From positions 3,822-67,821 of the forward strand of contig CAWDOT010000003.1 of the NCBI GenBank assembly GCA_963803995.1: a DNA stretch of 64,000 nt. The letters run 5' to 3'. Under the pieces are notes generated by a model. That model saw nothing but the letters and a program-made list of their open reading frames with translations, ran no database searches and was not told the origin of the DNA. How positions within the stretch are numbered: the stretch's first letter is position 1; every line of letters begins with the position of its first letter. A program made the translations under genes and the position numbers. Origin of the DNA: an uncultured Acidobacteriota bacterium (GTDB lineage: Bacteria > Acidobacteriota > Thermoanaerobaculia > Multivoradales > JAGPDF01). This document shows positions 1 through 64,000 of this stretch, in pieces.

Positions 1-2598
1 GAGGCCGCGGCCGCGTTCGGTGCGGGCCCCGCTCCGGAACCGGCGTCGGGCGCCCGCTTCGGCGCCTGGCGGATCGTCGCCCCGCTCGCCCGGGGCGGCA
101 TGTCGCAGGTGTTCGTCGCCGAGCGCGTCGAAGGGGGCTTCCGCCAGCGCGCGGCGCTCAAGCTGTTCACCGCGCAGGCGAGCCCCGCCGACTCGCTCGC
201 GCGCCGGTTCGAGCAGGAGCGCCAGATCCTCGCCGCGCTCGAGCACCCCAACATCGCCCGGGTGCTCGACGGCGGCGTCGCCGCCGACGGGCGGCCCTTT
301 CTCGTCCTCGAGCTCGTCGACGGCGAGCCGATCGACGTCTGGTGCGCGCGCCACGCCCTGGCGCTCGCCCCCCGCCTGGAGCTGCTCTCGGTCGTCGCGC
401 GCACCGTCCACTTCGCCCACCGCAACCTGATCGTCCACCGCGACCTCAAGCCCTCCAACGTGCTGGTCACCGTGGACGGCACGGTGAAGCTGCTCGATTT
501 CGGGATCGCCAAGGTCCTCGAGGGCTCCCAGGCCCTCGCCGGCGCTCCGCTCGCCGCGCCCGAGACGCGCACCACGGCGCGCCCGCTGACACCGGCGTAC
601 GCCGCGCCCGAGCAGCTCCTGGGCGGCGTGATCACCACCGCCTCCGACGTCTACCAGCTCGGCCTGCTGCTCTACGAGCTCGTCGGGGGCCGCCCCGCGC
701 ACGTCTTCCGCGAGGACAGCTGGCGCGAGCTCGAGCGCGTGGTCTGCGAGGTCGATCCGCCCCGGCTCGGCCATCTGCCGGAGGCCACTTCCGGCGTCGG
801 TCGCCGGGGCGTGCGCGTGCCGGGCGACCTCGAGACGATCGTCTTCAAGGCGCTGCAGAAGGACCCCGCGCGCCGCTACGTCTCGGCCGAGCAGCTCGCC
901 GAGGACCTCGACCGCTTCCTCGCCGACCAGCCGGTCGTCGCCCGCCCCGACACGGTGACCTATCGGGCGCGCAAGTTCGTGCGCCGGCACCGGGTCGCGG
1001 TCGCGGGCGCGGCGGCGGTCGCCCTGCTCGTGCTCGGCTCCGCGGCGGCGCTTGTCCGCCTCTCCGCCCGGCTCGCCGGCGAACGCGATCGCGCGCGCTC
1101 CGAGGCCCGCCGCGCGGAGGCGGTCACCGGCCTGCTGGTCGGCCTGTTCGACGCCGCCGATCCCGAGCTCGCGGCGGGCGCGGTGCCCGACGCCCGCGAG
1201 CTGCTCGACCGGGGCGCCGCGCGCCTCGAGAGCGAGCTCGCGCCCGAGCCCGCGCTCCTGCGCACGCTGCTGCCCCGGGTCGCCGAGATGAACCTGCGCC
1301 TGAACCGCGCCGGCGTGGCCGAACGGCTGGCGCGGCGCGCTCTCGAGCTCGCCCGGACGGCGGCCGCGGGCGGCGACGACGCGGCGCGCGCCGACGTGGC
1401 GCGCGCCGAGCTCCTGCTCGGCTGGGCGGCGGACGCGCAGGGGCGCTATGCCGAGTCGGCGCGGCTCTACCTCTCCGCGCTGCGCGCACTCGAACGCCTG
1501 ACCCCGCGCGACGAGCCGGAGATCTTCCTGGCGCGGCTCGGCTACGGCAACGCCCTGCAGCGGCTCGGCCGGCCGGCCGACGCCGCCGCCGAGATCGCCA
1601 CGTCGCTCGCGGCGGCCGCCGGCGGCGTCGCCGTCGACGCGGTCGCCCTCGGCAACGCCTGGGGGAGTCTGAGCGTCGCCCGCCTCGACGCCGGCGACGC
1701 GGCGGGCGCGGAGGCGGCGGCGCGCGAGGGGCTGCGCGGGCTGACCGCCGCCTTCGGGCCCGATCACCCGCGCCTGCTCTTCGCGCTCGGCAACCTCGCG
1801 CGCGCCCTGGAGACGCGCGGCGACCTCGATGGCGCGCTCGAGAACTACCGGCGCTCGATCGAGATGCGGCGGCGGGTCTACGGCGAGGAATCGCCGGCGA
1901 TGGCGACCGCCCTGCACAACCTGGCGCGCCTCGAGAGCGTCCGCGGACAGATCGAAGCCGCCTGCGAGACCGGCGCGCGGGCGCTCGCGCTGCGCGAACG
2001 GCTGCTCGGCGCCGGCCACCCGGACACCGCCCTGACCCGCTCGAACCTCGGCATCGCCGTGCGCGAGGCGGGCGAGCCCGCGCGCGCGCTCGTGCTGCTC
2101 GACGCCGCCCTCGCCGCGCAGCGCGCCGCGCTCGGCGACGACCACCGGCTCACCCAGAGCACGCGCTCCTACCGCGCCTTCGCCCTGCTCGACCTCGGCC
2201 GGGTCGCAGAGGCGACCGCCGAGGAGGGTATGGCGCGCGCCGTGCTCGCGCAGGCGCCGGCGCGGGACGCGACGAGCGCCGCTCTGCTGCTCGGCCGCCT
2301 GGCGCTCGCGCGCGGCGAGCGCGACGCCGCGCGCGAGATGTTGCGGCGGGCCGAGGAGTCGGGGGGTGCTCTGGGAAACCCGGGGTTCCGGCCGCTGGTC
2401 GAGGCGCGGCTGCTCGCCGCCGCGCTCGACGCCGCGACGTCGCCATCGCCCGCGGCCCGCGACCGGCTCGCCGCCGCGGCCGCCGCGGCCGCGCCGCAGA
2501 CGCCCCGTCTCCACGCCCTCGCCGCCCGCCTGGGCGCTGGCGAGGAGACCGCGACCACCTCGCTCGCCGCCTTCCGCGGGGAGCCCGCCCGGCGCTAG
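1..2598 (+). CDS. Ser/Thr protein kinase with TM segment and C-terminal TPR repeats (5' partial)
   Basis: Frame open from base 1. Motifs ARGGMSQV, AALK, HRDLKPSN, DFG, TPAYAAPEQ, SDVYQLG; hydrophobic segment; TPR-like repeats (ALGNLA, ALHNLA, RSNLG). Confidence 0.93.
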   Translation, partial: EAAAAFGAGPAPEPASGARFGAWRIVAPLARGGMSQVFVAERVEGGFRQRAALKLFTAQASPADSLARRFEQERQILAALEHPNIARVLDGGVAADGRPFLVLELVDGEPIDVWCARHALALAPRLELLSVVARTVHFAHRNLIVHRDLKPSNVLVTVDGTVKLLDFGIAKVLEGSQALAGAPLAAPETRTTARPLTPAYAAPEQLLGGVITTASDVYQLGLLLYELVGGRPAHVFREDSWRELERVVCEVDPPRLGHLPEATSGVGRRGVRVPGDLETIVFKALQKDPARRYVSAEQLAEDLDRFLADQPVVARPDTVTYRARKFVRRHRVAVAGAAAVALLVLGSAAALVRLSARLAGERDRARSEARRAEAVTGLLVGLFDAADPELAAGAVPDARELLDRGAARLESELAPEPALLRTLLPRVAEMNLRLNRAGVAERLARRALELARTAAAGGDDAARADVARAELLLGWAADAQGRYAESARLYLSALRALERLTPRDEPEIFLARLGYGNALQRLGRPADAAAEIATSLAAAAGGVAVDAVALGNAWGSLSVARLDAGDAAGAEAAAREGLRGLTAAFGPDHPRLLFALGNLARALETRGDLDGALENYRRSIEMRRRVYGEESPAMATALHNLARLESVRGQIEAACETGARALALRERLLGAGHPDTALTRSNLGIAVREAGEPARALVLLDAALAAQRAALGDDHRLTQSTRSYRAFALLDLGRVAEATAEEGMARAVLAQAPARDATSAALLLGRLALARGERDAAREMLRRAEESGGALGNPGFRPLVEARLLAAALDAATSPSPAARDRLAAAAAAAAPQTPRLHALAARLGAGEETATTSLAAFRGEPARR

Positions 2599-2612
2599 GC
2601 TGCGCAGGACCG

Positions 2613-3299
2613 ATGCCCGCCCCCGCCCGCGCCGCCCTGCCGCCCGAGGCGCTCGACCACGAGGTCAAGCTCGTCCTGCCGGCGGCGTCCGGGGCCGCGG
2701 CCCACGCGCTGCTCGCCGGCGTCTGCCGTCCCGAGACGCCGCACGCCGGCGGGGTGGTCGAGACGGTCTACTTCGACGACGGCACGCTCTCCTCGCTCGC
2801 GGAGAAGGAAGCGAGCGACTACCTGAAGACCAAGGTGCGCCTGCGCTGGTACGACGGCGGCGGCCCGGTCTGGCTCGAGGTCAAGCGCCGGATCGGCAGC
2901 CGCCGCGACAAGGCGCGGCTCGAAACGGGCCTCGACGGCGCCGAGCTCGCCGCGCGCGGTCTCGCCGGCCTCGCCGGCCTCGACCTCGCCCGCCTCGCCG
3001 CAAGGCACGGCGTCGCGCTGCCTCCGGGCCTCGCGCCGGCGCTGCGCCTGCGCTACCGGCGCGACCGCTTCGTCGAGGCGGGCACCGGCGCCCGCCTCTC
3101 GCTCGACCGCGAGATCCGCGCGATCGAGCGCCGCGGCCTGCCGCGAGCGCCGGCAGCGCGCGCGCTCGACCTCGCGCTGGTCGAGCTCAAGGGGCGCGAA
3201 CGCGAGCTGCCGCCGGCGCTCGCCCCGCTGCACGCGCTGGGGGCACGGCGGGGCTCCTTCTCGAAGTACTTCGCCTGCTTCATGTCCGATCCGATCTGA
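2613..3299 (+). CDS. VTC / polyphosphate-polymerase-like (CYTH tunnel) domain protein
   Basis: C-terminal part of ORF 342..3299, ATG at 2613. Motifs HEVK, TVYFD, KVRLRWY, WLEVKRR, YRRDRF, RLSLD, LVELK, FSKY. Confidence 0.85.
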   Translation: MPAPARAALPPEALDHEVKLVLPAASGAAAHALLAGVCRPETPHAGGVVETVYFDDGTLSSLAEKEASDYLKTKVRLRWYDGGGPVWLEVKRRIGSRRDKARLETGLDGAELAARGLAGLAGLDLARLAARHGVALPPGLAPALRLRYRRDRFVEAGTGARLSLDREIRAIERRGLPRAPAARALDLALVELKGRERELPPALAPLHALGARRGSFSKYFACFMSDPI

Positions 3300-3309
3300 G
3301 GAGATCCCG

Positions 3310-4008
3310 ATGGCCGAAATGCTCGAGCGCTGGACGAGAGTGTGGGAGGGGCGGGGGCTGCCGCTCGGGGCCGGACAGTTCCTCGTACTGCTGCTGGTCT
3401 CGGTCGCGGCCGCGATGGTGGTCGGGCTGCTCTACGTCCGCTTCTTCGGCAGCCGCGCGACCGGTAGCGACATCCACCGCGCCTTCCCCCTGCTCGCGCT
3501 GGCGGTGACCGCCATTTTCGTCTGCATCCAGTTCTCGCTGCCGCTCTCGCTCGGCCTGCTCGGCGCGCTCTCGATCGTGCGCTTCCGCACGCCGATCAAG
3601 GAGCCCGAGGAGATCGGGTTCCTGATGGTGGTGATCGCGACCTCGCTCGCCGCCGCCACCGGGTTGCTGCCCTACCTCGGCGTGGTGGTGGTCGTGGCCG
3701 TGGTGGCGCTCGTCGGCCAGCATCTGGCCCGCCCGGTCTACCGCCGGCGCGGAGAGAGCGGCCTGGTGATCGCGACCTTCGACGCGGCGGGCTACGACGC
3801 CGCGCGCGTCGCACTCTTCGCCGCGCTCGCCGGAAGCGCGCGCGGCGCGCTCGAGAGCGTCACGCAGCAGGAGGGGACGGTGACGCTGGTCTGGCGCTTC
3901 GGCGGCCTCGCGCGCGCCGCGGCGCCCGAGCTCGAGCGGAGGCTCTCGAGAGAGGCCACGCCGCGCACGCTGTCGATCGTCTACGACGCGGGGACCGGCG
4001 CCGTTTGA
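3310..4008 (+). CDS. DUF4956-family membrane protein
   Basis: TM helices, signature SLGLLGALSIVRFRTPIKEPEEIGFL, soluble C-terminal domain; adjacent to the VTC gene as expected for this family. Confidence 0.85.
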   Translation: MAEMLERWTRVWEGRGLPLGAGQFLVLLLVSVAAAMVVGLLYVRFFGSRATGSDIHRAFPLLALAVTAIFVCIQFSLPLSLGLLGALSIVRFRTPIKEPEEIGFLMVVIATSLAAATGLLPYLGVVVVVAVVALVGQHLARPVYRRRGESGLVIATFDAAGYDAARVALFAALAGSARGALESVTQQEGTVTLVWRFGGLARAAAPELERRLSREATPRTLSIVYDAGTGAV

Positions 4009-5534
4009 ACCGGCGAGCCGCGCGGGGTCCGGCGCGCTGGGCGGTCCCCCTGGCGCTCGCCACGGGTGCGCTGCTCGTCGCCTCGGGCGCGAGCCTCGCG
4101 CTCTGGCGGCTCGCCGCTCCGCTCGCCGAGCCGACCGCGCCGGCGACCGGCCTCGGTTCGGCCAAGCTGCGCGCCGCGCTGACGCGAATCGGCACCCTCG
4201 CCCTGCAGCCGCCGACGGTCGCGGACCTCGAGCGGTCGGCGGCGACCGGCGAGTGCCCGGAGTACCGGATCGGCGCCACGCCGCCCGCGCCCGAGGCGCA
4301 GCCCGCGAGCGTCGCGACACCGCCGGCCGAGCGCGGTCGCTGGCCGGTCCTGGCCTCGCTCTGGGTCGATCCCTGCCGCCTCGCCTGGCTCTATCAGCAC
4401 CCCTGGGACCGCGGCCGCGCGACCGAGCAGCCGGGTTGGATCGCAGTCTGGGAGCAGGGGCAGCTGCGCTTCGCCTCCGCGGTCGGCGTTCGGATCCACG
4501 GCGGGATCGCACGCGACGATCCGCCCTACAGCTTCCGGATCTACTTCCGGGGCGAGTACGGCGAGGCCGGGTTGCCCGCCGAGCTGCTCTCGTCCGATCT
4601 CGCGGGTCCGATCGCGCGGATCTACCTCGACGAGAGCCTGGATTTCGACCGCGACCGACGCCGCTTCTTCTTCCCCGCCGAGATCGCCTACGAGATCGGA
4701 CGGCGGCTGGGCGCCCCGGCGCCCCGCACCCGGCCGATCCGGTTCACGCTCAACGGCGACGCGTCCGCGATCTACGTCCTCGGCGAGCACATCGGCGAGA
4801 GCTTTCTCGAGCGCCACTTCGGCCACCGCAACCTCGACCTCGTGCGCGGCAAGCGCGAGGCCGGAGATCAGGCCGAGGCGCTCTGGCGCGCCGAGCTCGA
4901 CTGGATCCGGTCGGTCCCTCGCCCGCTGACCGCCGCGCGCGCCGCCACCCGCTACGATCTCGACCAGCTCACGCGCTGGCTCGCGACCGTGCTTTTCTGC
5001 GCCACCGGCGAGCTCCATCAGGACGCGATGATCCGCGACCGCTCCGGTGTGCTCGCCGGCGGGCGCTGGACCTGGATCCATTGGGACCAGGACATGAGCT
5101 TCCGCAATCCGCCCGGCAACTCGCGCTTCGGCCGCGAGCGCGAGGTCCTGCCCTTCCTCCTCTGGAACCATCGCCCGGAGGAGTCCGCGCCCTCGCGCGA
5201 GCTCGCCCGGCGGCTCCTCCTGGAGGATCCCGCCTATCGGCAGCGGCTGGTCGAGCGGATCGAGCGCGCGCTCGCCGAGGAGCTGACGCCGGCCTTCCTC
5301 GAGGACCTCGTCACCCGCTACGAGACGGCCGCGCGCGAGCTCGGGGCCGAGGATCTGGTCTTCGCCGAGCGGCTGCGCGCCTACTTCGCGGCGCGGCCCG
5401 CCGAGGTCCGGCGCCAGCTCGACCTGCTGGCGTCGGTCGACCCGTCGGGAGAGCGGCCCGGCTGGCTCGACCGCCCCCCGCGTCGCCGGCGCGCCGCGGA
5501 TGCCGCGGTCGATCGCGGCACGTCGGTGCGGTAG
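4005..5534 (+). CDS. CotH kinase family protein, membrane-anchored or exported
   Basis: TTG start overlaps the upstream stop; N-terminal hydrophobic helix; GVRIHGG, SFRIYFR, FTLNG..IYVLGE, WIHWDQDMSF. Confidence 0.75.
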   Translation: MNRRAARGPARWAVPLALATGALLVASGASLALWRLAAPLAEPTAPATGLGSAKLRAALTRIGTLALQPPTVADLERSAATGECPEYRIGATPPAPEAQPASVATPPAERGRWPVLASLWVDPCRLAWLYQHPWDRGRATEQPGWIAVWEQGQLRFASAVGVRIHGGIARDDPPYSFRIYFRGEYGEAGLPAELLSSDLAGPIARIYLDESLDFDRDRRRFFFPAEIAYEIGRRLGAPAPRTRPIRFTLNGDASAIYVLGEHIGESFLERHFGHRNLDLVRGKREAGDQAEALWRAELDWIRSVPRPLTAARAATRYDLDQLTRWLATVLFCATGELHQDAMIRDRSGVLAGGRWTWIHWDQDMSFRNPPGNSRFGREREVLPFLLWNHRPEESAPSRELARRLLLEDPAYRQRLVERIERALAEELTPAFLEDLVTRYETAARELGAEDLVFAERLRAYFAARPAEVRRQLDLLASVDPSGERPGWLDRPPRRRRAADAAVDRGTSVR

Positions 5535-5598
5535 GCTCTCCGCTCCGGATGCGGAGCCGCCGACCGGCGCGCCCGACCCAACTCCCGAGGAGACCCCG

Positions 5599-6963
5599 AT
5601 GGCCGGCATCTTCAAGGCGTACGACGTCCGCGGCATCTACCCGACCCAGATCGACGAAGCGATCGCGCGCCAGGTCGGGCGCGCTTTCCGCACGGTGCTC
5701 GACGCGGCCGACCTCGCCCACGGCGGCGAGCGGGTGGTCGTCTCGCGCGACATGCGCCCCTCCTCGGAGCCGCTCTCGGCAGCCCTGATCGAGGGCCTGC
5801 GCGCGGGGGGCCTCGACGTCGTCGACATCGGGCTCGCCACCACCCCGATGAACTACTTCGCCATCGGCCACCTGAAGACGGCCGGCGGCGTACAGGTCAC
5901 CGCCTCGCACAACCCGGCCGAGTACAACGGCCTCAAGTTCTCGAAGCACGAGGCGCGGCCGGTGTCGGGCGACCACGGCATCCCGCTGCTCGAGCGGGCG
6001 GTCGCGACCGGCAGCTTCCCCGCCGCTTCCCGCCAGGGCGGCCTCGAGCGGGCGGATGTCTCCGCCGCCTACCGCGACCACGTCCTCTCCTTCCTCGACC
6101 GCCCGGCGCACGCGCGCCGGCTCAAGGTGGTGGTCGACGCGGCCAACGGCATGGCGGTCGTCGACCAGGCGATCTGGGACTCGCTCGGCGTCGACCTCGT
6201 GCCGCTCTTCTTCGAGCTCGACGGCACCTTCCCCAACCACGAGGCGAATCCGCTGAAGCTCGAGAACCTGCGCGACCTCCAGGCCCGGGTGAAGGCGACC
6301 GGCGCCGATCTCGGCGTCGCCTGCGACGGCGACTTCGACCGGGCCGCCTTCGTCGACGAGAAGGGCGAGCCGGTCGGCAGCGACCTCGCCACCGCGCTGA
6401 TCGCGGGCGAGCTGCTCGCCCACGACCCGGGCAAGGCCGTGCTCTACGACCTGCGCTCCTCGCGCGCGGTGCCCGAGTACATCCGCGAGAAGGGGGGCGT
6501 GCCGGTCCGCGAGCGGGTCGGCCACTCCTTCATGAAGGCGACGCTGCGCGAGCGGCAGGGGGTCTTCGGCGGCGAGCTCGCCGGCCACTACTACTTCCGC
6601 GACCACTTCCACGCCGACTGCGCGATGGCCGCCGTGATCGAGATCCTCAACCTGCTCTGGCACTCGGGCCGGACGATGTCGCAGGTGGTCGCGCCGCTCG
6701 CCCGCTACGCCAAGAGCCCGGAGACGAATTTCGAGGTCGAGGACAAGGCCGCCAAGATGAAGGAGCTCGAAGCGGTCTACGCCGACGGCCGGATCGACTG
6801 GCTCGACGGCATCACCGTCGAGTACGACGACTGGTGGTTCAACGTGCGCCCCTCCAACACCGAGCCGCTGCTGCGCCTGGTCTGCGAAGCGCGCACGGCC
6901 GGGCTGCTGACCGCGAAGATGGGCGAGCTGGTCGCCCGGATCGGGCACCCGGTCGACCACTGA
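5599..6963 (+). CDS. Phosphomannomutase/phosphoglucomutase
   Basis: IFKAYDVRG, TASHNP, DGDFDR, GGELAGH, VRPSNTEP; GAGGAG RBS. Confidence 0.95.
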   Translation: MAGIFKAYDVRGIYPTQIDEAIARQVGRAFRTVLDAADLAHGGERVVVSRDMRPSSEPLSAALIEGLRAGGLDVVDIGLATTPMNYFAIGHLKTAGGVQVTASHNPAEYNGLKFSKHEARPVSGDHGIPLLERAVATGSFPAASRQGGLERADVSAAYRDHVLSFLDRPAHARRLKVVVDAANGMAVVDQAIWDSLGVDLVPLFFELDGTFPNHEANPLKLENLRDLQARVKATGADLGVACDGDFDRAAFVDEKGEPVGSDLATALIAGELLAHDPGKAVLYDLRSSRAVPEYIREKGGVPVRERVGHSFMKATLRERQGVFGGELAGHYYFRDHFHADCAMAAVIEILNLLWHSGRTMSQVVAPLARYAKSPETNFEVEDKAAKMKELEAVYADGRIDWLDGITVEYDDWWFNVRPSNTEPLLRLVCEARTAGLLTAKMGELVARIGHPVDH

Positions 6964-6988
6964 GAGTTCCCCCCGGCGGGCGACGCCG

Positions 6989-8512
6989 ATGAGCGAAGCG
7001 ATCGGGACAGAGAGCGGCCGGCGGGCCGGCGGCTGGCCGCGCTGGGCGGCGCTTGCCGCGCTGCTCGCGTTCGCGCTGGTCCTGCAGGGAGCGCGCCCGC
7101 TGTTCGACACCGACGAGGGGCGCTACACCGCCGTCGCCCTGCAGATGCTCGACAGCGGCGACTGGCTGACTCCGCGCCTGCACCACGAGGTGCCGCACTT
7201 CTCGAAGCCGCCGCTCACCTACTGGGCGCTCGCCTCGTCCATGGCTCTCCTCGGCCGCAACGAGTGGGCGGCGCGGCTGCCGAACGCACTCGCCTTCGCG
7301 GCGACCGTTCTCCTCGTCTTCGTCATCGCGCGACGCCTGACGCGCGCCCGACCCGAGCTCGCGGCGCTCGTCCAGGCGACGTCGCTGATGCCGTTCGCGG
7401 CGGCCAACGTGATCACCACGGATACGCTGCTGACGCTCTTCGAGACCCTGGCGGTCGCCGGTTTCGTGCTATTGCGCTGGGGCGGGGCGCCGGCCGAGCG
7501 GGCGCGCTGGATGCTGTGCGGGGGCTTCGGCCTCGCCTTCCTGACCAAGGGCCCGCCCGGCCTGCTGCCGCTGCTGGCGATCGTCGTCTTCACCGCCTGG
7601 GTCGACGGCGGCCGCGGGCTCGCCCGCCTCGTCTCGTTGCGGGCCGCCGTGCTCTTCCTGGCGCTCGCTTTCGGCTGGTACGGCTGGCAACTCTCGCAGC
7701 GGCCCGACCTGCTCGGCTATCTGCTCGGCGACGAACTGGTCGGCCGCGTCGCCACCCCGGAGTTCGACCGCAACGCGACCCTCCTCGGGCTGTTCAAGAT
7801 CTACCTTCCGGTGGTCGTGATCGCGCCGCTGCCCTGGTGGCCGCTCGTCCTCCGCCGGCGCGGCCCCCGAACGCGGGCACCGCGCGAGAGGCTCGCCGCC
7901 CTGCGCCGCGAGCCGGAGCGGCTCTTCCTCTGGCTCTGGCTGCTCCTGCCGTTCGCGATCTTCTGCGTCTCCCGCTCGCGGCTGCCGCTCTACCTGCTGC
8001 CGCTCGCCGTGCCGGCGTCGCTGCTTCTCGCGCGCGGCCTCGCGGATCGAATCGACTTCCGGTTCCGGCAACGCGTCCTGATCGCGGTCTGGATCCTGGC
8101 TCTCATCGGCCTCAAGGGCGTGGGCGCGACGCTCGCCCCCGACCGCAACGGCCGGCTGCTGGCCGCGGCGATCCGGGCCGCCGCGCCCTATCCGCCGGGC
8201 GAGGTCCTGTTCGTCGAGCACCGGGCCTTCTACACACCGGCCTTCTACCTCGGCGTCGAGGTGGAGCAGGTGGACCTCACGACGTCGGACCGCTACGTCC
8301 CCTCCCCCTCCTACCGCCCCGTGACCACGACCCTCGCGCAGGAGTTCGCGGAAGGCGAGCAGCGGCGCGTCTTCCTTCTGGCCCCGGGGCAGGAGAGGGC
8401 CTTCCTCGCCGAGCTCGCCGGCCTGGGCGCCACCAGCCGCAAGGCCGGCGCGTTCGGCCGCTTCCTGATCTATCTCGAGCCGGTGCCGGCGCTGCCGCCG
8501 CTCGTGCCCTGA
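6989..8512 (+). CDS. ArnT/PMT-like (GT-C) glycosyltransferase
   Basis: DEGRY, KPPLTYW, EWAARLP, FLTKGP, RLPLYLLP; many TM helices. Confidence 0.9.
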   Translation: MSEAIGTESGRRAGGWPRWAALAALLAFALVLQGARPLFDTDEGRYTAVALQMLDSGDWLTPRLHHEVPHFSKPPLTYWALASSMALLGRNEWAARLPNALAFAATVLLVFVIARRLTRARPELAALVQATSLMPFAAANVITTDTLLTLFETLAVAGFVLLRWGGAPAERARWMLCGGFGLAFLTKGPPGLLPLLAIVVFTAWVDGGRGLARLVSLRAAVLFLALAFGWYGWQLSQRPDLLGYLLGDELVGRVATPEFDRNATLLGLFKIYLPVVVIAPLPWWPLVLRRRGPRTRAPRERLAALRREPERLFLWLWLLLPFAIFCVSRSRLPLYLLPLAVPASLLLARGLADRIDFRFRQRVLIAVWILALIGLKGVGATLAPDRNGRLLAAAIRAAAPYPPGEVLFVEHRAFYTPAFYLGVEVEQVDLTTSDRYVPSPSYRPVTTTLAQEFAEGEQRRVFLLAPGQERAFLAELAGLGATSRKAGAFGRFLIYLEPVPALPPLVP

Positions 8513-8516
8513 CCGG

Positions 8517-8993
8517 TCAGAACCGGAGGCCGACGCCGGCGACCACCTCGGCGTCGTCGGCGAGCACGATCTTCAGCTGCGCGTAGGGCGTCATGCCGGA
8601 GAGCTTCCAGCCGATGCCGCCCAGCAGGTTGGCGCCGAGGTCGGTCTCGCTGTCGCGCCCCTGGCCGCTCTCGCTGTAGATCGCGCCGAGGCCGGCGCCC
8701 GCCCAGAGATAGAACTGGCGCTCCTCGAGGAAGTCGTAGTGGAAGTCGGCGTTCAACGAGACGCGGTCGCGCTCGTCGGCGAAGACGAACTCGACGTTGG
8801 GATTGAAGAACCACTCGCTGCCGCCGAGCCGGGTGAGCAGCTCGAGACCGACGTACGGATCCTCGTCCTCGAGATAGGCGCCGGCGCGCACGCCGAAATC
8901 GAGGCCGGCCGCGTCGGCGGGCCGGGGAACGGAGAGCGTCAGCGCGGCCGCAGCGAGCGCGGCGAGGAGCGTGACCGGTGTCGCACGGTTCAT
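8517..8993 (-). CDS. Small outer-membrane beta-barrel protein
   Basis: Signal peptide, amphipathic strands, C-terminal GVGLRF; GGGAG RBS before ATG 8993. Confidence 0.8.
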   Translation of the reverse strand: MNRATPVTLLAALAAAALTLSVPRPADAAGLDFGVRAGAYLEDEDPYVGLELLTRLGGSEWFFNPNVEFVFADERDRVSLNADFHYDFLEERQFYLWAGAGLGAIYSESGQGRDSETDLGANLLGGIGWKLSGMTPYAQLKIVLADDAEVVAGVGLRF

Positions 8994-9100
8994 GTCGAGC
9001 CTCCCTGTCGGTTGCGCGTCGAGCACGACGCGGTGCGACGGGAGGCTTCAAGTCCCGTGCCGGGAGCTGTGGAATCGAGTGGAGTGCTCCACTCCGGAGT

Positions 9101-10963
9101 TCACCATCCGATGCCTGTGTCCTCGCCGTAGTTCGACGCCGCGCCCCAGAGCGTGCCGTGCGCCCGGTCGATCTGGATCGCGGTGACCGGCCCCGAGGTG
9201 CGCTCGTCGAAGTCGAGCCGGTAGCCCATGCGCCGGAGCTCGTCGCGCACCCACTCGGGCAGGTCCGAGCGCAGCGTCAGCCGTCCCGGCTCGCTCGCGT
9301 GGTCGCCGAAGGAGCTGCGCATCTGGTAGCTGTTCACGTTCGCGGCCTCGACTGCTTCCTGCGGCGTCATGCCGAAGTCGACGACGTCGAGGAAGAACTG
9401 CAGCAGGTTCTGGTCCTGCGTGTCGCCGCCCTGGACGGCGAAGGCGAGCCAGGGCCTGCCGTCGGCGAGCGCGAGCGTCGGCGTCAGCGTCACGCGCGGC
9501 CGCTTGCCCGGCGCGAGCACGTTGTAGGGGCCGTCGCTCTCGTCGAGCACGAAGCTCTGCATCCGCTGCGAGAGCCCGATGCCGGTCGCGCCCGCCACCA
9601 CCGCCGGCACCCAGGCGCCGGAGGGGGTCATCGACACCACCCAGCCCTCGGCGTCGGCCGCGACGACCGAAGTCGTGCCGGCGCGGAAAGCCTCGTCGAA
9701 GTCGAGCGACGAGACCTGGAAGCCGGGACGCGTCTCGCCCGCCGCCGGCGCCCGCCACGCGCGCAGCAGCGCGGCGAACGGATTGCTGCCGCCCTGGAAC
9801 GGGTAGGGGTCGCCGGGGCCGAGGTCGGTCCGGTTGCGCGCCGGGTCGAAGCCCTTCCAGCGCTCGCGCGCGTAGTCCTTCGAGAGCAGGCCCGCGACCG
9901 GCTCCTCCGGCGGGAAGGCCGGATCGCCGTAATAGAAGTCGCGGTCGGCGAAAGCCATGTGCATCGCCTGCGCCACCGTGTGCAGGTAGCGCGCGCTGTT
10001 GTAGCCCATGGCCTTCAGGTCCTCCTGCTCGAGCAGGTTGAGCGCCTGGAGCAGCGCCGGCCCCTGGGTCCAGACCGTCAGCTTGTGCACCTCGACGCCC
10101 CGGTAGGTGGTCGCGACCGAGGGCTCGAAGCGGGGGCGCCAGGCGGCGAGGTCGGCGGCGGTGATCAGCCCCCCCTCGGCGGCGACCGCGGCGGCGAGCT
10201 CGCGCGCCAGCGCGCCCCGGTAGAACAGCTCGTCGGCGGCGAGGATCGCCGCCCGGCGGTCGGCGCCGGCGGTGAGCGCGGCGCGCTCGGCCTCGACCAG
10301 ACGGCGCAGCGTGCGCGCGAGATCGGGCTGCCGGAAGATCTCGCCCGGCGCCGGCGGTTCTCCCGCGCGCGGCAGGAAGAGGCCGCGCGAGAAGGGCCAG
10401 CCGGCGAGCCGCTCGCGGTGACGCCTCAGGCTGCCGGCGAGCTGGGCTTCGATCGGGAAGCCATCGGCGAGCTCGATCGCCGGCTCGAGCACTTTCGCGA
10501 GCGGCAGACGCCCCCACTCGGCGAGCATCGCGAAGAGGCCGCCCGGAGTGCCGGGCAACACCGCCGCGAGCGGTCCGTACTCGGGCGGATAGCGGAAGCC
10601 CCGCTCGCGATAGAGCGCCGGCGTCGCCGCGGCGGGGGCGGTGCCGAGCGCGTTGACGCCGGTCACCTTGCCGGCGCGCGGATCCCAGACCAGCGCCTGC
10701 GTCTCGCCCCCCCAGCCGAGCGTGTCCCAGAGCGTGCAGGTCGCGGCGAGCATCGCGCAGGCCGCGTCGACCGCGTTGCCGCCGGCGAGGAAAGTGCGCG
10801 CGCCGGCGACCGCTGCGAGCGGCTTGCCGGTCACCGCCATCCACTTCTGGCCGTGCAGTGGCGGCTTCTGCGTGCGCACGGCGGCGGCCACCGCGGCGAA
10901 CGCGGCGAACGCGACGAGCAGGGCGATCGACAGGGCGGCGAGCGGCGAGGGGCGTCGGGGCAT
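9101..10963 (-). CDS. ggt: Gamma-glutamyltransferase, exported
   Basis: GGNAVDAA, nucleophile region GTTSVVAAD, PGKRPRVTLTP, GGDTQ; signal peptide; GGAGG RBS. Confidence 0.92.
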   Translation of the reverse strand: MPRRPSPLAALSIALLVAFAAFAAVAAAVRTQKPPLHGQKWMAVTGKPLAAVAGARTFLAGGNAVDAACAMLAATCTLWDTLGWGGETQALVWDPRAGKVTGVNALGTAPAAATPALYRERGFRYPPEYGPLAAVLPGTPGGLFAMLAEWGRLPLAKVLEPAIELADGFPIEAQLAGSLRRHRERLAGWPFSRGLFLPRAGEPPAPGEIFRQPDLARTLRRLVEAERAALTAGADRRAAILAADELFYRGALARELAAAVAAEGGLITAADLAAWRPRFEPSVATTYRGVEVHKLTVWTQGPALLQALNLLEQEDLKAMGYNSARYLHTVAQAMHMAFADRDFYYGDPAFPPEEPVAGLLSKDYARERWKGFDPARNRTDLGPGDPYPFQGGSNPFAALLRAWRAPAAGETRPGFQVSSLDFDEAFRAGTTSVVAADAEGWVVSMTPSGAWVPAVVAGATGIGLSQRMQSFVLDESDGPYNVLAPGKRPRVTLTPTLALADGRPWLAFAVQGGDTQDQNLLQFFLDVVDFGMTPQEAVEAANVNSYQMRSSFGDHASEPGRLTLRSDLPEWVRDELRRMGYRLDFDERTSGPVTAIQIDRAHGTLWGAASNYGEDTGIGW

Positions 10964-11006
10964 CGGTCCGGCCTCCGTTCCGCAAGCGACACTACCGAAA
11001 CGGCGA

Positions 11007-11029
11007 AGGGCCGGCGAATCGCCGGCCCT
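11007..11029 (-). terminator. Probable intrinsic terminator after the zinc peptidase gene
   Basis: Perfect 10-bp stem AGGGCCGGCG / CGCCGGCCCT, followed on the minus strand by TCGCCGTTTC. Confidence 0.55.
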
Positions 11030-11060
11030 CCGGAGCACCCGCCCCCTTCGGGAACGGAAG

Positions 11061-11759
11061 TCAGTCGCGGCTGCGGCCGCCCAGCAGGCCGGCGCGGAAG
11101 AGGAAGTAGAGCAGGGTGAGCAGCGTCGAGATGGCCGCGGCGACGTAGGTGAGCGCGGCGGCGTTGAGCACCCGGTCCATGCCCTCGCGCTCCTGCGGCA
11201 GGACGATGCCGTTGGCGACCGCGAGCTGCTTGGCGCGCGCCGAGGCGTCGAACTCGACCGGCAGCGTGACGAGCTGGAAGGCGAAGACGCAGGAGAAGAG
11301 GACGACGCCGACCAGGAACATCTGCATCGAGCCGAGGATCAGACCGAAGGTCATCACCAGGTAGCCGACCGACGAGCCGATGTTGGCGGTCGGCACCAGC
11401 AGCGAGCGGAGCCAGAGCGGCTTGTAGGCGGTGGCGTGCTGGATGGCGTGCCCCGCTTCGTGGCAGGCGACGCCGACCGCGGCGATCGAGGGCACCCCGA
11501 AGACCTGCTCGGAGAGCGCCAGCGTCTTCGTCACCGGGTTGTAGTGGTCGGTCAGGTTGCCCTGGTGGGGCACCACTTTGACGTCGCGGATGCCGGCCGA
11601 GTCGAGCATCCGCTGCGCCGCCTGGGCGCCGGTGAGGCCGGTGGCGACCCGGACCTTGGAGTACTTCGAGAACGCCGACTTCGTCCGGAAGCTCGCCCAG
11701 AGCGAGAGCAGCAGCGCCGGCGCGAGAAAGACGAAATACATGGGGTCGAAACCGATCAT
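11061..11759 (-). CDS. YugP-like membrane zinc metallopeptidase
   Basis: LTDHYNP, HEAGHAIQH, TLPVEFDAS, AAALTYVAA. Confidence 0.92.
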   Translation of the reverse strand: MIGFDPMYFVFLAPALLLSLWASFRTKSAFSKYSKVRVATGLTGAQAAQRMLDSAGIRDVKVVPHQGNLTDHYNPVTKTLALSEQVFGVPSIAAVGVACHEAGHAIQHATAYKPLWLRSLLVPTANIGSSVGYLVMTFGLILGSMQMFLVGVVLFSCVFAFQLVTLPVEFDASARAKQLAVANGIVLPQEREGMDRVLNAAALTYVAAAISTLLTLLYFLFRAGLLGGRSRD

Positions 11760-11863
11760 GGAACACTCCTCCGTTCGGTCCGAGAGAACGCGCAGCGCTC
11801 CCTCGACATTCCCTACGCGCGATCGCGCGCCTCAGCTTATCGGACCCGCTCCGGCCTTCCGGC

Positions 11864-12175
11864 TCAGGCGCCGAGCAGGTGGATCTTCCGCTTCTCCGGG
11901 TCGCGCTGGGGGCGGTAGAAGACCGAGACGTGGCCGACCCGGCCGACCTCGGCGCAGCCGAGGCGGTCCTCGATCCCGGCGGCGAGCGCCGCCTTCTCCT
12001 CCAGGTTGTCGACGTAGCGCAGCTTGATCAGCTCGTGGTCGTCGAGGGCGCGGTCGATCTGGGCGAGGACGGCCTCGGAGAGCCCCCCTTTGCCGAGGTG
12101 GACGACCGGCTGGAAGGCGTGGGCCATCCCGCGCAGGAACTTGCGCTGGCGTCCGGAGAGCTCGAGAGCAGGCAT
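11864..12175 (-). CDS. yhbY: YhbY/CRM-domain RNA-binding protein
   Basis: LSGRQRKFLRGMAH, GKGGL, HELIKLR, VGHVSVFYR. Start placed at ATG 12175, 7 nt after a TAGAAT -10 box. Confidence 0.9.
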   Translation of the reverse strand: MPALELSGRQRKFLRGMAHAFQPVVHLGKGGLSEAVLAQIDRALDDHELIKLRYVDNLEEKAALAAGIEDRLGCAEVGRVGHVSVFYRPQRDPEKRKIHLLGA

Positions 12176-12215
12176 CTGCGCCATTCTACGACGCCCCGGC
12201 GTCTCCGGCCGGGGG

Positions 12216-12857
12216 TCAGGCGCCGAGCCGGCGCGCCACCGGCGCCTCGGCGAGGATCCCGTCGAGGCGGGCGGCGACGTCGCCCGCGACGAAGCCGCCT
12301 TCGGGCAGATAGGCGACCAGCCAGCCCCGCCGCGTCTCCGGGCGAACCTTGACCCGGTGGGAATCGGTGATCGGGGAGCCGAAGGGCCCCTCGGAGTCCG
12401 CCAGGAAGGGCTTGCCCGCGAGGTCGAGCGGCCCGCGCATCGAGTCGAGGATCTCGCCCGCGCGGCCGGCGCCGAGCGTCACCGGGAAGGAGAAGCTGCC
12501 CGTCGCGAGCACGCAGGCGGGGACCTTGAGCTCGATCGAGAGGGCGTTGTTGAGATCGACCAGCGGGTGGATCGGGGCGAGCTCCTCACCCTTGAGCAGG
12601 CGGCGCAGCAGCGCCTCGGAGGAGGGGCGGTAGCGCGTCGGATCGGTGCCCGCCGCCCGGAACAGGCGGCGCAGCGCGGCCACCGTCGGGTCCTCGCCGA
12701 GCTCGGCCGCCGTCCAGCGGCTGCGCAGCGCGGCCGCCTGCCGCGCCCGGAAGGCGATCAGCCGCTCCGCCGCCTCCGGATCGCCCGCCGCCTCGAGCTC
12801 GAACCAGACGAGCTCCCAGCCAGGCAGCTCGATCTTCACCTCGGGAGCGCTGCTCAT
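12216..12857 (-). CDS. B3/B4 tRNA-binding (PheT-like editing) domain protein
   Basis: GTDPTRYRPSSEALLRR, IHPLVDLNNALS, DSEGPFGSPITDS. Confidence 0.85.
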   Translation of the reverse strand: MSSAPEVKIELPGWELVWFELEAAGDPEAAERLIAFRARQAAALRSRWTAAELGEDPTVAALRRLFRAAGTDPTRYRPSSEALLRRLLKGEELAPIHPLVDLNNALSIELKVPACVLATGSFSFPVTLGAGRAGEILDSMRGPLDLAGKPFLADSEGPFGSPITDSHRVKVRPETRRGWLVAYLPEGGFVAGDVAARLDGILAEAPVARRLGA

Positions 12858-12975
12858 TCCCCGATTCTGCATCGAGTCCCCGCTGGCGCGCGCTATCGTC
12901 GCGGCAGTCCATCCCGCCCGAGGAAACCGCCATGAATCCACACCCCGCCCCGGTCGACCTCGCCCACCGCCGGAC

Positions 12976-13356
12976 ATGACCGGGAAGACGACAGCCCGTC
13001 CCGCCAAGTCGGCGCCACCGGCGGCCCGCGAACCGTCGCTGCGCTTCTTCTACTCGCGGGACCTGCATCGACGTGCGCTCGGCGTGCTCGACGCGCTCGA
13101 GGGCGACGCCGACCCGACCCGTCACCGGCAGGCGCTCGGCGAGCTCGTGGTCGAGCTGACCGACGCCGGACTCGACTACTACTTCCTGCGGCCGCTCGAG
13201 CTCGCCGACGCGGGGTTCGTCGTCCGGCAGTCCGCGAACCTGGGCATGATGGGCGCGAAGAACTTCATGTCGCCGGTGCTGCGCAGCGTGATCGGACGCA
13301 TGGAGGTCTTCCAGCTCAGGATCGTCGCCGGCTTCATCCGCGGGCTGATGGACTAG
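12976..13356 (+). CDS. Hypothetical protein (126 aa)
   Basis: Protein-like composition in the C-terminal part of ORF 12646..13356; fills the gap between two minus-strand genes. Confidence 0.65.
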   Translation: MTGKTTARPAKSAPPAAREPSLRFFYSRDLHRRALGVLDALEGDADPTRHRQALGELVVELTDAGLDYYFLRPLELADAGFVVRQSANLGMMGAKNFMSPVLRSVIGRMEVFQLRIVAGFIRGLMD

Positions 13357-13410
13357 CGCCTTCGAAAAGACGCCGCCCCGGGCGGCTCGGCCGGCGGCAG
13401 CGCGACCCGG

Positions 13411-14133
13411 TCAGGCGAGGTTGTGGAAGACCTTCTGGACGTCGTCGTCCTGCTCGAGCGTGTCGATCAGCTTGAGCACCTCGTGGGCCGGCTTCTCCGC
13501 GAGCTCGACCGGGGTGAGCGGCACGAACTCGGACTCGGCCGAGATCGGCGTGATGCCGCGGTCCTCGAGCGCCTTCTGCATGTGGCCGAAGTCCGAGAAG
13601 GCGCAGCGGATGAGAAGTTGCGGCTCGCCCTTCTCGCCCGCCGTCTCGCCCATCTCCTCGAGCCCGAAGTCGATCAGGTCGAGCTCGAGCTCGTCGGCCC
13701 GGAGCCCGGCCGGGTTCAGGCGGAAGGCGCCCATGCGCTTGAACAGGAAGGTGACGGCGCCGGTGTTGGCGAGGTTGCCGCCCCCCTTGTTGAAGTGGGT
13801 GCGGAGGCTCGAGACGGTGCGCGCCGGGTTGTCGGTCGCGGTCTCGACCACCACCGCGACGCCGTGCGGCGCGTAGCCCTCGTAGAGGATCTCCTGGTAG
13901 TCGGCCGCGTCCTGGCCGGAGGCCTTCTTGATCGCCGACTCGACCTTGTCCTTCGGCATGTTGACCGCGCGCGCGTTCGCGATCGCGCGGCGCAGCCCCG
14001 GGTTCGCGTCCGGGCTGGGGCCGCCCGCCTTGACGGCGATGGTGATCTCCTTGCCGATGCGGGCGAACTGCTTGGACATCTTGTCCCAGCGGGCGAACAT
14101 CGTGTGCTTGCGGGTTTCGAAGATGCGTCCCAT
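13411..14133 (-). CDS. yebC: YebC/PmpR family protein
   Basis: [44 protein letters not shown]. Confidence 0.93.
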
Positions 14134-14319
14134 GGTCTTTCGCTCGAGGACCGAGAGTGGGTGAATCGGGGTTCCGGACGCCCGGCCGGGCCGGACGGCG
14201 GAAACGAGGCGAAGGATCGCCCGATCGAACCTCCGGAATCTAGCCCGACTCGACCCGCCGGGCAAGGGCGGCGGCCGGGTGGGGGCGCTCCGGGCGCCGT
14301 CGTTCTAGACTCTTCCGAC

Positions 14320-14814
14320 ATGCCCGGCGAGCTCACCGTCCGCGAGATCGGCCCCGAGGAGTTCGACCTCGTCTGGCCGATCTTCCGCGCCGTCGTCGCG
14401 GCCGGCGACACGTACTCCTACGCTCCCGACACTCCGCTCGAGGAGGCGCGCGCGCTCTGGACGGCGCCGCCGGCGCGCTGCTTCGTGGCCGAGCAGGACG
14501 GCGCCGTGATCGGCACCTACCGGCTCAAGGCCAACCAGCCGGGTCTCGGCGACCACGTCGCCAACGCCGGCTACATGGTCGCGCCCGCGGCGCGCGGGCG
14601 GGGCATCGCCACGCAGCTGTGCGAGCACTCGATCGACGTCGCGCGCGCCGCCGGGTTCAAGGCCATGCAGTTCAACTTCGTGGTCTCGACCAACGAGGCC
14701 GCCGTGCGCCTCTGGTGGCGCCTCGGCTTCGAGATCGTCGGCCGCGTCCCGCGCGCCTTCCGCCACGCCGAGCTCGGGCCGACCGACGTGCTCGTGATGT
14801 ACCGCGACCTCTGA
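14320..14814 (+). CDS. GNAT family acetyltransferase
   Basis: NQPGLGDHVANAGYMV, RGRGIA, QFNFVVSTNEAAVRLW. Confidence 0.9.
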   Translation: MPGELTVREIGPEEFDLVWPIFRAVVAAGDTYSYAPDTPLEEARALWTAPPARCFVAEQDGAVIGTYRLKANQPGLGDHVANAGYMVAPAARGRGIATQLCEHSIDVARAAGFKAMQFNFVVSTNEAAVRLWWRLGFEIVGRVPRAFRHAELGPTDVLVMYRDL

Positions 14815-14860
14815 GGCGAGCGCCCGCCGCGCCGGCCCCGTCCGCTCTTCTGCACCTGCC

Positions 14861-15655
14861 ATGGTCCGCCCCGCCCCACGCCCCGATCGCGACGCCGAGT
14901 TCACGCGCCTGGTCGACGCCGAGGGGGCGCGGCTGCTCGCCTTCGGGCGGCGCTTCTGCGGCGACGGCTCGGACGCCGAGGACCTCGTCCAGGAGACCTT
15001 CGCGCACGCCTATCGCGCCTTCGACCAGCTCGAGGACCCCGGCCACGCCCGCGCCTGGCTCTACACGATCGCCCGCCGCGCCTGCCAGCGCATGCACCGG
15101 CGGCGCTCCGGCGAGCCGGTCCGGCTCGAGTCGCTCGCCGAGCTCGAGCCGCGCCGGGGAGAGATCCTGGCGGAGCTGCCCGGCGAGCCGGGCGATCCGC
15201 ACGGCGACCGGCTGCGCTCCGAGGCGCGCGAACGGGTGGAGCGGGCGCTGGCGGCGCTGCCGGACCCCTTCCGCCAGACCCTCGTCCTCGCCGACCTCGC
15301 CGAGCTCTCGCTCGCCGAGATCGCCGCCGTGCTCGGAGTCAAGGAAGCCACCGTCAAGACGCGCCTCCACCGGGCGCGGCTGAAGCTGCGCCAGGTGCTC
15401 GCCGAGGAGCTGCCGCACCGGCCCGCCCCCGACCCCGACCACGCGCGCCGGGTCTGCCTCGACCTGCTGCACGCCAAGCTCGAGGCGATGGACCGCCAGG
15501 TCCCCTTCCCCTACAGCGACAAGGCGCTCTGCGAGCGCTGCCGTAACCTGCTGGGAACGCTCGACCTGGCGAGCGACTCCTGCCGCGCCCTGGGCGCCGG
15601 ACCGTTCCCCGCCGGGCTGCGCACGAGAGTCCTCGCGACCGTCCGGAAGGGCTAA
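14861..15655 (+). CDS. ECF sigma factor with Cys-containing C-terminal extension
   Basis: Region 2 DAEDLVQETF and AWLYTIAR; region 4 EIAAVLGVKEATVKTRLHRAR; tail of about 80 aa with C...CERC...C. Confidence 0.9.
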   Translation: MVRPAPRPDRDAEFTRLVDAEGARLLAFGRRFCGDGSDAEDLVQETFAHAYRAFDQLEDPGHARAWLYTIARRACQRMHRRRSGEPVRLESLAELEPRRGEILAELPGEPGDPHGDRLRSEARERVERALAALPDPFRQTLVLADLAELSLAEIAAVLGVKEATVKTRLHRARLKLRQVLAEELPHRPAPDPDHARRVCLDLLHAKLEAMDRQVPFPYSDKALCERCRNLLGTLDLASDSCRALGAGPFPAGLRTRVLATVRKG

Positions 15656-15679
15656 GCTTCCCGGGCGGCGGCGCGGCGC

Positions 15680-15708
15680 GGGAACCTAAGGCGGCAGCCG
15701 TGCCTCTC
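15680..15708 (+). promoter_or_regulatory. Candidate ECF promoter for trxA (GGGAACC-N16-CCTCT)
   Basis: GGAACC 15681-15686, 16-nt spacer, CCTCTC 15703-15708; same architecture at 22676-22704 on the minus strand. Confidence 0.6.
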
Positions 15709-15773
15709 AACCAGCGAGCGCAGCCCGGTCGCAGCCGGGACCGCCCGACCAGCCCCGCCAGAGGAGAGAGAAC

Positions 15774-16100
15774 GTGAAGCAGATCGAATACATCGGAAAC
15801 GCGCAGGACTTCCAGACGAGCATCGCCGGCTCGACGCCGGTGCTGGTGGACTTCTGGGCCCCCTGGTGCGGCCCCTGCAAGATGATCGCCCCGGCCCTCG
15901 AGGAGCTCTCCGAGGAGCTCTCCGGCAAGGTGCGCATCGCCAAGGTGAACGTCGACGACCTGCCGGAGCTCGCCTCGCCCTTCTACATCCAGGGCATCCC
16001 GACGCTGATCCTCTTCAAGGAGGGGCGGGAGATCGACCGCATCGTCGGCGCCGCGCCGAAGGCCCGGATGAAGGAATGGCTGCTCGGCCGCGCCGCCTGA
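15774..16100 (+). CDS. trxA: Thioredoxin
   Basis: VDFWAPWCGPCKMIAP, GIPTL; GTG start with AGGAG RBS. Confidence 0.95.
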   Translation: MKQIEYIGNAQDFQTSIAGSTPVLVDFWAPWCGPCKMIAPALEELSEELSGKVRIAKVNVDDLPELASPFYIQGIPTLILFKEGREIDRIVGAAPKARMKEWLLGRAA

Positions 16101-16663
16101 GCGCGAGCGGCGCCCTCGCCGCGCTCTTCTTCGTGCTCCACGCCGCGGCCGGGGCGCAGGCGCCCCCGGCCGCACCGACGACGCCGTCGACGCCGCTCGC
16201 CAACCAGCGGACGCCCCTGCCCGGGATCTTCACGGGCGGCGCGCCGAAGACGGTCGACGGCATCCCGGCGGTCGCCGCGCTCGGCATCCGGACTTTCGTC
16301 GACCTGCGCACCGACGCCGAAGCGACGCCCGAGGTGAGAGCCGCGGTCGAAGCGGCCGGCATGGCCTACGAACGGGTGCCGATCGGCGGCGACGCCGATC
16401 TCGACCTCGCCACCGCCCGCGCGCTCGACCAGCTGCTCGACGATCCCGCGCGCTACCCGGTCGCGGTCGTCTGCTCGAGCGGCAACCGGAGCGGCGCGCT
16501 GCTCGCGGTCGAGGGCTTCTGGCTCGACGGCCGGCCCCCGGAGGAGGCTCTCGGGCTCGGCAGGAGCGCGGGTCTCACCCGCCTGGAGCCTTCCGTGCGC
16601 CTCCTGCTCGGCCTGCCGCCGCTCCCGCCGCCCGCACCCGCCGCCGCCCCTCCGAGCCGCTGA
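16076..16663 (+). CDS. Exported DUF442/PTP-like sulfurtransferase or phosphatase
   Basis: In-frame ATG 16076 gives a signal peptide; GIRTFVDLR; active loop VCSSGNRS. Confidence 0.7.
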   Translation: MAARPRRLSASGALAALFFVLHAAAGAQAPPAAPTTPSTPLANQRTPLPGIFTGGAPKTVDGIPAVAALGIRTFVDLRTDAEATPEVRAAVEAAGMAYERVPIGGDADLDLATARALDQLLDDPARYPVAVVCSSGNRSGALLAVEGFWLDGRPPEEALGLGRSAGLTRLEPSVRLLLGLPPLPPPAPAAAPPSR

Positions 16664-16738
16664 GTTCCGGCCCCGCGCGACGCGGGGGGCCGACGCGGCC
16701 TAGACTTCCCTCCGGAGGATCTCCATGGAGACCACCGG

Positions 16739-18096
16739 ATGACCGATCCGCTCTTCTGGCACCGCCTGCAGTTCGGCTTCACCATCACCTACCACTACCT
16801 CTTCCCGCAGCTCACGATGGGGCTGGCGCTGCTGATCGTCGTCCTCAAGGGGATCGGCCTGCGCACCGGACGGCCCCGAGTGGAACGACGCGGCGCGCTT
16901 CTGGATCCGCATCTTCGGTCTCTCCTTCGCGATGGGCGTCGTCACCGGCGTCCCGATGGAGTTCCAGTTCGGCACCAACTGGGCGCAGTTCTCGGCGAAG
17001 ACCGGCGGCGTCATCGGCCAGACGCTCGCGATGGAGGGGATCTTCGCCTTCTTCCTCGAGTCGAGCTTCCTCGCCCTGCTCGTCTGGGGCGAACGCCGGC
17101 TGGGCGAGCGCAGGCACTTCCTCGCCGCGGTCGCGCTCTGGGTCGGCAGCTGGCTCTCGGGCTACTTCATCGTCACCACCAACGCCTTCATGCAGCACCC
17201 GGTCGGGTCACGAGCTCGGCCCGGACGGCACCTTCCAGCTCGCCGACCTCTCCGCCTTCCTCTTCAACCCCTGGGCGATCGCGCAGTACGCCCACACGAT
17301 GATGGGCGCGATCGTCACCGGCGCCTTCGCGATGGCGGCGCTCGGCGCCTTCTGGACGCTGCGCGGCGAGCACCGCGAGGCGGCGCGGGTCTCGCTCGCG
17401 ACCGGCGTCGTCGTCGGCCTCGCCGCGTCGATCCTGGTCGCGATGCCGACCGGCCACGTCCAGGGGCGGCTGGTCGCCGAGCACCAGCCGGCGGCGCTCG
17501 CCGGCGATGGAGGGGCGCTTCGAGAGCGGGCCGCGCGCGCCGCTCGCCGTGATCGGCCAGCCCAACGTCGCCGAGCGCAAGCTCGACAACCCGATCGAGC
17601 TGCCGGCGATGCTCTCTTACATCGCCTACGGCGACTTCTCGGCCGACGTCCGCGGGCTCGACTCCTTTCCCGAGGACGAGTGGCCGACCAACATCGAGCT
17701 GCTCTACTACGGCTTCCACGTGATGGTCGGGCCTCGGCACGCTGTTCATCGGCGTGATGGCGCTCGCCGCGCTCCAGCTTCTGCGCCGGAAGCTCGCGTC
17801 GAGCCGCTGGCTGCTCTGGATCCTCGCGCTTCGCCTTCCCCTTCCCGTTCATCGCCAACACCGCGGGCTGGATGACCGCCGAGCTCGGCCGCCAGCCCTG
17901 GCTGGTCTACGGCCTGCTGCGCACCGCCGACGGCGGCTCGCCCACCGTGCACGGCGGCTCGACGCTGTTCACGACCCTCGGCTTCGCCGGGCTCTACCTC
18001 GTGCTCGGCATCCTGTTCGTGATCCTCGTCGTGCGCGAGGTCGGTCACGGCCCGCGCCCGCTCGGCGCGCCGGGGCAGCCGGCGGCGGGGCACTGA
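16739..18096 (+). CDS. cydA: Cytochrome bd ubiquinol oxidase subunit I (several frameshifts in this sequence)
   Basis: Fragments in successive frames: RLQFGFTITYHYLFP, GVVTGVPMEFQFGTNW, NAFMQHP, HQPAALA/MEG, TAELGRQPW. Confidence 0.9.
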
Positions 18097-18106
18097 GGAG
18101 ATCGCC

Positions 18107-19154
18107 ATGGAAACGCTCTGGTTCTGGATCGCCTCGGTGATGGTCGCCGTCTACGTCGTGCTCGACGGCTTCGACTTCGGCGCCGGCATCCTGCATCTGG
18201 CGGTGGCGAAGAGCGACCGCGAGCGGCGCCAGGTGCTCGCCGCGATCGGCCCCTTCTGGGACGGCAACGAGGTCTGGCTGCTCGCGGGCGGCGGCGTGCT
18301 CTTCCTCGCCTTCCCGAAGGTGCTCGCCTCCGGGCTCTCGGGCTTCTATCTCGCGATCATGCTGGTGCTCTGGGTGCTGATCCTGCGCGGCATCGCGATC
18401 GAGTTCCGCTCGCACGTCGGCGACGGCATGTGGCGCGGCTTCTGGGACGGCACCTTCTGGCTCGCCTCGACGCTCGCGCCGGTGCTCTTCGGCGCCGCGC
18501 TCGGCAACCTCCTGCGCGGCGTGCCGCTCGACGAGAGCGGCTGGTTCGCGCTGCCGCTCTTCGATTCGTTCTCGCCGTCCGGCGCGCTCGGCATCCTCGA
18601 CTGGTACACGGTGCTCGCCGGCCTGCTCGCGCTCGTCGCGGTCGTCCACCACGGCGCGCTCTTCCTCGCCTGGAAGACCGACGGAGCGGTCGCACGAGCG
18701 GAGCCGCGCGTGGGCCGGGCGGCTCTTCCCGGCGGTGGTCGTGCTCTGGCTCGCCGCCAGCGTGGCGACCGCGAGCGTCGCGCCGGAGGTCTTCGCCGGC
18801 ATCCCGGGCCGTCCGCTCGCCTGGCTCGCGACCCTGCTCGCGGTCGTCGGAATCGCCATGAGCTTCGTCCACCGCCGAGCCGGCCGCGACCTCGCCGCGT
18901 TCCTCGGCTCGGCCGCTTTCCTGCTCGGCATCCTGGCGGCGACGGCGGCGTCGATCTACCCGACGATGCTGAAGTCGGCGACCGACCCGGCGCTCTCGCT
19001 GACCGCGATGAACTCCGCGGCGAGCGCGACCTCGCTCACCCGCGGCCTCTGGTGGTGGCCGGTCGGCCTCCTGCTGGCGATCGCCTACGCCGCCTTCCTC
19101 TTCCGCTTCCACCGCGGCAAGGTGCAGGCCGCGGCGGAGGGCGAGGGGTACTGA
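18107..19154 (+). CDS. cydB: Cytochrome bd oxidase subunit II (frameshift near 18700)
   Basis: VLDGFDFGAG, IGPFWDGNEVWL, LRGIAIEFR; C-terminus in ORF 18735..19154. Confidence 0.92.
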
Positions 19155-19173
19155 CCGGCCCGTTCCGGCGGGC

Positions 19174-20803
19174 TCAGTTCCAGCGGGACGTGTCGCCGAC
19201 CTCGAAGTCGTCGGAGAACAGGTGGCCCGGGGGCAGCGCGTAGATCACCATCACCGCGCCGGCGTTCGCGCCCGAGATCTCGCTGCCGATGTCCTCCTGC
19301 GGTACGCCGATCGCGAGATCGTCCCGCCCGTCGCCGTTGAAGTCGCCCGTGGCGAGGGACTTTCCGAGGACGTCCCCATCTTCCGCGACGCCCGGAACAC
19401 CCGCCGCGAACTGGCTCCAGTTCTGCCCGCTGGGGGCCGTCATGGAGGTCCCGCCGCTCAGGATCTGGACCAGGCCGTCGGCGTCGTCGGTCGCCCAGTC
19501 CTCGCCGGGGACTCCGATGGCCAGGTCCTCGCCTTCGGCCCCGTCGAAGTACCCGCTGGCCAGAGCTTCTCCGAAGTAGTCGTACGCCTCTGGAGCGGAG
19601 GAGACGCCGTCCGAGTCCTGATCCCAGAGCGAACAGGAAGTGCAGCTGACGGTCAGGGAGCAGCGGCAGACGAGCACCCAGCCCGCGTCCTGCGCGCCGG
19701 GAGGGTCCGCCCGGCGGCTGCCGATCGCCAGATCGGGCACCGAGGGGGGCGGCGCCACCACGAACCTGCCGGTCGCGAGCGATTCGCCGAAGTACGCGCC
19801 CGGGCTCGAGCCGCGGTCGAGGTAGTCCTCGGTGTTGTCGAGGCCGCCGGCCGAGCCGCGCAGGATGTGCACCGAGCCGCAGAGGGTGAGCGGATCCGTG
19901 ATCGGGTAGCACGCGGAGTCCGGAGCGCCGACCACGAGCTCGTCGTAGCCGTCCAGGTTGAAGTCCGCGGTCGCGAGCGCCCGCCCGAAGTAGGAGATGC
20001 GGTCGCTGGCCCAGCTGAACGCCAGATCCGCCGGCTCCCAGTAGTCATTCGAGAAGGTGGGCGCGACGAGGCCGGAGTCGCTGCCGTAATAGAGGAGGAC
20101 GGCTCCGGTCGCATGACTGCCGGAACCGGTCTTGTCGGAAGCACCGGGGGCGCCGACCGCGAGATCGTCCCGACCGTCGCCGTCGAAGTCGCCCGCGGCC
20201 AGCGCGAGCCCAATATTGAAGATAGCCCGTCCATTCGGCGGAGAAGAAGAAGGTCGAGAAGCTCTGGTTGCCCGACGAGCCGAGACCGGAGGCCGACCCG
20301 TAGAGGATCTGGATCTCTCCGGTCCTCTCCTCCGCGCCGTCGTCGTGGTAAGGCGCACCGATCGCGAGATCGTCGTAGCCGTCCCCGTCGAAGTCCCCGG
20401 TCGCCAGAGTCGTCGCCCACTCGTCGCCGTCCTCGGGAGAGCCCTGGAGCAGGAGATTGGCCTGGCTCCAGACCTGGGCTCGGCCGCTGGCGAGACCGTC
20501 CCGGGTCCCGTAGAGGACGGTCAGGGACCCGGCGTCGGTGCGGAAGCCGTCGGGCGGAATCGCGAAGTCCTCCCCCGGAACTCCGATCGCGAGATCCGCG
20601 AAGCCGTCGCCGTCGAAGTCGCCGGCGGCCAGGCCCGACCCGAACTTGTCGTTCTGCTCGGATTCTCCGGGCACGCCCTCGGCGCCCTGTTGCCAGAGCT
20701 GCGAATGGACGGCCGAGAGCTGCGCCGCGAGGACGCCGGGCAGGAGCGCGAAGCCGACGATGCAAAGCAGCAGCGCGGCGCGGAGAGAGCACTTCGCAGG
20801 CAT
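19174..20803 (-). CDS. Secreted FG-GAP/integrin-alpha beta-propeller protein with FxDDFExGD..W tail (frameshift near 20230)
   Basis: Signal peptide; repeated GDFDGDGxDDLAIGxP units over two frames; ends HLFSDDFEVGDTSRWN. Confidence 0.85.
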
Positions 20804-21137
20804 GGTTCGAACCTCCTCGTGTCATGGATCCACATACGGTTACGCCGAGGAATCGAGAGAGACAGGACGGCCGGCGGCGTTCGTCGCGCCCGCGGTCGGG
20901 CGCTCCGGCGTGCGCGTCGACTCCAGCTTGGAGGCCCAAGGGAAGATCGTGGCTTCGAGGCGAGGCGGGATCGGGACCGTCGATTCGAGGCCTCGGCGAG
21001 AAACGCGAGAGGCTTCGGGACTGCTGGAGGTCCAGGGGCCGCGAGCATGCCTCGACCCTCCTCGCCGGGGAGCGACTGCTCCTCTCGTACGCCTCCTCGG
21101 AGAGCCTGTCAACCTCCCGCGAGGCGGGCGGGGGCCG

Positions 21138-21761
21138 TTACCTCCCGGCGCTGGCCAGCGGCACCCGCACGCTCACCGCGCCGCGCAGGTCGCCGGCGGC
21201 GTAGCCGGTGGCGGGGTCGTCCGGGAAGCGGCGGGCGAGGATCTCGGCGACGCCGGGGGCGAGGTCGGCGGCCTGACCGTGGCAGGCGAGGCAGTGGGGC
21301 GCCACCACCACCGGTCGCAGGTAGCGCAGCTCCGCGGCGCCGCCGCCCGCCGGGGTCACGACTTCGGCGACCTCGGGAGGCAGCCCTTTCGCCTTCATCT
21401 CCGCCGCCAGCCGCTCGAGCGCGGCGCGCTCGTAGTCGTCGGGGGCGTCGGCGGGATTGCGGTAGCGCAGCGAGACGCGGCGCACGGAGAGGCCCGACTT
21501 CGCCGCCTCCTCGCGGGTCGCGCCCTGCGCCTTCTCGGCGCAGGCTTCGACCGCCGCCGCGGGGCCGCCGCGGGACATCTCCTGCTCGAGCAGCCCGCGC
21601 ACTCTCGCCATCACCGCGTCCGCCGCCTGCCGCGCCTGCGCGAGCTGCGCTTCGGGCAGGGCGCCGGGCAACGGAGCGGGAGTCTGCGGAAAGAGAATGG
21701 CGGCCCCGCCGGCGAGCGCGGCCGTGAGTCCCAACGACAGCACCCAGTCGCGACGGATCAT
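21138..21761 (-). CDS. DUF3365/Tll0287-like c-type cytochrome
   Basis: Signal or TM helix, RNPADAPDDYE, RYLRP, CLACHG, DPATGYAAGDLRGAVSV. Confidence 0.85.
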   Translation of the reverse strand: MIRRDWVLSLGLTAALAGGAAILFPQTPAPLPGALPEAQLAQARQAADAVMARVRGLLEQEMSRGGPAAAVEACAEKAQGATREEAAKSGLSVRRVSLRYRNPADAPDDYERAALERLAAEMKAKGLPPEVAEVVTPAGGGAAELRYLRPVVVAPHCLACHGQAADLAPGVAEILARRFPDDPATGYAAGDLRGAVSVRVPLASAGR

Positions 21762-21783
21762 CGCTGCCTCCTCGGCGGGACGT

Positions 21784-22071
21784 TCAGGGCTCGTCGTAGT
21801 CGATCCTGCAGCCGCAGCCGTCCCACATGCGGTCGTAGGTTCCCAGCCGGCGGTCGACGAACGCGTCGGCCGCCGCACGGTCGTCGAATCGGCGGAGCAG
21901 AAGGCGGCCGTCCGGCGCCTGCTCCTGCACCCAGTGCTCGCCGTCGAAGACGAGCAGGCGGATCGGACCGGCGAGCGTGGTGTCCTCTTCGCGGAGCACA
22001 CCCGCGCGCAGCAGGATCGCTTCCCAGGTGGGGACGTCGATCTCGCGCGGGGATACGGCAGTCGCGGTCAC
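21784..22071 (-). CDS. Hypothetical protein (~95 aa) with C-terminal WDGCGC
   Basis: Protein-like C-terminal part of ORF 21784..22203; GTG start (22071 or 22077) near GAGGG; lies between two co-oriented genes. Confidence 0.65.
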   Translation of the reverse strand: MTATAVSPREIDVPTWEAILLRAGVLREEDTTLAGPIRLLVFDGEHWVQEQAPDGRLLLRRFDDRAAADAFVDRRLGTYDRMWDGCGCRIDYDEP

Positions 22072-22108
22072 GCTCACCCTCTTCGAGTCCCGGAGATCCC
22101 GGGCGCGC

Positions 22109-22654
22109 TCAACCCTCGGCGGGGGCGTGCTTGCAGCAGCCGCAGCCCTTGCCCTGGCCGCCCTGCGCCTGCGCGCCGTGGCGGTGGCCCTTGCCCTGGC
22201 CACCCTTCATCGCGCAGCCGGCGCCGCCAGTCATCGCCCAGCGCGGCGCGCCCTCGGCGTCGCGCAGCTCGTAGGTCGCCTCGCCCTTCTTCACGGTGCG
22301 GGCGAGGAAGTCGGCGGGCGCGTCGTTCTTCGGCTTCGAGCCGGTCACCGCGATCTCGTCGCCGGTCGAGAAGCCGGCGCCGATCTCCGCGAGGTAGGCG
22401 CCCGGCCCGAGGCCGACCTCGACGTCGCCGGTGGCGGTGGTCAGGCGGACGTGGATGCCGGCCCTCGGGCAGGACTGCGGCAGGACCTCGGCGACCTTGC
22501 CGGTGAGCGTCGTCTCGGCGGCGAGGTCGTAGACCGGCGGGCCGCCGCCCTGGTGGTCGTGCCCGGTTTTCGCGGCCGGAGCGTCCTGGGCGAGAAGCGG
22601 TGCGGCGACGATGGCGAGCGCGGCGAGCGCGAGCGACGGAATGCGGAGCTTCAT
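22109..22654 (-). CDS. Exported OB-fold-like protein (MamS/MamX-like by recall) with His/Cys-rich ends
   Basis: Signal peptide; YD...TLTGKV, LGPGAYL, GDEIAVTGS, LRDAEGAPRW; ends CGCCKH; GAGGAG RBS. Confidence 0.7.
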   Translation of the reverse strand: MKLRIPSLALAALAIVAAPLLAQDAPAAKTGHDHQGGGPPVYDLAAETTLTGKVAEVLPQSCPRAGIHVRLTTATGDVEVGLGPGAYLAEIGAGFSTGDEIAVTGSKPKNDAPADFLARTVKKGEATYELRDAEGAPRWAMTGGAGCAMKGGQGKGHRHGAQAQGGQGKGCGCCKHAPAEG

Positions 22655-22675
22655 CGGGGTATCTCCTCGGTACTG

Positions 22676-22704
22676 AAGAGGCGCGCGGCGGCCGCGCGGT
22701 TCCC
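22676..22704 (-). promoter_or_regulatory. Candidate ECF promoter (GGGAACC-N16-CCTCT)
   Basis: Minus strand GGGAACC GCGCGGCCGCCGCGCG CCTCTT, just upstream of the RBS of 22654; matches the trxA element. Confidence 0.6.
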
Positions 22705-22783
22705 GGCGCGCCGCACGCTTCCTGTTCGCCCGTCAGTTTCGCTCGCTCCACCGCTCCGCCGCCCACCCCTCGGGGCGGTCCGC

Positions 22784-23215
22784 TCAGGCCGCGAGGGGAT
22801 CGAGCAGCCGCAGGCCCTCGAAGCGGCGGAAATCGAGGTCGTGGGTGGCGAGCGTCGCTCCGTGCTCGAGCGCCAGTGCGGCCAACAACGCGTCCGGAAC
22901 CAGCGGGCCGCGGGCGTTCGAATCCTCCAGCAGGGGGCGCGCGATGTCCCAGTAGCGAGGGCCCGGCTCGAGCAGGACCACCATGGGACGCGCGAGCCAG
23001 GCGTCGACGGCGCGGGTCGCCTCGCCGAGAGTGAGCGGCGCGGGGAAGACCGCGCGGTTCGTCGTCAGGCGCAGGAAGGCTCCGATCGTCGCCCAGCAGA
23101 GAGCGAATGGCTGCGGCGAGCTCAGGCTCTTCTCGAGCCAGGTCCGCGCCCGGTCGTGCTCCGGCGCGCTCGAGTTGTACGCGTAGAGCAGCAGGTTGGC
23201 GTCGCAGAGGATCAT
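22784..23215 (-). CDS. vapC: VapC PIN-domain toxin
   Basis: MILCDANLLLYA, FLRLTTN, VPDALLAALALEHG, THDLDFRRF. Confidence 0.9.
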   Translation of the reverse strand: MILCDANLLLYAYNSSAPEHDRARTWLEKSLSSPQPFALCWATIGAFLRLTTNRAVFPAPLTLGEATRAVDAWLARPMVVLLEPGPRYWDIARPLLEDSNARGPLVPDALLAALALEHGATLATHDLDFRRFEGLRLLDPLAA

Positions 23216-23457
23216 CGGTGTCCGGGGCCCTCGGCCACCTCGAGCAGCTCCGCGACGTTGCTGTAGTCGAGGCCGGGCGCGACGCCCAGAGGACGCGCCT
23301 CGACGGTGAACGGCGGCGCGCCGGCGACCGCCCGCCGCCGCGCGAGCCCCTCGCGCAACGCCTCGTTGAGCGTCGCCTTGAAGCTCTTGCCGGTGCGCTG
23401 CATCTCGCGCCGGAGCCGCTCCGCGACCTCCGGGTCCAGAGTCACGGTCGTGCGCAT
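23212..23457 (-). CDS. vapB: VapB-type (RHH) antitoxin
   Basis: MRTTVTLD...SFKATLNEALREGL; stop overlaps the vapC start. Confidence 0.85.
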   Translation of the reverse strand: MRTTVTLDPEVAERLRREMQRTGKSFKATLNEALREGLARRRAVAGAPPFTVEARPLGVAPGLDYSNVAELLEVAEGPGHR

Positions 23458-23493
23458 CGTCATGATGCTAGGAACAACGCATCATGATGTCAA
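23457..23493 (-). promoter_or_regulatory. Sigma70 promoter with two overlapping palindromic operators for vapBC-1
   Basis: TTGACA (23488-23493), 17-nt spacer, TAGCAT (23465-23470), ATG 7 nt later; GCATCATGATGC-like boxes at 23457-23468 (10/12) and 23479-23490 (11/12). Confidence 0.75.
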
Positions 23494-23521
23494 TCGGCAC
23501 GCCGCCGGCTCCGCGGGGCTC

Positions 23522-24091
23522 TCACCCGGCCGCGTCGTAAGCGACGCGCACCCAGGCGACGAGCTCGGCGTCGACCTCGGCGGGAGTCGAGATCCGGACC
23601 TTGTACTGGCACATGCCGCCGGGCGGCAGCGCGACCAGGCGTTCGCCGGCGGCGAGGCCTTTCGCGTTGATTCCGATCTCGACCTGGGTCTTCGTCGCGG
23701 GACCCACCATCGCGAACTGCTTCTTGCGGCGCAGGCTGAGGTAGCCCTTCTTGGGCGCGATCTCGAAGGGCCCGAGCTTCGCGATCGCCGCCATCACCGC
23801 GTCGTGCGCCGGGCGCAGCGCCGCCTTCGGCCCGGCGTAGATCTCGTCGACGGCGGCGTCCGGGCTCGCCGCCGGCGCGGCCGACGCTCCGGTCGAGCGC
23901 AGATAGAGCGTGACCAGCGTGTTGGCGTCGCCGTGGCCGAGCCCGAGCCCGCTCTTGGCCGCGTCGCGCAGCTCGCCGTGCTTCGCGAGCCCGCGCGACG
24001 CGAGCCAGGCGTGGAGCTCTTCGAGCGACTTGCCGGTCTTCTTCTGGATGTTCGCGAGCTGGGTCTGGATCGCCTGGTCGACGTCGGTCAT
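23522..24091 (-). CDS. DUF4287 + DUF5655 domain protein
   Basis: NIQKKTGKSLEE, KHGE, GLGHGDAN; APKKGYLSLRRKKQFA, EVDAELVAWVRVAYDAA. Confidence 0.8.
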   Translation of the reverse strand: MTDVDQAIQTQLANIQKKTGKSLEELHAWLASRGLAKHGELRDAAKSGLGLGHGDANTLVTLYLRSTGASAAPAASPDAAVDEIYAGPKAALRPAHDAVMAAIAKLGPFEIAPKKGYLSLRRKKQFAMVGPATKTQVEIGINAKGLAAGERLVALPPGGMCQYKVRISTPAEVDAELVAWVRVAYDAAG

Positions 24092-24132
24092 CGGTGCCGC
24101 TCCTCTCGCGGGCGTCGGTGGTGCCCGCGATC

Positions 24133-27100
24133 CTACTGCCGGGGCGCTCCGAACCGTGCGTAGACGGCGGGCAGGACGAGCAGAGTGAACAGCGTCGACG
24201 TGACCAGCCCGCCGACCAGAACCACCGCGAGCGGGCGCTCGAGCTCCGAGCCGCCGAAACCCAGCAGCATCGGCAGGAGGCCGAGGATCGCGGCGCCGGC
24301 GGTCATCAGTTTGGGCCGCACCCGGCCGATGGCGGCCTCGCGCAGCGCCGAGATGAACGGCGCGCCCCGTGCCACCAGCTCCCGGGTCTGGGTGATCAGC
24401 ACGAGACTGTTCTGCACCGCGACGCCGAACAGTCCGATGACGCCGACGATCGAGCTCGCGTTCCAGCTCTCGCGCGCCAGCCAGAGCGCGACCAGGCCGC
24501 CCGCCAGCGCGATCGGCAGGGTGCCGAGCACGACGGCGACCTCGCGCCAGCGTCCGAGCGCCAGGTAGAGCAGCGCGACGACCAGCGCCAGGGCGACCGC
24601 GGAGGCGACGCCCAGCCGGCGCTCGGTCTCGCGCGCCTCCTCGACCTTGCCCGCGAGGCCGACGCTCACCCCCGCCGGCAGCTCGAAACCCGCCAATGCC
24701 GCCTCGATGCGCCGGGCGGTTCCCCCGAGATCCCCCGCGGTGCGCACGTTGAAGCCGAGGCGGCGCTGCCCGTTCTTGCGCTTCAGCATCGACGGGGTCG
24801 GCGCCTCGACGATCGACGCGACCTGACCGAGCTCGACGATGCGCCCCTCCTCGACGACGATCGGCAGGCGCTTCAGGCTCTCGGCGGTGAGGCGCCCGTC
24901 GGCGGGGAAGCGCACCACCCGTTCGATCTTCTGCGGCCCGTCGAACGTCGGCGCGAGGGGGATCCCCTGGAGCGCGGCGCTCGCCGTCTCGAGCAGCGCC
25001 CGGCGCGGCACGTCGAGCCGCCGCAGCGCCGCCTCGTCGGGCACGATCCGCCAGGACGACAGCGGGGCCCCGGTGTCCACGGCGACGCTCGCGACTCCCG
25101 GCACTCCGGCGAGCAGACGCTGGATCTCGGCCTGCCGGGCAGTGACCGCGGCCAGGTCCGCCGCGAACAGCTCGACCTGGATGTCGGCGGGCGTGCCGCC
25201 GATCCCCTCGGAGATGCGCATGTTCATCGGGGTCGTGATCTCGACCGCGAACGGCATCCGCTCGGCGATCGCCGCGACCTCGTCCTCGACGGCCGCCGCG
25301 GCGGCGCCGTCCTCGAGCACGACCAGCACGTCCGAGAGATAGGTCGGCATCGGATCCTCGGTCACTTCGCCCCGGCCGGTGCGGCGGTAGACCGAGGCGA
25401 TCCCCGCGACGCCGCCGAGCGCTTCCTCGAATTGCCGGTTGGCGGCGTCGATGGCCGCCAGACTCGAGTCGGAGGGCAGCACCGTCTGCACCATCAGCGC
25501 GCCCTCGTCGAGCGCCGGCAGGAAATCCGAGTCGAGGCGCGTGCCGAGCCAGAGCGCCGCCGCCGAGAGGCCGAGCGCGAGGACCTGGACCAGCGCGCCG
25601 CGGCGCAGCGCGAAGTCGAGCGCGGGCCGGTAGAGGCGCTTGATCGCGCCGACCAGGCGGGGCTCGTCGAGCCGGGCGCCCGGCGGCAGGAAGCGGTCGA
25701 CCAGGGCCGGCACCAGAGTGAAGGAGAAGACCAGCGACAGGGCCATGGCCGCCGCCACCGCCACCGCGAGCGGCGCGTAGAGCTTGCCTGCGACCCCGCC
25801 CAGCGCGAGCAGCGGGACGAACACGGCGAGGATCACCAGCACGGCGGTGGCGATCGGCGCCGCGACCTCGGCCGCGCCGCGCGCGATCACCCGCGCGCGC
25901 GACGCCTCGGCGCGGCGCGGCTCGCCACCAGCGCCGGCCGCGGCGCGGTGCTCGTGGAGGCGGTGCGCCAGGTTCTCGACCATGATCACGCCGGCGTCGA
26001 CCAGCAGGCCGACGGCGATGGCGAGTCCGCCGAGGGTCATCGCATTGAGCCCGAGGTCGAGCCCAGCGAGGGGGATCGCCGCGCCGAGCGTGGCGAGCGG
26101 CAGCAGGGCGATCACGATCGCGGCCCCGCGCACGCTGCCGAGCAACAGGACGAGGACGAGGGCGACGAACAGCGCGCCGATCATCAGCGCGTTGCCGACG
26201 CCGCCGAGCGCATGCTCGACCAGGCTCCCCTGGTCGTAGAAGAGCGTGAGCGACATCCCCTCGGGCAGCGTCCGCCGGAGCTCGGGCAGCGCCGCGCGCA
26301 CGCGGCGGGCGGTCGCCAGGGTCTCCGCCGCCGGCTGCCGGATCACGCGCAAGGAGACCGCCTCGAAGCCCTGGAAGCGCGCGAGCCCGGTGCGGAACTC
26401 GGGCACCTCGCGCACTTCGGCGACGTCGCCCAGCGCGACCAGCCCGTGGGCGGTGTGCACCGGCAGCGCCGCGATCGCCTCGGGGCGCCGCGCGAGCGAC
26501 GCGACGGTTACGTTCCACTGCTTGTCCCGAACCTCGAGCACGCCGGCCGAGACATCCTGCGCGCTCCCCTCGAGCGCCTCGACCACCTGGCCGAGCGAGA
26601 CCCCGGCGGTCCGCATCTTCTCGGGCGAGACCGAGATCTGGATCTGGCGCCCCTCGCCGCCCAGCATCTCGACCCGCGCGACCCCGGGCACCGACTGCAG
26701 CCGGGGCACGAGCACCCGGACGGCATGGTCGCGCAGCCGCATCGGATCGACCGCGGGGCCGTCGAGCACCAGCTCCTGGATCTCCTGGAGTCGGCCGGCG
26801 ACCGAGGTCAGGAGCGGCGCCGCGGTGCCCTCGGGGAACGCCCCCGCCACCTGGGCGAGCCGCTCGGCCACCAGCTGGCGCGAGCGCCAGGGATCGACTT
26901 CCGATTCGAAGGCGACGATGACCTGCACCACCCCGGACTGCGTCGTCGACGTGGTGCGGTGGACGCCCGGGAGGCCGGCGAGCGCCTGCTCGACCGGCTG
27001 CGCCACCGCGAGCTCGAGCTCGGCCGCGCTGCGGCCCGGGCTCTGGATCAGGAGCTGGACGGTCGGCAGCGCGAGGTCGGGGAAGAGGTCGCGCGGCAGG

Positions 27101-27255
27101 GTCGAGAACGTCCAGGCCCCGAACAGCGCCCAGGCCGTCGCCAGCGAGAAGATCAGTCCGCGCCGCGCGAGGACCCCCTCGAACCAGCGCCGCGCCCGCA
27201 GGTGAGTCGCCGAGTCGTGCCGATCGGGTGGCTGCGGCGCGCCGTCAGTGGTCAT
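24133..27255 (-). CDS. Heavy-metal RND efflux permease (CzcA/CusA family)
   Basis: 1040 aa; DLFPDL, MTLGGLAIAVGLLVDAGVIMVEN, FLPALDEG, RVRPKLMT, RPLAVVLVGGL. Confidence 0.93.
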   Translation of the reverse strand: MTTDGAPQPPDRHDSATHLRARRWFEGVLARRGLIFSLATAWALFGAWTFSTLPRDLFPDLALPTVQLLIQSPGRSAAELELAVAQPVEQALAGLPGVHRTTSTTQSGVVQVIVAFESEVDPWRSRQLVAERLAQVAGAFPEGTAAPLLTSVAGRLQEIQELVLDGPAVDPMRLRDHAVRVLVPRLQSVPGVARVEMLGGEGRQIQISVSPEKMRTAGVSLGQVVEALEGSAQDVSAGVLEVRDKQWNVTVASLARRPEAIAALPVHTAHGLVALGDVAEVREVPEFRTGLARFQGFEAVSLRVIRQPAAETLATARRVRAALPELRRTLPEGMSLTLFYDQGSLVEHALGGVGNALMIGALFVALVLVLLLGSVRGAAIVIALLPLATLGAAIPLAGLDLGLNAMTLGGLAIAVGLLVDAGVIMVENLAHRLHEHRAAAGAGGEPRRAEASRARVIARGAAEVAAPIATAVLVILAVFVPLLALGGVAGKLYAPLAVAVAAAMALSLVFSFTLVPALVDRFLPPGARLDEPRLVGAIKRLYRPALDFALRRGALVQVLALGLSAAALWLGTRLDSDFLPALDEGALMVQTVLPSDSSLAAIDAANRQFEEALGGVAGIASVYRRTGRGEVTEDPMPTYLSDVLVVLEDGAAAAAVEDEVAAIAERMPFAVEITTPMNMRISEGIGGTPADIQVELFAADLAAVTARQAEIQRLLAGVPGVASVAVDTGAPLSSWRIVPDEAALRRLDVPRRALLETASAALQGIPLAPTFDGPQKIERVVRFPADGRLTAESLKRLPIVVEEGRIVELGQVASIVEAPTPSMLKRKNGQRRLGFNVRTAGDLGGTARRIEAALAGFELPAGVSVGLAGKVEEARETERRLGVASAVALALVVALLYLALGRWREVAVVLGTLPIALAGGLVALWLARESWNASSIVGVIGLFGVAVQNSLVLITQTRELVARGAPFISALREAAIGRVRPKLMTAGAAILGLLPMLLGFGGSELERPLAVVLVGGLVTSTLFTLLVLPAVYARFGAPRQ

Positions 27256-28418
27256 GGCCTTCGCCTCCTCCGGCGCGCTTCAGCCAGAGCGCCTTGAGCA
27301 GGTAGGCGCCCTCGGTCGCCACGATCTCGCCCGGCGCGACGCCGTCGAGCACCATCACGTCGCCGCCGAGCTCGGGTCCCTTGCGCACGGGACGCAGCTC
27401 GGCGTCGCTCCCCCGCGCGCACGAAGACGCCCCAGACGCCCTCGATCTGCTGCAGGGCTTCCTGCGGCAGGACGACCGCGCGCGCCAGCGGCACGCGCGC
27501 CTCGAGCGGCGTGCCCGCGAGCGGCAGATCTCCCTCGGCGCCGCCGACGAGGCGCAGCAGATAGCCCAAGCGCCGCGTCGTCGGCGAGAGCGCCGGCGGA
27601 GTTCCTTCGACGATCGCGCTCCAGACGCGCCCGTCACTGCGCCGGACCTCGGTCGTCGCACCGGCGCGCCACGCCTGGGGTCCCGGCAGCGGGAGCTCGA
27701 CCTGCACGCGGGCCGCGCCGGACGCGACGATCGTGGCCAGCCGCGCGCCCGCGGCGACGGTCTCGCCGACCGCGGCCTCGTACGTCGCGAGCGTGCCCGC
27801 GCGCGGCGCGCGCAGGACCAGGCGCGCGCCGACACTTGCCGGGTCGAGCCCGCGGCCGGCGAGGGCCAGCCGGGCGGCCTCCCGATCGGCGGCCGCGACC
27901 GCGGCCTCCGCCTCGGCGGCTTCGACGTCGCGTCGGGCGGTGGCGCCCGCCGCGAGCAGCCGGCGCTCGCGTTCCAGATCGCGCGCCGCGCGCGCACTGC
28001 GCGCGTCGGCCGAGATCCAGGCCGCGCCGAGGTCGGCGAGCTCGGCGCTCTCGATCTCGAGGACCGCGGCGCCGGCGGCGACGGGCGTGCCCGGCGTGGC
28101 GAGCAGCGCGACCAGACGCCCCGCCACCGGCGTCGAGACCACGGTCAGCGCGCCCGGATCGGCGATCGCCTCGGCCGCGAACCAGGCGCCCTCCTCCCGT
28201 GGTTCGCCGACCGGCGCGAAGGTCACGCCGCGCACGCCGGCGAGGTCGAGCGCGGCGCCGCCCGCTTCCTCGTGCCCCTCCGCCCCGCCCGCGGGTCCGG
28301 CGTCCTCCTCATGGTGTGCGTCGTGCGACGCGGCGTCGGGCTCCGTCGAACAGGCGGCGAGCGCGAGCAGGGCGAGAGCGAGCGGCGGCGTGGACGACCG
28401 GCGGACGACGAGTCTCAT
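27245..28418 (-). CDS. RND periplasmic adaptor lipoprotein (frameshift near 27410)
   Basis: Lipobox LAAC, His-rich N-terminus, biotinyl-like halves; C-terminus EGAYLLKA...GHDH in the other frame. Confidence 0.85.
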
Positions 28419-29617
28419 GGCGCGACTCCGGACGGGGTTCTGGGACAGAGCGCCGCCAGCTCGGCGGCGGCGAGCGCGCGCTCGGCGCGGGTGTCGATCG
28501 CCGCTTCGCGCGCGGCGAGCAGCTGACGGCGCAGCGGCAGTGCGTCGGAGGGCCGCGACCTGCCTTCGGCGAGGCGCGCTTCGAGGGCCGTGACGCCGGC
28601 GGCGAGCTCGTCGTCTCCGCTGCGGGGGGCGGTACCGGCGAGCCGCGCGCGCGCCGCCTCCCGGCGGGCGGCCAGCCGGGCGAGCTCGAGCTCCGTCGCG
28701 CGCCGCTCCGCCGCGGCCGCCGCCGCGCGCAGCTCGTCGAGCGCCAGCCTCTCGCCGCGCGGCGGGAAACGGTACGCGAGCCCCAGGCGGGCGACGTCTT
28801 CGTCGCCCTCGCGCGCGAGATCGCTCGCCAGCGCCCAGCGCGCGCTCTCGGCGCGGGTGGCGAGCCCGGCCTCGGCGATCGCCAGATCGGCGCGGGCGCG
28901 CGCCGCGCGCTCGAGCTCCGAGCTCCCGGCGCCGGGAGAACAGGCGGGCGGCTCGGTCGGCGGCGAGAGGCGCAGGTCGCCTCCGGGCAGAGGCACGAGC
29001 GCCGAGAGCGCCTCGCGCGCGGCCGCGACCGCGCCTCGCGTCCGCTCGAGCTCGAGCGCCGCGCGATCCCGTTCGCCGCCGACCAGGGTCGCTTCGTAGG
29101 CGGGGTCGGCCCCCTCCGCGACCCTGCGCCGGGTCGCGGCGAGCCAGCGCTCGACGAGCGCCAGATCCTCGGCGCGCAGCGTCGCGAGCGCGTCGAGCCG
29201 CCAGAGCTCGCCGTACGCCGTGGCGAGAGTGAGCTCGGCCTCGGCGCCCGCAGCGGCGCGCAGCAGCGGCTCGGCCGCCGCGAGCGCCTCGGCGAGCGCC
29301 CGTTGCTCGGCGCGCGCCCCGAGGATCGGCAGCTCCAGGCCGACCGCGACGTCGGTACGGGTCTCCCCGCCTTCGAACCGTCGGGGCCCCGCCGCCACGG
29401 AGAGTTGCGGCCCGCCGAGCACCGGCCCGGACGATCGCGCCAGGACCCTGCGGGCGGCCGCCAACCGCTCCTCGGCCTCGAGCTCGGCCGGATGAGGCCG
29501 GCGCGCGGCAGCGAGCTCGGTGAACGCGACCGGCGCTGCGGTCCCGACCTCGGCGCCGATCGGCGCCGGCATCCCGGCGAGCGCCAGCGCGCCCGCCAAC
29601 AGAGTGCTTCGCTGCAT
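28415..29617 (-). CDS. TolC/CzcC-like outer-membrane efflux protein
   Basis: Signal peptide, helical repeats with beta segments (VGLELPI), first gene of a CBA operon. Confidence 0.75.
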   Translation of the reverse strand: MQRSTLLAGALALAGMPAPIGAEVGTAAPVAFTELAAARRPHPAELEAEERLAAARRVLARSSGPVLGGPQLSVAAGPRRFEGGETRTDVAVGLELPILGARAEQRALAEALAAAEPLLRAAAGAEAELTLATAYGELWRLDALATLRAEDLALVERWLAATRRRVAEGADPAYEATLVGGERDRAALELERTRGAVAAAREALSALVPLPGGDLRLSPPTEPPACSPGAGSSELERAARARADLAIAEAGLATRAESARWALASDLAREGDEDVARLGLAYRFPPRGERLALDELRAAAAAAERRATELELARLAARREAARARLAGTAPRSGDDELAAGVTALEARLAEGRSRPSDALPLRRQLLAAREAAIDTRAERALAAAELAALCPRTPSGVAP

Positions 29618-29687
29618 GGAATCCTCCCCGCAACGCGCCCTGCGGCGCGCGGTCGAATCGATCGTCCGGAGTCGAGACCGAAGACGA

Positions 29688-29951
29688 CTAGTCGCGGGGG
29701 AGCGGCACCGGCTCGGGTACGCCGCGGGGCGGAGTGCAGCGGCGGATCGGGTACCCGGAGACCGCGACCGCGGTGGTGGAGGCCCGCACGCCCGGCGCGT
29801 CGGCGGGCGCGATCGCGGCGCCGAGGCAGAGCCCGCAGTCGCCACAGCCGGGCTCGCACTCGTCTTCGCAACCGCCGGCGGCCGCGAGCGCGGCGATCGG
29901 CGCGACGAGCGCGAGCAGCATCAGGAGCGCGAGAGCGCGGCGCCCGGTCAT
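29688..29951 (-). CDS. Small Cys-rich leader protein (DUF2946/CzcI-like) upstream of RND operon 1
   Basis: Signal-like N-terminus, CEDECEPGCGDCGLC, Pro-rich end PPRGVPEPVPLPRD; TAGACT -10 at 29960-29965. Confidence 0.65.
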   Translation of the reverse strand: MTGRRALALLMLLALVAPIAALAAAGGCEDECEPGCGDCGLCLGAAIAPADAPGVRASTTAVAVSGYPIRRCTPPRGVPEPVPLPRD

Positions 29952-30006
29952 GGCGGCCGAGTCTAGCCGATGCCCGGGCGGCGCACCGGGGTGCCGGAAG
30001 ATGCTC

Positions 30007-30039
30007 TTATACGCTCGTCGCAATAAGTTAGCGTATAAT
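30007..30039 (+). promoter_or_regulatory. 9-bp inverted repeat overlapping a TATAAT -10 box
   Basis: TTATACGCT (30007-30015), 14 nt, AGCGTATAA (30030-30038); TATAAT 30034-30039; ATG at 30046. Confidence 0.7.
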
Positions 30040-30045
30040 TCGCAC

Positions 30046-31056
30046 ATGGCCAGCGCCCGCCTGCCCGCGACCGTCACGACGGTCTACGCCGAGTTGCTCG
30101 ACCAGGCGCTCGCGGTCGAGCGTCTCGAGAACGCTGCGGGAGCGCTGCCGGGCGGGCCCGTCGCCAAGGAGATCCGCGGCCGGCGCTACCTCTACTGGCA
30201 GATCCGCAGAGGGAACCGGACCGCGCAGCGTTACCTCGGCCCGGACGCGCCGGAACTGCGCGCCGAACTGGACCAGAGGCTTGCCGAGCGGGAGAGTCTC
30301 GCCGCGGATCGGGAAGCGCTCGCCCGGCTCGCGACGATGGCGGTGCGCGGCGGCGCGTTGCGCGAGGAGACGGCGGTGGCCGAGGTGCTCGCTCTCCTCG
30401 CGGACCTCGGGCTCTTCCGGCGCGGGGGGGTGCTGATCGGAACCCAGGCCTATCGCGTCTACGGCAACCTGCTGGGAGTGACGGTGCCGGCGGCCGCGCT
30501 GCGCACGCAGGACATCGACGTCGCCCACGATCTGGCGATCGCCCTCGCGAGCTCCGCAGAGCCTGCGCCTCCCGTGGCCGAACGCCTCGCCGGTCTCGGA
30601 TTCCTCCCGGTACCCGGCCTCGATCCGCGCGAGCCGTCGACCTCGTTCAAGGTCCGCGGCCGCGACCTGCGGGTCGACTTCCTCGCCCCCGCGCGCTCGC
30701 GGGCGCGCCCCGGACTGGTGCGGATCGAGTCGCTCGGCCTCTCGGCACAGGCGCTGCCGATGCTCGACTACCTGATCGAGGAGCCGGTACCCGCGGTGGT
30801 GCTGTCGAATCGCGCGGTCCTGGTGCGGGTGCCCCGACCCGGCCGCTACGCGCTGCACAAGCTCTGGACCGCGGGCGAGCGCCCGGTCTCGGAGAGCGCC
30901 AAGGCGCGCAAGGACCGTGCGCAGGCTGCCGCGCTGATCGCGCTGCTCGAGTCCGAGCGCCCCGGCGACCTGGACGAAGCCTGGGCCGCGCTGGCGCGGA
31001 GGCCGAAGGCCCACCGCGTGGTGCAGCGAGAGGCGAAGCGCCTGGCGGCTGGCTGA
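30046..31056 (+). CDS. GSU2403-like nucleotidyltransferase-fold protein
   Basis: N-terminal GRRYLYWQ...RYLGP; GVLIGTQAY, TQDIDV, RVDFLAP, VPRPGRYALHKL, KARKDRAQA. Confidence 0.8.
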   Translation: MASARLPATVTTVYAELLDQALAVERLENAAGALPGGPVAKEIRGRRYLYWQIRRGNRTAQRYLGPDAPELRAELDQRLAERESLAADREALARLATMAVRGGALREETAVAEVLALLADLGLFRRGGVLIGTQAYRVYGNLLGVTVPAAALRTQDIDVAHDLAIALASSAEPAPPVAERLAGLGFLPVPGLDPREPSTSFKVRGRDLRVDFLAPARSRARPGLVRIESLGLSAQALPMLDYLIEEPVPAVVLSNRAVLVRVPRPGRYALHKLWTAGERPVSESAKARKDRAQAAALIALLESERPGDLDEAWAALARRPKAHRVVQREAKRLAAG

Positions 31057-31074
31057 GCTCGCGGTTCTTCGCGG

Positions 31075-31199
31075 CGCTCGCCGGCACCCTGGCGGAAGAA
31101 GGCGATCCGCGCCGGCGTTCCGGCGGTCAGGATGGCGCGGTTCGGGTGGTAGCCGCGCTGGACGACGATCTCGACTTCCTGCGGGGTCTTCTCGGTCAT
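31075..31199 (-). pseudogene. Truncated cupredoxin-domain (CupA-like) gene
   Basis: GAGGAG RBS, then MTEKTPQEVEIVVQRGYHPNRAILTAGTPARIAFFR; similarity ends after about 40 codons at the end of the convergent NTase gene. Confidence 0.6.
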
Positions 31200-31274
31200 G
31201 GCTGCTCCTCTCGTTGGCCTGCAAGAGAGCAGACGGAAGCCTCGCTAGGTCCTTACAGCCCGGCCGCGGCCCGC

Positions 31275-32144
31275 TCAGCCGCGGACGGTGACCGCCCCGC
31301 GCAGGGTCAGGCGCAGCCCGGTGCCCGCGGGCAGCTCGATCGTCTCGCCCTTGGTCGCGGCCGCGACGCCGGTGCCGGCCGCGCCGCCGAGCACGCCGCC
31401 GATCACCTTGCCACGGTCGTTCCTCTTCGACTGGTTGCCGAGGATGATGCCGATCGCGGTTCCGGCGGCGATGGTCGCGGCGTCCTTGCCGGTCTCGCTC
31501 TTGCCCACGCGCGCGAAGTGCGCGGCGATCGGAACCTCGCGGCCGTCGACGACGGCGGTGTCGAGCGAGAAGGAGAGGCGTGCCTGGCCGCCGATCTTGG
31601 CGAGCGCGTGCGCCTCGGTGACGCGCCCAGCGACGCGCGTGCCGGCGGGCAGCGCGACCCGGCCCTCGACGACGACCGCTTCGGTCAGCTCGGCGCTGAC
31701 GCCGTCGCCGACCTGCGCGGTCTGGCTCGACAGCGGCGCGGTCAACGCGAGCGAGAGCTGCGTGCCGTCGGGCACGGTCACCGGCGTTGCGGGTTGCGGC
31801 GCAGGCGCCGCCGGCGCGCTCTCCGCCGGACGCGTCTCCTCCTGCGTCCAGCGCTCGCCTGCCGGACGCTCCGTCGCCGCGGGGCGGCTCGGCGCCGCAG
31901 CCGGAGGCCGATACGCCGGACGTGGCGTCGCGGCGACCGGCGCGGGCGCGGCGGGAGTCGTCGCCGCCGATGTCCCGGGCGCCGGGCTGGCCGGCGCGGC
32001 AGCGACCGGCTCCACCTGGCCCAACTCGGGCCGCGCCGTCGCGCCGCCGCCGGTGCCGCGGCCGAGCAGGAATCCGATCAGGACGGCGAGCACCGCCACG
32101 GCGGCGCCCACCGCGATGTTTCTCTGGGTGCGAACGTCGGTCAT
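31275..32144 (-). CDS. Membrane-anchored Pro/Ala-linker protein with TrbI/VirB10-like and glycine-zipper C-terminus
   Basis: TM helix, PA-rich linker, TVPDGTQL, LSSQTAQVGD, LPAGTRVAGRV, GGVLGGAAGTG; AGGAG RBS. Confidence 0.7.
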   Translation of the reverse strand: MTDVRTQRNIAVGAAVAVLAVLIGFLLGRGTGGGATARPELGQVEPVAAAPASPAPGTSAATTPAAPAPVAATPRPAYRPPAAAPSRPAATERPAGERWTQEETRPAESAPAAPAPQPATPVTVPDGTQLSLALTAPLSSQTAQVGDGVSAELTEAVVVEGRVALPAGTRVAGRVTEAHALAKIGGQARLSFSLDTAVVDGREVPIAAHFARVGKSETGKDAATIAAGTAIGIILGNQSKRNDRGKVIGGVLGGAAGTGVAAATKGETIELPAGTGLRLTLRGAVTVRG

Positions 32145-32308
32145 GTCGCTCTCCTTTCCGTGCGCGGGAGAGGAGTGCAAACCGGGGACCACCACGGCGC
32201 CCGGAATGTGGAGTCGCTCACACCGCGCGGGACTGCGGACGCAGGTCGCACGCTCGATGCACTCGAGCACCGCGGCGAGATGAGGTCCTTCGAGATCGAG
32301 TCGACCGG

Positions 32309-33348
32309 TCAGGGACCTGCAGCCGACCAGTGCCGGATGTCGCCGCTCTCGAAATCCTCGAGGTGGATCAGCGCGGCGAGATCGTCGGGGACCCGAACCT
32401 CCAGGCCGTCGGCGAGAACCGTGTCGCGATCGAGCTGGTGGGCCGGGAAGACGCCGGTCTCGTAGACCGAGCCCTCGGCGAGGCCGTCGCGACCGCGGCC
32501 GCGCACTGCGACGACCTCGAAGTGGAGGACATCCTCGACGTCCAGGAAGTAGTCGTAGGGATGCCCCAGGGATCGAGCTCCGGCACGTAGGGGACGTAGT
32601 AGAAAGTGCAGCTCTCGATCAGGAGCGATCGCAGATCCGCCGCGCTGATCGGCGGGAAGAGCCCGAGATCGACCGCCTCGCCGAGCAAGGCTCCGGTCCG
32701 GCTGACTTGATCGATGACCCAGCTCAGCATCCCCGCGCTCATCATGGCGATCTCCCGCTGCGCGCGGTCCAGACGCGAGCGTGGATCGAGCAGCGCCGGC
32801 CCCGGCCGCCGCAGCCAGGACAGGTCGAGCACCACGAGGTCTTCCTTCAACGTCGTCGTGTCCGCTCGTTCGTAGAGGGTGCCCTCGAATGTTGCGTCCG
32901 CTCCGGCGCTCCGGACCACGGCGACATGTGGCGCGAGCGGATTGGTGACGGCGAGACGGAACTCATACGGGTTCCCCCAGCCGTCGAGCTCGGGCGGCGT
33001 GTCGAGATAGACCGGAACCAGCAGTGCCTCGAGCACCGGGTACTTGATCGCCGGGACCGTGGTGACGTCGAACGGGTCGTCGCAGCCGGTTCCCGCGCGC
33101 GACAGCGGTCGGCTCACCTGGTCCGATAGCCAGGCGCCGATGCCGTCGCGGATCGTCCTCAGGCCTGCCTGCGTGATCCGGAGCGGCTCCATTTCGGCCG
33201 GTGCGATGGCGGCCGGCGGGATGGCGGCGGGCGGGATGGGGTTGGCCGGGCGGGGCGCCGCGACCGCGAGCGCGAGGATCGCCGCGACCATCGGAGAGAA
33301 ACTCCGCGGGCGAAGGAGAGACAGGCGAGCGCTGGGAGGGGGCGACAT
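32309..33348 (-). CDS. Secreted protein with two tandem GspG-like pseudopilin head domains and EDFESGD..W tail (frameshift near 32565)
   Basis: Repeats WLSDQVS/WVIDQVS, PELDGWGNPYEF/PELDPWG(H)PYDY, RSAGADATFEG/RGRGRDGLAEG. One extra G in a G-run joins ORF 32368..33522 to the frame of 32309..32506. Start uncertain. Confidence 0.65.
33205..33239. repeat. 15-bp tandem repeat (~2.3 copies) encoding IPPAA
   Basis: GATGGCGGCCGGCGG GATGGCGGCGGGCGG GATGG. Confidence 0.6.
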
Positions 33349-33429
33349 CGAGGCACCACGAGAGCCTCGAAGCAGATTACACCCGAAGCCCGTCAGAGCC
33401 AGCCCCTGCGCAGCCGCAGCGCGTTGCGA

Positions 33430-33610
33430 TCGACCTTCGGCCGGGAGCCGCGCAACGACGTAGGCCCTCGGGTCGGGCCGCACCCCGGCGATCACCTCGT
33501 CGAGTCCGAGATCTCTCGCCACCGCCGCCGCGATGCGCTAAGGGTCGCCGGTCAGAATGACGACCCGAATCCCCTCGACGTGGAGGGCGTGGATCGCCGC
33601 CGGCGGCGTC
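33430..33610 (-). pseudogene. Degenerate fragment of a P1B-type ATPase (copA-like P-domain)
   Basis: Reads AIHALHVEGIRVVILTGD* then ARDLGLDEVIAGVRPD...VVARLPAEGR; aligns by eye with 34685-34870. Confidence 0.75.
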
Positions 33611-33613
33611 GCC

Positions 33614-34042
33614 TCAGAGCCGGACCAGGTGAGCCGCGCTCGCTCCTTCGACGGCCGCGAGCGGGATCGCGCCGTCGAAGGTGACGAGGCGGCCGCCGTG
33701 GGCGACGGCGAGGGCGAGGAGGTAGGCATCCGTCACCTGACGCGGCCCGTGGAGAAGCCTGCGATCGATCGCGCGCGCGTCGAGCAGGCTCGCGTCGCAG
33801 GGCCAGAAGGCGTGGTGCGCACCGCGCGCCGCGCGGGCGAGACGATCGATCGCGGTGGCGACCGGCACCGGGCTCGGATAGCGCGGCTGGCTCACGACGC
33901 GCACGAAGCCGTTCTCGGTGATCGCGCAGGAAGCCCAGCCCGCGGCGATCTCTGCTTCCAGCCAGGCGCGGGCGCGGCGGTGGTCGGCGTGGTCGGCGTC
34001 GAGCAGCGCGACGAGGACGTTGACGTCGAGGAGAGCCCTCAC
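33614..34042 (-). CDS. vapC: VapC PIN-domain toxin
   Basis: GTG start; ALLDVNVLVALLD, CAITENGFVRV, QVTDAYLLALA, LVTFD. Confidence 0.9.
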   Translation of the reverse strand: MRALLDVNVLVALLDADHADHRRARAWLEAEIAAGWASCAITENGFVRVVSQPRYPSPVPVATAIDRLARAARGAHHAFWPCDASLLDARAIDRRLLHGPRQVTDAYLLALAVAHGGRLVTFDGAIPLAAVEGASAAHLVRL

Positions 34043-34284
34043 CCCTCCGGCTCCTCCTCGCGCAGGCGGTCGATCAGGTCGTTCGAGACCACGGCCCCGC
34101 GCCGCGGCAGCGGTTCGAAGCCGTAGAAGCTCTCCGGTTCGGCGACCTCGGTCGAGGGCGCGCTTCCGGTGAGCGCCTGTCGCGCGAGCTCGGAGAGAAC
34201 GGCGCCGGCGCTCCGGCGCTCCCGCCGCGCCCGCTCCTTGGCGGCCAGCAGGACGTCTTCGTCGATGTCCAGCGTGGTGCGCAT
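34039..34284 (-). CDS. vapB: VapB-type (CopG/RHH) antitoxin
   Basis: MRTTLDIDEDVLLAAKERA, GAVLSELARQAL, VSNDLIDRLRE; stop overlaps the vapC start. Confidence 0.88.
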   Translation of the reverse strand: MRTTLDIDEDVLLAAKERARRERRSAGAVLSELARQALTGSAPSTEVAEPESFYGFEPLPRRGAVVSNDLIDRLREEEPEG

Positions 34285-34312
34285 GCATCATGATGCTGAC
34301 GCATCACGATGC
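34285..34312. promoter_or_regulatory. Tandem palindromic operators for vapBC-2
   Basis: GCATCATGATGC (34285-34296, perfect) and GCATCACGATGC (34301-34312) directly upstream of the ATG. Confidence 0.75.
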
Positions 34313-34320
34313 CGCTCGCG

Positions 34321-36875
<2,555 letters not shown>

Positions 36876-37047
36876 GGCGTCGAGGGCTCCTCTCTCACCG
36901 GCGCAGACGGAGCGCGCCGGCCGACCTTACAGCGGCTCGCGCGCGGCCCCCCCACGCGGCGGGGGGGCTGCTGCGAGGGCCCTTGCCCCCCGCCACGACT
37001 GTGGCAACCTGCGCGCTTCATCCACAGTCGGCAGGGAGGACAACGCC

Positions 37048-38686
37048 ATGCGTACCCGCTGGATTCCCCTGGCATCCGCCGTCGTCGCGGTCGCTCTCGT
37101 ACCCGCCGCACCCGCGGTCGCGGATCATGGCGACGAGGGCTCCGGCCACGGCATGGTCGAGTTCGCGAACAGCTGCTCGTCCGCCGTGCAGCCCCGCCTC
37201 CTGCGCGCGGTCGCGCAGCTCCACTCGTTCGGCTTCGAGTTCGCCCGCGCCGGCTTCGAGGCCGTCGCCGCGGAGGATCCGGCCTGTGGCATGGCGTACT
37301 GGGGGATCGCCGCCACCTGGTACCACCCGCTCTGGGCGGCGCCGACGCCGGCCGAGCTCGCGGCGGGGCGCGCCGCGGCGCAGAAGGGGGCGGCGGTCGG
37401 GCGCCGGCAGCGAGCGCGAGAAGGCCTGGATCGCGGCGATCGGCGCCTTCTACGCCGACTACGAGACCACCGACCACGCCACGCGCGCCGGGCGCTATCG
37501 CGACGCGCTCGCCGCGATCGCCGAGCGCTATCCGGACGACCACGAGGCGCGCATCTTCGAGGCGCTGCTCCTGCTCGGCACCGCGCCGCCGCGCGACACC
37601 ACCTACGCGCAGCAGAAGAAGGCGGTCGAGATCCTGACGCCGCTGGTCGCCGAGCACCCCGAGCACCCCGGCGTCGCGCACTACCTGATCCACTCGCTCG
37701 ACTATCCGTCGCTCGCCAACCTCGCGCTCGACGCGGCGCGCCGCTACGCGCGCATCGCGCCGAGCTCGGCGCACGCGCTGCACATGCCGTCGCACATCTT
37801 CGTCCGCCTCGGCCTCTGGCCCGAGTCGATCGCTTCCAACCTCGACTCGTCCGGCTCGGCGCACTCGGTGCGCAGCCTCTACCCGGAAACCGCCTCCTTC
37901 GACGAGCTCCATGCCCTCGACTACCTCGCGTACGCCTACCTGCAGACCGGGCAGGACGCCGAAGCGAAGGCGGTCGCGGCGCGCGCGGCGGCGCTGTTCG
38001 ATCCGAAGAAGCCGCCGCAGTTCGCCGCCTACTACGCCCTCGCCGCCATTCCGGTGCGCCTCGCGCTCGAGCGCGGCGACTGGGCGGCCGCGGCCCGGCT
38101 GCCGGATCCGATGCCGCCGGAGGCGCTCTCGCGCATCTCCTACGTCGCGGCGATCCCGGCCTACGGCCGGGCCATCGGCGCCGCGCGCAGCGGCGACCTG
38201 GCGCGCGCCGAGGCCGAGATCGCCCGGCTCGCGGAGCTGCAGGCGAAGCTCGCCGCCACTCCGCCGCCGGGACCCTACGACTGGGCCGGACACGTCGAGG
38301 CGACCCGCCTCGCGGCCGCCGGGCTGCTGGCGCACGCCAGGGGAGCGAACGACGAGGCGGTCCGGCAGCTGACCGCCGCCGCCGAGCTCGACGCCAGGGT
38401 CGGCAAGAGCCCCGTGACCCCGGGCACGGTGCTTCCGCCGCGCGAGCTGCTCGCCGACCTGCTGCTCGAGCTCGGCCGCCCCCGCGAGGCGCTGGCCGCC
38501 TACGAGGCCGACCTGGTCGAGGCGCCCAACCGCCTGCGCGCCCTCTCCGGCGCCGCGCGCGCCGCCGAGCGCGCCGGCCTGCCCGAGCGTGCCCGTACGC
38601 TCGAGACCCAGGTCGCGTCGATCGCCGTGCCCGGCGCCGACCGCCCGGAGGTCGTCCGCGCCCGCGCCGCGCTGAAACGCGACTGA
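37048..38686 (+). CDS. Secreted TPR-like protein with His-rich motifs (frameshift near 37400)
   Basis: GGAGG RBS, signal peptide, AQLHSFGF, DPACGMAYWG, HPGVAHYLIH, HALHMPSHIF. Confidence 0.8.
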
Positions 38687-38701
38687 GGGCGGAGGATCGG
38701 C

Positions 38702-39193
38702 TCAGGCGCCGATCTTCTCCACCTTGTCGCCGCAGCGGAGCATCGCCTTGCCGTAGTAGGGATTGGCGACCGGCTCCGACGCCTGCAACCAGTAGCCGTC
38801 GGCCATCGGGCAGTAGTAGAGCGACCAGCCCGGCGTCGCCGTGGCGCGGAGGTAGGCGTCCATGGCCTTCGAGAAGTCCTTGAACTGCGCGCGCAACGCG
38901 GCGACGTCCTTGCCGTTCACCTTGCCCGCCGCCGCGGCGATCGCCTCGAGCGCGGCCTTCTCCGCCGCGGAGACCCCGCCGGCCTTCGCCGCCGCGCCGG
39001 TGTCCGCGGCGACCCTCGCCGCCTTCTCCGCCACGCCGGCCGTCGAGTCCGCCACCAGCGCAGCCGCCATCTCGTAATAGCTCGCGAGCACCTTCCCCCC
39101 GAGCTCCTGGCCCGCGGCCGCAGCGGGCGTCGCGCCCGCGATCGCCATCGCCGCAACCGCCACCACGCCCGCACCGAACATCGATCGCTTCAT
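38702..39193 (-). CDS. DUF3347-family periplasmic metal-binding protein
   Basis: Signal peptide; YYCPMA, WLQ, NPYYGKAMLRCG; follows cusA. Confidence 0.8.
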   Translation of the reverse strand: MKRSMFGAGVVAVAAMAIAGATPAAAAGQELGGKVLASYYEMAAALVADSTAGVAEKAARVAADTGAAAKAGGVSAAEKAALEAIAAAAGKVNGKDVAALRAQFKDFSKAMDAYLRATATPGWSLYYCPMADGYWLQASEPVANPYYGKAMLRCGDKVEKIGA

Positions 39194-39247
39194 CTGCCTT
39201 CCCCTTCTATGGAGCTGTTCGCTCCGGTTGTCGTCTTCGCCGCGGCG

Positions 39248-42200
39248 TCACGCGGACGCCGGGGCCTCCGATCCAGAGACTTTGTCCAAACCCCGCTTCT
39301 CCGTGCGCAGCTTCCAGAGCTTGTAGGCGACCGGGTAGATCAGCAGCTCGGCGAGGAACGAGGTCACGAGGCCGCCGATCATCGGCGCCGCGATCCGCTT
39401 CATGACGTCGGCGCCGGCCGAGGTCGCGAACAGGATCGGCAGCAGGCCCATGAACGCGGCGGCGACCGTCATCATCTTCGGCCGCGCCCGCTTGACCGCG
39501 CCGTGCACGATCGCTTCGTCGATCGCGGCGAGCGTGCCGAGCCGGCCCTCCCGCTTCGCCTCCGCCCAGGAGAGGTCGAGGAAGAGCAGCATGAAGACCG
39601 CCGTCTCGGCGTCGAGGCCGAGCAGCGCGATCATGCCGACCCAGGCGGCGATCGAGACGTTGTAGCCGAGCAGGTGGAAGAGCCAGATCGCGCCGATCGC
39701 CGAGAAGGGCACCGAGACCAGGATCAGGAAGGTCTTGAAGCCCGACCGGGTGTTCGCGTAGAGCAGCACGCAGATCAGCGCCAGCGTCACCGGCACGACC
39801 AGCTTCAGCCGCTCGCGGACCCGCAGCATGTTCTCGTACTGGCCGCTCCAGGCGAGCGTCGTGCCCGCCGGCAGCTTCAGCCGCTCGCCGACCGCCCGCT
39901 TGGCCTCCTCGACGTAGGTGCCGACGTCCCGCCCGGCGACGTCGACGAAGACGTAGCCGGCGAGGAAGCCGTTCTCGTTGCGCACCATCGCCGGCCCGCG
40001 CACCAGCCGGATGTCGGCGAGCTGGGCGAGCGGCACCTGCTGGCCCGCCGGCGCGCGCACCAGGACGCGGCCGAGCTGGTCGAGGTCCTCGCGCAGCTCG
40101 CGCGGGTAGCGGACGTTGACCGGGTAGCGCTCGCGCCCCTCGACCGTCGTGGTGACGTTCTCGCCGCCGATCGCCGCGCCGACGACCATCTGCACGTCGG
40201 CGATGGTCAGGCCGTAACGCGCCAGCCGCTCGCGGTTGCGGCGCGATGTCCACGAAATAGCCGCCGGCCACCCGCTCGGCGTAGACGCTGCGCGTGCCCG
40301 GAACGCCGCGCAGGATCCCTTCGATCTCCTCGCCCAGCCGCTCGATCTCGCCGAGGTCGCGGCCGAAGACCTTGACCCCGACCGGAGTGCGCACACCGGT
40401 CGACAGCATGTCGATGCGCGCCTTGATCGGCATCGTCCAGGCGTTGGTGACGCCCGGGATGCGCAGCGCGCGGTCGAGCTCGGCGATCAGCTCCTCCCAG
40501 GAGATGCGATCGGGCCAGAACGGGCGCAGCAGCGGCTTGGTGAACTCCGGCCAGCCGTCGTGCCAGGTCGGCTTCGCCCGCCACTCCCGCTCCGGTTTGA
40601 GCACCACCGTCGTCTCGATCATCGAGAACGGCGCCGGGTCGGTCGAGGTCTCGGCGCGCCCGGCCTTGCCGTGCACCGACTCGACCTCCGGGAAACCCGC
40701 GAGCACCCGGTCCTGCCGCTCGAGCAGCTCCTGCGCGGCGCCGACCGAGAGGCCGGGCAGCGTGGTCGGCATGTAGAGGATCGAGCCCTCGTTGAGCGGC
40801 GGCATGAACTCGCTGCCCAGCCGGAAGTACATCGGCAACGAGAGCGCGAGGACGAGCGCCGCGACGCCGAGCACCGTCTTCGGCCACGCCAGCGACCCAG
40901 CGGCAGACCGGCTCGTAGACGCGGTGGATGGCGCGCGAGATCGGGTGCGCCTCCTCGGCGTGGTAGGTGCCGACCAGGGCGCCGGTCGCGAGCCTCGCCA
41001 GCCAGCGCGGCCGGAACTCGAACGGGTCGATGCGCGCGAAGAGCATGCGCATCGCCGGGTCGAGGGTGACCGCGAGGAGCGCCGCGAGCGCCATCGCGAG
41101 GTTCTTCGACCAGGCGAGCGGCTTGAACAGGCGCCCCTCCTGGTCGACCAGCGCGAAGATCGGCAGGAAGGCGACCGCGATCACCAGCAGCGAGAAGAAG
41201 ACCGACGGGCCGACCTCCTTCAGGGCTTCGAGCCGGACGTGGAAGAACTCCCGCCGGCGCTCCTCGCGCGCCGCGGCCGAGAGCTCGCCGCGCCCGCGCC
41301 ACCTGCCCTGCCAGAGGTGGATCCGGTTGTAGGCGTTCTCGACCTCGACGATGGCGCCGTCGACCAGCACGCCGATCGAGATCGCGATGCCGGCGAGCGA
41401 CATGATGTTGACGGTGACGCCGAAGTAGTAGAGCGGGACGAAGGCGAGCAGCACCGAGATCGGGATGGTCAGGATCGGCACGATCGCCGAGGGCAGGTGC
41501 CAGAGGAAGAGCAGGATGACCAGCGAGACGACGATCATCTCGATCGTCAGCTCGTGCTTGAGCGTGCCGATGGCGCGGTCGATCAGCACCGAGCGGTCGT
41601 AGGTGGTGACCACCTCGACCCCCTCGGGCAGCGACGCCTCGAGCTCGTCCAGGCGCGCCCGGACCCGCGCGATCACGTTCTTCGCGTTCTCGCCGTGGCG
41701 CATGACCACGATGCCGCCGACGTGGTCGCCCTCGCCGTTGAAGTCGGCGACGCCGCGCCGGATCTCGGGGCCGAGAGCGACCCGCGCCACGTCGCGCACC
41801 AGGACCGGCACGCCGCCCGGGCCGACCTTGACCACGATCGCTCCGAACTCCTCGACCGAGCGGGCGTAGCCGCGCACCCGCACCATCGACTCGGCGCCGC
41901 TCCACTCGATCAGGCGGCCGCCGGTCTCGTCGTTCGAGCGGCGCACGGCGTCGGCGAGCTCGGCGATCGACAGGCCGTAGGCGGCAAGCCGGTTGGGGTC
42001 GACGGTGATCTGGATACTGCTTGCCGTAGCCGCCGAGCGACGCCACCTCGGCGACGCCCGGAACCGCCTGGAGCGAGTAGCGCAGCGTCCAGTCCTGGAA
42101 AGACCGCAGCTCGTCGAGCGAGTGCCGCCGCTCCGGTCGCGCAGGACGTACTGGAAGACCCAGCCGACGCCGGTGGCGTCGGGTCCGAGCTCGGTGCGCA

Positions 42201-42570
42201 CGCCGGCCGGCAACTGGGGCTGGATCTTCGACAGGTACTCGAGCACCCGCGAGCGCGCCCAGTAGAGATCGGTGCCGTCCTCGAAGATGACGTAGACGTA
42301 GGAGAAGCCGAAGTCCGAGAAGCCGCGCACCGCCTTGACCTTCGGCGCGCCGAGCATCGACGAGACGATCGGGTAGGTGACCTGGTCCTCGAGGATGTCG
42401 GGCGAGCGGTCCCAGCGCGAGTAGACGATGACCTGCGTGTCGGAGAGGTCGGGCAGCGCGTCGAGGCGGATGACTCCGAGGATGTGCACGGAGAAGGCGA
42501 TCGCCGCCGCGGTCGCCAGCAGGACCAGCGCGCGGTTCTTCGCCGAGAGCTCGATCAGCCGGGAGATCAT
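39248..42570 (-). CDS. cusA: CusA/SilA Cu/Ag RND permease (several frameshifts)
   Basis: [67 protein letters not shown]. Confidence 0.92.
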
Positions 42571-43965
42571 CGGGGGCCCTCGGTCGGCGCCGGTTGCGGC
42601 GCCCCGGCGCCCAGCTCGCGCGCCGAGGCCGGAGATCGCGGCGCGCAGCCGCGACTCGGAGTCGAGCAGGAAGTTGGCCTTGACCGCCACCCGGTCGCCC
42701 GGGGCGAGCCCGGCAGAGACCACCGCCTGCCCTTCGCGGCGCAGCGCGACGGCGAGCTCGCGCGGTTCGAAGCGGCCGGGAGCGGTCTCGACGAAGGCGA
42801 TCTGGCGCTCGCCGGTGTCGAGCACGGCGGTGTCGGGGACCAGGATGCCGGTGACTTCGCCGAGGTCGAGCACCACGTCGGCGTACATGCCGGGGCGCCA
42901 GGAAAGGTCCCGGTTGGCCACGTCGAAACGGACGCGCAGCGTGCGGGTCGCCGGGTCGAGATCGGGGAAGATGTAGGCGACCTTCCCCTCGCGCACCGAG
43001 TCCGGCTCGTAGCTGAGCGAGAGCCGGGCGGTCTGGCCCGGGCGCACCTTGGCGGCGTCGGCCTCGTAGACGTTGGCTTCGACCCAGACCGAGGAGAGAT
43101 CGGAGAGCGTGACGATCTCCTGGCCGGGCGTCACCATCTGGCCCTGGAGCACGCCCTTGCTGACGACATAGCCGGAGATCGGCGCCGCCAGGGCCACTCT
43201 GCGCCGCGGCCTGCCCTCGCGCTCGAGGTCGGCCAGGAACTCCTCGGGCAGGCCGAAAACCTCGAGCCGGCGGCGCGCGGCGTCGACCAGGTCCTGGCCG
43301 CCACGGCGGACCTCCGGAATCGACGAGGAGATGAACTGCTGCCCCTTCTCGCGGGCGAGCAGGAACTCCTGCTGCGCGGCGACCAGCTCGGGCGAGTAGA
43401 TCTCGGCGACCGTCTCGCCCGCGCGCAGGTAGCGCCCGACGAAATCGGCCGAGAGCGCCTCGATCCAGCCCGAGAAGCGGGCCTCGAGCCGGCGCGCGCG
43501 CCGCTCGTCGGCAACCACCGAGCCGACCGTGCGCACGACGCGCGCCAGCGAGCCGGCGCGCGCCGCGGCGACCACCACGCCCGAGATCCGCCGCCCTTCC
43601 GGGTCGAGATCGACCGCCGCGAAGCCGCCGGGCGCCGCGTCCGCCGCCGCGTCCGCTCCCTCGCTCTTGCCGACGAGATCCATGCCGCAGATCGGGCACT
43701 GCCCCGGCTCGTGGCGGACCACTTCGGGGTGCATCGGGCAGACCCAGAGCGTCGGCTTCTCCGCCGCCTCGCGTCGGACCAGGTCCATGTGGCAGATCGG
43801 GCAGGAGCCGGGGCGGTCGGCGACGTAGTCGGGGTGCATCGGGCAGTACCAGACCTCGCCCCCGGCGTGGCTCTCGCCCCGGCAGCCGGTGAGACCGAGG
43901 AGGCCGACGAGGGCGGCGGCGGCGAGGGTGAGCGCGACGATGGCGCGGTGCGAACGGAAACTCAT
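42567..43965 (-). CDS. cusB: CusB-like adaptor with two CPMHP..CPICxM domains (3' end probably frameshifted)
   Basis: Lipobox [44 protein letters not shown]. Confidence 0.88.
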
Positions 43966-45239
43966 CGGGAACCTCCCTCGGGGGCAGCCGGCAGCGGCGA
44001 GGCGAGCAGCGCCTCGATCTCCGCCCAGGCGGCGTAGAGATCCGCCTCGGCGCGGGCGAGATCGACGCGGTCGTGGTACCAGTCCTCGAAACGCATGAGG
44101 ACCTCCGAGAGCGGGCCGCGGCCGGCGAGCAGCTCGGCGCGCGCGGCGTCGAGCGCCGCCGAACCCTGCGGAAGCACGGCCTCCCGGTAGCGGCGGCGGA
44201 CGGTCTCCAGCCGGCGTCCCTCGGCGAGCCAGCGGACGAGCTCGGCGCGGGCGCCGAGCTCGGCTTCGTGGCGGCGCGCGAGGTCGGCCTCGACCTCGAA
44301 GCGGGCCGCCTCGACGCGGGGCCGCTCCCGGCGGGCGCGGAAGAAGGGCAGCTCGATGCCGACGCGGGCGACGAGGTTGGGGTCGCTGCCATCCATCAGC
44401 AGCAGGCCGCCGCCGACCGAGAAGCCGGGCGAGAGGCCGGCCTCGAGCGCGGCGACCCGGCTCTCGGCGACCAGGACGCGCCGGTGCGCGATCACCGCCT
44501 CGAGGGTGTAGGGCGCCGCGGTCGCCGGGTCGACCTTCGGCAGCACGACGTCGGGCAGCGCCGCGACGCGCGGGAGCGCGCCGCTCGCGCCGCCGCCGGC
44601 GAGAGCGGCGAGCCGCGCCGCCGCGGCGGCGAGCCTCGAGTCGGCCGCCTCGACGTCGAGATCGTGGCGCGAGAGCTCGAGCTGCGCCATCAGCGGCGCT
44701 CCGAGCCCGGTCTGTCCGGCGGCGTAGAGCGTCGAGGCCGAGGCCACCAGCAGGTCGAGCAGCTCGTGCGCCTCGGAGAGCGCTTCGAGCTCGCGCGAGA
44801 GCGCGTAGATCGCCGCCCAGGCGAGGCGCACGTCGCGCAGCAGGCGCTGCTCGACGCCGCCCGCCTCCGCCTCGGCGAGCGCGATCTCGGCGGCGGCCAG
44901 CTCGCGGGCGGCGCGGCGCTGGCCGCGCCCGGGCAGCGGCTGCTCGAGCACGATCGTCGCCTCGGCCGGGTCGTGCTCGCCGGCCGGCAGGAAGTTGCGG
45001 GCGTCGACCTCGAGCCTCGGGTCGTCGAAGATCCCCGCGCCTCCGGCGGCGGCCCGGCGCGCCGCCAGGTCGGCGCGCGCCGCGGCGAGCGACGGCGCGT
45101 TGGCGAGCGCCTGGCGCTCGACCTCCTCGAGCGACTTCGGCTCGAAGAGCGCCTGGTGGGTCATCTGCCCGCCGGCGGCGCCGGCGAGGGCGGCGGCGAC
45201 GGCGGCGACGGCGGCACTGCGACGGCGGACGGCGGACAT
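43962..45239 (-). CDS. TolC/CusC-like outer-membrane efflux protein
   Basis: Signal peptide, [24 protein letters not shown]; first gene of the cusCBA-like operon. Confidence 0.82.
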
Positions 45240-45324
45240 GCGCAACGCTCCTCTCGGGACGCCAGAGACCGTTTCCGGGCGAGGCACGGCCCCGTCCGGA
45301 CACACTTCTCCCCTGAGGGGCGCT

Positions 45325-45708
45325 TCAGTTGCGGAAGACGGACAGGAGCGTGAAGAGACCGAGCGAGTGGATCGCCTCGGCGGCGCGCTCGCGCGCCGCG
45401 ACGGCGACCGCCGGCAGCGGCGCGTCGAGGCGCGCGGCGAGGTCGGCCGCGAGCGGCAGCAGAGCGACCGGCGCCGGCTGGAGCTGACCGTCGGCCGCGG
45501 AGGCCGGCACGGGCGCGCTCTTCGTCCGGCAGCAGTCCATCGGCGCGGCCATCGCGCCCGCGCGATGGCAGAGCGGGCCCGCCGCGCTCTTCATCAGCGG
45601 GCAGCCGCCGCCCGCCGCGGCCTTGCAGCGCGCAGCCGGCAACGGCGCCGCGAGCGCGACCGCGAGGAGCAGGGCGACGAGCGCCGCGAAGGAGCGAGAG
45701 CTCCGCAT
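45325..45708 (-). CDS. Small Cys/Met-rich leader protein upstream of the cus operon
   Basis: Signal-like N-terminus, C..CPLM..CH..MDCC, ends LFTLLSVFRN; TAGAAT -10 at 45717-45722. Confidence 0.65.
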   Translation of the reverse strand: MRSSRSFAALVALLLAVALAAPLPAARCKAAAGGGCPLMKSAAGPLCHRAGAMAAPMDCCRTKSAPVPASAADGQLQPAPVALLPLAADLAARLDAPLPAVAVAARERAAEAIHSLGLFTLLSVFRN

Positions 45709-45840
45709 GGACGCGCATTCTAAGCCCCCTGTCAAGCCCGCCCGCCGCGCGAACGCCCCGCGCCCCGCACGCGGCAGGGCGGTGGAGCCCCCGTCTGTTA
45801 AGGTCCCCGGCCAGCCCGAATTCCGAGGAGTGCGCCCGCC

Positions 45841-47145
45841 ATGCCCCCCGTCCCCGAGCCCGACGCGCCGCGCGTCTCCGTGCTGGTCGCGACCTGGAAC
45901 TGGAGCTCGGCGCTCCGCCTCGCGCTCGCGTCGGCGCTCGCGCAGACCGTCGCCGACATCGAGGTCCTGGTGATCGGCGACGCCTGCACCGACGACAGCG
46001 CCGAGGTCGTCGCCGGCTTCGGCGACCCCCGCCTCGCCTGGCACAACCGGTCCGAGAACTCGGGCAACCAGGCCGCGCCCCACGACGACGGACTCGCCCG
46101 CGCGCGCGCGCCCTGGGTCGCGTATCTCGGCCACGACGACCTCTGGCACCCTCGCCACCTGGAGGATCTGCTCGCGACCGCCGCCGCGCGCAACGCCGAC
46201 CTGGTCCACGCGATCGCCCTCAACTACGGCTCGCAGGAGAGCGGCGTGCTGGTGGCGAGCGGCATCGAGCCGAGCGGCGGCCACCGGACTCCGCCCAACC
46301 TGCGCCCCAGCGCGGTCGCGCACCGGCGCGACCTGGCGCGGGCCGTCGGCGGATGGGGCGACCCGCGGGCGACCGATCGCCCGGTGGACGACGCCTTTTT
46401 CGACCGTCTCTGGGAGAGCGGCGCCCGCTGCGTCGGCACCAACCGGGTGACCGCGTTCAAGTTCCCGGCCGGCTGGCGGCGCGACGCCTACCGCCTGCGC
46501 GACGTCAGCCAGCAGGCGGCGCTCTGGGAGCGCCTGCGGGTCGAGCCCGACCTGGTCGAACGCGAGCTCACCCGGCTGCTGGTCGCCCAGGCCGACGGCA
46601 CCGGCGGCGTGGCGCTCGAGCCCGACCCGCCCCAGCCCCCGGGGTGGCGCGAGGCCCGCCGCCGCTTCAAGGGGCTCGAGCCCGGGGGAGCCGAGACGCC
46701 CGCCGGCGACCGCCTCGACCTCGGCGCGCCGTTGCCCGGGCTCGAGTGGCATCCGGCCGAGAGCGACGGCCACGGCGCCTTCCGGTGGAGCGCGGCGCGC
46801 GAGTCGGCGCTCGAGGTGCCCTGGTCGACCCTGCCCGGCGAGCCGGCGATGCTGCGCGTCGGCCTCGCCTACCTGCTCGAGGGCACCGATCTCGGCGCGC
46901 TCGGGTTCACCGTCGACGGCTTTCCGGTCGCGCTCGAGCGCGCCGGCGACGCGGCCGGCGGACCGGTGCTCGAGGCCGAGCTGCCGGCCGTGGGCGACCA
47001 TCGGCGCCGCTTCGCGCGCGTGGTCGTGCGCTCGCCGGCGCTGCGCCGCCCCTGCGATCTCGATCCCGCCAACCCGGACCGGCGCCGGCTGGGGGTTGCG
47101 CTACGCTGGGTCGAGATCGTGGCGGGCGAGGGGTCTGCCGAATGA
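45841..47145 (+). CDS. GT2 family glycosyltransferase with C-terminal beta domain
   Basis: VSVLVATWN, SALAQT, GDACTD, AYLGHDDLW. Confidence 0.85.
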   Translation: MPPVPEPDAPRVSVLVATWNWSSALRLALASALAQTVADIEVLVIGDACTDDSAEVVAGFGDPRLAWHNRSENSGNQAAPHDDGLARARAPWVAYLGHDDLWHPRHLEDLLATAAARNADLVHAIALNYGSQESGVLVASGIEPSGGHRTPPNLRPSAVAHRRDLARAVGGWGDPRATDRPVDDAFFDRLWESGARCVGTNRVTAFKFPAGWRRDAYRLRDVSQQAALWERLRVEPDLVERELTRLLVAQADGTGGVALEPDPPQPPGWREARRRFKGLEPGGAETPAGDRLDLGAPLPGLEWHPAESDGHGAFRWSAARESALEVPWSTLPGEPAMLRVGLAYLLEGTDLGALGFTVDGFPVALERAGDAAGGPVLEAELPAVGDHRRRFARVVVRSPALRRPCDLDPANPDRRRLGVALRWVEIVAGEGSAE

Positions 47146-47167
47146 CTGGCGGCGCGAGGGGGACGAG

Positions 47168-47891
47168 ATGAGCGCGGGCGAAGCGAAGGTCGCACTGGTG
47201 ACGGGAGGCAGCCGCGGCATCGGCCGCGCGGTCGGCGAGGCGCTGCTCGAGCGCGGCTTCCGGCTCTTCTTCTGCGGGCGCAGCCCCGACCTCGTCGAGT
47301 CGACGAAGCGCGAGCTCTACGTGCGCTACCCGGGGCGGGTCGACGCCCGCCTCTGCGACGTGCGCCGCCAGGACGAGGTCGACGCGCTGGTCGCCTGGGT
47401 GCTCGACGCGGCGGGCCGGCTCGACGTGCTGGTCAACAACGCCGGCCTCGGCCGTTTCGCGCCGGTCGACGAGATCTCGGGCGACGACTTCCGCGAGACG
47501 ATCGAGACCAACCTGATGGGCTCGTTCTACGCGATCCGCGCCGCCGCGCCGGCAATGAAGACGCAGGGCGAGGGGTGGATCTTCAACATCGCCTCGCTCG
47601 CCGCCAAGAACGCCGTTCGCCGGCGGCGCCGCCTACAACGCCTCGAAGTTCGGTCTGGTCGGCATGTCCGAGGCCGCGATGCTCGACCTGCGCCACTTCG
47701 GCATCCGCATGGCGGCGATCTGCCCCGGCTCGGTCGAGACCGACTTCGGCAGCGGCGTGATGAAGGACGGCGGCTCCTGGCGCCTGCAGCCGGAAGACGT
47801 CGCCAGAGTCGTCACCGACCTGCTCGACTTCCCCGCCCGCGCCCTCCCCAGCCTGATCGAGATCCGCCCCAGCCGGCCGCCGAAGAAGTAG
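47168..47891 (+). CDS. Short-chain dehydrogenase/reductase (frameshift near 47615)
   Basis: TGGSRGIG, VNNAG, NIASL, YNASK in the shifted frame, ICPGSVETDF. Confidence 0.9.
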
Positions 47892-47894
47892 GCG

Positions 47895-48914
47895 TCAGGA
47901 GCCGAGCGCCGACCAGGACGCCGTCCCGTCGCACTCGAAGCCGTCGGCGAAGATGAACGAGGTGTCGCCCGAGCCCGAGAGCCAGATCCGGTCGCAGGTG
48001 CGGAAGGTGCCGGACGTCGTCGTCACCTCCGCGACGACCGCCTTGAGTCCGTCGCCGGCCGTGAGGTTCCAATTCGGGACGTTGGCCAGGAAGGGCTCGA
48101 AGGCGGAGAAAGCACCCGTTTCGCTGGCGAATCGCATCTGCGCGCCAGAGCCGGGTGGCTGGTACAGGTACAGGTCGACGATCGCGGTCGACGTCGCGAA
48201 CTGCTCGCGCTCGATGATCACCGGATAGCCCGTGGCCCCACCGCGCGCCCCGAAGACCTGGGTCCAGTAGTGCTGCAACCCACAGAACGCACAGGCATTC
48301 GGGCACTGCTCGACGCCCGTCGGCGGCTCATCGGCGCACTGGCAGTTCGTGTTCGAGTCCAGTTGCACATTCGCCTGATCGCCGACCTGCTGGACGTAGC
48401 CCACGCCGATCTCGCGGTAGCTCGACGACAGGATGTTGCCGCGATGGCCCGAGCTGCCCATCCAGGTGGACATGACCGTCGCCGGGCTCGACTGCCCGCC
48501 GGCGATGTTCTCGCCCCCCGCCGTCCAGCCCGTGTAGCCGGCGTTGGTCATCCGCGTGCCCACGCCGATGCAGCTCGCTACGAAGTCGAGGTGGGAGAAG
48601 TAGTTGTTCACCGCCATGGAAGAACTGTGCTCCTCGGCGGCCTGAATCAGGTTCGTCTGGTGCTTGAGCGGCGGTTTGGGGCAGCCCTCGCCGGCCGGAC
48701 AGTTCAGTCGCTCGACGTTGACCTGCTCGACCACCTGCTCCTCGAAGGTCGCGGCGGGCGCGAACGGCTGCAGCAGGAAGTCATCGGCCGGCGTCGTCCG
48801 TTCCCGGTCGGGCACGACGACCAGCGGCGCTGGCATGACGGCCTGCTGAGCGGCGAGCCCGGAGGCTGCCGCCAGTCCGACCAGTAGGACTCCCCACGAA
48901 CGAATCCGACCCAT
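47895..48914 (-). CDS. Secreted CAP/SCP-domain protein with IFADGFE tail
   Basis: Signal peptide; HSSSMA..YFSH, GENIAGG, WMGSSGHRGNIL, YWTQVFG; ends FIFADGFECDGTASWS. Confidence 0.88.
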   Translation of the reverse strand: MGRIRSWGVLLVGLAAASGLAAQQAVMPAPLVVVPDRERTTPADDFLLQPFAPAATFEEQVVEQVNVERLNCPAGEGCPKPPLKHQTNLIQAAEEHSSSMAVNNYFSHLDFVASCIGVGTRMTNAGYTGWTAGGENIAGGQSSPATVMSTWMGSSGHRGNILSSSYREIGVGYVQQVGDQANVQLDSNTNCQCADEPPTGVEQCPNACAFCGLQHYWTQVFGARGGATGYPVIIEREQFATSTAIVDLYLYQPPGSGAQMRFASETGAFSAFEPFLANVPNWNLTAGDGLKAVVAEVTTTSGTFRTCDRIWLSGSGDTSFIFADGFECDGTASWSALGS

Positions 48915-49028
48915 GGTGCCGCTCCTCGACGACTGCGAGAGCAATTGTCGTTCCGGCCGCGGGGCCCCTTCTATGGCGCTTTTCGCGCCCCGGACCGAGG
49001 CAGTGCCCCAGCGAACCGACAAGAAGCG

Positions 49029-49919
49029 TCAGTTGCGACCGACGCCCTGCGTCGGTCGCGGGGGGGCGAGCCCGGCCAGATGGCGGGAGACCAGGCCCTC
49101 GAGGATCCGCTCGGCCGGGATGCCGCGCAGGCGCAGCGGCGGGGCTTCCGAGAGGAGCCCGTCGGCCAGCGCGAGCAGCCGGCGGCGCGCTTCCGGCGGC
49201 CGGCCGGGGGCGAGCGCCGCGCCGCGCGCGGCGTGGGCCGCGATCGTCCAGGGCGCGGCCGCGCGCGCGTCGGTGAAGTCGCCCGCCGCCGCCAGCCGGG
49301 CCGCCGCGTCGAGCAGGAAGAGCCCGCCGCCGCCCGCCAGATAGCGGTCGACCGCGCCGCCGAAGCCGTCGATCGCGGCCGCCAGCCGCTCCGGATCGGG
49401 GGGCTCGGCGGGCCCCAGGAAGAGCGAGAGCGAGCGGCTGCGCAGCGTCGCCGGCAGATCGAGCCGGGAGGGGGCGAGCAACAGGAAGTGACGGGGGCTC
49501 GCGACCCCCGGCTCCTCGATCGCCTTGAGCAGGGCGTCGCCCGCCTCGGCCGAGAGCGTGTCGGCGGCGGCGACCACGAAGACCTGGCCGCGCGCCTCGA
49601 AGGGCGACGACTGCGCGGCGCGCAGCCACTGGCGCGTCGCCTCGGCGGAGGTCGAGGTCTTGAGGTCGCGTTCGAGCACCGCGAAGTCGGGATGGAAGCG
49701 CTCGCCGGCGGCGTCCGGCCACGCCACGCGCCGGCAGTTCCGACACTCGCCGCAGGGGCGCGCGGCGATGTCCTCGACCGCGCAGAGCAGCGCGCGGCCG
49801 ACCTCGACCGCCGCGGCGCGCCGGTCGCCCTCGGCGCCGCCGTGGAGGATGACCGACGGGTAGAGCCGCCCCCGCCGCACCAGCTCGAGCGCGCGGGCGA
49901 GCGCCGGCGGGGCGCTCAC
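49029..49919 (-). CDS. holB: DNA polymerase III delta' subunit
   Basis: Follows tmk with GTG overlap; C...PCGECRNC, HPDF, ALLKAIEEP, LPATLRSR. Confidence 0.8.
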   Translation of the reverse strand: MSAPPALARALELVRRGRLYPSVILHGGAEGDRRAAAVEVGRALLCAVEDIAARPCGECRNCRRVAWPDAAGERFHPDFAVLERDLKTSTSAEATRQWLRAAQSSPFEARGQVFVVAAADTLSAEAGDALLKAIEEPGVASPRHFLLLAPSRLDLPATLRSRSLSLFLGPAEPPDPERLAAAIDGFGGAVDRYLAGGGGLFLLDAAARLAAAGDFTDARAAAPWTIAAHAARGAALAPGRPPEARRRLLALADGLLSEAPPLRLRGIPAERILEGLVSRHLAGLAPPRPTQGVGRN

Positions 49920-50557
49920 GCGCCGCTCCCGAGCAGGTCGGCGAGCGCCGCGTCGACCGCCACGGCGGTCGCTTCCGGCGGGCCCGAGGAGTCGATGATC
50001 CGGAACCGCTCGGGCTCGCCCCCGGCGAGCGCGAGGAAGCCGGCGCGCACCTTCTCGTAGAACTCGAGCGTCTCGGCGTCGAGGCGGTCGATCTGGCCGG
50101 TGCGGCGCCGCGCGCCCGAGCGCCCCCGGCGGCGGGCGTGGACGGCCGGCAGGTCGAAGAGCAGGGTGCGGTCGGGGCGGCGGCCGCCGGTCGCCAGCTC
50201 GTCCACCCGGGCGATCGTCTCGAGCGGGACGCCGCGCCCGGCGCCCTGGTAGGCGACGGTCGAATCGGTGAAGCGATCGCAGAGCACGTGGCGCCCCGCG
50301 GCGAGCGCCGGCTCGATCACCTCGAGCAGGTGCTGGCGGCGGCTGGCGAAGACGAGCAGCAGCTCGACGGTGCCGTCGACCTGCCGGAAACGGCGGTCGA
50401 GGAAGACCCTGCGGATCGCCGAGCCGAGCTCGGTGCCGCCCGGCTCGCGGGTGGTCGTGTGGGCGACGCCGCGCTCGGCGAGCACGCGCCCGATCCGCTC
50501 GAGGTGGGTCGACTTGCCGCTGCCGTCGAGGCCTTCGAAAGTGATGAAGAGCGCCAC
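49916..50557 (-). CDS. tmk: Thymidylate kinase
   Basis: FITFEGLDGSGKST, REPGGT, CDRFTDSTVAYQG. Confidence 0.96.
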   Translation of the reverse strand: MALFITFEGLDGSGKSTHLERIGRVLAERGVAHTTTREPGGTELGSAIRRVFLDRRFRQVDGTVELLLVFASRRQHLLEVIEPALAAGRHVLCDRFTDSTVAYQGAGRGVPLETIARVDELATGGRRPDRTLLFDLPAVHARRRGRSGARRRTGQIDRLDAETLEFYEKVRAGFLALAGGEPERFRIIDSSGPPEATAVAVDAALADLLGSGA

Positions 50558-50599
50558 GCGCCCGGAACGCTAGCACGCGCGCGATAGACTGGAAGATCG

Positions 50600-51547
50600 A
50601 TGCACTCGATCGGCTCGCCGCTCTTCTGGACGCTCTTCCTGGCCGGCGTGGCCGCCATCCTGGTCCTCGACCTCGGCGTGCTCAACCGCAAGGCGCACGC
50701 GGTCCGGCCCCGCGAGGCGGCGCTCTGGACCATGTTCTGCGTCACGCTGGCGACGCTCTTCGCGCTCTGGCTGGGCTGGCGCTTCGGGGCGCGGCCGGCG
50801 CTCGAGTTCACCACCGGCTACCTGATCGAGTACGCGCTCTCGGTCGACAACCTGTTCGTCTTCCTGGTCGTCTTCAGCTACTTCAAGGTGCCGCCCGAGT
50901 TCCAGCACCGCGTGCTCTTCTGGGGCATTCTCGGCGCCCTCCTGTTGCGCGCGGTCTTCATCCTGACCGGCGCCGCCCTGCTCGCCCGGTTCCACGGCCT
51001 GATCTACGTCTTCGGCGCCTTCCTGGTGGTGACCGGCGTCAAGCTGCTGGTCTCCGGCGAGGGCGAGGTCGATCCCGAGCACAACCCGATGCTGCGGCTG
51101 GCGCGGCGCTTCCTGCGCGTGACCCCCCGCTACCACGGCCAGAAGTTCTTCGTCCTCGAGCAGGGCAAGCGCTTCGCGACGCCGCTCTTCCTGGTGCTGA
51201 TCGTCATCGAAGGCACCGACGTCGTGTTCGCGGTCGATTCGATCCCCGCGATCTTCGGAGTGACCCAGGACCCCTTCCTGGTCTTCACCTCGAACATCTT
51301 CGCCATCCTCGGCCTGCGCTCGCTCTACTTCCTGCTCCACGACTTCATGGGGCGCTTCCACTACCTCAAGTACGGCCTCGGCCTGGTGCTCGCCTTCGTC
51401 GGCGCGAAGATGGTCGCGAGCGCCTGGTTCAAGGTGCCGATCGGCATCTCGCTGGGGGTGATCGTCGCCCTGCTCGGCCTCTCGGTCGGCGCCTCCTGGC
51501 TCTTTCCCCCGAAGCCGGAGCCCGCGGGCGGCGATCAGGAGAAGTAA
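50600..51547 (+). CDS. TerC/Alx family membrane protein
   Basis: EYALSVDNLFVF, QHRVLFWGILGA, DVVFAVDSIPA, SNIFAILGLRSLYF. Confidence 0.93.
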   Translation: MHSIGSPLFWTLFLAGVAAILVLDLGVLNRKAHAVRPREAALWTMFCVTLATLFALWLGWRFGARPALEFTTGYLIEYALSVDNLFVFLVVFSYFKVPPEFQHRVLFWGILGALLLRAVFILTGAALLARFHGLIYVFGAFLVVTGVKLLVSGEGEVDPEHNPMLRLARRFLRVTPRYHGQKFFVLEQGKRFATPLFLVLIVIEGTDVVFAVDSIPAIFGVTQDPFLVFTSNIFAILGLRSLYFLLHDFMGRFHYLKYGLGLVLAFVGAKMVASAWFKVPIGISLGVIVALLGLSVGASWLFPPKPEPAGGDQEK

Positions 51548-52344
51548 TAAAAGAGGAAGAGGCCGAGCGCCAGCCGGTAGACGACGAAGACGGTGAGCGG
51601 CCGCGTGCGCACCCAGGCGAGCAGGGCCGCGATCACCGCGTAGCCGGCGAGGGCGGAGACCGCGATCCCGATCAGCACGATCGAACCGTCGAGCCCGGCG
51701 ATCTCGCCGCGCGCGAAGTCGAACGCCTGCTTCGCCCCCACCAGCAGCCCGATGGGCACCGAGAGCAGGAAGCTGAAGCGGGCGGCGCTCTCCCGGTCGA
51801 GGCCGAGCCCGAGCGCCGCGGTCATCGTGACGCCCGAGCGCGAGGTGCCGGGCACCAGGGCGAGCGCCTGCGCACACCCGATCAGCAGCCCCTCCCGGCG
51901 GCCGATCGCCGGCAGGCCCAGGCGCCGGGCGCCGAAGCGGTCGGCTGTCCCGAGCAGCAGGCCGTACACGATCGCGGTGGTCGCGATCAGCTGCGGGTTG
52001 CGGCCGTAGGTCGAAATCCAGTCCTTCGCGAGCAGGCCGACGATGCCCGCCGGAATCGTCCCCCAGACGAGCGCCCAGGCGAGCCGGGCGTCGGGCGCGT
52101 GCGCTCCGGCGCCCCCCGGGCGGAGCGAGGCGAGCGCGCCGCGCAGGATCCGCCCGAGATCGCGGCGGAAGTAGGCGAGCACGGCGAGCAGCGTGCCGGT
52201 GTTGGTGGCGATGTCGAACTCGAGCCCCTGGTCGCTCCAGCCGAGCAGCCGGGGCGCAAGGATCAGGTGACCCGAGGAGGAGACCGGCAGGAACTCGGTC
52301 GCGGCCTGGACGAGCGCCAGGAAGACGGCCTGGAACGGGGTCAA
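51535..52344 (-). CDS. uppP: Undecaprenyl-diphosphate phosphatase
   Basis: TEFLPVSSSGHL, PGTSRSG, AARFSFLLSVP. Confidence 0.95.
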   Translation of the reverse strand: MTPFQAVFLALVQAATEFLPVSSSGHLILAPRLLGWSDQGLEFDIATNTGTLLAVLAYFRRDLGRILRGALASLRPGGAGAHAPDARLAWALVWGTIPAGIVGLLAKDWISTYGRNPQLIATTAIVYGLLLGTADRFGARRLGLPAIGRREGLLIGCAQALALVPGTSRSGVTMTAALGLGLDRESAARFSFLLSVPIGLLVGAKQAFDFARGEIAGLDGSIVLIGIAVSALAGYAVIAALLAWVRTRPLTVFVVYRLALGLFLFYYFS

Positions 52345-52392
52345 CTCGGAACTCCTCTCGCGGCGGCGCGGGCCGTCCGATGCGCGGCCGGC

Positions 52393-53221
52393 TCAGCGGC
52401 CGGCCTGGCGGTTCTCCGTGCGCCGCTGCCAGAGCACGGTCGCGCCGAGCACGACCAGGCTGACCACCAGGATCGCCGTCGCCATGACGTTGACCTGCGG
52501 CGGATAGGCCGAACGCTGCGCGCCGTAGACGTAGAGCGGGTAGGTCACCCGCGCGCCGGCGTTGAACAGGGTGATGATGAAGTCGTCGAGCGACAGGGCG
52601 AAGGAGAGCATCGCCGCGGCCACGATGCCGGGCGCGATCAGCGGCAGCGTGATCTTCGTCGACCACGCGCAGCGGCGTGGCGCCGAGGTCCATCGCCGCC
52701 TCCTCGAGGCTCCAGTCGAAGCCGCGGATGCGCGCCTTGACGGTCAGCGCCACGTAGCTCACCTGGAACATGATGTGGGCGATCACGATGGTCGCGAAGC
52801 CGGAGCGGGTGTCGAGCTCGAGGAAGAGCGAGAGCAGCGCCGAGCCCATCACCACCTCGGGCGTGGTGAGCGGCAGCACCAGCAGCAGGTCGACCGCCGA
52901 GCTGCCCCGGAACCGGTAGCGGCAGAGCGCCAGCGCGATCAGCGTGCCGAAGACGATCGCGACGCCGGTCGAGATCGCCGCCACCTGGAGCGAGAGCTTC
53001 ATGGCGTCGACCAGCGACTGGTACTTGAACGGGTCGCGCCAGGCGTCGAGCGAGAAGGATTTCCAGACGAAGTTGAACCGCCCTTCCGGCTGGTTGAAGC
53101 TGTAGAGCACGATCACGAACATCGGCACGAACAGGTAGAGCAGGACCAGCCCGGCCACGAGGTCGAGCACACGGCCGCGCCAGCCGCCGAGCCCCGGGTC
53201 GCGCGCCGGCGCCGGCTTCAT
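52393..53221 (-). CDS. potC: Polyamine ABC transporter permease (frameshift near 52660)
   Basis: YSFN, LEEAAMDLGA, FALSLDDFIIT, PPQVN. Confidence 0.85.
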
Positions 53222-54063
53222 GCCAGCTCCTCGGTGCCGAGCGCGCGGGCGTAGGACAGCACGCCGATCGTGATCACCGCCATCAACAGGAACGAGAGCG
53301 AGGAGGCGACCGGTAGTCCCGTACCTCGAGGAACTGGTTCTGGATCACGGTGCCGATCATCTGCTGGTTCGGGCTGCCGAGCAGCTCGGCGTTGATGAAG
53401 TCGCCGGAAGCCGGGATGAAGGTGAGCAGGCTCCCGGCGAAGACCCCGGGCAGCGACAGCGGCAGCACGACCTTGGCGAAGGCCCGGCCGGGGCTGCAGT
53501 AGAGATCGGCGGCGGCCTCGATCAGGCGGCGGTCGATCTTCTCGAGGCTGACGTAGATCGGCAGGATCATGAACGGCAGGAAGTTGTAGGTGAGGCCGCC
53601 GACGACCGCCGCCAGCGTGTTGAGCAGCCGGCCGTCCTCGGGCAGCACGTGCAGCCAGCGCAGCACCGCGACCATGATGCCGTTGTCGCCGAGGATCGTC
53701 TTCCACGCGAGGGTGCGCACCAGGAAGGTGGTGAAGAAGGGCAGGATGACCAGGCCGAGCAGCAGGTTCTTCAGGCGCCCCGCCCGGAAGGCGATCACGT
53801 AGGCGAGCGGGTAGCCCAGCGCGATCGACAGCAAGGTCGCCGAGCAGCGCGTAGCCGAACGAGCGCGCGAAGTGGCCGCCATAGGCGTCGATCGCGTGGG
53901 CGTAGGCCGACCACCACGGGGCATCGCCGGCCGGCACCGAGGTGCCGGCCAGGGTGAACAGCGGCACCGCGAAGAAGGCGAGCAGCCAGAGGATGCCCGG
54001 CGCGATCAGCAGGTAGGGGGCGAGAGGCGAGCGCCTTCCGCCCCCGGAGGCGGTTCCTGCCAT
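53218..54063 (-). CDS. potB: Polyamine ABC transporter permease (frameshifts near 53840 and 53310)
   Basis: GYPLAY, LVRTLAW, YNFLPFMILPIY, LIEAAADL, FIPASGDF. Confidence 0.85.
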   Translation of the reverse strand: MAGTASGGGRRSPLAPYLLIAPGILWLLAFFAVPLFTLAGTSVPAGDAPWWSAYAHAIDAYGGHFARSFGYALLGDLAVDRAGLPARLRDRLPGGAPEEPAARPGHPALLHHLPGAHPRVEDDPRRQRHHGRGAALAARAARGRPAAQHAGGGRRRPHLQLPAVHDPADLRQPREDRPPPDRGRRRSLLQPRPGLRQGRAAAVAARGLRREPAHLHPGFRRLHQRRAARQPEPADDRHRDPEPVPRGTGLPVASSLSFLLMAVITIGVLSYARALGTEELA

Positions 54064-54071
54064 GGCTCGGT

Positions 54072-55237
54072 TTAGGCGCCGATCGCGTCCTGGAAGACCC
54101 GGTTGAACTCCTGGTCCTCCTCCTCGGAGAGCGCGCGGAAGACGTGCAGGCGCGCGCGCAGCTCGTCGGGCGGGTTGACCAGCGGGCTCGTGGCGAGCTC
54201 GGGAGCGATCTTGGCGAGCACTTCGCCGACGCCGCGCACCGCCGAGATGTAGGGTGCGGCGACCACGATCTGCGCCGAGTGCGCCGGGTCGTAGCACCAG
54301 TCGAGCCAGGCGTGCGCCTCGTCCATGCGATCCGACATCTTGGGGATCAGCATGTTGTCCGAGTAGATCATCGCGCCCTCCTTGGGCGCGATCCAGACGC
54401 AGGTCGGGGTTGTCGGCGGCCAGGCCCTGGATGTCGCCCGACCAGGAGATCGCGATCGCGATGTTGCCGGCGGCCAGGTCGGCGGCGTAGTCGTTGCCGG
54501 TGAACGCGCGCACCTGCCCGCTCTCGCGGGCCTTCTTGACCTTCGCGCAGGCCTTCTGGGCGTCCTCGAGCGTCGCCTTCGCCGGGTCGATACCGAGGCC
54601 GAGCATGACCAGGCCGAGCGTGTCGCGCATCTCGGTGAGCATCGTCACCTGGCCCTTGAACTTCGGGTCGAAGATGTCCTCGACGCTGGTGAGCTCGCGG
54701 CCGGTCTTCTTCGGGTTGTAGCCGATGCCGGCCATGCCCGACATCCACGGCACGCTGTACCTGCGCCCCGGATCGAAGCTGACGTCGCGCAGGCCGTCGA
54801 CCAGGTTGGCCAGGTTGGGGAACTTCGCCGGGTCGAGCGGCGCGCAGTAGCCGCGCGCGATCATCCGGCCCGACCATCCAGTCGGTGAGCACGACGATGT
54901 CGCGGTCGATCGACTGGCCGCGCTTCAGCGGCTCGTCGATCTTGGCGAAGAACTCGTTGTTGTCGTTGACGTCCTCGCTGTACTCGACCGGGATGCCGGT
55001 GGCCGCGGTGAAGTCGGGCACCGTCTTCTCGTCGATGTAGAGCGGCCAGTTGGAGATGCGCAGCGTCTTCTTCGCGATCTGCGGCGCGGCCGCCGCGCCC
55101 GCGGCCGGCGCTTCGGCGCCCTTCCTGCCGCAGGCGGCGAGCAGGCCGCCGCCGAGCGCCAGGCCGCCCGCGGCGAGCGCCGACCGCCCGAGGAACTGCC
55201 GGCGGTTCTGCGCGGCGCGCAGGATCCTGCGGATCAT
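54072..55237 (-). CDS. potD: Polyamine ABC substrate-binding lipoprotein with Tat signal (frameshifts; true start may be 55272)
   Basis: [40 protein letters not shown]. Confidence 0.85.
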
Positions 55238-55268
55238 CGCTTCCTCTTCCCGCTTCCGTCTCTTCGGC

Positions 55269-56428
55269 TCATGGTCTCCTCCGGTTGGAAGTCAGTGGTG
55301 CGCGGCGGTCCCGTTGGCCTCGTGGGCGGCTCCACTTCGCCGCCGCCGGGGGCCGCGGCGGCAGCAACCGCCCCGCCTCGACGTCCCAGCTCACCCAGTA
55401 GTCGCGGCCGTCGCCGAGCGCGGCCGCCGCTTCGGCGTGGTCGAGATGGCAGACGATCTCGGTGCCGTCGGCGAGCGCGAGGGCGCAGCGCACGACCGGG
55501 CCCTGGAACAGCGTGCTCGCGAGCGTCGCCGGAAGCGCGGTCGCGACCGCGGGCCGCGCCTTCGTGATGGTCAGACGCTCCGGCCGGACGACCAGGGTCA
55601 CCGGGTCGCCGGGCGTCGAACGGGTGCCGTGGGGCACCGGCAGCCGGCTGCCCGCCATCTCGGCGGTCGCCGCGCCGCCCGCGGCCTCGGCGACTACGCG
55701 CCGGCAGCAGGTTGGCGACGCCGATGAAGGTGGCCACGAACAGCGTGTCCGGCTCGTGGTAGATCACCTGCGGCGCGCCGAGCTGGTCGACGCGCCCCTC
55801 GTTCATCACCGCGATGCGGTCCGACATCGTCAGCGCCTCTTCCTGGTCGTGCGTCACGTAGATGAACGTGATGTCGACCTCGCGCTGGATCCGCTTGAGC
55901 TCGATCTGCATCGCCTGGCGGAGTTTGAGGTCGAGCGCGCCGAGCGGCTCGTCGAGCAGCAGCGCGCTCGGATAGTTGACCAGGGCACGCGCCAGCGCGA
56001 CCCGCTGCTGCTGGCCGCCGGAGAGCTGCGCCGGCCGGCGGTCGGCGTAGGCCGCGAGACGGACGACCTCGAGCAGCTCGCCCACCCGCTGGTCGATCTC
56101 CGCCTTCGGCAGGCCGCGGCTGCGCGGCCCGAACGCGACGTTGTCGCGCACCGACATGTGCGGAAACAGGGCGTAGTGCTGGAAGACCGTGTTGACGTTG
56201 CGCCGGTACGGCGGAATGTGCGAGACGTCGTGGCCCTCGAGCAGGATGCGGCCGCCGGTGGGCTGCTCGAAACCGGCGATCATGCGCAGCGTCGTCGTCT
56301 TGCCGCAGCCGGAGGGACCGAGCATCGAGAAGAACTCGCCCGCGCCCGATCTCGAAGTGGGCCTCGTGTACGGCGACGACGTCGCCGAACCGCTTGCTGA
56401 CGTGCTCGAGGGTGATGACCGGATCCAC
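55269..56428 (-). CDS. potA: Polyamine ABC ATPase (frameshifts near 56340 and 55700)
   Basis: [46 protein letters not shown]-like tail. Confidence 0.9.
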
Positions 56429-56590
56429 GTCGCTCAGTCTCCCCCTTCCACCTGCGCTCCGCGCGCCGCGAACGCGCGGTTGACGGACCGCTCCCGGGCC
56501 GCCAGAATCGCCGACCGTCCTGCCGCTCCCCTCGCGGTCGCGTGCTCCCGGACGAGTTGGTTCACTCGGAATTCGCCCGAAAGATAACCC

Positions 56591-57985
56591 ATGACCCCCC
56601 CGATCCCCACCCCCGCCGTCCCAGGATTCGACCCGCGTGCTCGAGCGCGCCCGCGAAATCGCCGACCGCGGAGACTGCCGCGGCTGCTCGACCGGACCCC
56701 CGCCTCGGCGCGGCTCTACGAGCGCGCAGCCCGGATCCTCCCCTTCGGGGTCGTCTCCTCCTTCCAGAAGGGCTTCCCCTACCCCGTCTATCTCTCCCAC
56801 GGGCGGGGCAGCCGGGTCTGGGACCAGGACGGCAGCGAGTACGTCGACTTCCACGGCGGCTTCGGAGCCATGGTCGCCGGCCACGCCCACCCGCGCGTCG
56901 TCGAGGCGATCGCCGAGGCGGCCGGCCGGGGCACCCACTTCGCCGTGACCACCGAGGAGGCGGTCGAGTGCGGCGAGGAGATCTGCCGGCGCTTCGGGCT
57001 CGAGATGCTGCGCTTCGCCAACTCCGGCACCGAGGCGACCATGGACGCGATCCGCGTCGCGCGCGCCGCCACCGGCCGCGACGTCGTCTGCAAGATCGAG
57101 GGCTCGTACCACGGCCACCACGACGCCGTGATGTTCTCGGTGATCCCCAACGCCGACGTCATGGGGGGCCGCGAGCGGCCCGCCAAGGCGCCGGTCTCCA
57201 GAGGGCTGGTCCGCGACGCCCACCGCTACATCGAGGTGGTGCCGTTCAACGACGCGGCGGCGCTCGAGCGGCTGTTCGACGAGCGGGGCGAGGAGATCGC
57301 CTGCCTGATCATGGAGCCGGCGATGATGAACATCGGCATCGTGCTGCCGCAGCCCGGCTACCTCGAGCGGGTGCGCGAGCTGTGCACGAAGCACGGCGTC
57401 GTCCTCATCTTCGACGAGATCAAGACCGGCTTCACGATCGCGGCCGGGCGGCGCCACCGAGCGCTTCGGCGTGCAGCCCGACCTCGTCTGCCTGGCCAAG
57501 GCGATCGCCGGCGGGCTGCCCGCGGCGGCCTTCGGCGGCCGCGAGGACCTGATGCGGCTGATCGAGCGCGGCGTCTCGCAGATGGGCACCTACAACGGCA
57601 ACCCGCTGGTCGCCCACGTCGGCCTGGTCCTGCTGCGCGAGGTGCTGACCCCCGACGCCTACGCCCACCTCGCGCGAGCTCGGCCGGCGGCTCGCCGCCG
57701 GCTGCCAGGCGGCGATCGAGCGCGCCGGGCTGCCCGCGCACACCGTCGACCTCGGCGCCAAGGGCTGCGTCTCCTACCGGCCGACGCCGATGCACGAACT
57801 ACCGGGACTTCCTCGAGACCCTGCCCGAGCTCTTCGCCGCCTCGTACCCCTGGCTGCTCAACCGCGGCATCTTCATGACTCCGGGCGACGAGGAGCAGTG
57901 GACGCTCTCGCTCCAGCACAGCGACGCCGAGGTCGACCTCTACGTCGAGGTGTTCGGCGAGTTCTGCGCGGCGCTCGTCGCCTGA
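56591..57985 (+). CDS. Class III PLP aminotransferase, GSA-aminomutase-like (frameshifts)
   Basis: WDQDGSEYVDF, NSGTEATM, GSYHG, IFDEIKTGF, PDLVCLAKAIAGG, GTYNGNP. Confidence 0.85.
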   Translation: MTPPIPTPAVPGFDPRARARPRNRRPRRLPRLLDRTPASARLYERAARILPFGVVSSFQKGFPYPVYLSHGRGSRVWDQDGSEYVDFHGGFGAMVAGHAHPRVVEAIAEAAGRGTHFAVTTEEAVECGEEICRRFGLEMLRFANSGTEATMDAIRVARAATGRDVVCKIEGSYHGHHDAVMFSVIPNADVMGGRERPAKAPVSRGLVRDAHRYIEVVPFNDAAALERLFDERGEEIACLIMEPAMMNIGIVLPQPGYLERVRELCTKHGVVLIFDEIKTGFTIAAGRRHRALRRAARPRLPGQGDRRRAARGGLRRPRGPDAADRARRLADGHLQRQPAGRPRRPGPAARGADPRRLRPPRASSAGGSPPAARRRSSAPGCPRTPSTSAPRAASPTGRRRCTNYRDFLETLPELFAASYPWLLNRGIFMTPGDEEQWTLSLQHSDAEVDLYVEVFGEFCAALVA

Positions 57986-58083
57986 GCCGCGCGGCCGCCG
58001 CAGGTCCCGGTTGATAGACTCGCGGCGCCGCGACCGGCGCGCCCGCCGGCCCCGCGTTCCGCAGCCCGGACCTCGAGGAGAGA

Positions 58084-58963
58084 ATGAAGGGAATCGTGCT
58101 CGCCGGCGGCTCCGGCACCCGGCTCTACCCGGTCACCCGCGGGGTGAGCAAGCAGCTCCTGCCGGTCTACGACAAGCCGATGGTCTACTACCCGTTGTCG
58201 AGCCTGATGCTCGCCGGCATCCGGGAGATCCTCGTCATCTCGACGCCGCACGACCTGCCCTCCTTCGAGCGGCTGCTCGGCGACGGCGGCGCCTTCGGCC
58301 TCGACGTCTCCTACGCCGCGCAGCCCCAGCCCGGGCGGCCTCGCGCAGGCCTTCCTGATCGGCCGCGACTTCGTCGGCGCCGACCGCGTGGCGCTCGCCC
58401 TCGGCGACAACATCTTCTACGGCCATGGCTTCCCGGAAGAGCTCCAGGCCGCCGCTGTGCGCGAGCAGGGCGCCACGGTCTTCGCCTACCGGGTGCGCGA
58501 TCCGGAGCGCTACGGCGTCGTCGAGCTCGACGCCGCCGGCCGACCCCTCGCGATCGAGGAGAAGCCGGCCCGGCCGCGCTCGCACTGGGCCGTGACCGGC
58601 CTCTACTTCTACGACAACCGCGTGCTCGACATCGCCGCCGGCCTGACGCCGTCGCCGCGCGGCGAGCTCGAGATCACCGACGTCAACCGCGCCTACATGG
58701 CCGCCGGCGAGCTCGCCGTGCGCCGGCTCGGCCGCGGCATCGCCTGGCTCGACACCGGCACCCACGAGTCGCTGCTGCAGGCCTCGAAGTTCATCGCCGC
58801 GATCGAGCAGCGCCAGGGCCTCAAGGTCGCCTGCCTGGAGGAGATCGCGCTGCGCATGGGCTGGCTCGACGGCGAGGCGGTGCTGCGCCTGGCCGGCGAG
58901 CTCGGCAGGACCGACTACGCCGACTACCTGCGCCGCGTGGTGGCGGAAGAGGAGGAGCGGTGA
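58084..58963 (+). CDS. rmlA: Glucose-1-phosphate thymidylyltransferase (frameshift near 58330)
   Basis: [53 protein letters not shown]. Confidence 0.95.
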
Positions 58964-59526
58964 AGCTCGTCGAGACGCCGCTGCCCGGCGTGATCCTGAT
59001 CGAGCCCCACGTCTTCCGCGACGACCGCGGCTTCTTCCTCGAGGTCTTCCACGCCGGCAAGTTCGAAGCGCAGGGCCTCGCCGTCCGCTTCGTCCAGGAC
59101 AACCACTCCGAGTCGCGGCGCGGCACCCTGCGCGGGCTGCACCTGCAGACCCGCTCGCCGCAGGGCAAGCTCGTGCGCTGCGTCGCGGGCGAGATCTGGG
59201 ACGTCGCCGTCGACGTCCGCGTCGGCTCGCCCTCCTTCGGCCGCTGGCACGGCGAGCGGCTCTCGGCCGCCAACTTCCACCAGCTCTGGATCCCCGCCGG
59301 ATTCGCCCACGGCTTCTGCGTGCTCTCCGAGGCGGCCCAGGTCGAGTACAAGTGCACGACGCTCTACGACCCCGAGAGCGACCTCGCGCTGGCCTGGAAC
59401 GATCCCGAGCTCGCCGTCGGCTGGCCGGTCGCCGAGCCGCTGCTGTCGGCGCGCGACGCCGGAGCGCCGCTCGTCGCCCAGGCGCTCGACCTGCTGCCGC
59501 GCTACCCCGGAGTCAGCGCGCTCTGA
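58960..59526 (+). CDS. rmlC: dTDP-4-dehydrorhamnose 3,5-epimerase
   Basis: DDRGFF, FVQDNHS, RGLHLQ, QGKLVRC, GFAHGF. Confidence 0.95.
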
Positions 59527-61097
59527 GCGCCGCCGGCGGGCTCCGGGACGCCGACCTCGAGCGGCTCGCGGCGCGCGGCCTCCCGGCCGCCGCCGTCGCC
59601 GCCCAGCTCGAGCGCCTGCGCCGGCCGCCGGCGCCGGCCCGGCTCGACCGCCCCTGCACGATCGACGACGGCATCGAGCGCGTCGCGCCGGAGCGCGCCG
59701 ACGGGCTCGCGGAGCGCGCCGACGCGGCGCGCGCGGCCGGGCGTCTCGCCCGCTTCGTGCCGGCCTCGGGCGCCGCCAGCCGGATGTTCCGCGCCCTCGC
59801 CGCCGCCGCCGAGCGCCCCGCCGGCACCACCCGGGCCGACCTCGAACGGGACGCCGACGCCGGCGACGCGCTCGCCGGAGAGGCGGTCGCCTTCCTCGAC
59901 GCGCTGCCCCGGCTGGCGCTCGGCCGCGCGCTCGCGCACGCCGCCGGCGAACCCCTGGAAGAGATCGTCCGGCGCGCGGGGAGCGGCCCGGTCCGGCCCC
60001 TGTTCGAGCTCGTCCTCTCGCCGTCCGGCCTCGACGCGGCGCGGCTGCCCAAGGGACTCCTCCCCTTCCACGGCCGCAGCGACGGCTGGGTCACCGCGTT
60101 CGAGGAGCATCTCGCCGAGGGGGTCGAGGCGCTCGCCGACCGCCACGGCGTCTGCCGCTTCCATTTCACCGTGCCGCCCGGCGAGGGGCGCGCGGCGTTC
60201 GAGGCGGCGCTCGCGGCCGCGCGCGTCCGGCTCGAGCGCGGCGGCCGCCGGCTCGACGTCGCCTTCTCCGAGCAGGAGCCCGCGACCGACGCGCCGGCGC
60301 TCGACGCCGACGGCGAGCCGGCGCGGGACGGCGGCGGCGCGCTGCTGCTGCGCCCCTCGGGCCACGGCGCGCTGCTCGGCAACCTCGAGCGCGCCGGCTT
60401 CGACCTCGCGACGGTGAAGAACATCGACAACATCCTGCCGCGCGAGCGACACGGGGAGGTCAACCGCTGGAAGCGGGTGCTGGTCGGCCGCCTGGTCGAG
60501 CTCGAGGCCGAGCTCGAACCGCTGCGCCGCGCGCTCGCCGCGGGCGACGACCCCGCCGCGACGCGCGCCGCCTTCGAGCTCTGCGCGGCGCGCTTCGGCC
60601 GGCGCCCGGCCGCCGCGGCGCTCGCCGGCAGCGCGGCCGAGCGCGCGGCGGCGGCGCGCTCGCTCGTCGAGCGCCCGCTGCGCGTCTGCGGCGTGGTGGC
60701 CAACACCGGCGAGCCGGGCGGCGGCCCCTTCTGGGTGACCGGCGCGGACGGCACGACGACACCGCAGATCGTCGAGTCCTCGCAGGTCGACGGCGCCGAC
60801 CCCGCGCAGGCCGCGATCTGGCGCGCCTCGACACACTTCAATCCGGTCGACCTCGCGCTCGCCCTGCGCGACGCCGACGGCCGCCCCTACCCGCTCGACC
60901 GGTTCGTCGATCCGGAGACCGCCTTCGTCGCGCGCAAGAGCGAGGCGGGGCGCGAGCTCACCGTGCTCGAGCGCCCCGGTCTCTGGAACGGCGCGATGGC
61001 GGGCTGGAACACCTGCTTCGTCGAAGTGCCGGGCGCGACCTTCGCGCCGGTCAAGACCGTGCTCGACCTCGCCCGCCCCGAGCACCGCGCCGGCTGA
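59523..61097 (+). CDS. DUF4301 family protein
   Basis: [65 protein letters not shown]; start probably CTG 59523. Confidence 0.85.
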
Positions 61098-61115
61098 CGC
61101 CGGCGTCCCACCGGC

Positions 61116-62579
61116 TCAGCCGTGCGGCTCGCCCGCGGCCGGCGCCGACCTCGCCGCCGCGCGCCGCGCGAGCTCGGCGAAGCGCGGGTCGGCGCGCAGC
61201 GGCGCGAGGTCGGCGTCCTCGGCGAGCTGCTGCGCGTCGGAGAATCCGGCGTCGATCGCCCCGGCGAGGGCGGCGAGCGCGGCGTCGATCTCCCCGGTGC
61301 GCGCCCGCGCGCAGGCCAGGTTGTAGCGGGTTCCCGGTTCGGCGCCGAGCGCGACCGCCCGTTCGAGCGGGGCGACCGCCTCGGCCGGAAGGCCGAGCTG
61401 GAGCCGGGCGAGACCCAGAATCCCGAGGTCGATCGCGTCCATCCGCGGATCGCTTTCCACCGGGGTCAGCCCCTCCTCGACCTGGGTCCAGCCGCGCAGT
61501 TGCGCGGCCAGCCGCGTCGCGCGGCGGCGCAACGCCCAGTCGTCCGGCGCGACGCGCGACGCCTGCTCGAGCGCCAGCATCTCGCCCACCGGGCTGTTCA
61601 TCCCTCGGCGCGCCCAGGCCAGGTTCTCCCAGGCCTGACGGTCCTCGCGCGCCGGGCCGTCGACCTGCTCGTTGTAGAAGTCGTGCGCACGCTCGTACTC
61701 CCGGCCGAAGAGCTGGGCCAGGGCCTCGCGCGCCGCGCGCCGCTCCTCGGTCTCGGCGACGAGCGCGGGAGGAGCCCCGAGCCGGGCGTCGATAAAGCCG
61801 AGCACCTGAGCCACCGTGGCGAGACTCTCCGCCGAACGGTCGAAGGCGTCGAAAGCGTGCGGCAGGCCGGGCGCCTCGACCACCGTCCAGGGCGCCCCGG
61901 CGGCGCGCGCCCGCCCGGCGAGCGCGCGCTCCTCGGCGACGAGCTCCGGCCCGTCGCGCCCGGCGATCACCAGCAGCACCGGCAGGTCGGCGCGCACCCG
62001 CTCCGCCTCGCCGGCGCCGTAGAGCAGCGCCGCCGCCACCACCCCGCGCGGCGCGCCCTCGCCCATCACGAAGGGCAGGGCGCCGCCCACGTTGGCCGAG
62101 CAGGCCCAGACCAGCAGCCGGCCGGAGTCGATCCCGAGCTCGTCGCCCCGCTCGGCGAGGAAGCGGAAGAGCGCGGCCAGACTGCCCGGCACGTCGCGCG
62201 GATCGCTCTCGCCCATCACCCCGACGTAGCCCCGCGCCGCCACCGTGCGCAGCCAGGAGCGGTAGATCTCCCAGCTCCTGAGCGGCGCCGCCGGATCGTC
62301 GCCGAAGCCGGCGACGAAGACCACCGCCGGCCGGCGCTCTCCGGCCGCCAGGCCGGGCGGCGGGTAGAGGTCGAGCGCGAGGTCGCGGTCGAGCGGCCGG
62401 CCGAAGACCAGGCCGGTCCGCGCCACGACCGACTCGGCGCCGGGCTGGCTCCAGACCAGCGGGTAGCCGGTCGGGTCGTGGATCGAGCGCGCCGGTTCGA
62501 CAGCGGCGAGGGCGGCCGGCGCGAGGACGAGCAGCAGCGGGAGCAGGAGCAGGAGCAGGTGCGGGCGGCATCCGGGCAT
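61116..62579 (-). CDS. Exported alpha/beta-hydrolase-fold protein with C-terminal TPR
   Basis: Signal peptide, LDLYPP, IDSGRLLVWACSANV, AGRD, PHAFD, YNLACA, DADLAPLR. Confidence 0.75.
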   Translation of the reverse strand: MPGCRPHLLLLLLPLLLVLAPAALAAVEPARSIHDPTGYPLVWSQPGAESVVARTGLVFGRPLDRDLALDLYPPPGLAAGERRPAVVFVAGFGDDPAAPLRSWEIYRSWLRTVAARGYVGVMGESDPRDVPGSLAALFRFLAERGDELGIDSGRLLVWACSANVGGALPFVMGEGAPRGVVAAALLYGAGEAERVRADLPVLLVIAGRDGPELVAEERALAGRARAAGAPWTVVEAPGLPHAFDAFDRSAESLATVAQVLGFIDARLGAPPALVAETEERRAAREALAQLFGREYERAHDFYNEQVDGPAREDRQAWENLAWARRGMNSPVGEMLALEQASRVAPDDWALRRRATRLAAQLRGWTQVEEGLTPVESDPRMDAIDLGILGLARLQLGLPAEAVAPLERAVALGAEPGTRYNLACARARTGEIDAALAALAGAIDAGFSDAQQLAEDADLAPLRADPRFAELARRAAARSAPAAGEPHG

Positions 62580-62674
62580 GGTCGTCTCCGGGCCGGATTC
62601 TAGGCCCTGCGCTTGCGTCGCGGCCGACCGGGCGGATACGATTCCTGCGGCTTCGCCGCCGGGAAGGAATCCCC

Positions 62675-63823
62675 ATGCCCACGCTGTTCGTACCGAAAGA
62701 GATTCGCGCCGGCGAGCGGCGCGTCGCAGCCACTCCCGAAACCGTCAAGAAACTGATCGCGGCCGGCTTCGACGTCGAGGTCGCCCGCGCCGCCGGCGAG
62801 ACCGCCGGCATCACCGACCACGCCTACGAGGCGGTCGGCGCGCGCATCGTCGCCGGCGTCGACCCGGCCTGGCGCGCCGCGGACGTGATCCTCAAGGTCC
62901 AGCCGCCGACCGACGCCGAGGCCGAGCTGCCGAAGTCCGGCGCCCTGCTGCTCGCGTTGCTCGACCCGTACCGCAACCTCGAGCTGGTCCGCAAGCTCGC
63001 CGCGCGCGGCGTCGCCGCCTTCGCGATGGAGCTGGTGCCGCGCACCACGCGCGCCCAGACGATGGACGTGCTCTCGTCGCAGGCCTCGATCGTCGGCTAC
63101 AAGGCGGTGATCGCCGCCGCCGACCGGCTCGGCAAGTACTTCCCGCTGCTGATGACCGCCGCCGGCACCATCCAGCCGGCGCGCATCGTCGTGCTCGGCG
63201 CCGGCGTCGCCGGCCTGCAGGCGCTCGCCACCGCCAAGCGGCTCGGCGCGGTGGTCGAGGTCTCCGACGTGCGGCCCTCGGTCAAGGAGCAGGTCGAGTC
63301 GCTCGGCGGCCGCTTCATCGACCTGCCGCAGATGCCCTCCGGCGAGGGCCAGGGCGGCTACGCCAAGGAGCTGCCGCCGGAGTTCCTGGCCAAGCAGCGC
63401 GAGATCCTCACCGCCCGCATCGCCCTCGCCGACGTCGTCATCACCACCGCCCAGGTGCCGGGCAAGAAGGCGCCGACGCTCGTCACCCGCGCCATGGTCG
63501 AGGCGATGAAGCCGGGCGCGGTGGTGGTCGACATCGCCGCCGCCCAGGGCGGCAACTGCGAGCTGACGAAGGCCGACGAGGAGGTCGTGCACCACCACGT
63601 CAGCATCCTCGGCCCCTCGAACCTCGCCGCGACGGTGGCCGCCGACGCGAGCCTGCTCTATGCGCGCAACCTCCTGGCGCTGCTCATGCTCTGCGTCACC
63701 AAGGAGAAGCAGGTCAAGCTCCCGGACGGCGACGACATCATCGAAGGCACGCTGGTGACCCGCGGCGGCGAGATCGTCCACCCGGCGATCGCTCCGCTGG
63801 TCGCGGTTCCCGCCGCCCACTAG
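62675..63823 (+). CDS. pntA: NAD(P) transhydrogenase alpha subunit, soluble dI part
   Basis: ERRVAATPE, RAQTMDVLSSQ, MTAAGT, GAGVAGLQA, GGYAKE, PGKKAP, GGNCE. Confidence 0.93.
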   Translation: MPTLFVPKEIRAGERRVAATPETVKKLIAAGFDVEVARAAGETAGITDHAYEAVGARIVAGVDPAWRAADVILKVQPPTDAEAELPKSGALLLALLDPYRNLELVRKLAARGVAAFAMELVPRTTRAQTMDVLSSQASIVGYKAVIAAADRLGKYFPLLMTAAGTIQPARIVVLGAGVAGLQALATAKRLGAVVEVSDVRPSVKEQVESLGGRFIDLPQMPSGEGQGGYAKELPPEFLAKQREILTARIALADVVITTAQVPGKKAPTLVTRAMVEAMKPGAVVVDIAAAQGGNCELTKADEEVVHHHVSILGPSNLAATVAADASLLYARNLLALLMLCVTKEKQVKLPDGDDIIEGTLVTRGGEIVHPAIAPLVAVPAAH

Positions 63824-63947
63824 CCCCGGGCAGCCCGACGGACACCCCGGCCCGGCGACGGGCGGCCGGCTGCGGCCCCTGCCGTGGTTGCCGCCCGCTC
63901 GCGGGCCCGACTAGACTTTCCTCCGACCGTCCCGAGAAAGGGCGCCC

Positions 63948-64000
63948 ATGGGCACGCACGACGTCAAGGAGCTCGACTCCCAGAACCTGCGCACCTTCAC
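63948..64000 (+). CDS. Start of an unidentified gene (3' partial)
   Basis: ATG after GAAAGG, open to the window end (MGTHDVKELDSQNLRTF); TAGACT at 63912-63917. Confidence 0.5.
   Translation, partial: MGTHDVKELDSQNLRTF

Follow-up and report, generated by a model that had tools for sequence, protein, structure and literature searches.

Several described regulators share features with the locus analysed here. In Streptomyces, SigR–RsrA (ECF12) is presented as a system in which an ECF sigma factor induces thioredoxin under thiol-reactive stress by way of a cysteine switch (PMC7826278). CorE and CorE2 of Myxococcus (ECF238, formerly ECF44) and OrbS of Burkholderia are described as having no anti-sigma factor and carrying an on-board Cys-rich C-terminal extension; the definition given for ECF238 is a Cys-rich extension of about 20 aa together with a sigma2–sigma4 linker that bears a CxC motif (PMC7826278, PMC8999054). 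ECF29, too, is listed without an anti-sigma factor, with a predicted −35 of GGGAACCT, a −10 of CATCCAAT, predicted autoregulation, a C-terminal extension of about 30 aa, proposed as a sensor of ROS, disulfide or metal stress, that has an RCE/D motif, and hosts among Proteobacteria and Bacteroidetes (PMC7826278). In sigma factors of the ECF41/ECF42/ECF56 type, a fused C-terminal domain is reported to contact the sigma core and to modulate its activity, replacing the anti-sigma factor (PMC8999054). Among repressors, BigR/SqrR (ArsR family) and CstR (CsoR family) are described as sensing through cysteines and as being associated with DUF442, ETHE1-type dioxygenase, rhodanese and TauE-/YeeE-type transporters (PMC5823870, PMC8643695, PMC5595413, PMC7315123). 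According to PMC5823870, the sulfide-sensing BigR operon contains DUF442-ETHE1 and a TauE-type transporter, and the DUF442 of Blh is a sulfurtransferase; cytochrome bd is reported to support sulfide-resistant respiration (PMC4815019).

In this study, we analysed a window of 64,000 nucleotides (the whole stretch of DNA under study) from an uncultured Acidobacteriota bacterium. Our overall reading, to which we give a probability of roughly 0.55, is that it encodes a one-component sigma factor for sulfide, persulfide or thiol stress that would read two promoters, P1 and P2. The gene (14861–15655, + strand) encodes a 264-aa ECF sigma factor with sigma2 at residues 17–83, sigma4 at residues 123–180 and a C-terminal extension. 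Pfam recognised these two domains only (Sigma70_r2, 4.5e-19; Sigma70_r4_2, 1.4e-14), and with sigma2 and sigma4 present and neither sigma3 nor sigma1.1 the protein falls into group IV, the ECF sigma factors. Among NCBIfam models only the generic sigma70-ECF model TIGR02937 passed (103.4 bits versus a cut-off of 42.9), and the top Foldseek matches were the ECF sigma factors SigH, SigL, AlgU and SigE, with the alignment confined to the core. C33 and C75 in sigma2 are almost invariant; the alignments revealed no CxC in the sigma2–sigma4 linker and no invariant or nearly invariant cysteine between C75 and C199. The family is hosted by MAGs of Acidobacteriota, Gemmatimonadota and Planctomycetota.

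The first-pass annotation had described two copies of GGGAACC-N16-CCTCT with identical spacing, and this was confirmed, the first copy ending at 15707 rather than 15708. The copies lie at 15680–15707 (+) and 22677–22704 (−), both intergenic and each facing a gene, and the string that they share on the −10 side is GCCTCT. Candidate promoter P1 (−35 GGGAACC at 15680–15686, −10 GCCTCT at 15702–15707) begins 25 nt past the ECF stop at 15655 and ends 66 nt ahead of the GTG of trxA at 15774. Candidate promoter P2 (−35 GGGAACC at 22704–22698, −10 GCCTCT at 22682–22677) ends 22 nt ahead of the ATG, at 22654, of an exported MamS-like protein. Shuffled windows held 0.01 pattern matches on average and none of 100 held two, a test that is circular because the pattern was derived from these two copies. 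Across the whole 3.75 Mb genome there were three exact copies, the third ahead of a DUF2938 gene on contig C8, and the reversed pattern used as a control did not occur. When a weight matrix was derived from 28 sites in other genomes, this genome being left out, it ranked P1 first (30.3), the C8 site second (28.1) and P2 fourth (21.3) in the 3.75 Mb; the third-ranked site (21.4) falls within 23S rRNA and was rated as chance, and the next score was 15.3. Since the maxima in shuffled genomes were 20.7, 19.6 and 16.8, P2 is borderline by score alone (21.3 versus 20.7), and its support is the motif ahead of the orthologous MamS-like gene in three other genomes (L064, L066 and L071); the orthologue in L068 has no motif ahead.

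Over 31 sites, GGGAACC-N15-G-N-CTCT is conserved, that is, a GGAAC-type −35 and a short −10 about 16–17 nt apart, the arrangement of an ECF promoter. The −10 proposed earlier, CCTCT, is present in both copies but proved to be part of a fuller element, G-(T/C/G)-CTCT with c-g-t ahead, so that the refined motif reads cGGGAACCttt-N-cgtG(T/C)CTCT. Positions independent of the search were also conserved among the 31 sites: C ahead of GGGAACC in 26, T behind it in 20, C at −3 of the −10 G in 25 and T at −1 in 24.

The motif is found directly 3′ of the ECF stop codon in the window and at L063–L071, L075, L081, L083 and L086. Conservation at orthologous loci, which the first-pass annotation had set as a test, was observed, most relatives of the same genus having the refined motif immediately behind the ECF gene, and the linkage persists in relatives down to 46–51% identity. 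A relaxed motif follows the ECF gene directly at 19 of 71 non-redundant metagenome loci and at none of the same 71 in either control (reverse strand or inside the gene); no motif directly follows the gene at the other 52 loci or in 6 of the 18 relatives that possess an orthologue (G028, G034, G040, G035, G021 and G030). Within family f1, at least one exact match occurs in 12 of the 13 genomes that encode a full-length ECF orthologue (25 matches versus 5 for the reversed control) and in one of 12 genomes in which the orthologue is absent (2 matches versus 9), related genomes being non-independent samples in these counts. It could be argued that the motif arose by chance or is read by another ECF sigma factor, its adjacency to this gene being coincidental: the genome is rich in ECF paralogues (43 first-look candidates), a GGAAC-type −35 is common to many ECF groups (ECF29 and ECF268 are listed with GGGAAC(CT); PMC7826278), and order-level genomes without an orthologue also hold a few pattern matches, at about the control rate. 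The physical tie of the motif to the ECF stop codon across divergent relatives, the two zero controls in the metagenome loci and the tendency of motif and ECF gene to be present or absent together within the family make this explanation highly improbable. On the placement of the motif after ECF orthologues and its co-occurrence with them, P1 and P2 are very probably promoters read by the adjacent sigma factor, as the first-pass annotation had supposed.

Genes for ECF sigma factors are typically, but not by definition, accompanied by an adjacent cognate anti-sigma gene and an autoregulatory promoter upstream. Here, no anti-sigma gene adjoins the ECF gene: the +1 gene is trxA, and the upstream ORF stops 46 nt before the ECF start. 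No same-strand motif was found upstream of the ECF gene in the window, at 47 metagenome loci or in 18 relatives.

Behind P1 lies trxA (15774–16100, +), encoding a thioredoxin with a WCGPC active site (Pfam Thioredoxin, 3.6e-32). It is followed by a gene (16076–16663, +) for an exported DUF442/BLH-phosphatase-like protein, a putative sulfurtransferase with a single Cys in a VVCSSGNRSG loop; its DUF442 assignment is marginal, with PF04273 (5.6e-06) just over its cut-off and the sulfur-transferase family TIGR01244 of NCBIfam (2.5e-08) below cut-off. The motif precedes trxA as the first gene in 9 relatives (10 loci counted in genomes) and at 4 metagenome loci, and the DUF442-like gene stands behind trxA in 6 of the 9 relatives. 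Next on the same strand are cydA (16739–18096), which single-base insertions at about 16872, 17203, 17506, 17732 and 17828 divide among five reading frames, and cydB (18107–19154), broken by one such insertion near 18691. The pieces of cydA recovered by tblastn are 90–96% identical to the intact genes of L069 and L071. This order, cydAB behind trxA-DUF442 on one strand, is shared by the window and a 92%-identical contig, and cydAB lies directly behind the motif in one relative; cydA of another (G022) has no motif ahead. An FG-GAP repeat protein gene in two frames (19174–20803, −; ORFs 20045–20803 and 19174–20358) had no match in the ECF loci of 20 relatives and is not a conserved part of the locus. 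Homologues no closer than 38–45% identity turned up in 3 of 40 relatives, in each case on another contig, which is compatible with the earlier suggestion of a later insertion but does not prove it.

The first gene behind P2 (22109–22654, −) encodes the exported MamS/MamX-like protein (NCBIfam MamS 2.7e-05, below cut-off; Atlas 0.92 to MamS_MamX clusters), which has an HDHQ stretch near its N-terminus and a CGCC/His-rich tail. It is followed by a small ORF of uncertain start ending in WDGCGC (21787–22077, −), with no Pfam or NCBIfam match, a best Atlas score of 0.82 to an entry without family and a 53% identical copy in L069, and by a gene (21138–21761, −) for an exported Tll0287-like (DUF3365) protein with one CLACH haem-c motif (PF11845, 1.9e-24), a homologue of which stands behind the MamS-like gene, downstream of the motif, in L071.

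In relatives, the first or operonic genes associated with the motif encode, by Pfam, OsmC, ferritin-like, rhodanese, TauE and MBL+rhodanese proteins, and further YgaP-like TM proteins in three, a DUF442-like protein and OEP/MFP/RND proteins; a Pyr_redox_2 protein with a weak match to type III SQR, far below cut-off, is the sole sign of an SQR. The first genes at metagenome loci encode thioredoxin (4), Sulf_transp (4), OEP (4), MBL or MBL+rhodanese (4, a fifth, L256, resembling L270 and having no Pfam match), MFP (1), 1-Cys peroxiredoxin (1) and DUF302 (1). MBL+rhodanese, rhodanese, DUF442-like, Sulf_transp and TauE proteins together are the content expected of a sulfide or persulfide regulon. 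These recurrent families support the thiol, sulfide or metal stress module that the first-pass annotation had proposed, and of its three candidate signals sulfide or persulfide appears to fit the targets best; we consider the chance that this is the physiological signal to be about even.

With the same sigma–promoter link, the signal might instead be general thiol-oxidative stress (disulfide, peroxide or electrophile), as in SigR–RsrA, the sulfur enzymes being side members. Many of the targets are indeed general oxidative-stress genes: thioredoxin is the commonest first target, OsmC, 1-Cys peroxiredoxin, a ferritin-like protein and cytochrome bd also lie behind the motif, and a Cys-based switch would suit such a signal equally well. 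Nevertheless, persulfide-dioxygenase-type MBL/rhodanese fusions, rhodanese, DUF442, YeeE/TsuA-like, TauE and YgaP-like proteins recur behind the motif, and as PMC5823870 describes them these are hallmarks of sulfide/persulfide regulons rather than of peroxide or disulfide ones, so that we regard a general thiol-oxidative signal as unlikely. RND efflux pumps, as frequent behind the motif as sulfur enzymes (OEP/MFP/RND operons in G024, G034, G028 and G035 and at 4–5 metagenome loci), are left unexplained by a sulfide signal. They would suit a metal-stress regulon, with a soft metal (Cu, Zn or Cd) or iron as the ligand of the Cys-rich extension, as would the His- and Cys-rich tails of the MamS-like protein, the one ferritin-like target and the metal sensing described for other ECF sigma factors with Cys-rich extensions (CorE2, ECF238; PMC7826278, PMC8999054; and OrbS). 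However, the one RND permease scored matched multidrug-type models better than CusA/CzcA (174.9 versus 115.6 bits, neither score reaching cut-off), the loci examined yielded no P-type ATPase, multicopper oxidase or CDF transporter among the genes behind the motif, the extension has about 80 rather than about 20 aa and the linker lacks CxC, and the sulfur enzymes stay unexplained; a metal signal is thus quite unlikely.

The C-terminal extension (residues ~186–264, about 80 residues; 15416–15652, +) carries four cysteines that are invariant in the alignments, C199, C224, C227 and C241, spaced C-x24-C-x2-C-x13-C. It is predicted to form three helices, with an AF2 monomer pTM of only 0.40. Searched against 1.84 billion protein representatives, a profile of the extension retrieved 136 at E ≤ 0.001; in 14 of these checked by Pfam, the extension stood behind sigma domains in 8, 5 had no Pfam match, and the remaining one, a weak match, was a genuine ZAS anti-sigma factor aligned outside its zinc finger. 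The extension is almost always an ECF-fused module. A fused ZAS domain (zf-HC2, PF13490, H-x3-C-x2-C) was considered and rejected, as none of the extensions of 14 orthologues matched a relevant Pfam model at E ≤ 10. A six-frame PF13490 search located 7 ZAS domains elsewhere in the genome and none at the ECF gene, hhalign of the extension with these 7 gave a probability of 4.9%, and the residue four positions ahead of its C-x2-C varies; no homology to ZAS anti-sigma domains was detectable.

Complex prediction with the core (residues 1–185), the extension and Zn gave an ipSAE of 0.82, versus 0.08 for the best of three controls; of 157 solved complexes, 116 attain the ipSAE mark applied, as do 2 of 215 mismatched pairs. 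At least 88% of contacts were common to the runs, which had a partner pLDDT of at least 77 and placed the extension against residues 11–51 (sigma2) and 119–181 (sigma4, including 166–181). This prediction, which joins two halves of one polypeptide and may echo solved sigma/anti-sigma complexes, suggests that the extension clamps sigma2 and sigma4.

Our preferred reading, a one-component sigma factor for sulfide, persulfide or thiol stress, would work as follows. At rest, the extension would behave like a fused anti-sigma domain, lodged between sigma2 and sigma4 and covering the −35 recognition helix; the clamp would be released when sulfane sulfur or some other thiol-reactive species modifies its cysteines, or when a bound metal is lost. 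The freed sigma factor would then transcribe a set of genes for defence against sulfide and reactive sulfur and for thiol redox, comprising in this genome trxA, the exported DUF442 sulfurtransferase and cydAB on the P1 side and the exported MamS-like protein, the WDGCGC ORF and the Tll0287 haem protein on the P2 side, and in relatives persulfide dioxygenase–rhodanese fusions, rhodanese, YeeE-/TauE-type transporters, OsmC, peroxiredoxin and RND efflux pumps. That the extension itself senses the signal directly is possible, at somewhat less than even odds, and we propose only tentatively that the sigma factor itself is a reactive-sulfur sensor whose Cys4 three-helix clamp is opened by persulfide or polysulfide cross-linking or modifying the cysteines.

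By their descriptions, ECF238, ECF29 and ECF12 are set apart from this family, which is uncharacterised. Membership in ECF12 was rejected because the +1 gene is trxA and not a soluble ZAS anti-sigma gene; unlike in SigR–RsrA, where a separate ZAS anti-sigma factor is encoded at +1, the cysteines lie in a fused extension without a zf-HC2 match, no promoter copy precedes the sigma gene, and sulfur-oxidation genes are among the targets. Membership in ECF238 was rejected because the extension spans about 80 aa with four invariant cysteines and the linker has none, and the predicted regulon, sulfur and thiol defence, differs from those of CorE/CorE2 and OrbS. ECF29 agrees in its −35 but was rejected on the −10, here G(T/C)CTCT, on the length of the extension and on its phyla; in the present extension the residue after R-C varies among R, S, A, E and Q, and the sigma gene has no copy of the motif upstream. 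The ECF41/ECF42/ECF56-type proteins carry SnoaL-like or other domains, whereas a small predicted three-helix Cys4 module with no Pfam family is found here. If the reading is correct, these proteins would form an ECF group that has not been described before, with Acidobacteriota, Gemmatimonadota and Planctomycetota as hosts. BigR/SqrR and CstR are DNA-binding repressors freed by cysteine modification, to which the present protein is unrelated in sequence and fold; being a sigma factor, it would instead act positively, and would be the first positively acting, sigma-factor-type sulfide/persulfide sensor beside these repressors.

The window has exactly two copies of the pattern GGGAACC-N16-CCTCT. 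The first copy (P1, 15680-15707, + strand) starts 25 nt past the stop codon of the ECF sigma factor gene (14861-15655, +), with 66 nt between its end and trxA; the second (P2, 22677-22704, − strand) ends 22 nt ahead of an exported protein gene on the opposite strand. This exact search showed that the pair of copies reported in the first-pass annotation is real. A shuffle test gave an expectation of 0.01 copies, but this figure is circular, as the pattern was derived from the same two copies, and independent tests of the motif were therefore sought.

Full-length orthologues of the ECF sigma, with 46–74% identity including the C-terminal part, were found in 18 of the 40 sampled relatives. The motif lies directly 3′ of the ECF stop codon in loci L063-L071, L075 and L081, as well as in two named MAG loci (46% and 51% identity); its spacer is 2 nt shorter in L066, and at L080 an additional gene separates it from the ECF gene. 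The pattern GGGAACC-N15-G-N-CTCT was searched across all 41 genomes, with the reversed pattern as control. In family f1, it was present in 12 of the 13 genomes that carry the orthologue (25 matches versus five for the control) and in one of the 12 that lack it (two matches versus nine), these counts coming from related genomes that are non-independent samples. The exception among the orthologue-bearing genomes is G024, where variant sites end in CTCC. For more distant families, matches were about as frequent as those of the control, and no conclusion is therefore drawn for them. Genome and metagenome contigs were scanned as well. Generic ECF peptides from the full-length alignment, applied to genome contigs, gave at least six useful full-length relatives among the matches listed, and peptides confined to the C-terminal extension, taken from a closer alignment (A5) and applied to metagenome contigs, yielded 80 further ECF loci. 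Of 71 non-redundant metagenome loci, 19 have a relaxed motif within 160 nt past the ECF stop codon, compared with 0/71 on the opposite strand and 0/71 inside the ECF gene. Neither the window nor any of the 18 relatives or 47 metagenome loci has a same-strand motif upstream of the ECF gene. The consensus over 31 sites, cGGGAACCttt-N-cgtG(T/C)CTCT, revealed that positions left free in the search are also conserved.

An alternative explanation is that the motif arises by chance or is read by another sigma factor. Chance is taken to account for the matches at L163/L164, L165-L167, L177, L179, L180 and L182, which were rejected as promoters and excluded from the 31-site matrix because they have no near gene start or are followed by unrelated genes (aldehyde dehydrogenase, primary sigma factor, radical-SAM HemN-like and Fic). 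For the motif as a whole, its linkage to the ECF gene and its co-occurrence with it provide good comparative support for the earlier proposal of an ECF regulon, and we infer from these sequence comparisons that the ECF sigma reads the motif.

Two further features of the sites were observed. A G (24/31) and then an A (18/31) are conserved about 9–10 nt past the CTCT, at positions 9–11 after the −10 box, regardless of the distance to the start codon, and may mark the transcription start context. A soil-metagenome subgroup (L203-L206, L209, L214, L219 and L220; about 54% identity in the extension) lacks the usual motif after the ECF stop codon and has there a conserved string starting TAATCCCCACCGATCGG.AAGAGTCCGC, with (C/G)TGGAACGG(C/G/T)GATTGGA about 140 nt past it. 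This could represent a variant form of promoter or an RNA element.

The genome of the window (C3:3822-67821) comprises 3.75 Mb in 27 contigs with 72.6% G+C. When a weight matrix built from 28 sites of other genomes was applied to it, P1 ranked first genome-wide, a site on contig C8 second and P2 fourth, the score of P2 being 21.3 versus shuffled-genome maxima of 16.8–20.7. The third-ranking match (C6:207427-207458, −) lies inside a 23S rRNA gene and was rejected as a chance occurrence; scores near 21 can thus occur by chance. The C8 site is a third exact copy of the motif (C8:376333-376360, +; locus L181, 1334-1361). Only 9 nt separate it from the ATG of a gene for a DUF2938 membrane protein, which would be near-leaderless; genes for AHSA1/SRPBCC and DUF4386 proteins lie downstream. 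The site probably heads a third operon of the ECF sigma regulon.

On the + strand of the window the gene order is ECF sigma, trxA, an exported DUF442/BLH-phosphatase-like gene, cydA and cydB. The DUF442-like assignment is just above the Pfam cut-off, and the match to the NCBIfam sulfur-transferase family is below the cut-off. The − strand genes behind P2 are a MamS/MamX-like gene, a small ORF ending in WDGCGC and a Tll0287/DUF3365 gene, followed after a 335-nt gap by an FG-GAP gene. The MamS/MamX-like exported protein has His/Cys-rich tails and gave no match at E ≤ 1 among PDB sequences; the WDGCGC ORF matched no family in the Pfam or Atlas search; and the Tll0287/DUF3365 protein has one CLACH haem motif. 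Compared with two relatives, cydAB (16739-19154) contains six insertions (at about 16872, 17203, 17506, 17732, 17828 and 18691), all +1 and none within a long homopolymer. A 92%-identical metagenome contig, which among the cydA positions covers those at about 16872 and 17203, is also insertion-free at both. Since the broken pieces still have about 85–96% protein identity to intact relatives, we regard the breaks as errors of assembly or as very recent damage (a fresh pseudogene). Marker completeness of the genome is only 65%. This genome, in 27 contigs, and the single-contig relative G013 both reach about 65–66%, compared with 90–98% for fragmented relatives, which would fit frameshift-rich long-read assemblies. 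The FG-GAP gene (19174-20803, −) is split over two overlapping frames (20045-20803 and 19174-20358), suggesting another indel. Its homologues (38–45% identity) occur in three of the 40 relatives on contigs other than that of the ECF locus, and it is absent from 20 ECF loci of relatives; these data are compatible with the suggestion that it is a later insertion. Just upstream of P2, a PIN-domain ORF (22784-23215, −; Pfam 6.5e-13) and a small ORF (23212-23463, −) that overlaps its start by 4 nt look like a VapBC-type toxin–antitoxin pair. A scan of 14500-23300 gave no sigma-70 promoter-like sequence and four terminator-like sequences versus 1.9 expected. Most of the RNA-library contigs that align with this region come from other organisms and match through the universally conserved active-site region of thioredoxin. 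Two short contigs match trxA perfectly, although as assembled contigs they are unable to show transcription starts.

The genes behind the motif in other genomes bear on the function of the regulon. The first gene after the motif is trxA in the window and nine relatives, with DUF442 next in six, and a MamS-like gene in the window and three relatives, a fourth MamS-like orthologue having no motif. The cydAB genes are linked to the motif in the window, in the 92%-identical contig and in G020, where they lie directly behind it, but not in G022. Further targets in genomes encode OsmC, a ferritin-like protein, rhodanese, TauE, three YgaP-like transmembrane proteins, a DUF442-like protein (G040), a flavoprotein with a weak type III SQR match (G021) and MBL+rhodanese fusions at two loci (L086, checked with Pfam, and L075, assigned by its similar sequence start alone). 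OEP-MFP-RND operons follow the motif in four genomes (G024, G034, G028 and G035), and a MacAB-like system is also among the targets. Among metagenome loci the targets are thioredoxin (four), MBL or MBL+rhodanese (four, a fifth being likely), YeeE/TsuA-like Sulf_transp (four), OEP (four), MFP, 1-Cys peroxiredoxin, DUF302 and a zinc-ribbon protein (one each), and several unknowns. In the BigR operon, DUF442, whose sulfurtransferase activity is proven, forms a fusion with an ETHE1-type dioxygenase and lies beside a TauE-type transporter (PMC5823870), and cytochrome bd maintains respiration in sulfide (PMC4815019). The sulfur genes behind the motif are of the kinds found in known sulfide regulons. 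Other targets, namely the thiol peroxidases, the ferritin-like protein and above all the RND pumps, are not sulfide-specific, and general disulfide or peroxide stress is a rival candidate for the signal. Another is the sensing of soft metals, of the kind known from CorE or OrbS; one RND permease was tested and was closer to the multidrug type than to CusA/CzcA.

The ECF sigma (264 aa) has Pfam region 2 and region 4 domains, followed by about 80 residues beyond sigma4 with invariant C199, C224, C227 and C241 (C-x24-C-x2-C-x13-C); C33 and C75 in sigma2 are nearly invariant. No anti-sigma gene adjoins the sigma gene. The possibility that the extension is a ZAS homologue was rejected: Pfam matched it in none of 14 orthologues, a six-frame zf-HC2 search of the genome located seven ZAS domains elsewhere and none at the ECF gene, and a profile–profile comparison with those seven gave a probability of 4.9%. 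Among 1.84 billion proteins, the extension profile retrieved no more than 136 representatives (E ≤ 0.001); full-length matches measure about 255–300 aa and carry the domain at their C-terminus. In 14 matches picked for odd lengths and checked with Pfam, sigma domains precede the extension in eight, five gave no match, and the remaining weak match is a true ZAS protein aligned outside its zinc finger. One of the eight, P0052, is a 745-aa call in which ECF and extension run into an outer-membrane efflux protein; it may be a read-through call or a genuine fusion, and adds a further case of ECF–OEP adjacency.

AlphaFold2, using 43 sequences, predicted the extension as three helices (mean pLDDT 76.8, pTM 0.40), and Foldseek matched the ECF core only. 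Prediction of a complex of the core (1-185), the extension and a zinc ion gave an ipSAE of 0.82, versus 0.08 for the best of three controls, a mark attained by 116 of 157 solved complexes and two of 215 mismatched pairs. Runs share at least 88% of contacts with a partner pLDDT of at least 77, and the predicted contacts involve sigma2 (residues 11-51) and sigma4 (residues 119-181, including helix 166-181). As the two parts are halves of one chain and the result may echo solved sigma/anti-sigma complexes, this modelling is support for an intramolecular clamp rather than proof. We propose, as the best available hypothesis, that the ECF sigma is a one-component sensor of sulfide or persulfide. The extension would hold sigma2 and sigma4 closed, and the clamp would open when its cysteines are modified, whether by sulfane sulfur or by some other thiol-reactive agent, or when metal is lost, the physiological signal being sulfide or persulfide.

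If true, this would represent a new mode of ECF sigma switching, in which a fused Cys4 module replaces the anti-sigma factor, and would tie a Cys4 switch to sulfide detoxification in abundant, little-studied phyla of soil, sediment and wastewater. The promoter–sigma pair is compact and testable, and provides a functional context for MamS-like exported proteins, Tll0287/DUF3365, DUF2938, the WDGCGC ORF and YgaP-like transmembrane proteins. For annotation, the probable target promoter in this family lies after, not before, the sigma gene and would therefore be missed by methods that look for upstream autoregulatory motifs.

The known bacterial sensors for sulfide and persulfide act as repressors and belong to ArsR, CsoR and related families. 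A search of open-access papers and bioRxiv gave no description of an ECF sigma with a regulatory role in the response to sulfide or persulfide. It is possible that the family already has a group number in ECF classification 2.0. Compared by description, ECF29 has the same −35 box but differs in the −10 box, the extension and the host phyla. CorE/CorE2 (ECF238) and OrbS likewise have an on-board Cys-rich tail; compared with CorE/CorE2, again by description, the tail here has four times the length and there is no CxC in the linker. The SigR-RsrA system resembles the proposed one in the induction of thioredoxin via a thiol switch, although the switch here is fused to the sigma factor and is not recognisably ZAS.

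What the first reader, a model, noticed from the sequence alone, without database searches (positions are those of the whole stretch)
19174..47957. Shared C-terminal FE-x6-W tail on three unrelated secreted proteins: candidate sorting or anchoring signal
Seen: the FG-GAP protein ends LFSDDFEVGDTSRWN (19174-19224), the tandem GspG-like protein ends IHLEDFESGDIRHWSAAGP (32309-32371), and the CAP protein ends IFADGFECDGTASWSALGS (47895-47957). All three have N-terminal signal-like segments, unrelated passenger domains and the same spacing [D/E]-[D/G]-F-E-x6-W close to the stop. They also show more A/T-ending codons than their neighbours by eye. Established: short conserved tails on diverse secreted proteins (T9SS CTD, PEP-CTERM, GlyGly-CTERM) act as export or anchoring signals. 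This tail has no TM helix or basic end, so it fits none of those. I recall IFADGFE-type tails in Acidobacteria and Xanthomonadales proteins but know of no assigned machinery. Inference: it marks cargo of an uncharacterised secretion or surface-attachment system.
Basis: partly seen in the sequence, partly recalled or inferred. Interest (0 to 1): 0.82.

Follow-up and report, generated by a model that had tools for sequence, protein, structure and literature searches.

The report
Short hairpin tag on exported proteins
About eighty exported proteins of this uncultured acidobacterium carry the same 20-residue peptide, copied from the first two strands of a lectin-like domain; it looks like an undescribed plug-in address tag whose receptor is still unknown.

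Summary
The three tails are real, on the minus strand. Two of the three genes can be read through only across a frameshift. In the window's genome (3.75 Mb) a profile of the tail finds 81 copies. 71 of them end within 10 residues of a stop codon, against 7.8 expected by chance.

The carriers are unrelated exported proteins: peptidases, a GH44, FG-GAP and other propellers, beta-helices. No Pfam or NCBIfam model hits the tail, and it has no membrane helix or basic end.

The tail matches the first about 20 residues (strands 1-2) of MAM/LamG/CBM22-type jelly-roll domains and stops at the same conserved proline. It is modular. It also occurs straight after signal peptides, between domains, inside a loop, and as tandem doublets.

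Mass use is confined to one order of Thermoanaerobaculia: 34 of 41 relatives have it, and 29 of those have 17 or more copies. Lineages without it place a complete, unclassified 125-residue jelly-roll domain at the same position, and the two never occur together.

No receptor or machinery was found. My best reading is a docking or retention tag (about 0.5); a secretion signal is the main rival.

This scan noted the same tail before on other DNA, with the same jelly-roll reading. My literature searches found no description of it.

The parts
19174..20803 (-). FG-GAP repeat exported protein carrying the tail; read across one frameshift near 20200-20360; signal peptide begins at the Met at 20803
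   Evidence: ORF and tail. Pfam FG-GAP 3.5e-33. Upstream frame with signal peptide and further FG-GAP repeats.
19177..19224 (-). Tail copy 1 (HLFSDDFEVGDTSRWN, then stop at 19174-19176)
   Evidence: local tail HMM 29.7 bits.
32309..33522 (-). Exported protein with two similar internal repeats and no Pfam or NCBIfam family, carrying the tail; frames change at about 32560-32574
   Evidence: no family hits.
32312..32371 (-). Tail copy 2 (LIHLEDFESGDIRHWSAAGP, then stop)
   Evidence: tail HMM 29.0 bits.
47895..48914 (-). CAP/YkwD-family exported protein carrying the tail after a Gly/Ser linker; likely start is the Met before the signal peptide
   Evidence: Pfam CAP 7.9e-12. TIGR02909 1.7e-22 (below its cut-off).
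47898..47957 (-). Tail copy 3 (FIFADGFECDGTASWSALGS, then stop)
   Evidence: tail HMM 22.1 bits.

Best explanation
The tail is an autonomous module of about 20 residues: [LIV]-F-x-D-[DG]-F-E-x-G-x4-W-[ST]-x3-P. It derives from the first two beta-strands of a MAM/LamG/CBM22-type jelly-roll domain. One order of Thermoanaerobaculia attaches it to dozens to more than a hundred Sec-exported proteins per genome.

Most likely it is a docking or retention tag. It is flexible on its own, and outside the cytoplasm it binds a shared receptor and so holds exoenzymes and adhesin-like proteins at the cell envelope or in the matrix. The binding may work by folding into a hairpin that adds to, or completes, a beta-sheet of the partner.

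Shown: the enrichment of the tag, its modularity, its sequence origin, its taxonomic range, and its mutual exclusion with a complete C-terminal jelly-roll domain.
Inferred: the hairpin shape, the binding, and the location of the partner.
The receptor is not identified.
For: 1. Scale and position. 81 copies in the genome, 71 within 10 residues of a stop against 7.8 expected. The length is fixed: W is followed by exactly 5 residues in 32 of 69 tails, and the last residue is Pro in 40 of 69.

2. Diverse exported cargo.
- In the first Pfam scan, 35 of 72 carriers had a hit at E <= 1e-5: FG-GAP, M4, M12B, M14, M28, M43, GH44, lactonase propellers, beta-helix, Calx-beta, CAP.
- The other 9 carriers were scanned.
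- A crude signal-peptide test was positive for 41 of 58 carriers against 895 of 2449 background ORFs.

3. Origin.
- Both CBM22 modules of PDB 4xup begin with the motif (E 0.095, weak).
- A degenerate DNA pattern for the motif gave 90 matches in the 80 of 117 loci I examined. 62 lie within 12 residues of a stop, nearly all in Thermoanaerobaculia, Holophagae or Acidobacteriota records. Most of the other 28 open complete jelly-roll domains of 150-250 residues in other phyla and in archaea.
- In 17 orthologues of one carrier, the preceding InhA-like MAM domain starts with the parallel pattern h-h-x-D-D-x-E-x-G-x-x-G-W-T-x-x-S-P, including Pro at W+5. In the AlphaFold model that segment is strand 1.

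4. Modularity.
- In this genome, 5 copies sit directly after signal peptides and 3-4 lie between domains, flanked by Pro-rich linkers.
- Among the top 150 of 4976 hits (E <= 0.001) in a library of 1.84 billion proteins, 25 carry tandem tags separated by 22 residues or fewer, one of them with three tags. In P0021 and P0028 one tag is inserted about 52 residues before the end of a CBM-like domain. My local tail HMM finds a single tag in 12 of the 150, and in all 12 it ends at the protein's last residue.

5. Not part of the carrier's fold.

6. A complete binding-type domain stands in its place.
- The GH44 orthologue in tail-free G017 and the MAM-protein orthologue in tail-free G031 carry a 125-residue domain exactly where the tail sits.
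- A profile of that domain hits G016, G017, G018 and G031, which is 4 of 7 tail-free relatives, and 0 of 34 tail-positive ones.
- It also hits 4 of 9 tail-free genomes of sister orders. One of these, G062, is flagged unpublished.
- Its model (pLDDT 88) is a jelly roll, closest to the tip domain of a Bdellovibrio adhesive fibre, PDB 8ond/8ok3.
Against: No receptor was found.
- The 'rest of the domain' of 20 complete jelly-roll domains finds nothing in this genome.
- The genome has only 4 InhA-like MAM domains, 1 LamG_3, 0 CBM_4_9 and 0 DUF1080 domains. Those I inspected have their own first strand or are circularly permuted.
- The alternative-domain profile finds no strand-less relative in tail-positive genomes.
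- The genome is only 65% complete and is frameshift-ridden, so absence is weak evidence.

Other weaknesses:
- AlphaFold gives the tail no structure, so the hairpin is inferred from homology and from the loop-inserted and tandem copies.
- 88% of copies are C-terminal. A pure docking module need not show that bias; a C-terminal signal would.
- Mutual exclusion with the 125-residue domain rests on few independent lineages: three genera of one family, one further family, and three sister-order families. Kin are not independent.
Confidence: 0.5

Rival explanations
1. The tail is an outer-membrane translocation or sorting signal. It would be read in the periplasm by a secretion machine (a type II-like or unknown system) and possibly cut off, in the way type IX secretion handles its C-terminal domains.
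For: - 71 of 81 copies are at the extreme C-terminus, with a fixed length and a terminal Pro.
- All carriers checked look Sec-exported.
- The cargo classes (proteases, glycosidase, propeller adhesins) are typical of two-step secretion.
- The lineage-wide presence or absence is what a signal tied to a dedicated machine would show.
Against: - N-terminal, inter-domain, loop-inserted and tandem double or triple copies are hard to reconcile with a terminal signal.
- No machinery was found in the window.
- Secretin homologues are present in 41 of 41 relatives regardless of tails.
- The module that replaces the tail in tail-free lineages is a folded jelly roll resembling an adhesin tip, not a known secretion domain.
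Confidence: 0.25
2. The tail works without a protein partner. It would be a mini-module that binds calcium, or a surface or matrix polysaccharide, or that simply caps and protects the chain end.
For: - The invariant acidic and aromatic residues (D, E, F, F, W) and the terminal Pro.
- The tandem repeats seen in other genomes resemble repeat-type wall- or glycan-binding modules.
- No protein receptor was found.
Against: - Most carriers have a single 20-residue copy, which is small for a stand-alone glycan site.
- In complete jelly rolls the three aromatic residues are core-facing (inference), so they would need something to pack against.
- A mere protective cap would not explain the copies placed just after the signal peptide or inserted in a loop.
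Confidence: 0.15
3. The tails bind each other and cross-link exoproteins into an extracellular network.
For: Only the general tendency of amphipathic hairpins to pair, and the existence of tandem copies.
Against: No direct evidence. Most carriers have a single tag, and nothing in the sequence suggests a defined oligomer.
Confidence: 0.05
4. The tails are non-functional remnants of truncated jelly-roll domains, or assembly artefacts.
For: The genome has many frameshifts, and the motif equals a domain start.
Against: - The stop falls at the same place relative to W in 32 of 69 tails.
- The tail is conserved in orthologues from six genera.
- 29 of 41 related genomes have 17 to about 150 copies, including genomes of 1-3 contigs that are 97-99% complete.
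- 4976 cluster representatives match in a public library.
Confidence: 0.02

Closest known systems
First two strands of InhA-like MAM (PF20773), CBM22 and LamG-type jelly-roll domains
   Same: - Same residue pattern, including Pro five residues after W.
- The motif opens both CBM22 modules of PDB 4xup.
- It opens complete domains in many phyla.
   Different: Here only about 20 residues are present and then the protein ends. No remainder of the domain follows or was found elsewhere in the genome.
Tripartite small C-terminal sorting signals (LPXTG/sortase, PEP-CTERM/exosortase, GlyGly-CTERM, MYXO-CTERM)
   Same: A short conserved signature at the C-terminus of many unrelated exported proteins, with lineage-wide presence or absence.
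   Different: - These signals are defined as motif + transmembrane helix + Arg-rich cluster (passages of bioRxiv 10.1101/2023.06.07.544157). The tail has neither the helix nor the basic cluster.
- The tail also occurs N-terminally, internally and in tandem.
Type IX secretion C-terminal domain (TIGR04183 / PF18962)
   Same: A C-terminal tag without a membrane helix on Sec-exported hydrolases and adhesins of a diderm.
   Different: - The type IX domain is a folded sandwich of about 70-100 residues (from my knowledge).
- No model hit was found.
- The tail is only 20 residues long and is unstructured in the model.
Dockerin-cohesin docking of exoenzymes (cellulosome)
   Same: Dozens of unrelated secreted enzymes per genome carry one small, mostly C-terminal, sometimes duplicated or N-terminal module. 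That is the pattern seen here.
   Different: - No dockerin model hit.
- The tail is a third of a dockerin's size.
- No cohesin-like scaffold was identified.
Donor-strand complementation (chaperone-usher pili)
   Same: A short terminal strand that is incomplete on its own and could complete a partner's beta-sandwich.
   Different: No strand-deficient acceptor was found, and the carriers are enzymes and adhesins, not pilins.
Short 'DGFE-stop' tail of Lysobacterales
   Same: The same [LI]-F-x-D-G-F-E core on unrelated exported proteins.
   Different: That form ends at the Glu. This genome has none of that form and always adds the x-G-x4-W-S-x3-P half.

Membership tests
Tripartite C-terminal sorting signals (LPXTG, PEP-CTERM, GlyGly-CTERM, MYXO-CTERM and the like) | Short signature motif near the C-terminus of many exported proteins | tested here: met
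   71 of 81 copies lie within 10 residues of the stop.
Tripartite C-terminal sorting signals | Hydrophobic transmembrane segment after the motif | tested here: not met
   Only 0-13 residues follow W, most often 5.
Tripartite C-terminal sorting signals | Arg-rich cluster at the end | tested here: not met
   The last residue is Pro in 40 of 69 tails and there is no basic cluster.
Tripartite C-terminal sorting signals | Co-occurring dedicated sorting peptidase | not tested
   No candidate was nominated. Whole-proteome profiling was not possible with these tools.
Type IX secretion C-terminal domain | Match to TIGR04183 / PF18962 | tested here: not met
   No hit at E <= 1 in NCBIfam or Pfam for the three window proteins. 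No such hit among the 81 carriers scanned with Pfam.
Dockerin | Match to the dockerin model; duplicated calcium-binding segment of about 60-70 residues | tested here: not met
   No Pfam dockerin hit. The tail has about 20 residues.
MAM / LamG / CBM22-type jelly-roll domain | Sequence pattern of strands 1-2 | tested here: met
MAM / LamG / CBM22-type jelly-roll domain | Complete sandwich of about 130-190 residues | tested here: not met
   A stop follows after about 20 residues, and the tail is unstructured in the model.
Donor-strand complementation systems | A partner domain that lacks the donated strand | tested here: inconclusive
   None was found in a 65%-complete genome or, for the alternative domain type, in 34 tail-positive relatives.

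The most novel reading that the evidence does not exclude
One order of Acidobacteriota runs a split-domain display system. Up to about 150 different exoenzymes and adhesins per genome each carry only the first hairpin of a lectin-like jelly roll. They plug it into a strand-deficient acceptor on the cell surface or in the matrix. This would be a cellulosome-like docking principle built on strand complementation, and it would have replaced the covalently attached 125-residue jelly-roll domain that sister lineages use at the same position.
Probability: 0.2. Interest if true: 0.9.

Novelty: new variant of a known kind. Interest (0 to 1): 0.7.

Why it matters
- Acidobacteriota are abundant soil and sediment degraders, and how they export and position their exoenzymes is largely unknown.
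- A 20-residue tag found on 81 genes in 3.75 Mb, and on at least 4976 protein clusters in public data, would mark a large and easily predicted exoproteome.
- The tag points to an unknown receptor or machine.
- If it docks by strand insertion, it could serve as a very small natural tag for protein display.
- The mutually exclusive tail and 125-residue domain give a clean comparative handle for finding the partner.

Tried and rejected
- Receptor among recognisable jelly rolls. jackhmmer with the MAM-like domain of L019 found 5 domain hits in 4 ORFs, all complete or circularly permuted. phmmer and jackhmmer with 20 complete domains minus their first 22 residues found nothing. Searches of the own genome with PF20773, PF13385, PF02018 and PF06439 gave 4, 2, 0 and 0 hits. 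A regex for small ORFs ending in a jelly-roll last-strand motif gave nothing usable.
- My first reading of the C1/C19 internal copy as strand 1 of a complete domain was wrong. It is an insert between two domains.
- Secretin (TIGR02517) was found in 41 of 41 relatives, so it does not discriminate.
- A 108-residue four-cysteine C-terminal domain was found in 39 of 41 relatives, including tail-free ones, so it does not correlate with the tail.
- Neighbours of tail genes. Arrays in this genome hold no recurrent unknown gene. In 80 external loci the commonest neighbours are Ser/Thr kinases, in 6-7 loci.
- Orthologues of the CAP, GH44 and M28 carriers in tail-free genomes of the same genus were not found or were not orthologous.
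- Clustering of small secreted ORFs gave no candidate acceptor family.
- The search for related loci with the tail alignment failed because no stretch was conserved enough. With the small double-tag protein P0024 it returned only tag matches, so no genomic context.
- Complex prediction with three copies of the tail region gave no verdict. This is not evidence either way.
- Literature. No paper holds the motif strings in a relevant sense; 4 papers matched, 3 were listed and all were irrelevant. No paper combines Thermoanaerobaculia, C-terminal and secreted. The listing for sorting-signal terms showed only the known tripartite systems.


Full report
OBSERVATION

All three tails exist at the given coordinates, on the minus strand, and all fit [D/E]-[D/G]-F-E-x6-W.
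- The FG-GAP protein ends ...HLFSDDFEVGDTSRWN-stop (19177-19224).
- The second protein ends ...IHLEDFESGDIRHWSAAGP-stop (32312-32371).
- The CAP protein ends ...FIFADGFECDGTASWSALGS-stop (47898-47957).

- The second tail is in a different frame from the body of its gene. The frames change at about 32560-32574.
- The FG-GAP gene starts with a clear signal peptide at the Met at 20803 in yet another frame.

Pfam confirms FG-GAP and CAP and finds nothing for the second protein. No Pfam or NCBIfam model touches the tail. The remark about codon usage does not hold.

SCALE IN THE GENOME

The genome is 3.75 Mb in 27 contigs with 72.6% GC. The genome search lists it as 65% complete.
- A local HMM built from 63 regex-selected tails gives 81 hits of at least 14 bits in six-frame ORFs. 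71 of them end within 10 residues of a stop, against 7.8 expected (binomial 3e-61).
- The consensus is [LIV]-F-x-D-[DG]-F-E-x-G-x4-W-[ST]-x3-P. F, E and W are invariant in 64 aligned tails.
- W is followed by exactly five residues in 32 of 69 tails, and Pro is the last residue in 40 of 69.
- The carriers are unrelated. In the first Pfam scan 35 of 72 had hits: FG-GAP propellers, peptidases M4, M12B, M14, M28 and M43, GH44, lactonase-type propellers, beta-helices, Calx-beta and CAP. The other 9 were scanned.
- The 128 residues upstream of 63 tails form 50 BLAST clusters, the largest with 4 members.
- A crude signal-peptide heuristic is positive for 41 of 58 long carriers against 895 of 2449 background ORFs.
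- The window itself holds no secretion genes. The neighbours are cytochrome bd oxidase, RND/Cus efflux, a P-type ATPase, a glycosyltransferase and housekeeping genes.

WHAT THE TAIL IS

A profile search of the PDB gave one weak hit (E 0.095): the tandem CBM22 modules of a xylanase (4xup), both of which begin with the motif.

A degenerate DNA pattern for the motif was scanned over one genome per species.
- 62 matches lie within 12 residues of a stop, almost all in records labelled Thermoanaerobaculia, Holophagae or Acidobacteriota.
- Most of the other 28 open complete jelly-roll domains of 150-250 residues in Chloroflexia, Actinomycetes, Verrucomicrobiales, Flavobacteriales, Thermotogae and several archaea.

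Inside this genome, three carriers have an InhA-like MAM domain just before the tail. I aligned one of these carriers with 17 further sequences: 15 homologues from related genomes, 14 of them with the tail and one (G031) without, and 2 paralogues from this genome.
- The alignment shows that the domain's own start (h-h-x-D-D-x-E-x-G-x-x-G-W-T-x-x-S-P) parallels the tail residue by residue, including the Pro five residues after W.
- In the AlphaFold model (mean pLDDT 84.5) that segment is strand 1 of a confident sandwich. The tail itself (residues 168-190) has pLDDT 45-51 and no secondary structure.

So the tail equals strands 1-2 of this kind of jelly roll, cut off at the turn. It is not part of the carrier's fold.

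MODULARITY

Ten of the 81 copies in this genome are not C-terminal.
- Five follow a signal peptide directly.
- Three or four sit between domains.
- They are usually followed by Pro-rich linkers.
- One case that I first took for a complete domain is an insert between two domains.

A profile search of 1.84 billion cluster representatives gave 4976 proteins at E <= 0.001. The top 150 are biased towards multi-copy proteins because scores add up. I re-scanned them with my local tail HMM.
- Many are repeats of complete domains, with spacings of about 170-280 residues.
- 25 carry tandem tags separated by 22 residues or fewer, one of them with three tags. They include a family of small secreted proteins (about 120-160 residues) that end in two tags.
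- In two proteins (P0021, P0028) one tag is inserted about 52 residues before the end of a CBM-like domain and a second tag ends the protein.
- 12 of the 150 have a single tag by this HMM, and in all 12 it ends at the protein's last residue.

Insertion into a loop and head-to-tail duplication are what one expects of a self-contained hairpin whose ends lie close together. That is an inference.

DISTRIBUTION

- Among 41 genomes of the same order, 34 have the tail.
- Seven have none: G010, G016, G017, G018, G029, G031 and G032.
- In an even sample of 151 genomes of the phylum, only genomes of this order have many copies. Five others have 1-2 hits, and 9 genomes of sister orders in the class have none.
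- G003, G010 and G013, which are tail-poor or tail-free members of the same genus, also nearly lack another common C-terminal domain (0-1 copies). They therefore seem to have a reduced exoproteome.

A COMPLEMENTARY MODULE

- The GH44 orthologue in tail-free G017 ends, at exactly the point where the tail begins in this genome, with a 125-residue domain.
- The MAM-protein orthologue in tail-free G031 does the same.
- That domain matches nothing in Pfam or NCBIfam.
- Its model (21 sequences, pLDDT 88) is an eight-stranded jelly roll. The best PDB match is the tip domain of the Bdellovibrio Bd2133 fibre (8ond/8ok3; E 1e-4; TM 0.62-0.66), followed by viral coat proteins and CBM22.
- A profile of it hits G016 (3), G017 (30), G018 (4) and G031 (20), and none of the 34 tail-positive relatives.
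- In the phylum sample it hits four tail-free genomes of sister orders (G062, G078, G130, G185) and nothing else. G062 is flagged unpublished; without it the count is three.

The two C-terminal modules were never found together in the genomes searched. The independent lineages are few, and kin are not independent.

MECHANISM

The evidence best fits a modular docking or retention tag (about 0.5):
- a flexible peptide with three invariant aromatic and two or three acidic residues;
- placed at chain ends or in linkers, and sometimes doubled;
- standing where sister lineages put a whole binding-type jelly roll.

Strand insertion into a partner sheet is an attractive way for it to work, but I found no acceptor. 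The main rival is a C-terminal secretion or sorting signal (about 0.25). It explains the 88% C-terminal bias and the fixed length, but not the N-terminal, internal, loop-inserted and tandem copies. A partner-less metal, glycan or capping role (about 0.15) remains open.

COMPARISON AND NOVELTY

The tail fails two of three defining features of the tripartite sorting signals, the membrane helix and the Arg cluster. The definition is taken from passages of bioRxiv 10.1101/2023.06.07.544157. It matches no type IX or dockerin model. My searches of the paper library found no description of it; supplementary files could not be seen.

This scan has noted the same tail several times on other DNA and read it as an orphan first strand of a jelly roll. 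I reached that reading from my own calls before seeing those notes, and I could not reproduce one note's lead to a strand-less lectin-like acceptor family.

New here:
- the genome-wide position statistics;
- the Pro-for-Pro parallel with the MAM domain start;
- the loop-inserted and tandem forms;
- the restriction of mass use to one order;
- the mutual exclusion with an unclassified 125-residue jelly-roll domain.

Noticed in passing
L049:610-996 (G017), L210:1135-1500 (G031); alignment A2: An unclassified C-terminal jelly-roll domain of about 125 residues with two invariant Cys. It begins ...TPCR..DTR and ends ...D-V-x-G-Y-F. It has no Pfam or NCBIfam hit. There are 20-30 copies per genome in tail-free Thermoanaerobaculia. 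Its closest fold is a Bdellovibrio fibre tip domain.
   Followed up: yes
G000 C4:185148-185471 (L223:856-1179) and 17 other places in the genome: A four-cysteine C-terminal domain of about 108 residues on many exported proteins. It occurs in 39 of 41 relatives irrespective of the tail.
   Followed up: partly
G000 C11:45079-45666 (-): An ORF ending in an IPTL-CTERM-like signal (IPTLD, a hydrophobic stretch, then a basic end), lying within an array of tail genes. One tail protein on C8 has IPTLD just before its tail. The name is recalled, not tested.
   Followed up: no
G000 C7:131215-160502 (-): Three giant genes in a row: a 4963-residue tail protein (lactonase propellers, DUF11), a 2950-residue protein with a circularly permuted MAM-like domain and a long helical C-terminal half, and a 1320-residue tail protein.
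   Followed up: partly
P0024, P0046, P0058, P0063, P0094 (library proteins; alignment A5): A family of small secreted proteins (about 120-160 residues) that consist of one small domain plus two tandem tags. They could be adaptors, but no genomic context could be fetched.
   Followed up: partly
Pfam and NCBIfam give no hit.
   Followed up: no
window 18023-19240 (+), 39251-45303 (-): Further apparent frameshifts. The cytochrome bd subunit II ORF matches its Pfam model only to residue 226 of 406. The Cus/RND efflux genes appear as one fused 1698-residue ORF plus a separate 412-residue piece.
   Followed up: no
G000 C8:328349-329011 and 332281-332871 (+): Two ORFs whose C-terminal ends look like helix-turn-helix regulators lie inside and beside a four-gene array of tail proteins. 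This judgement is by eye only.
   Followed up: no
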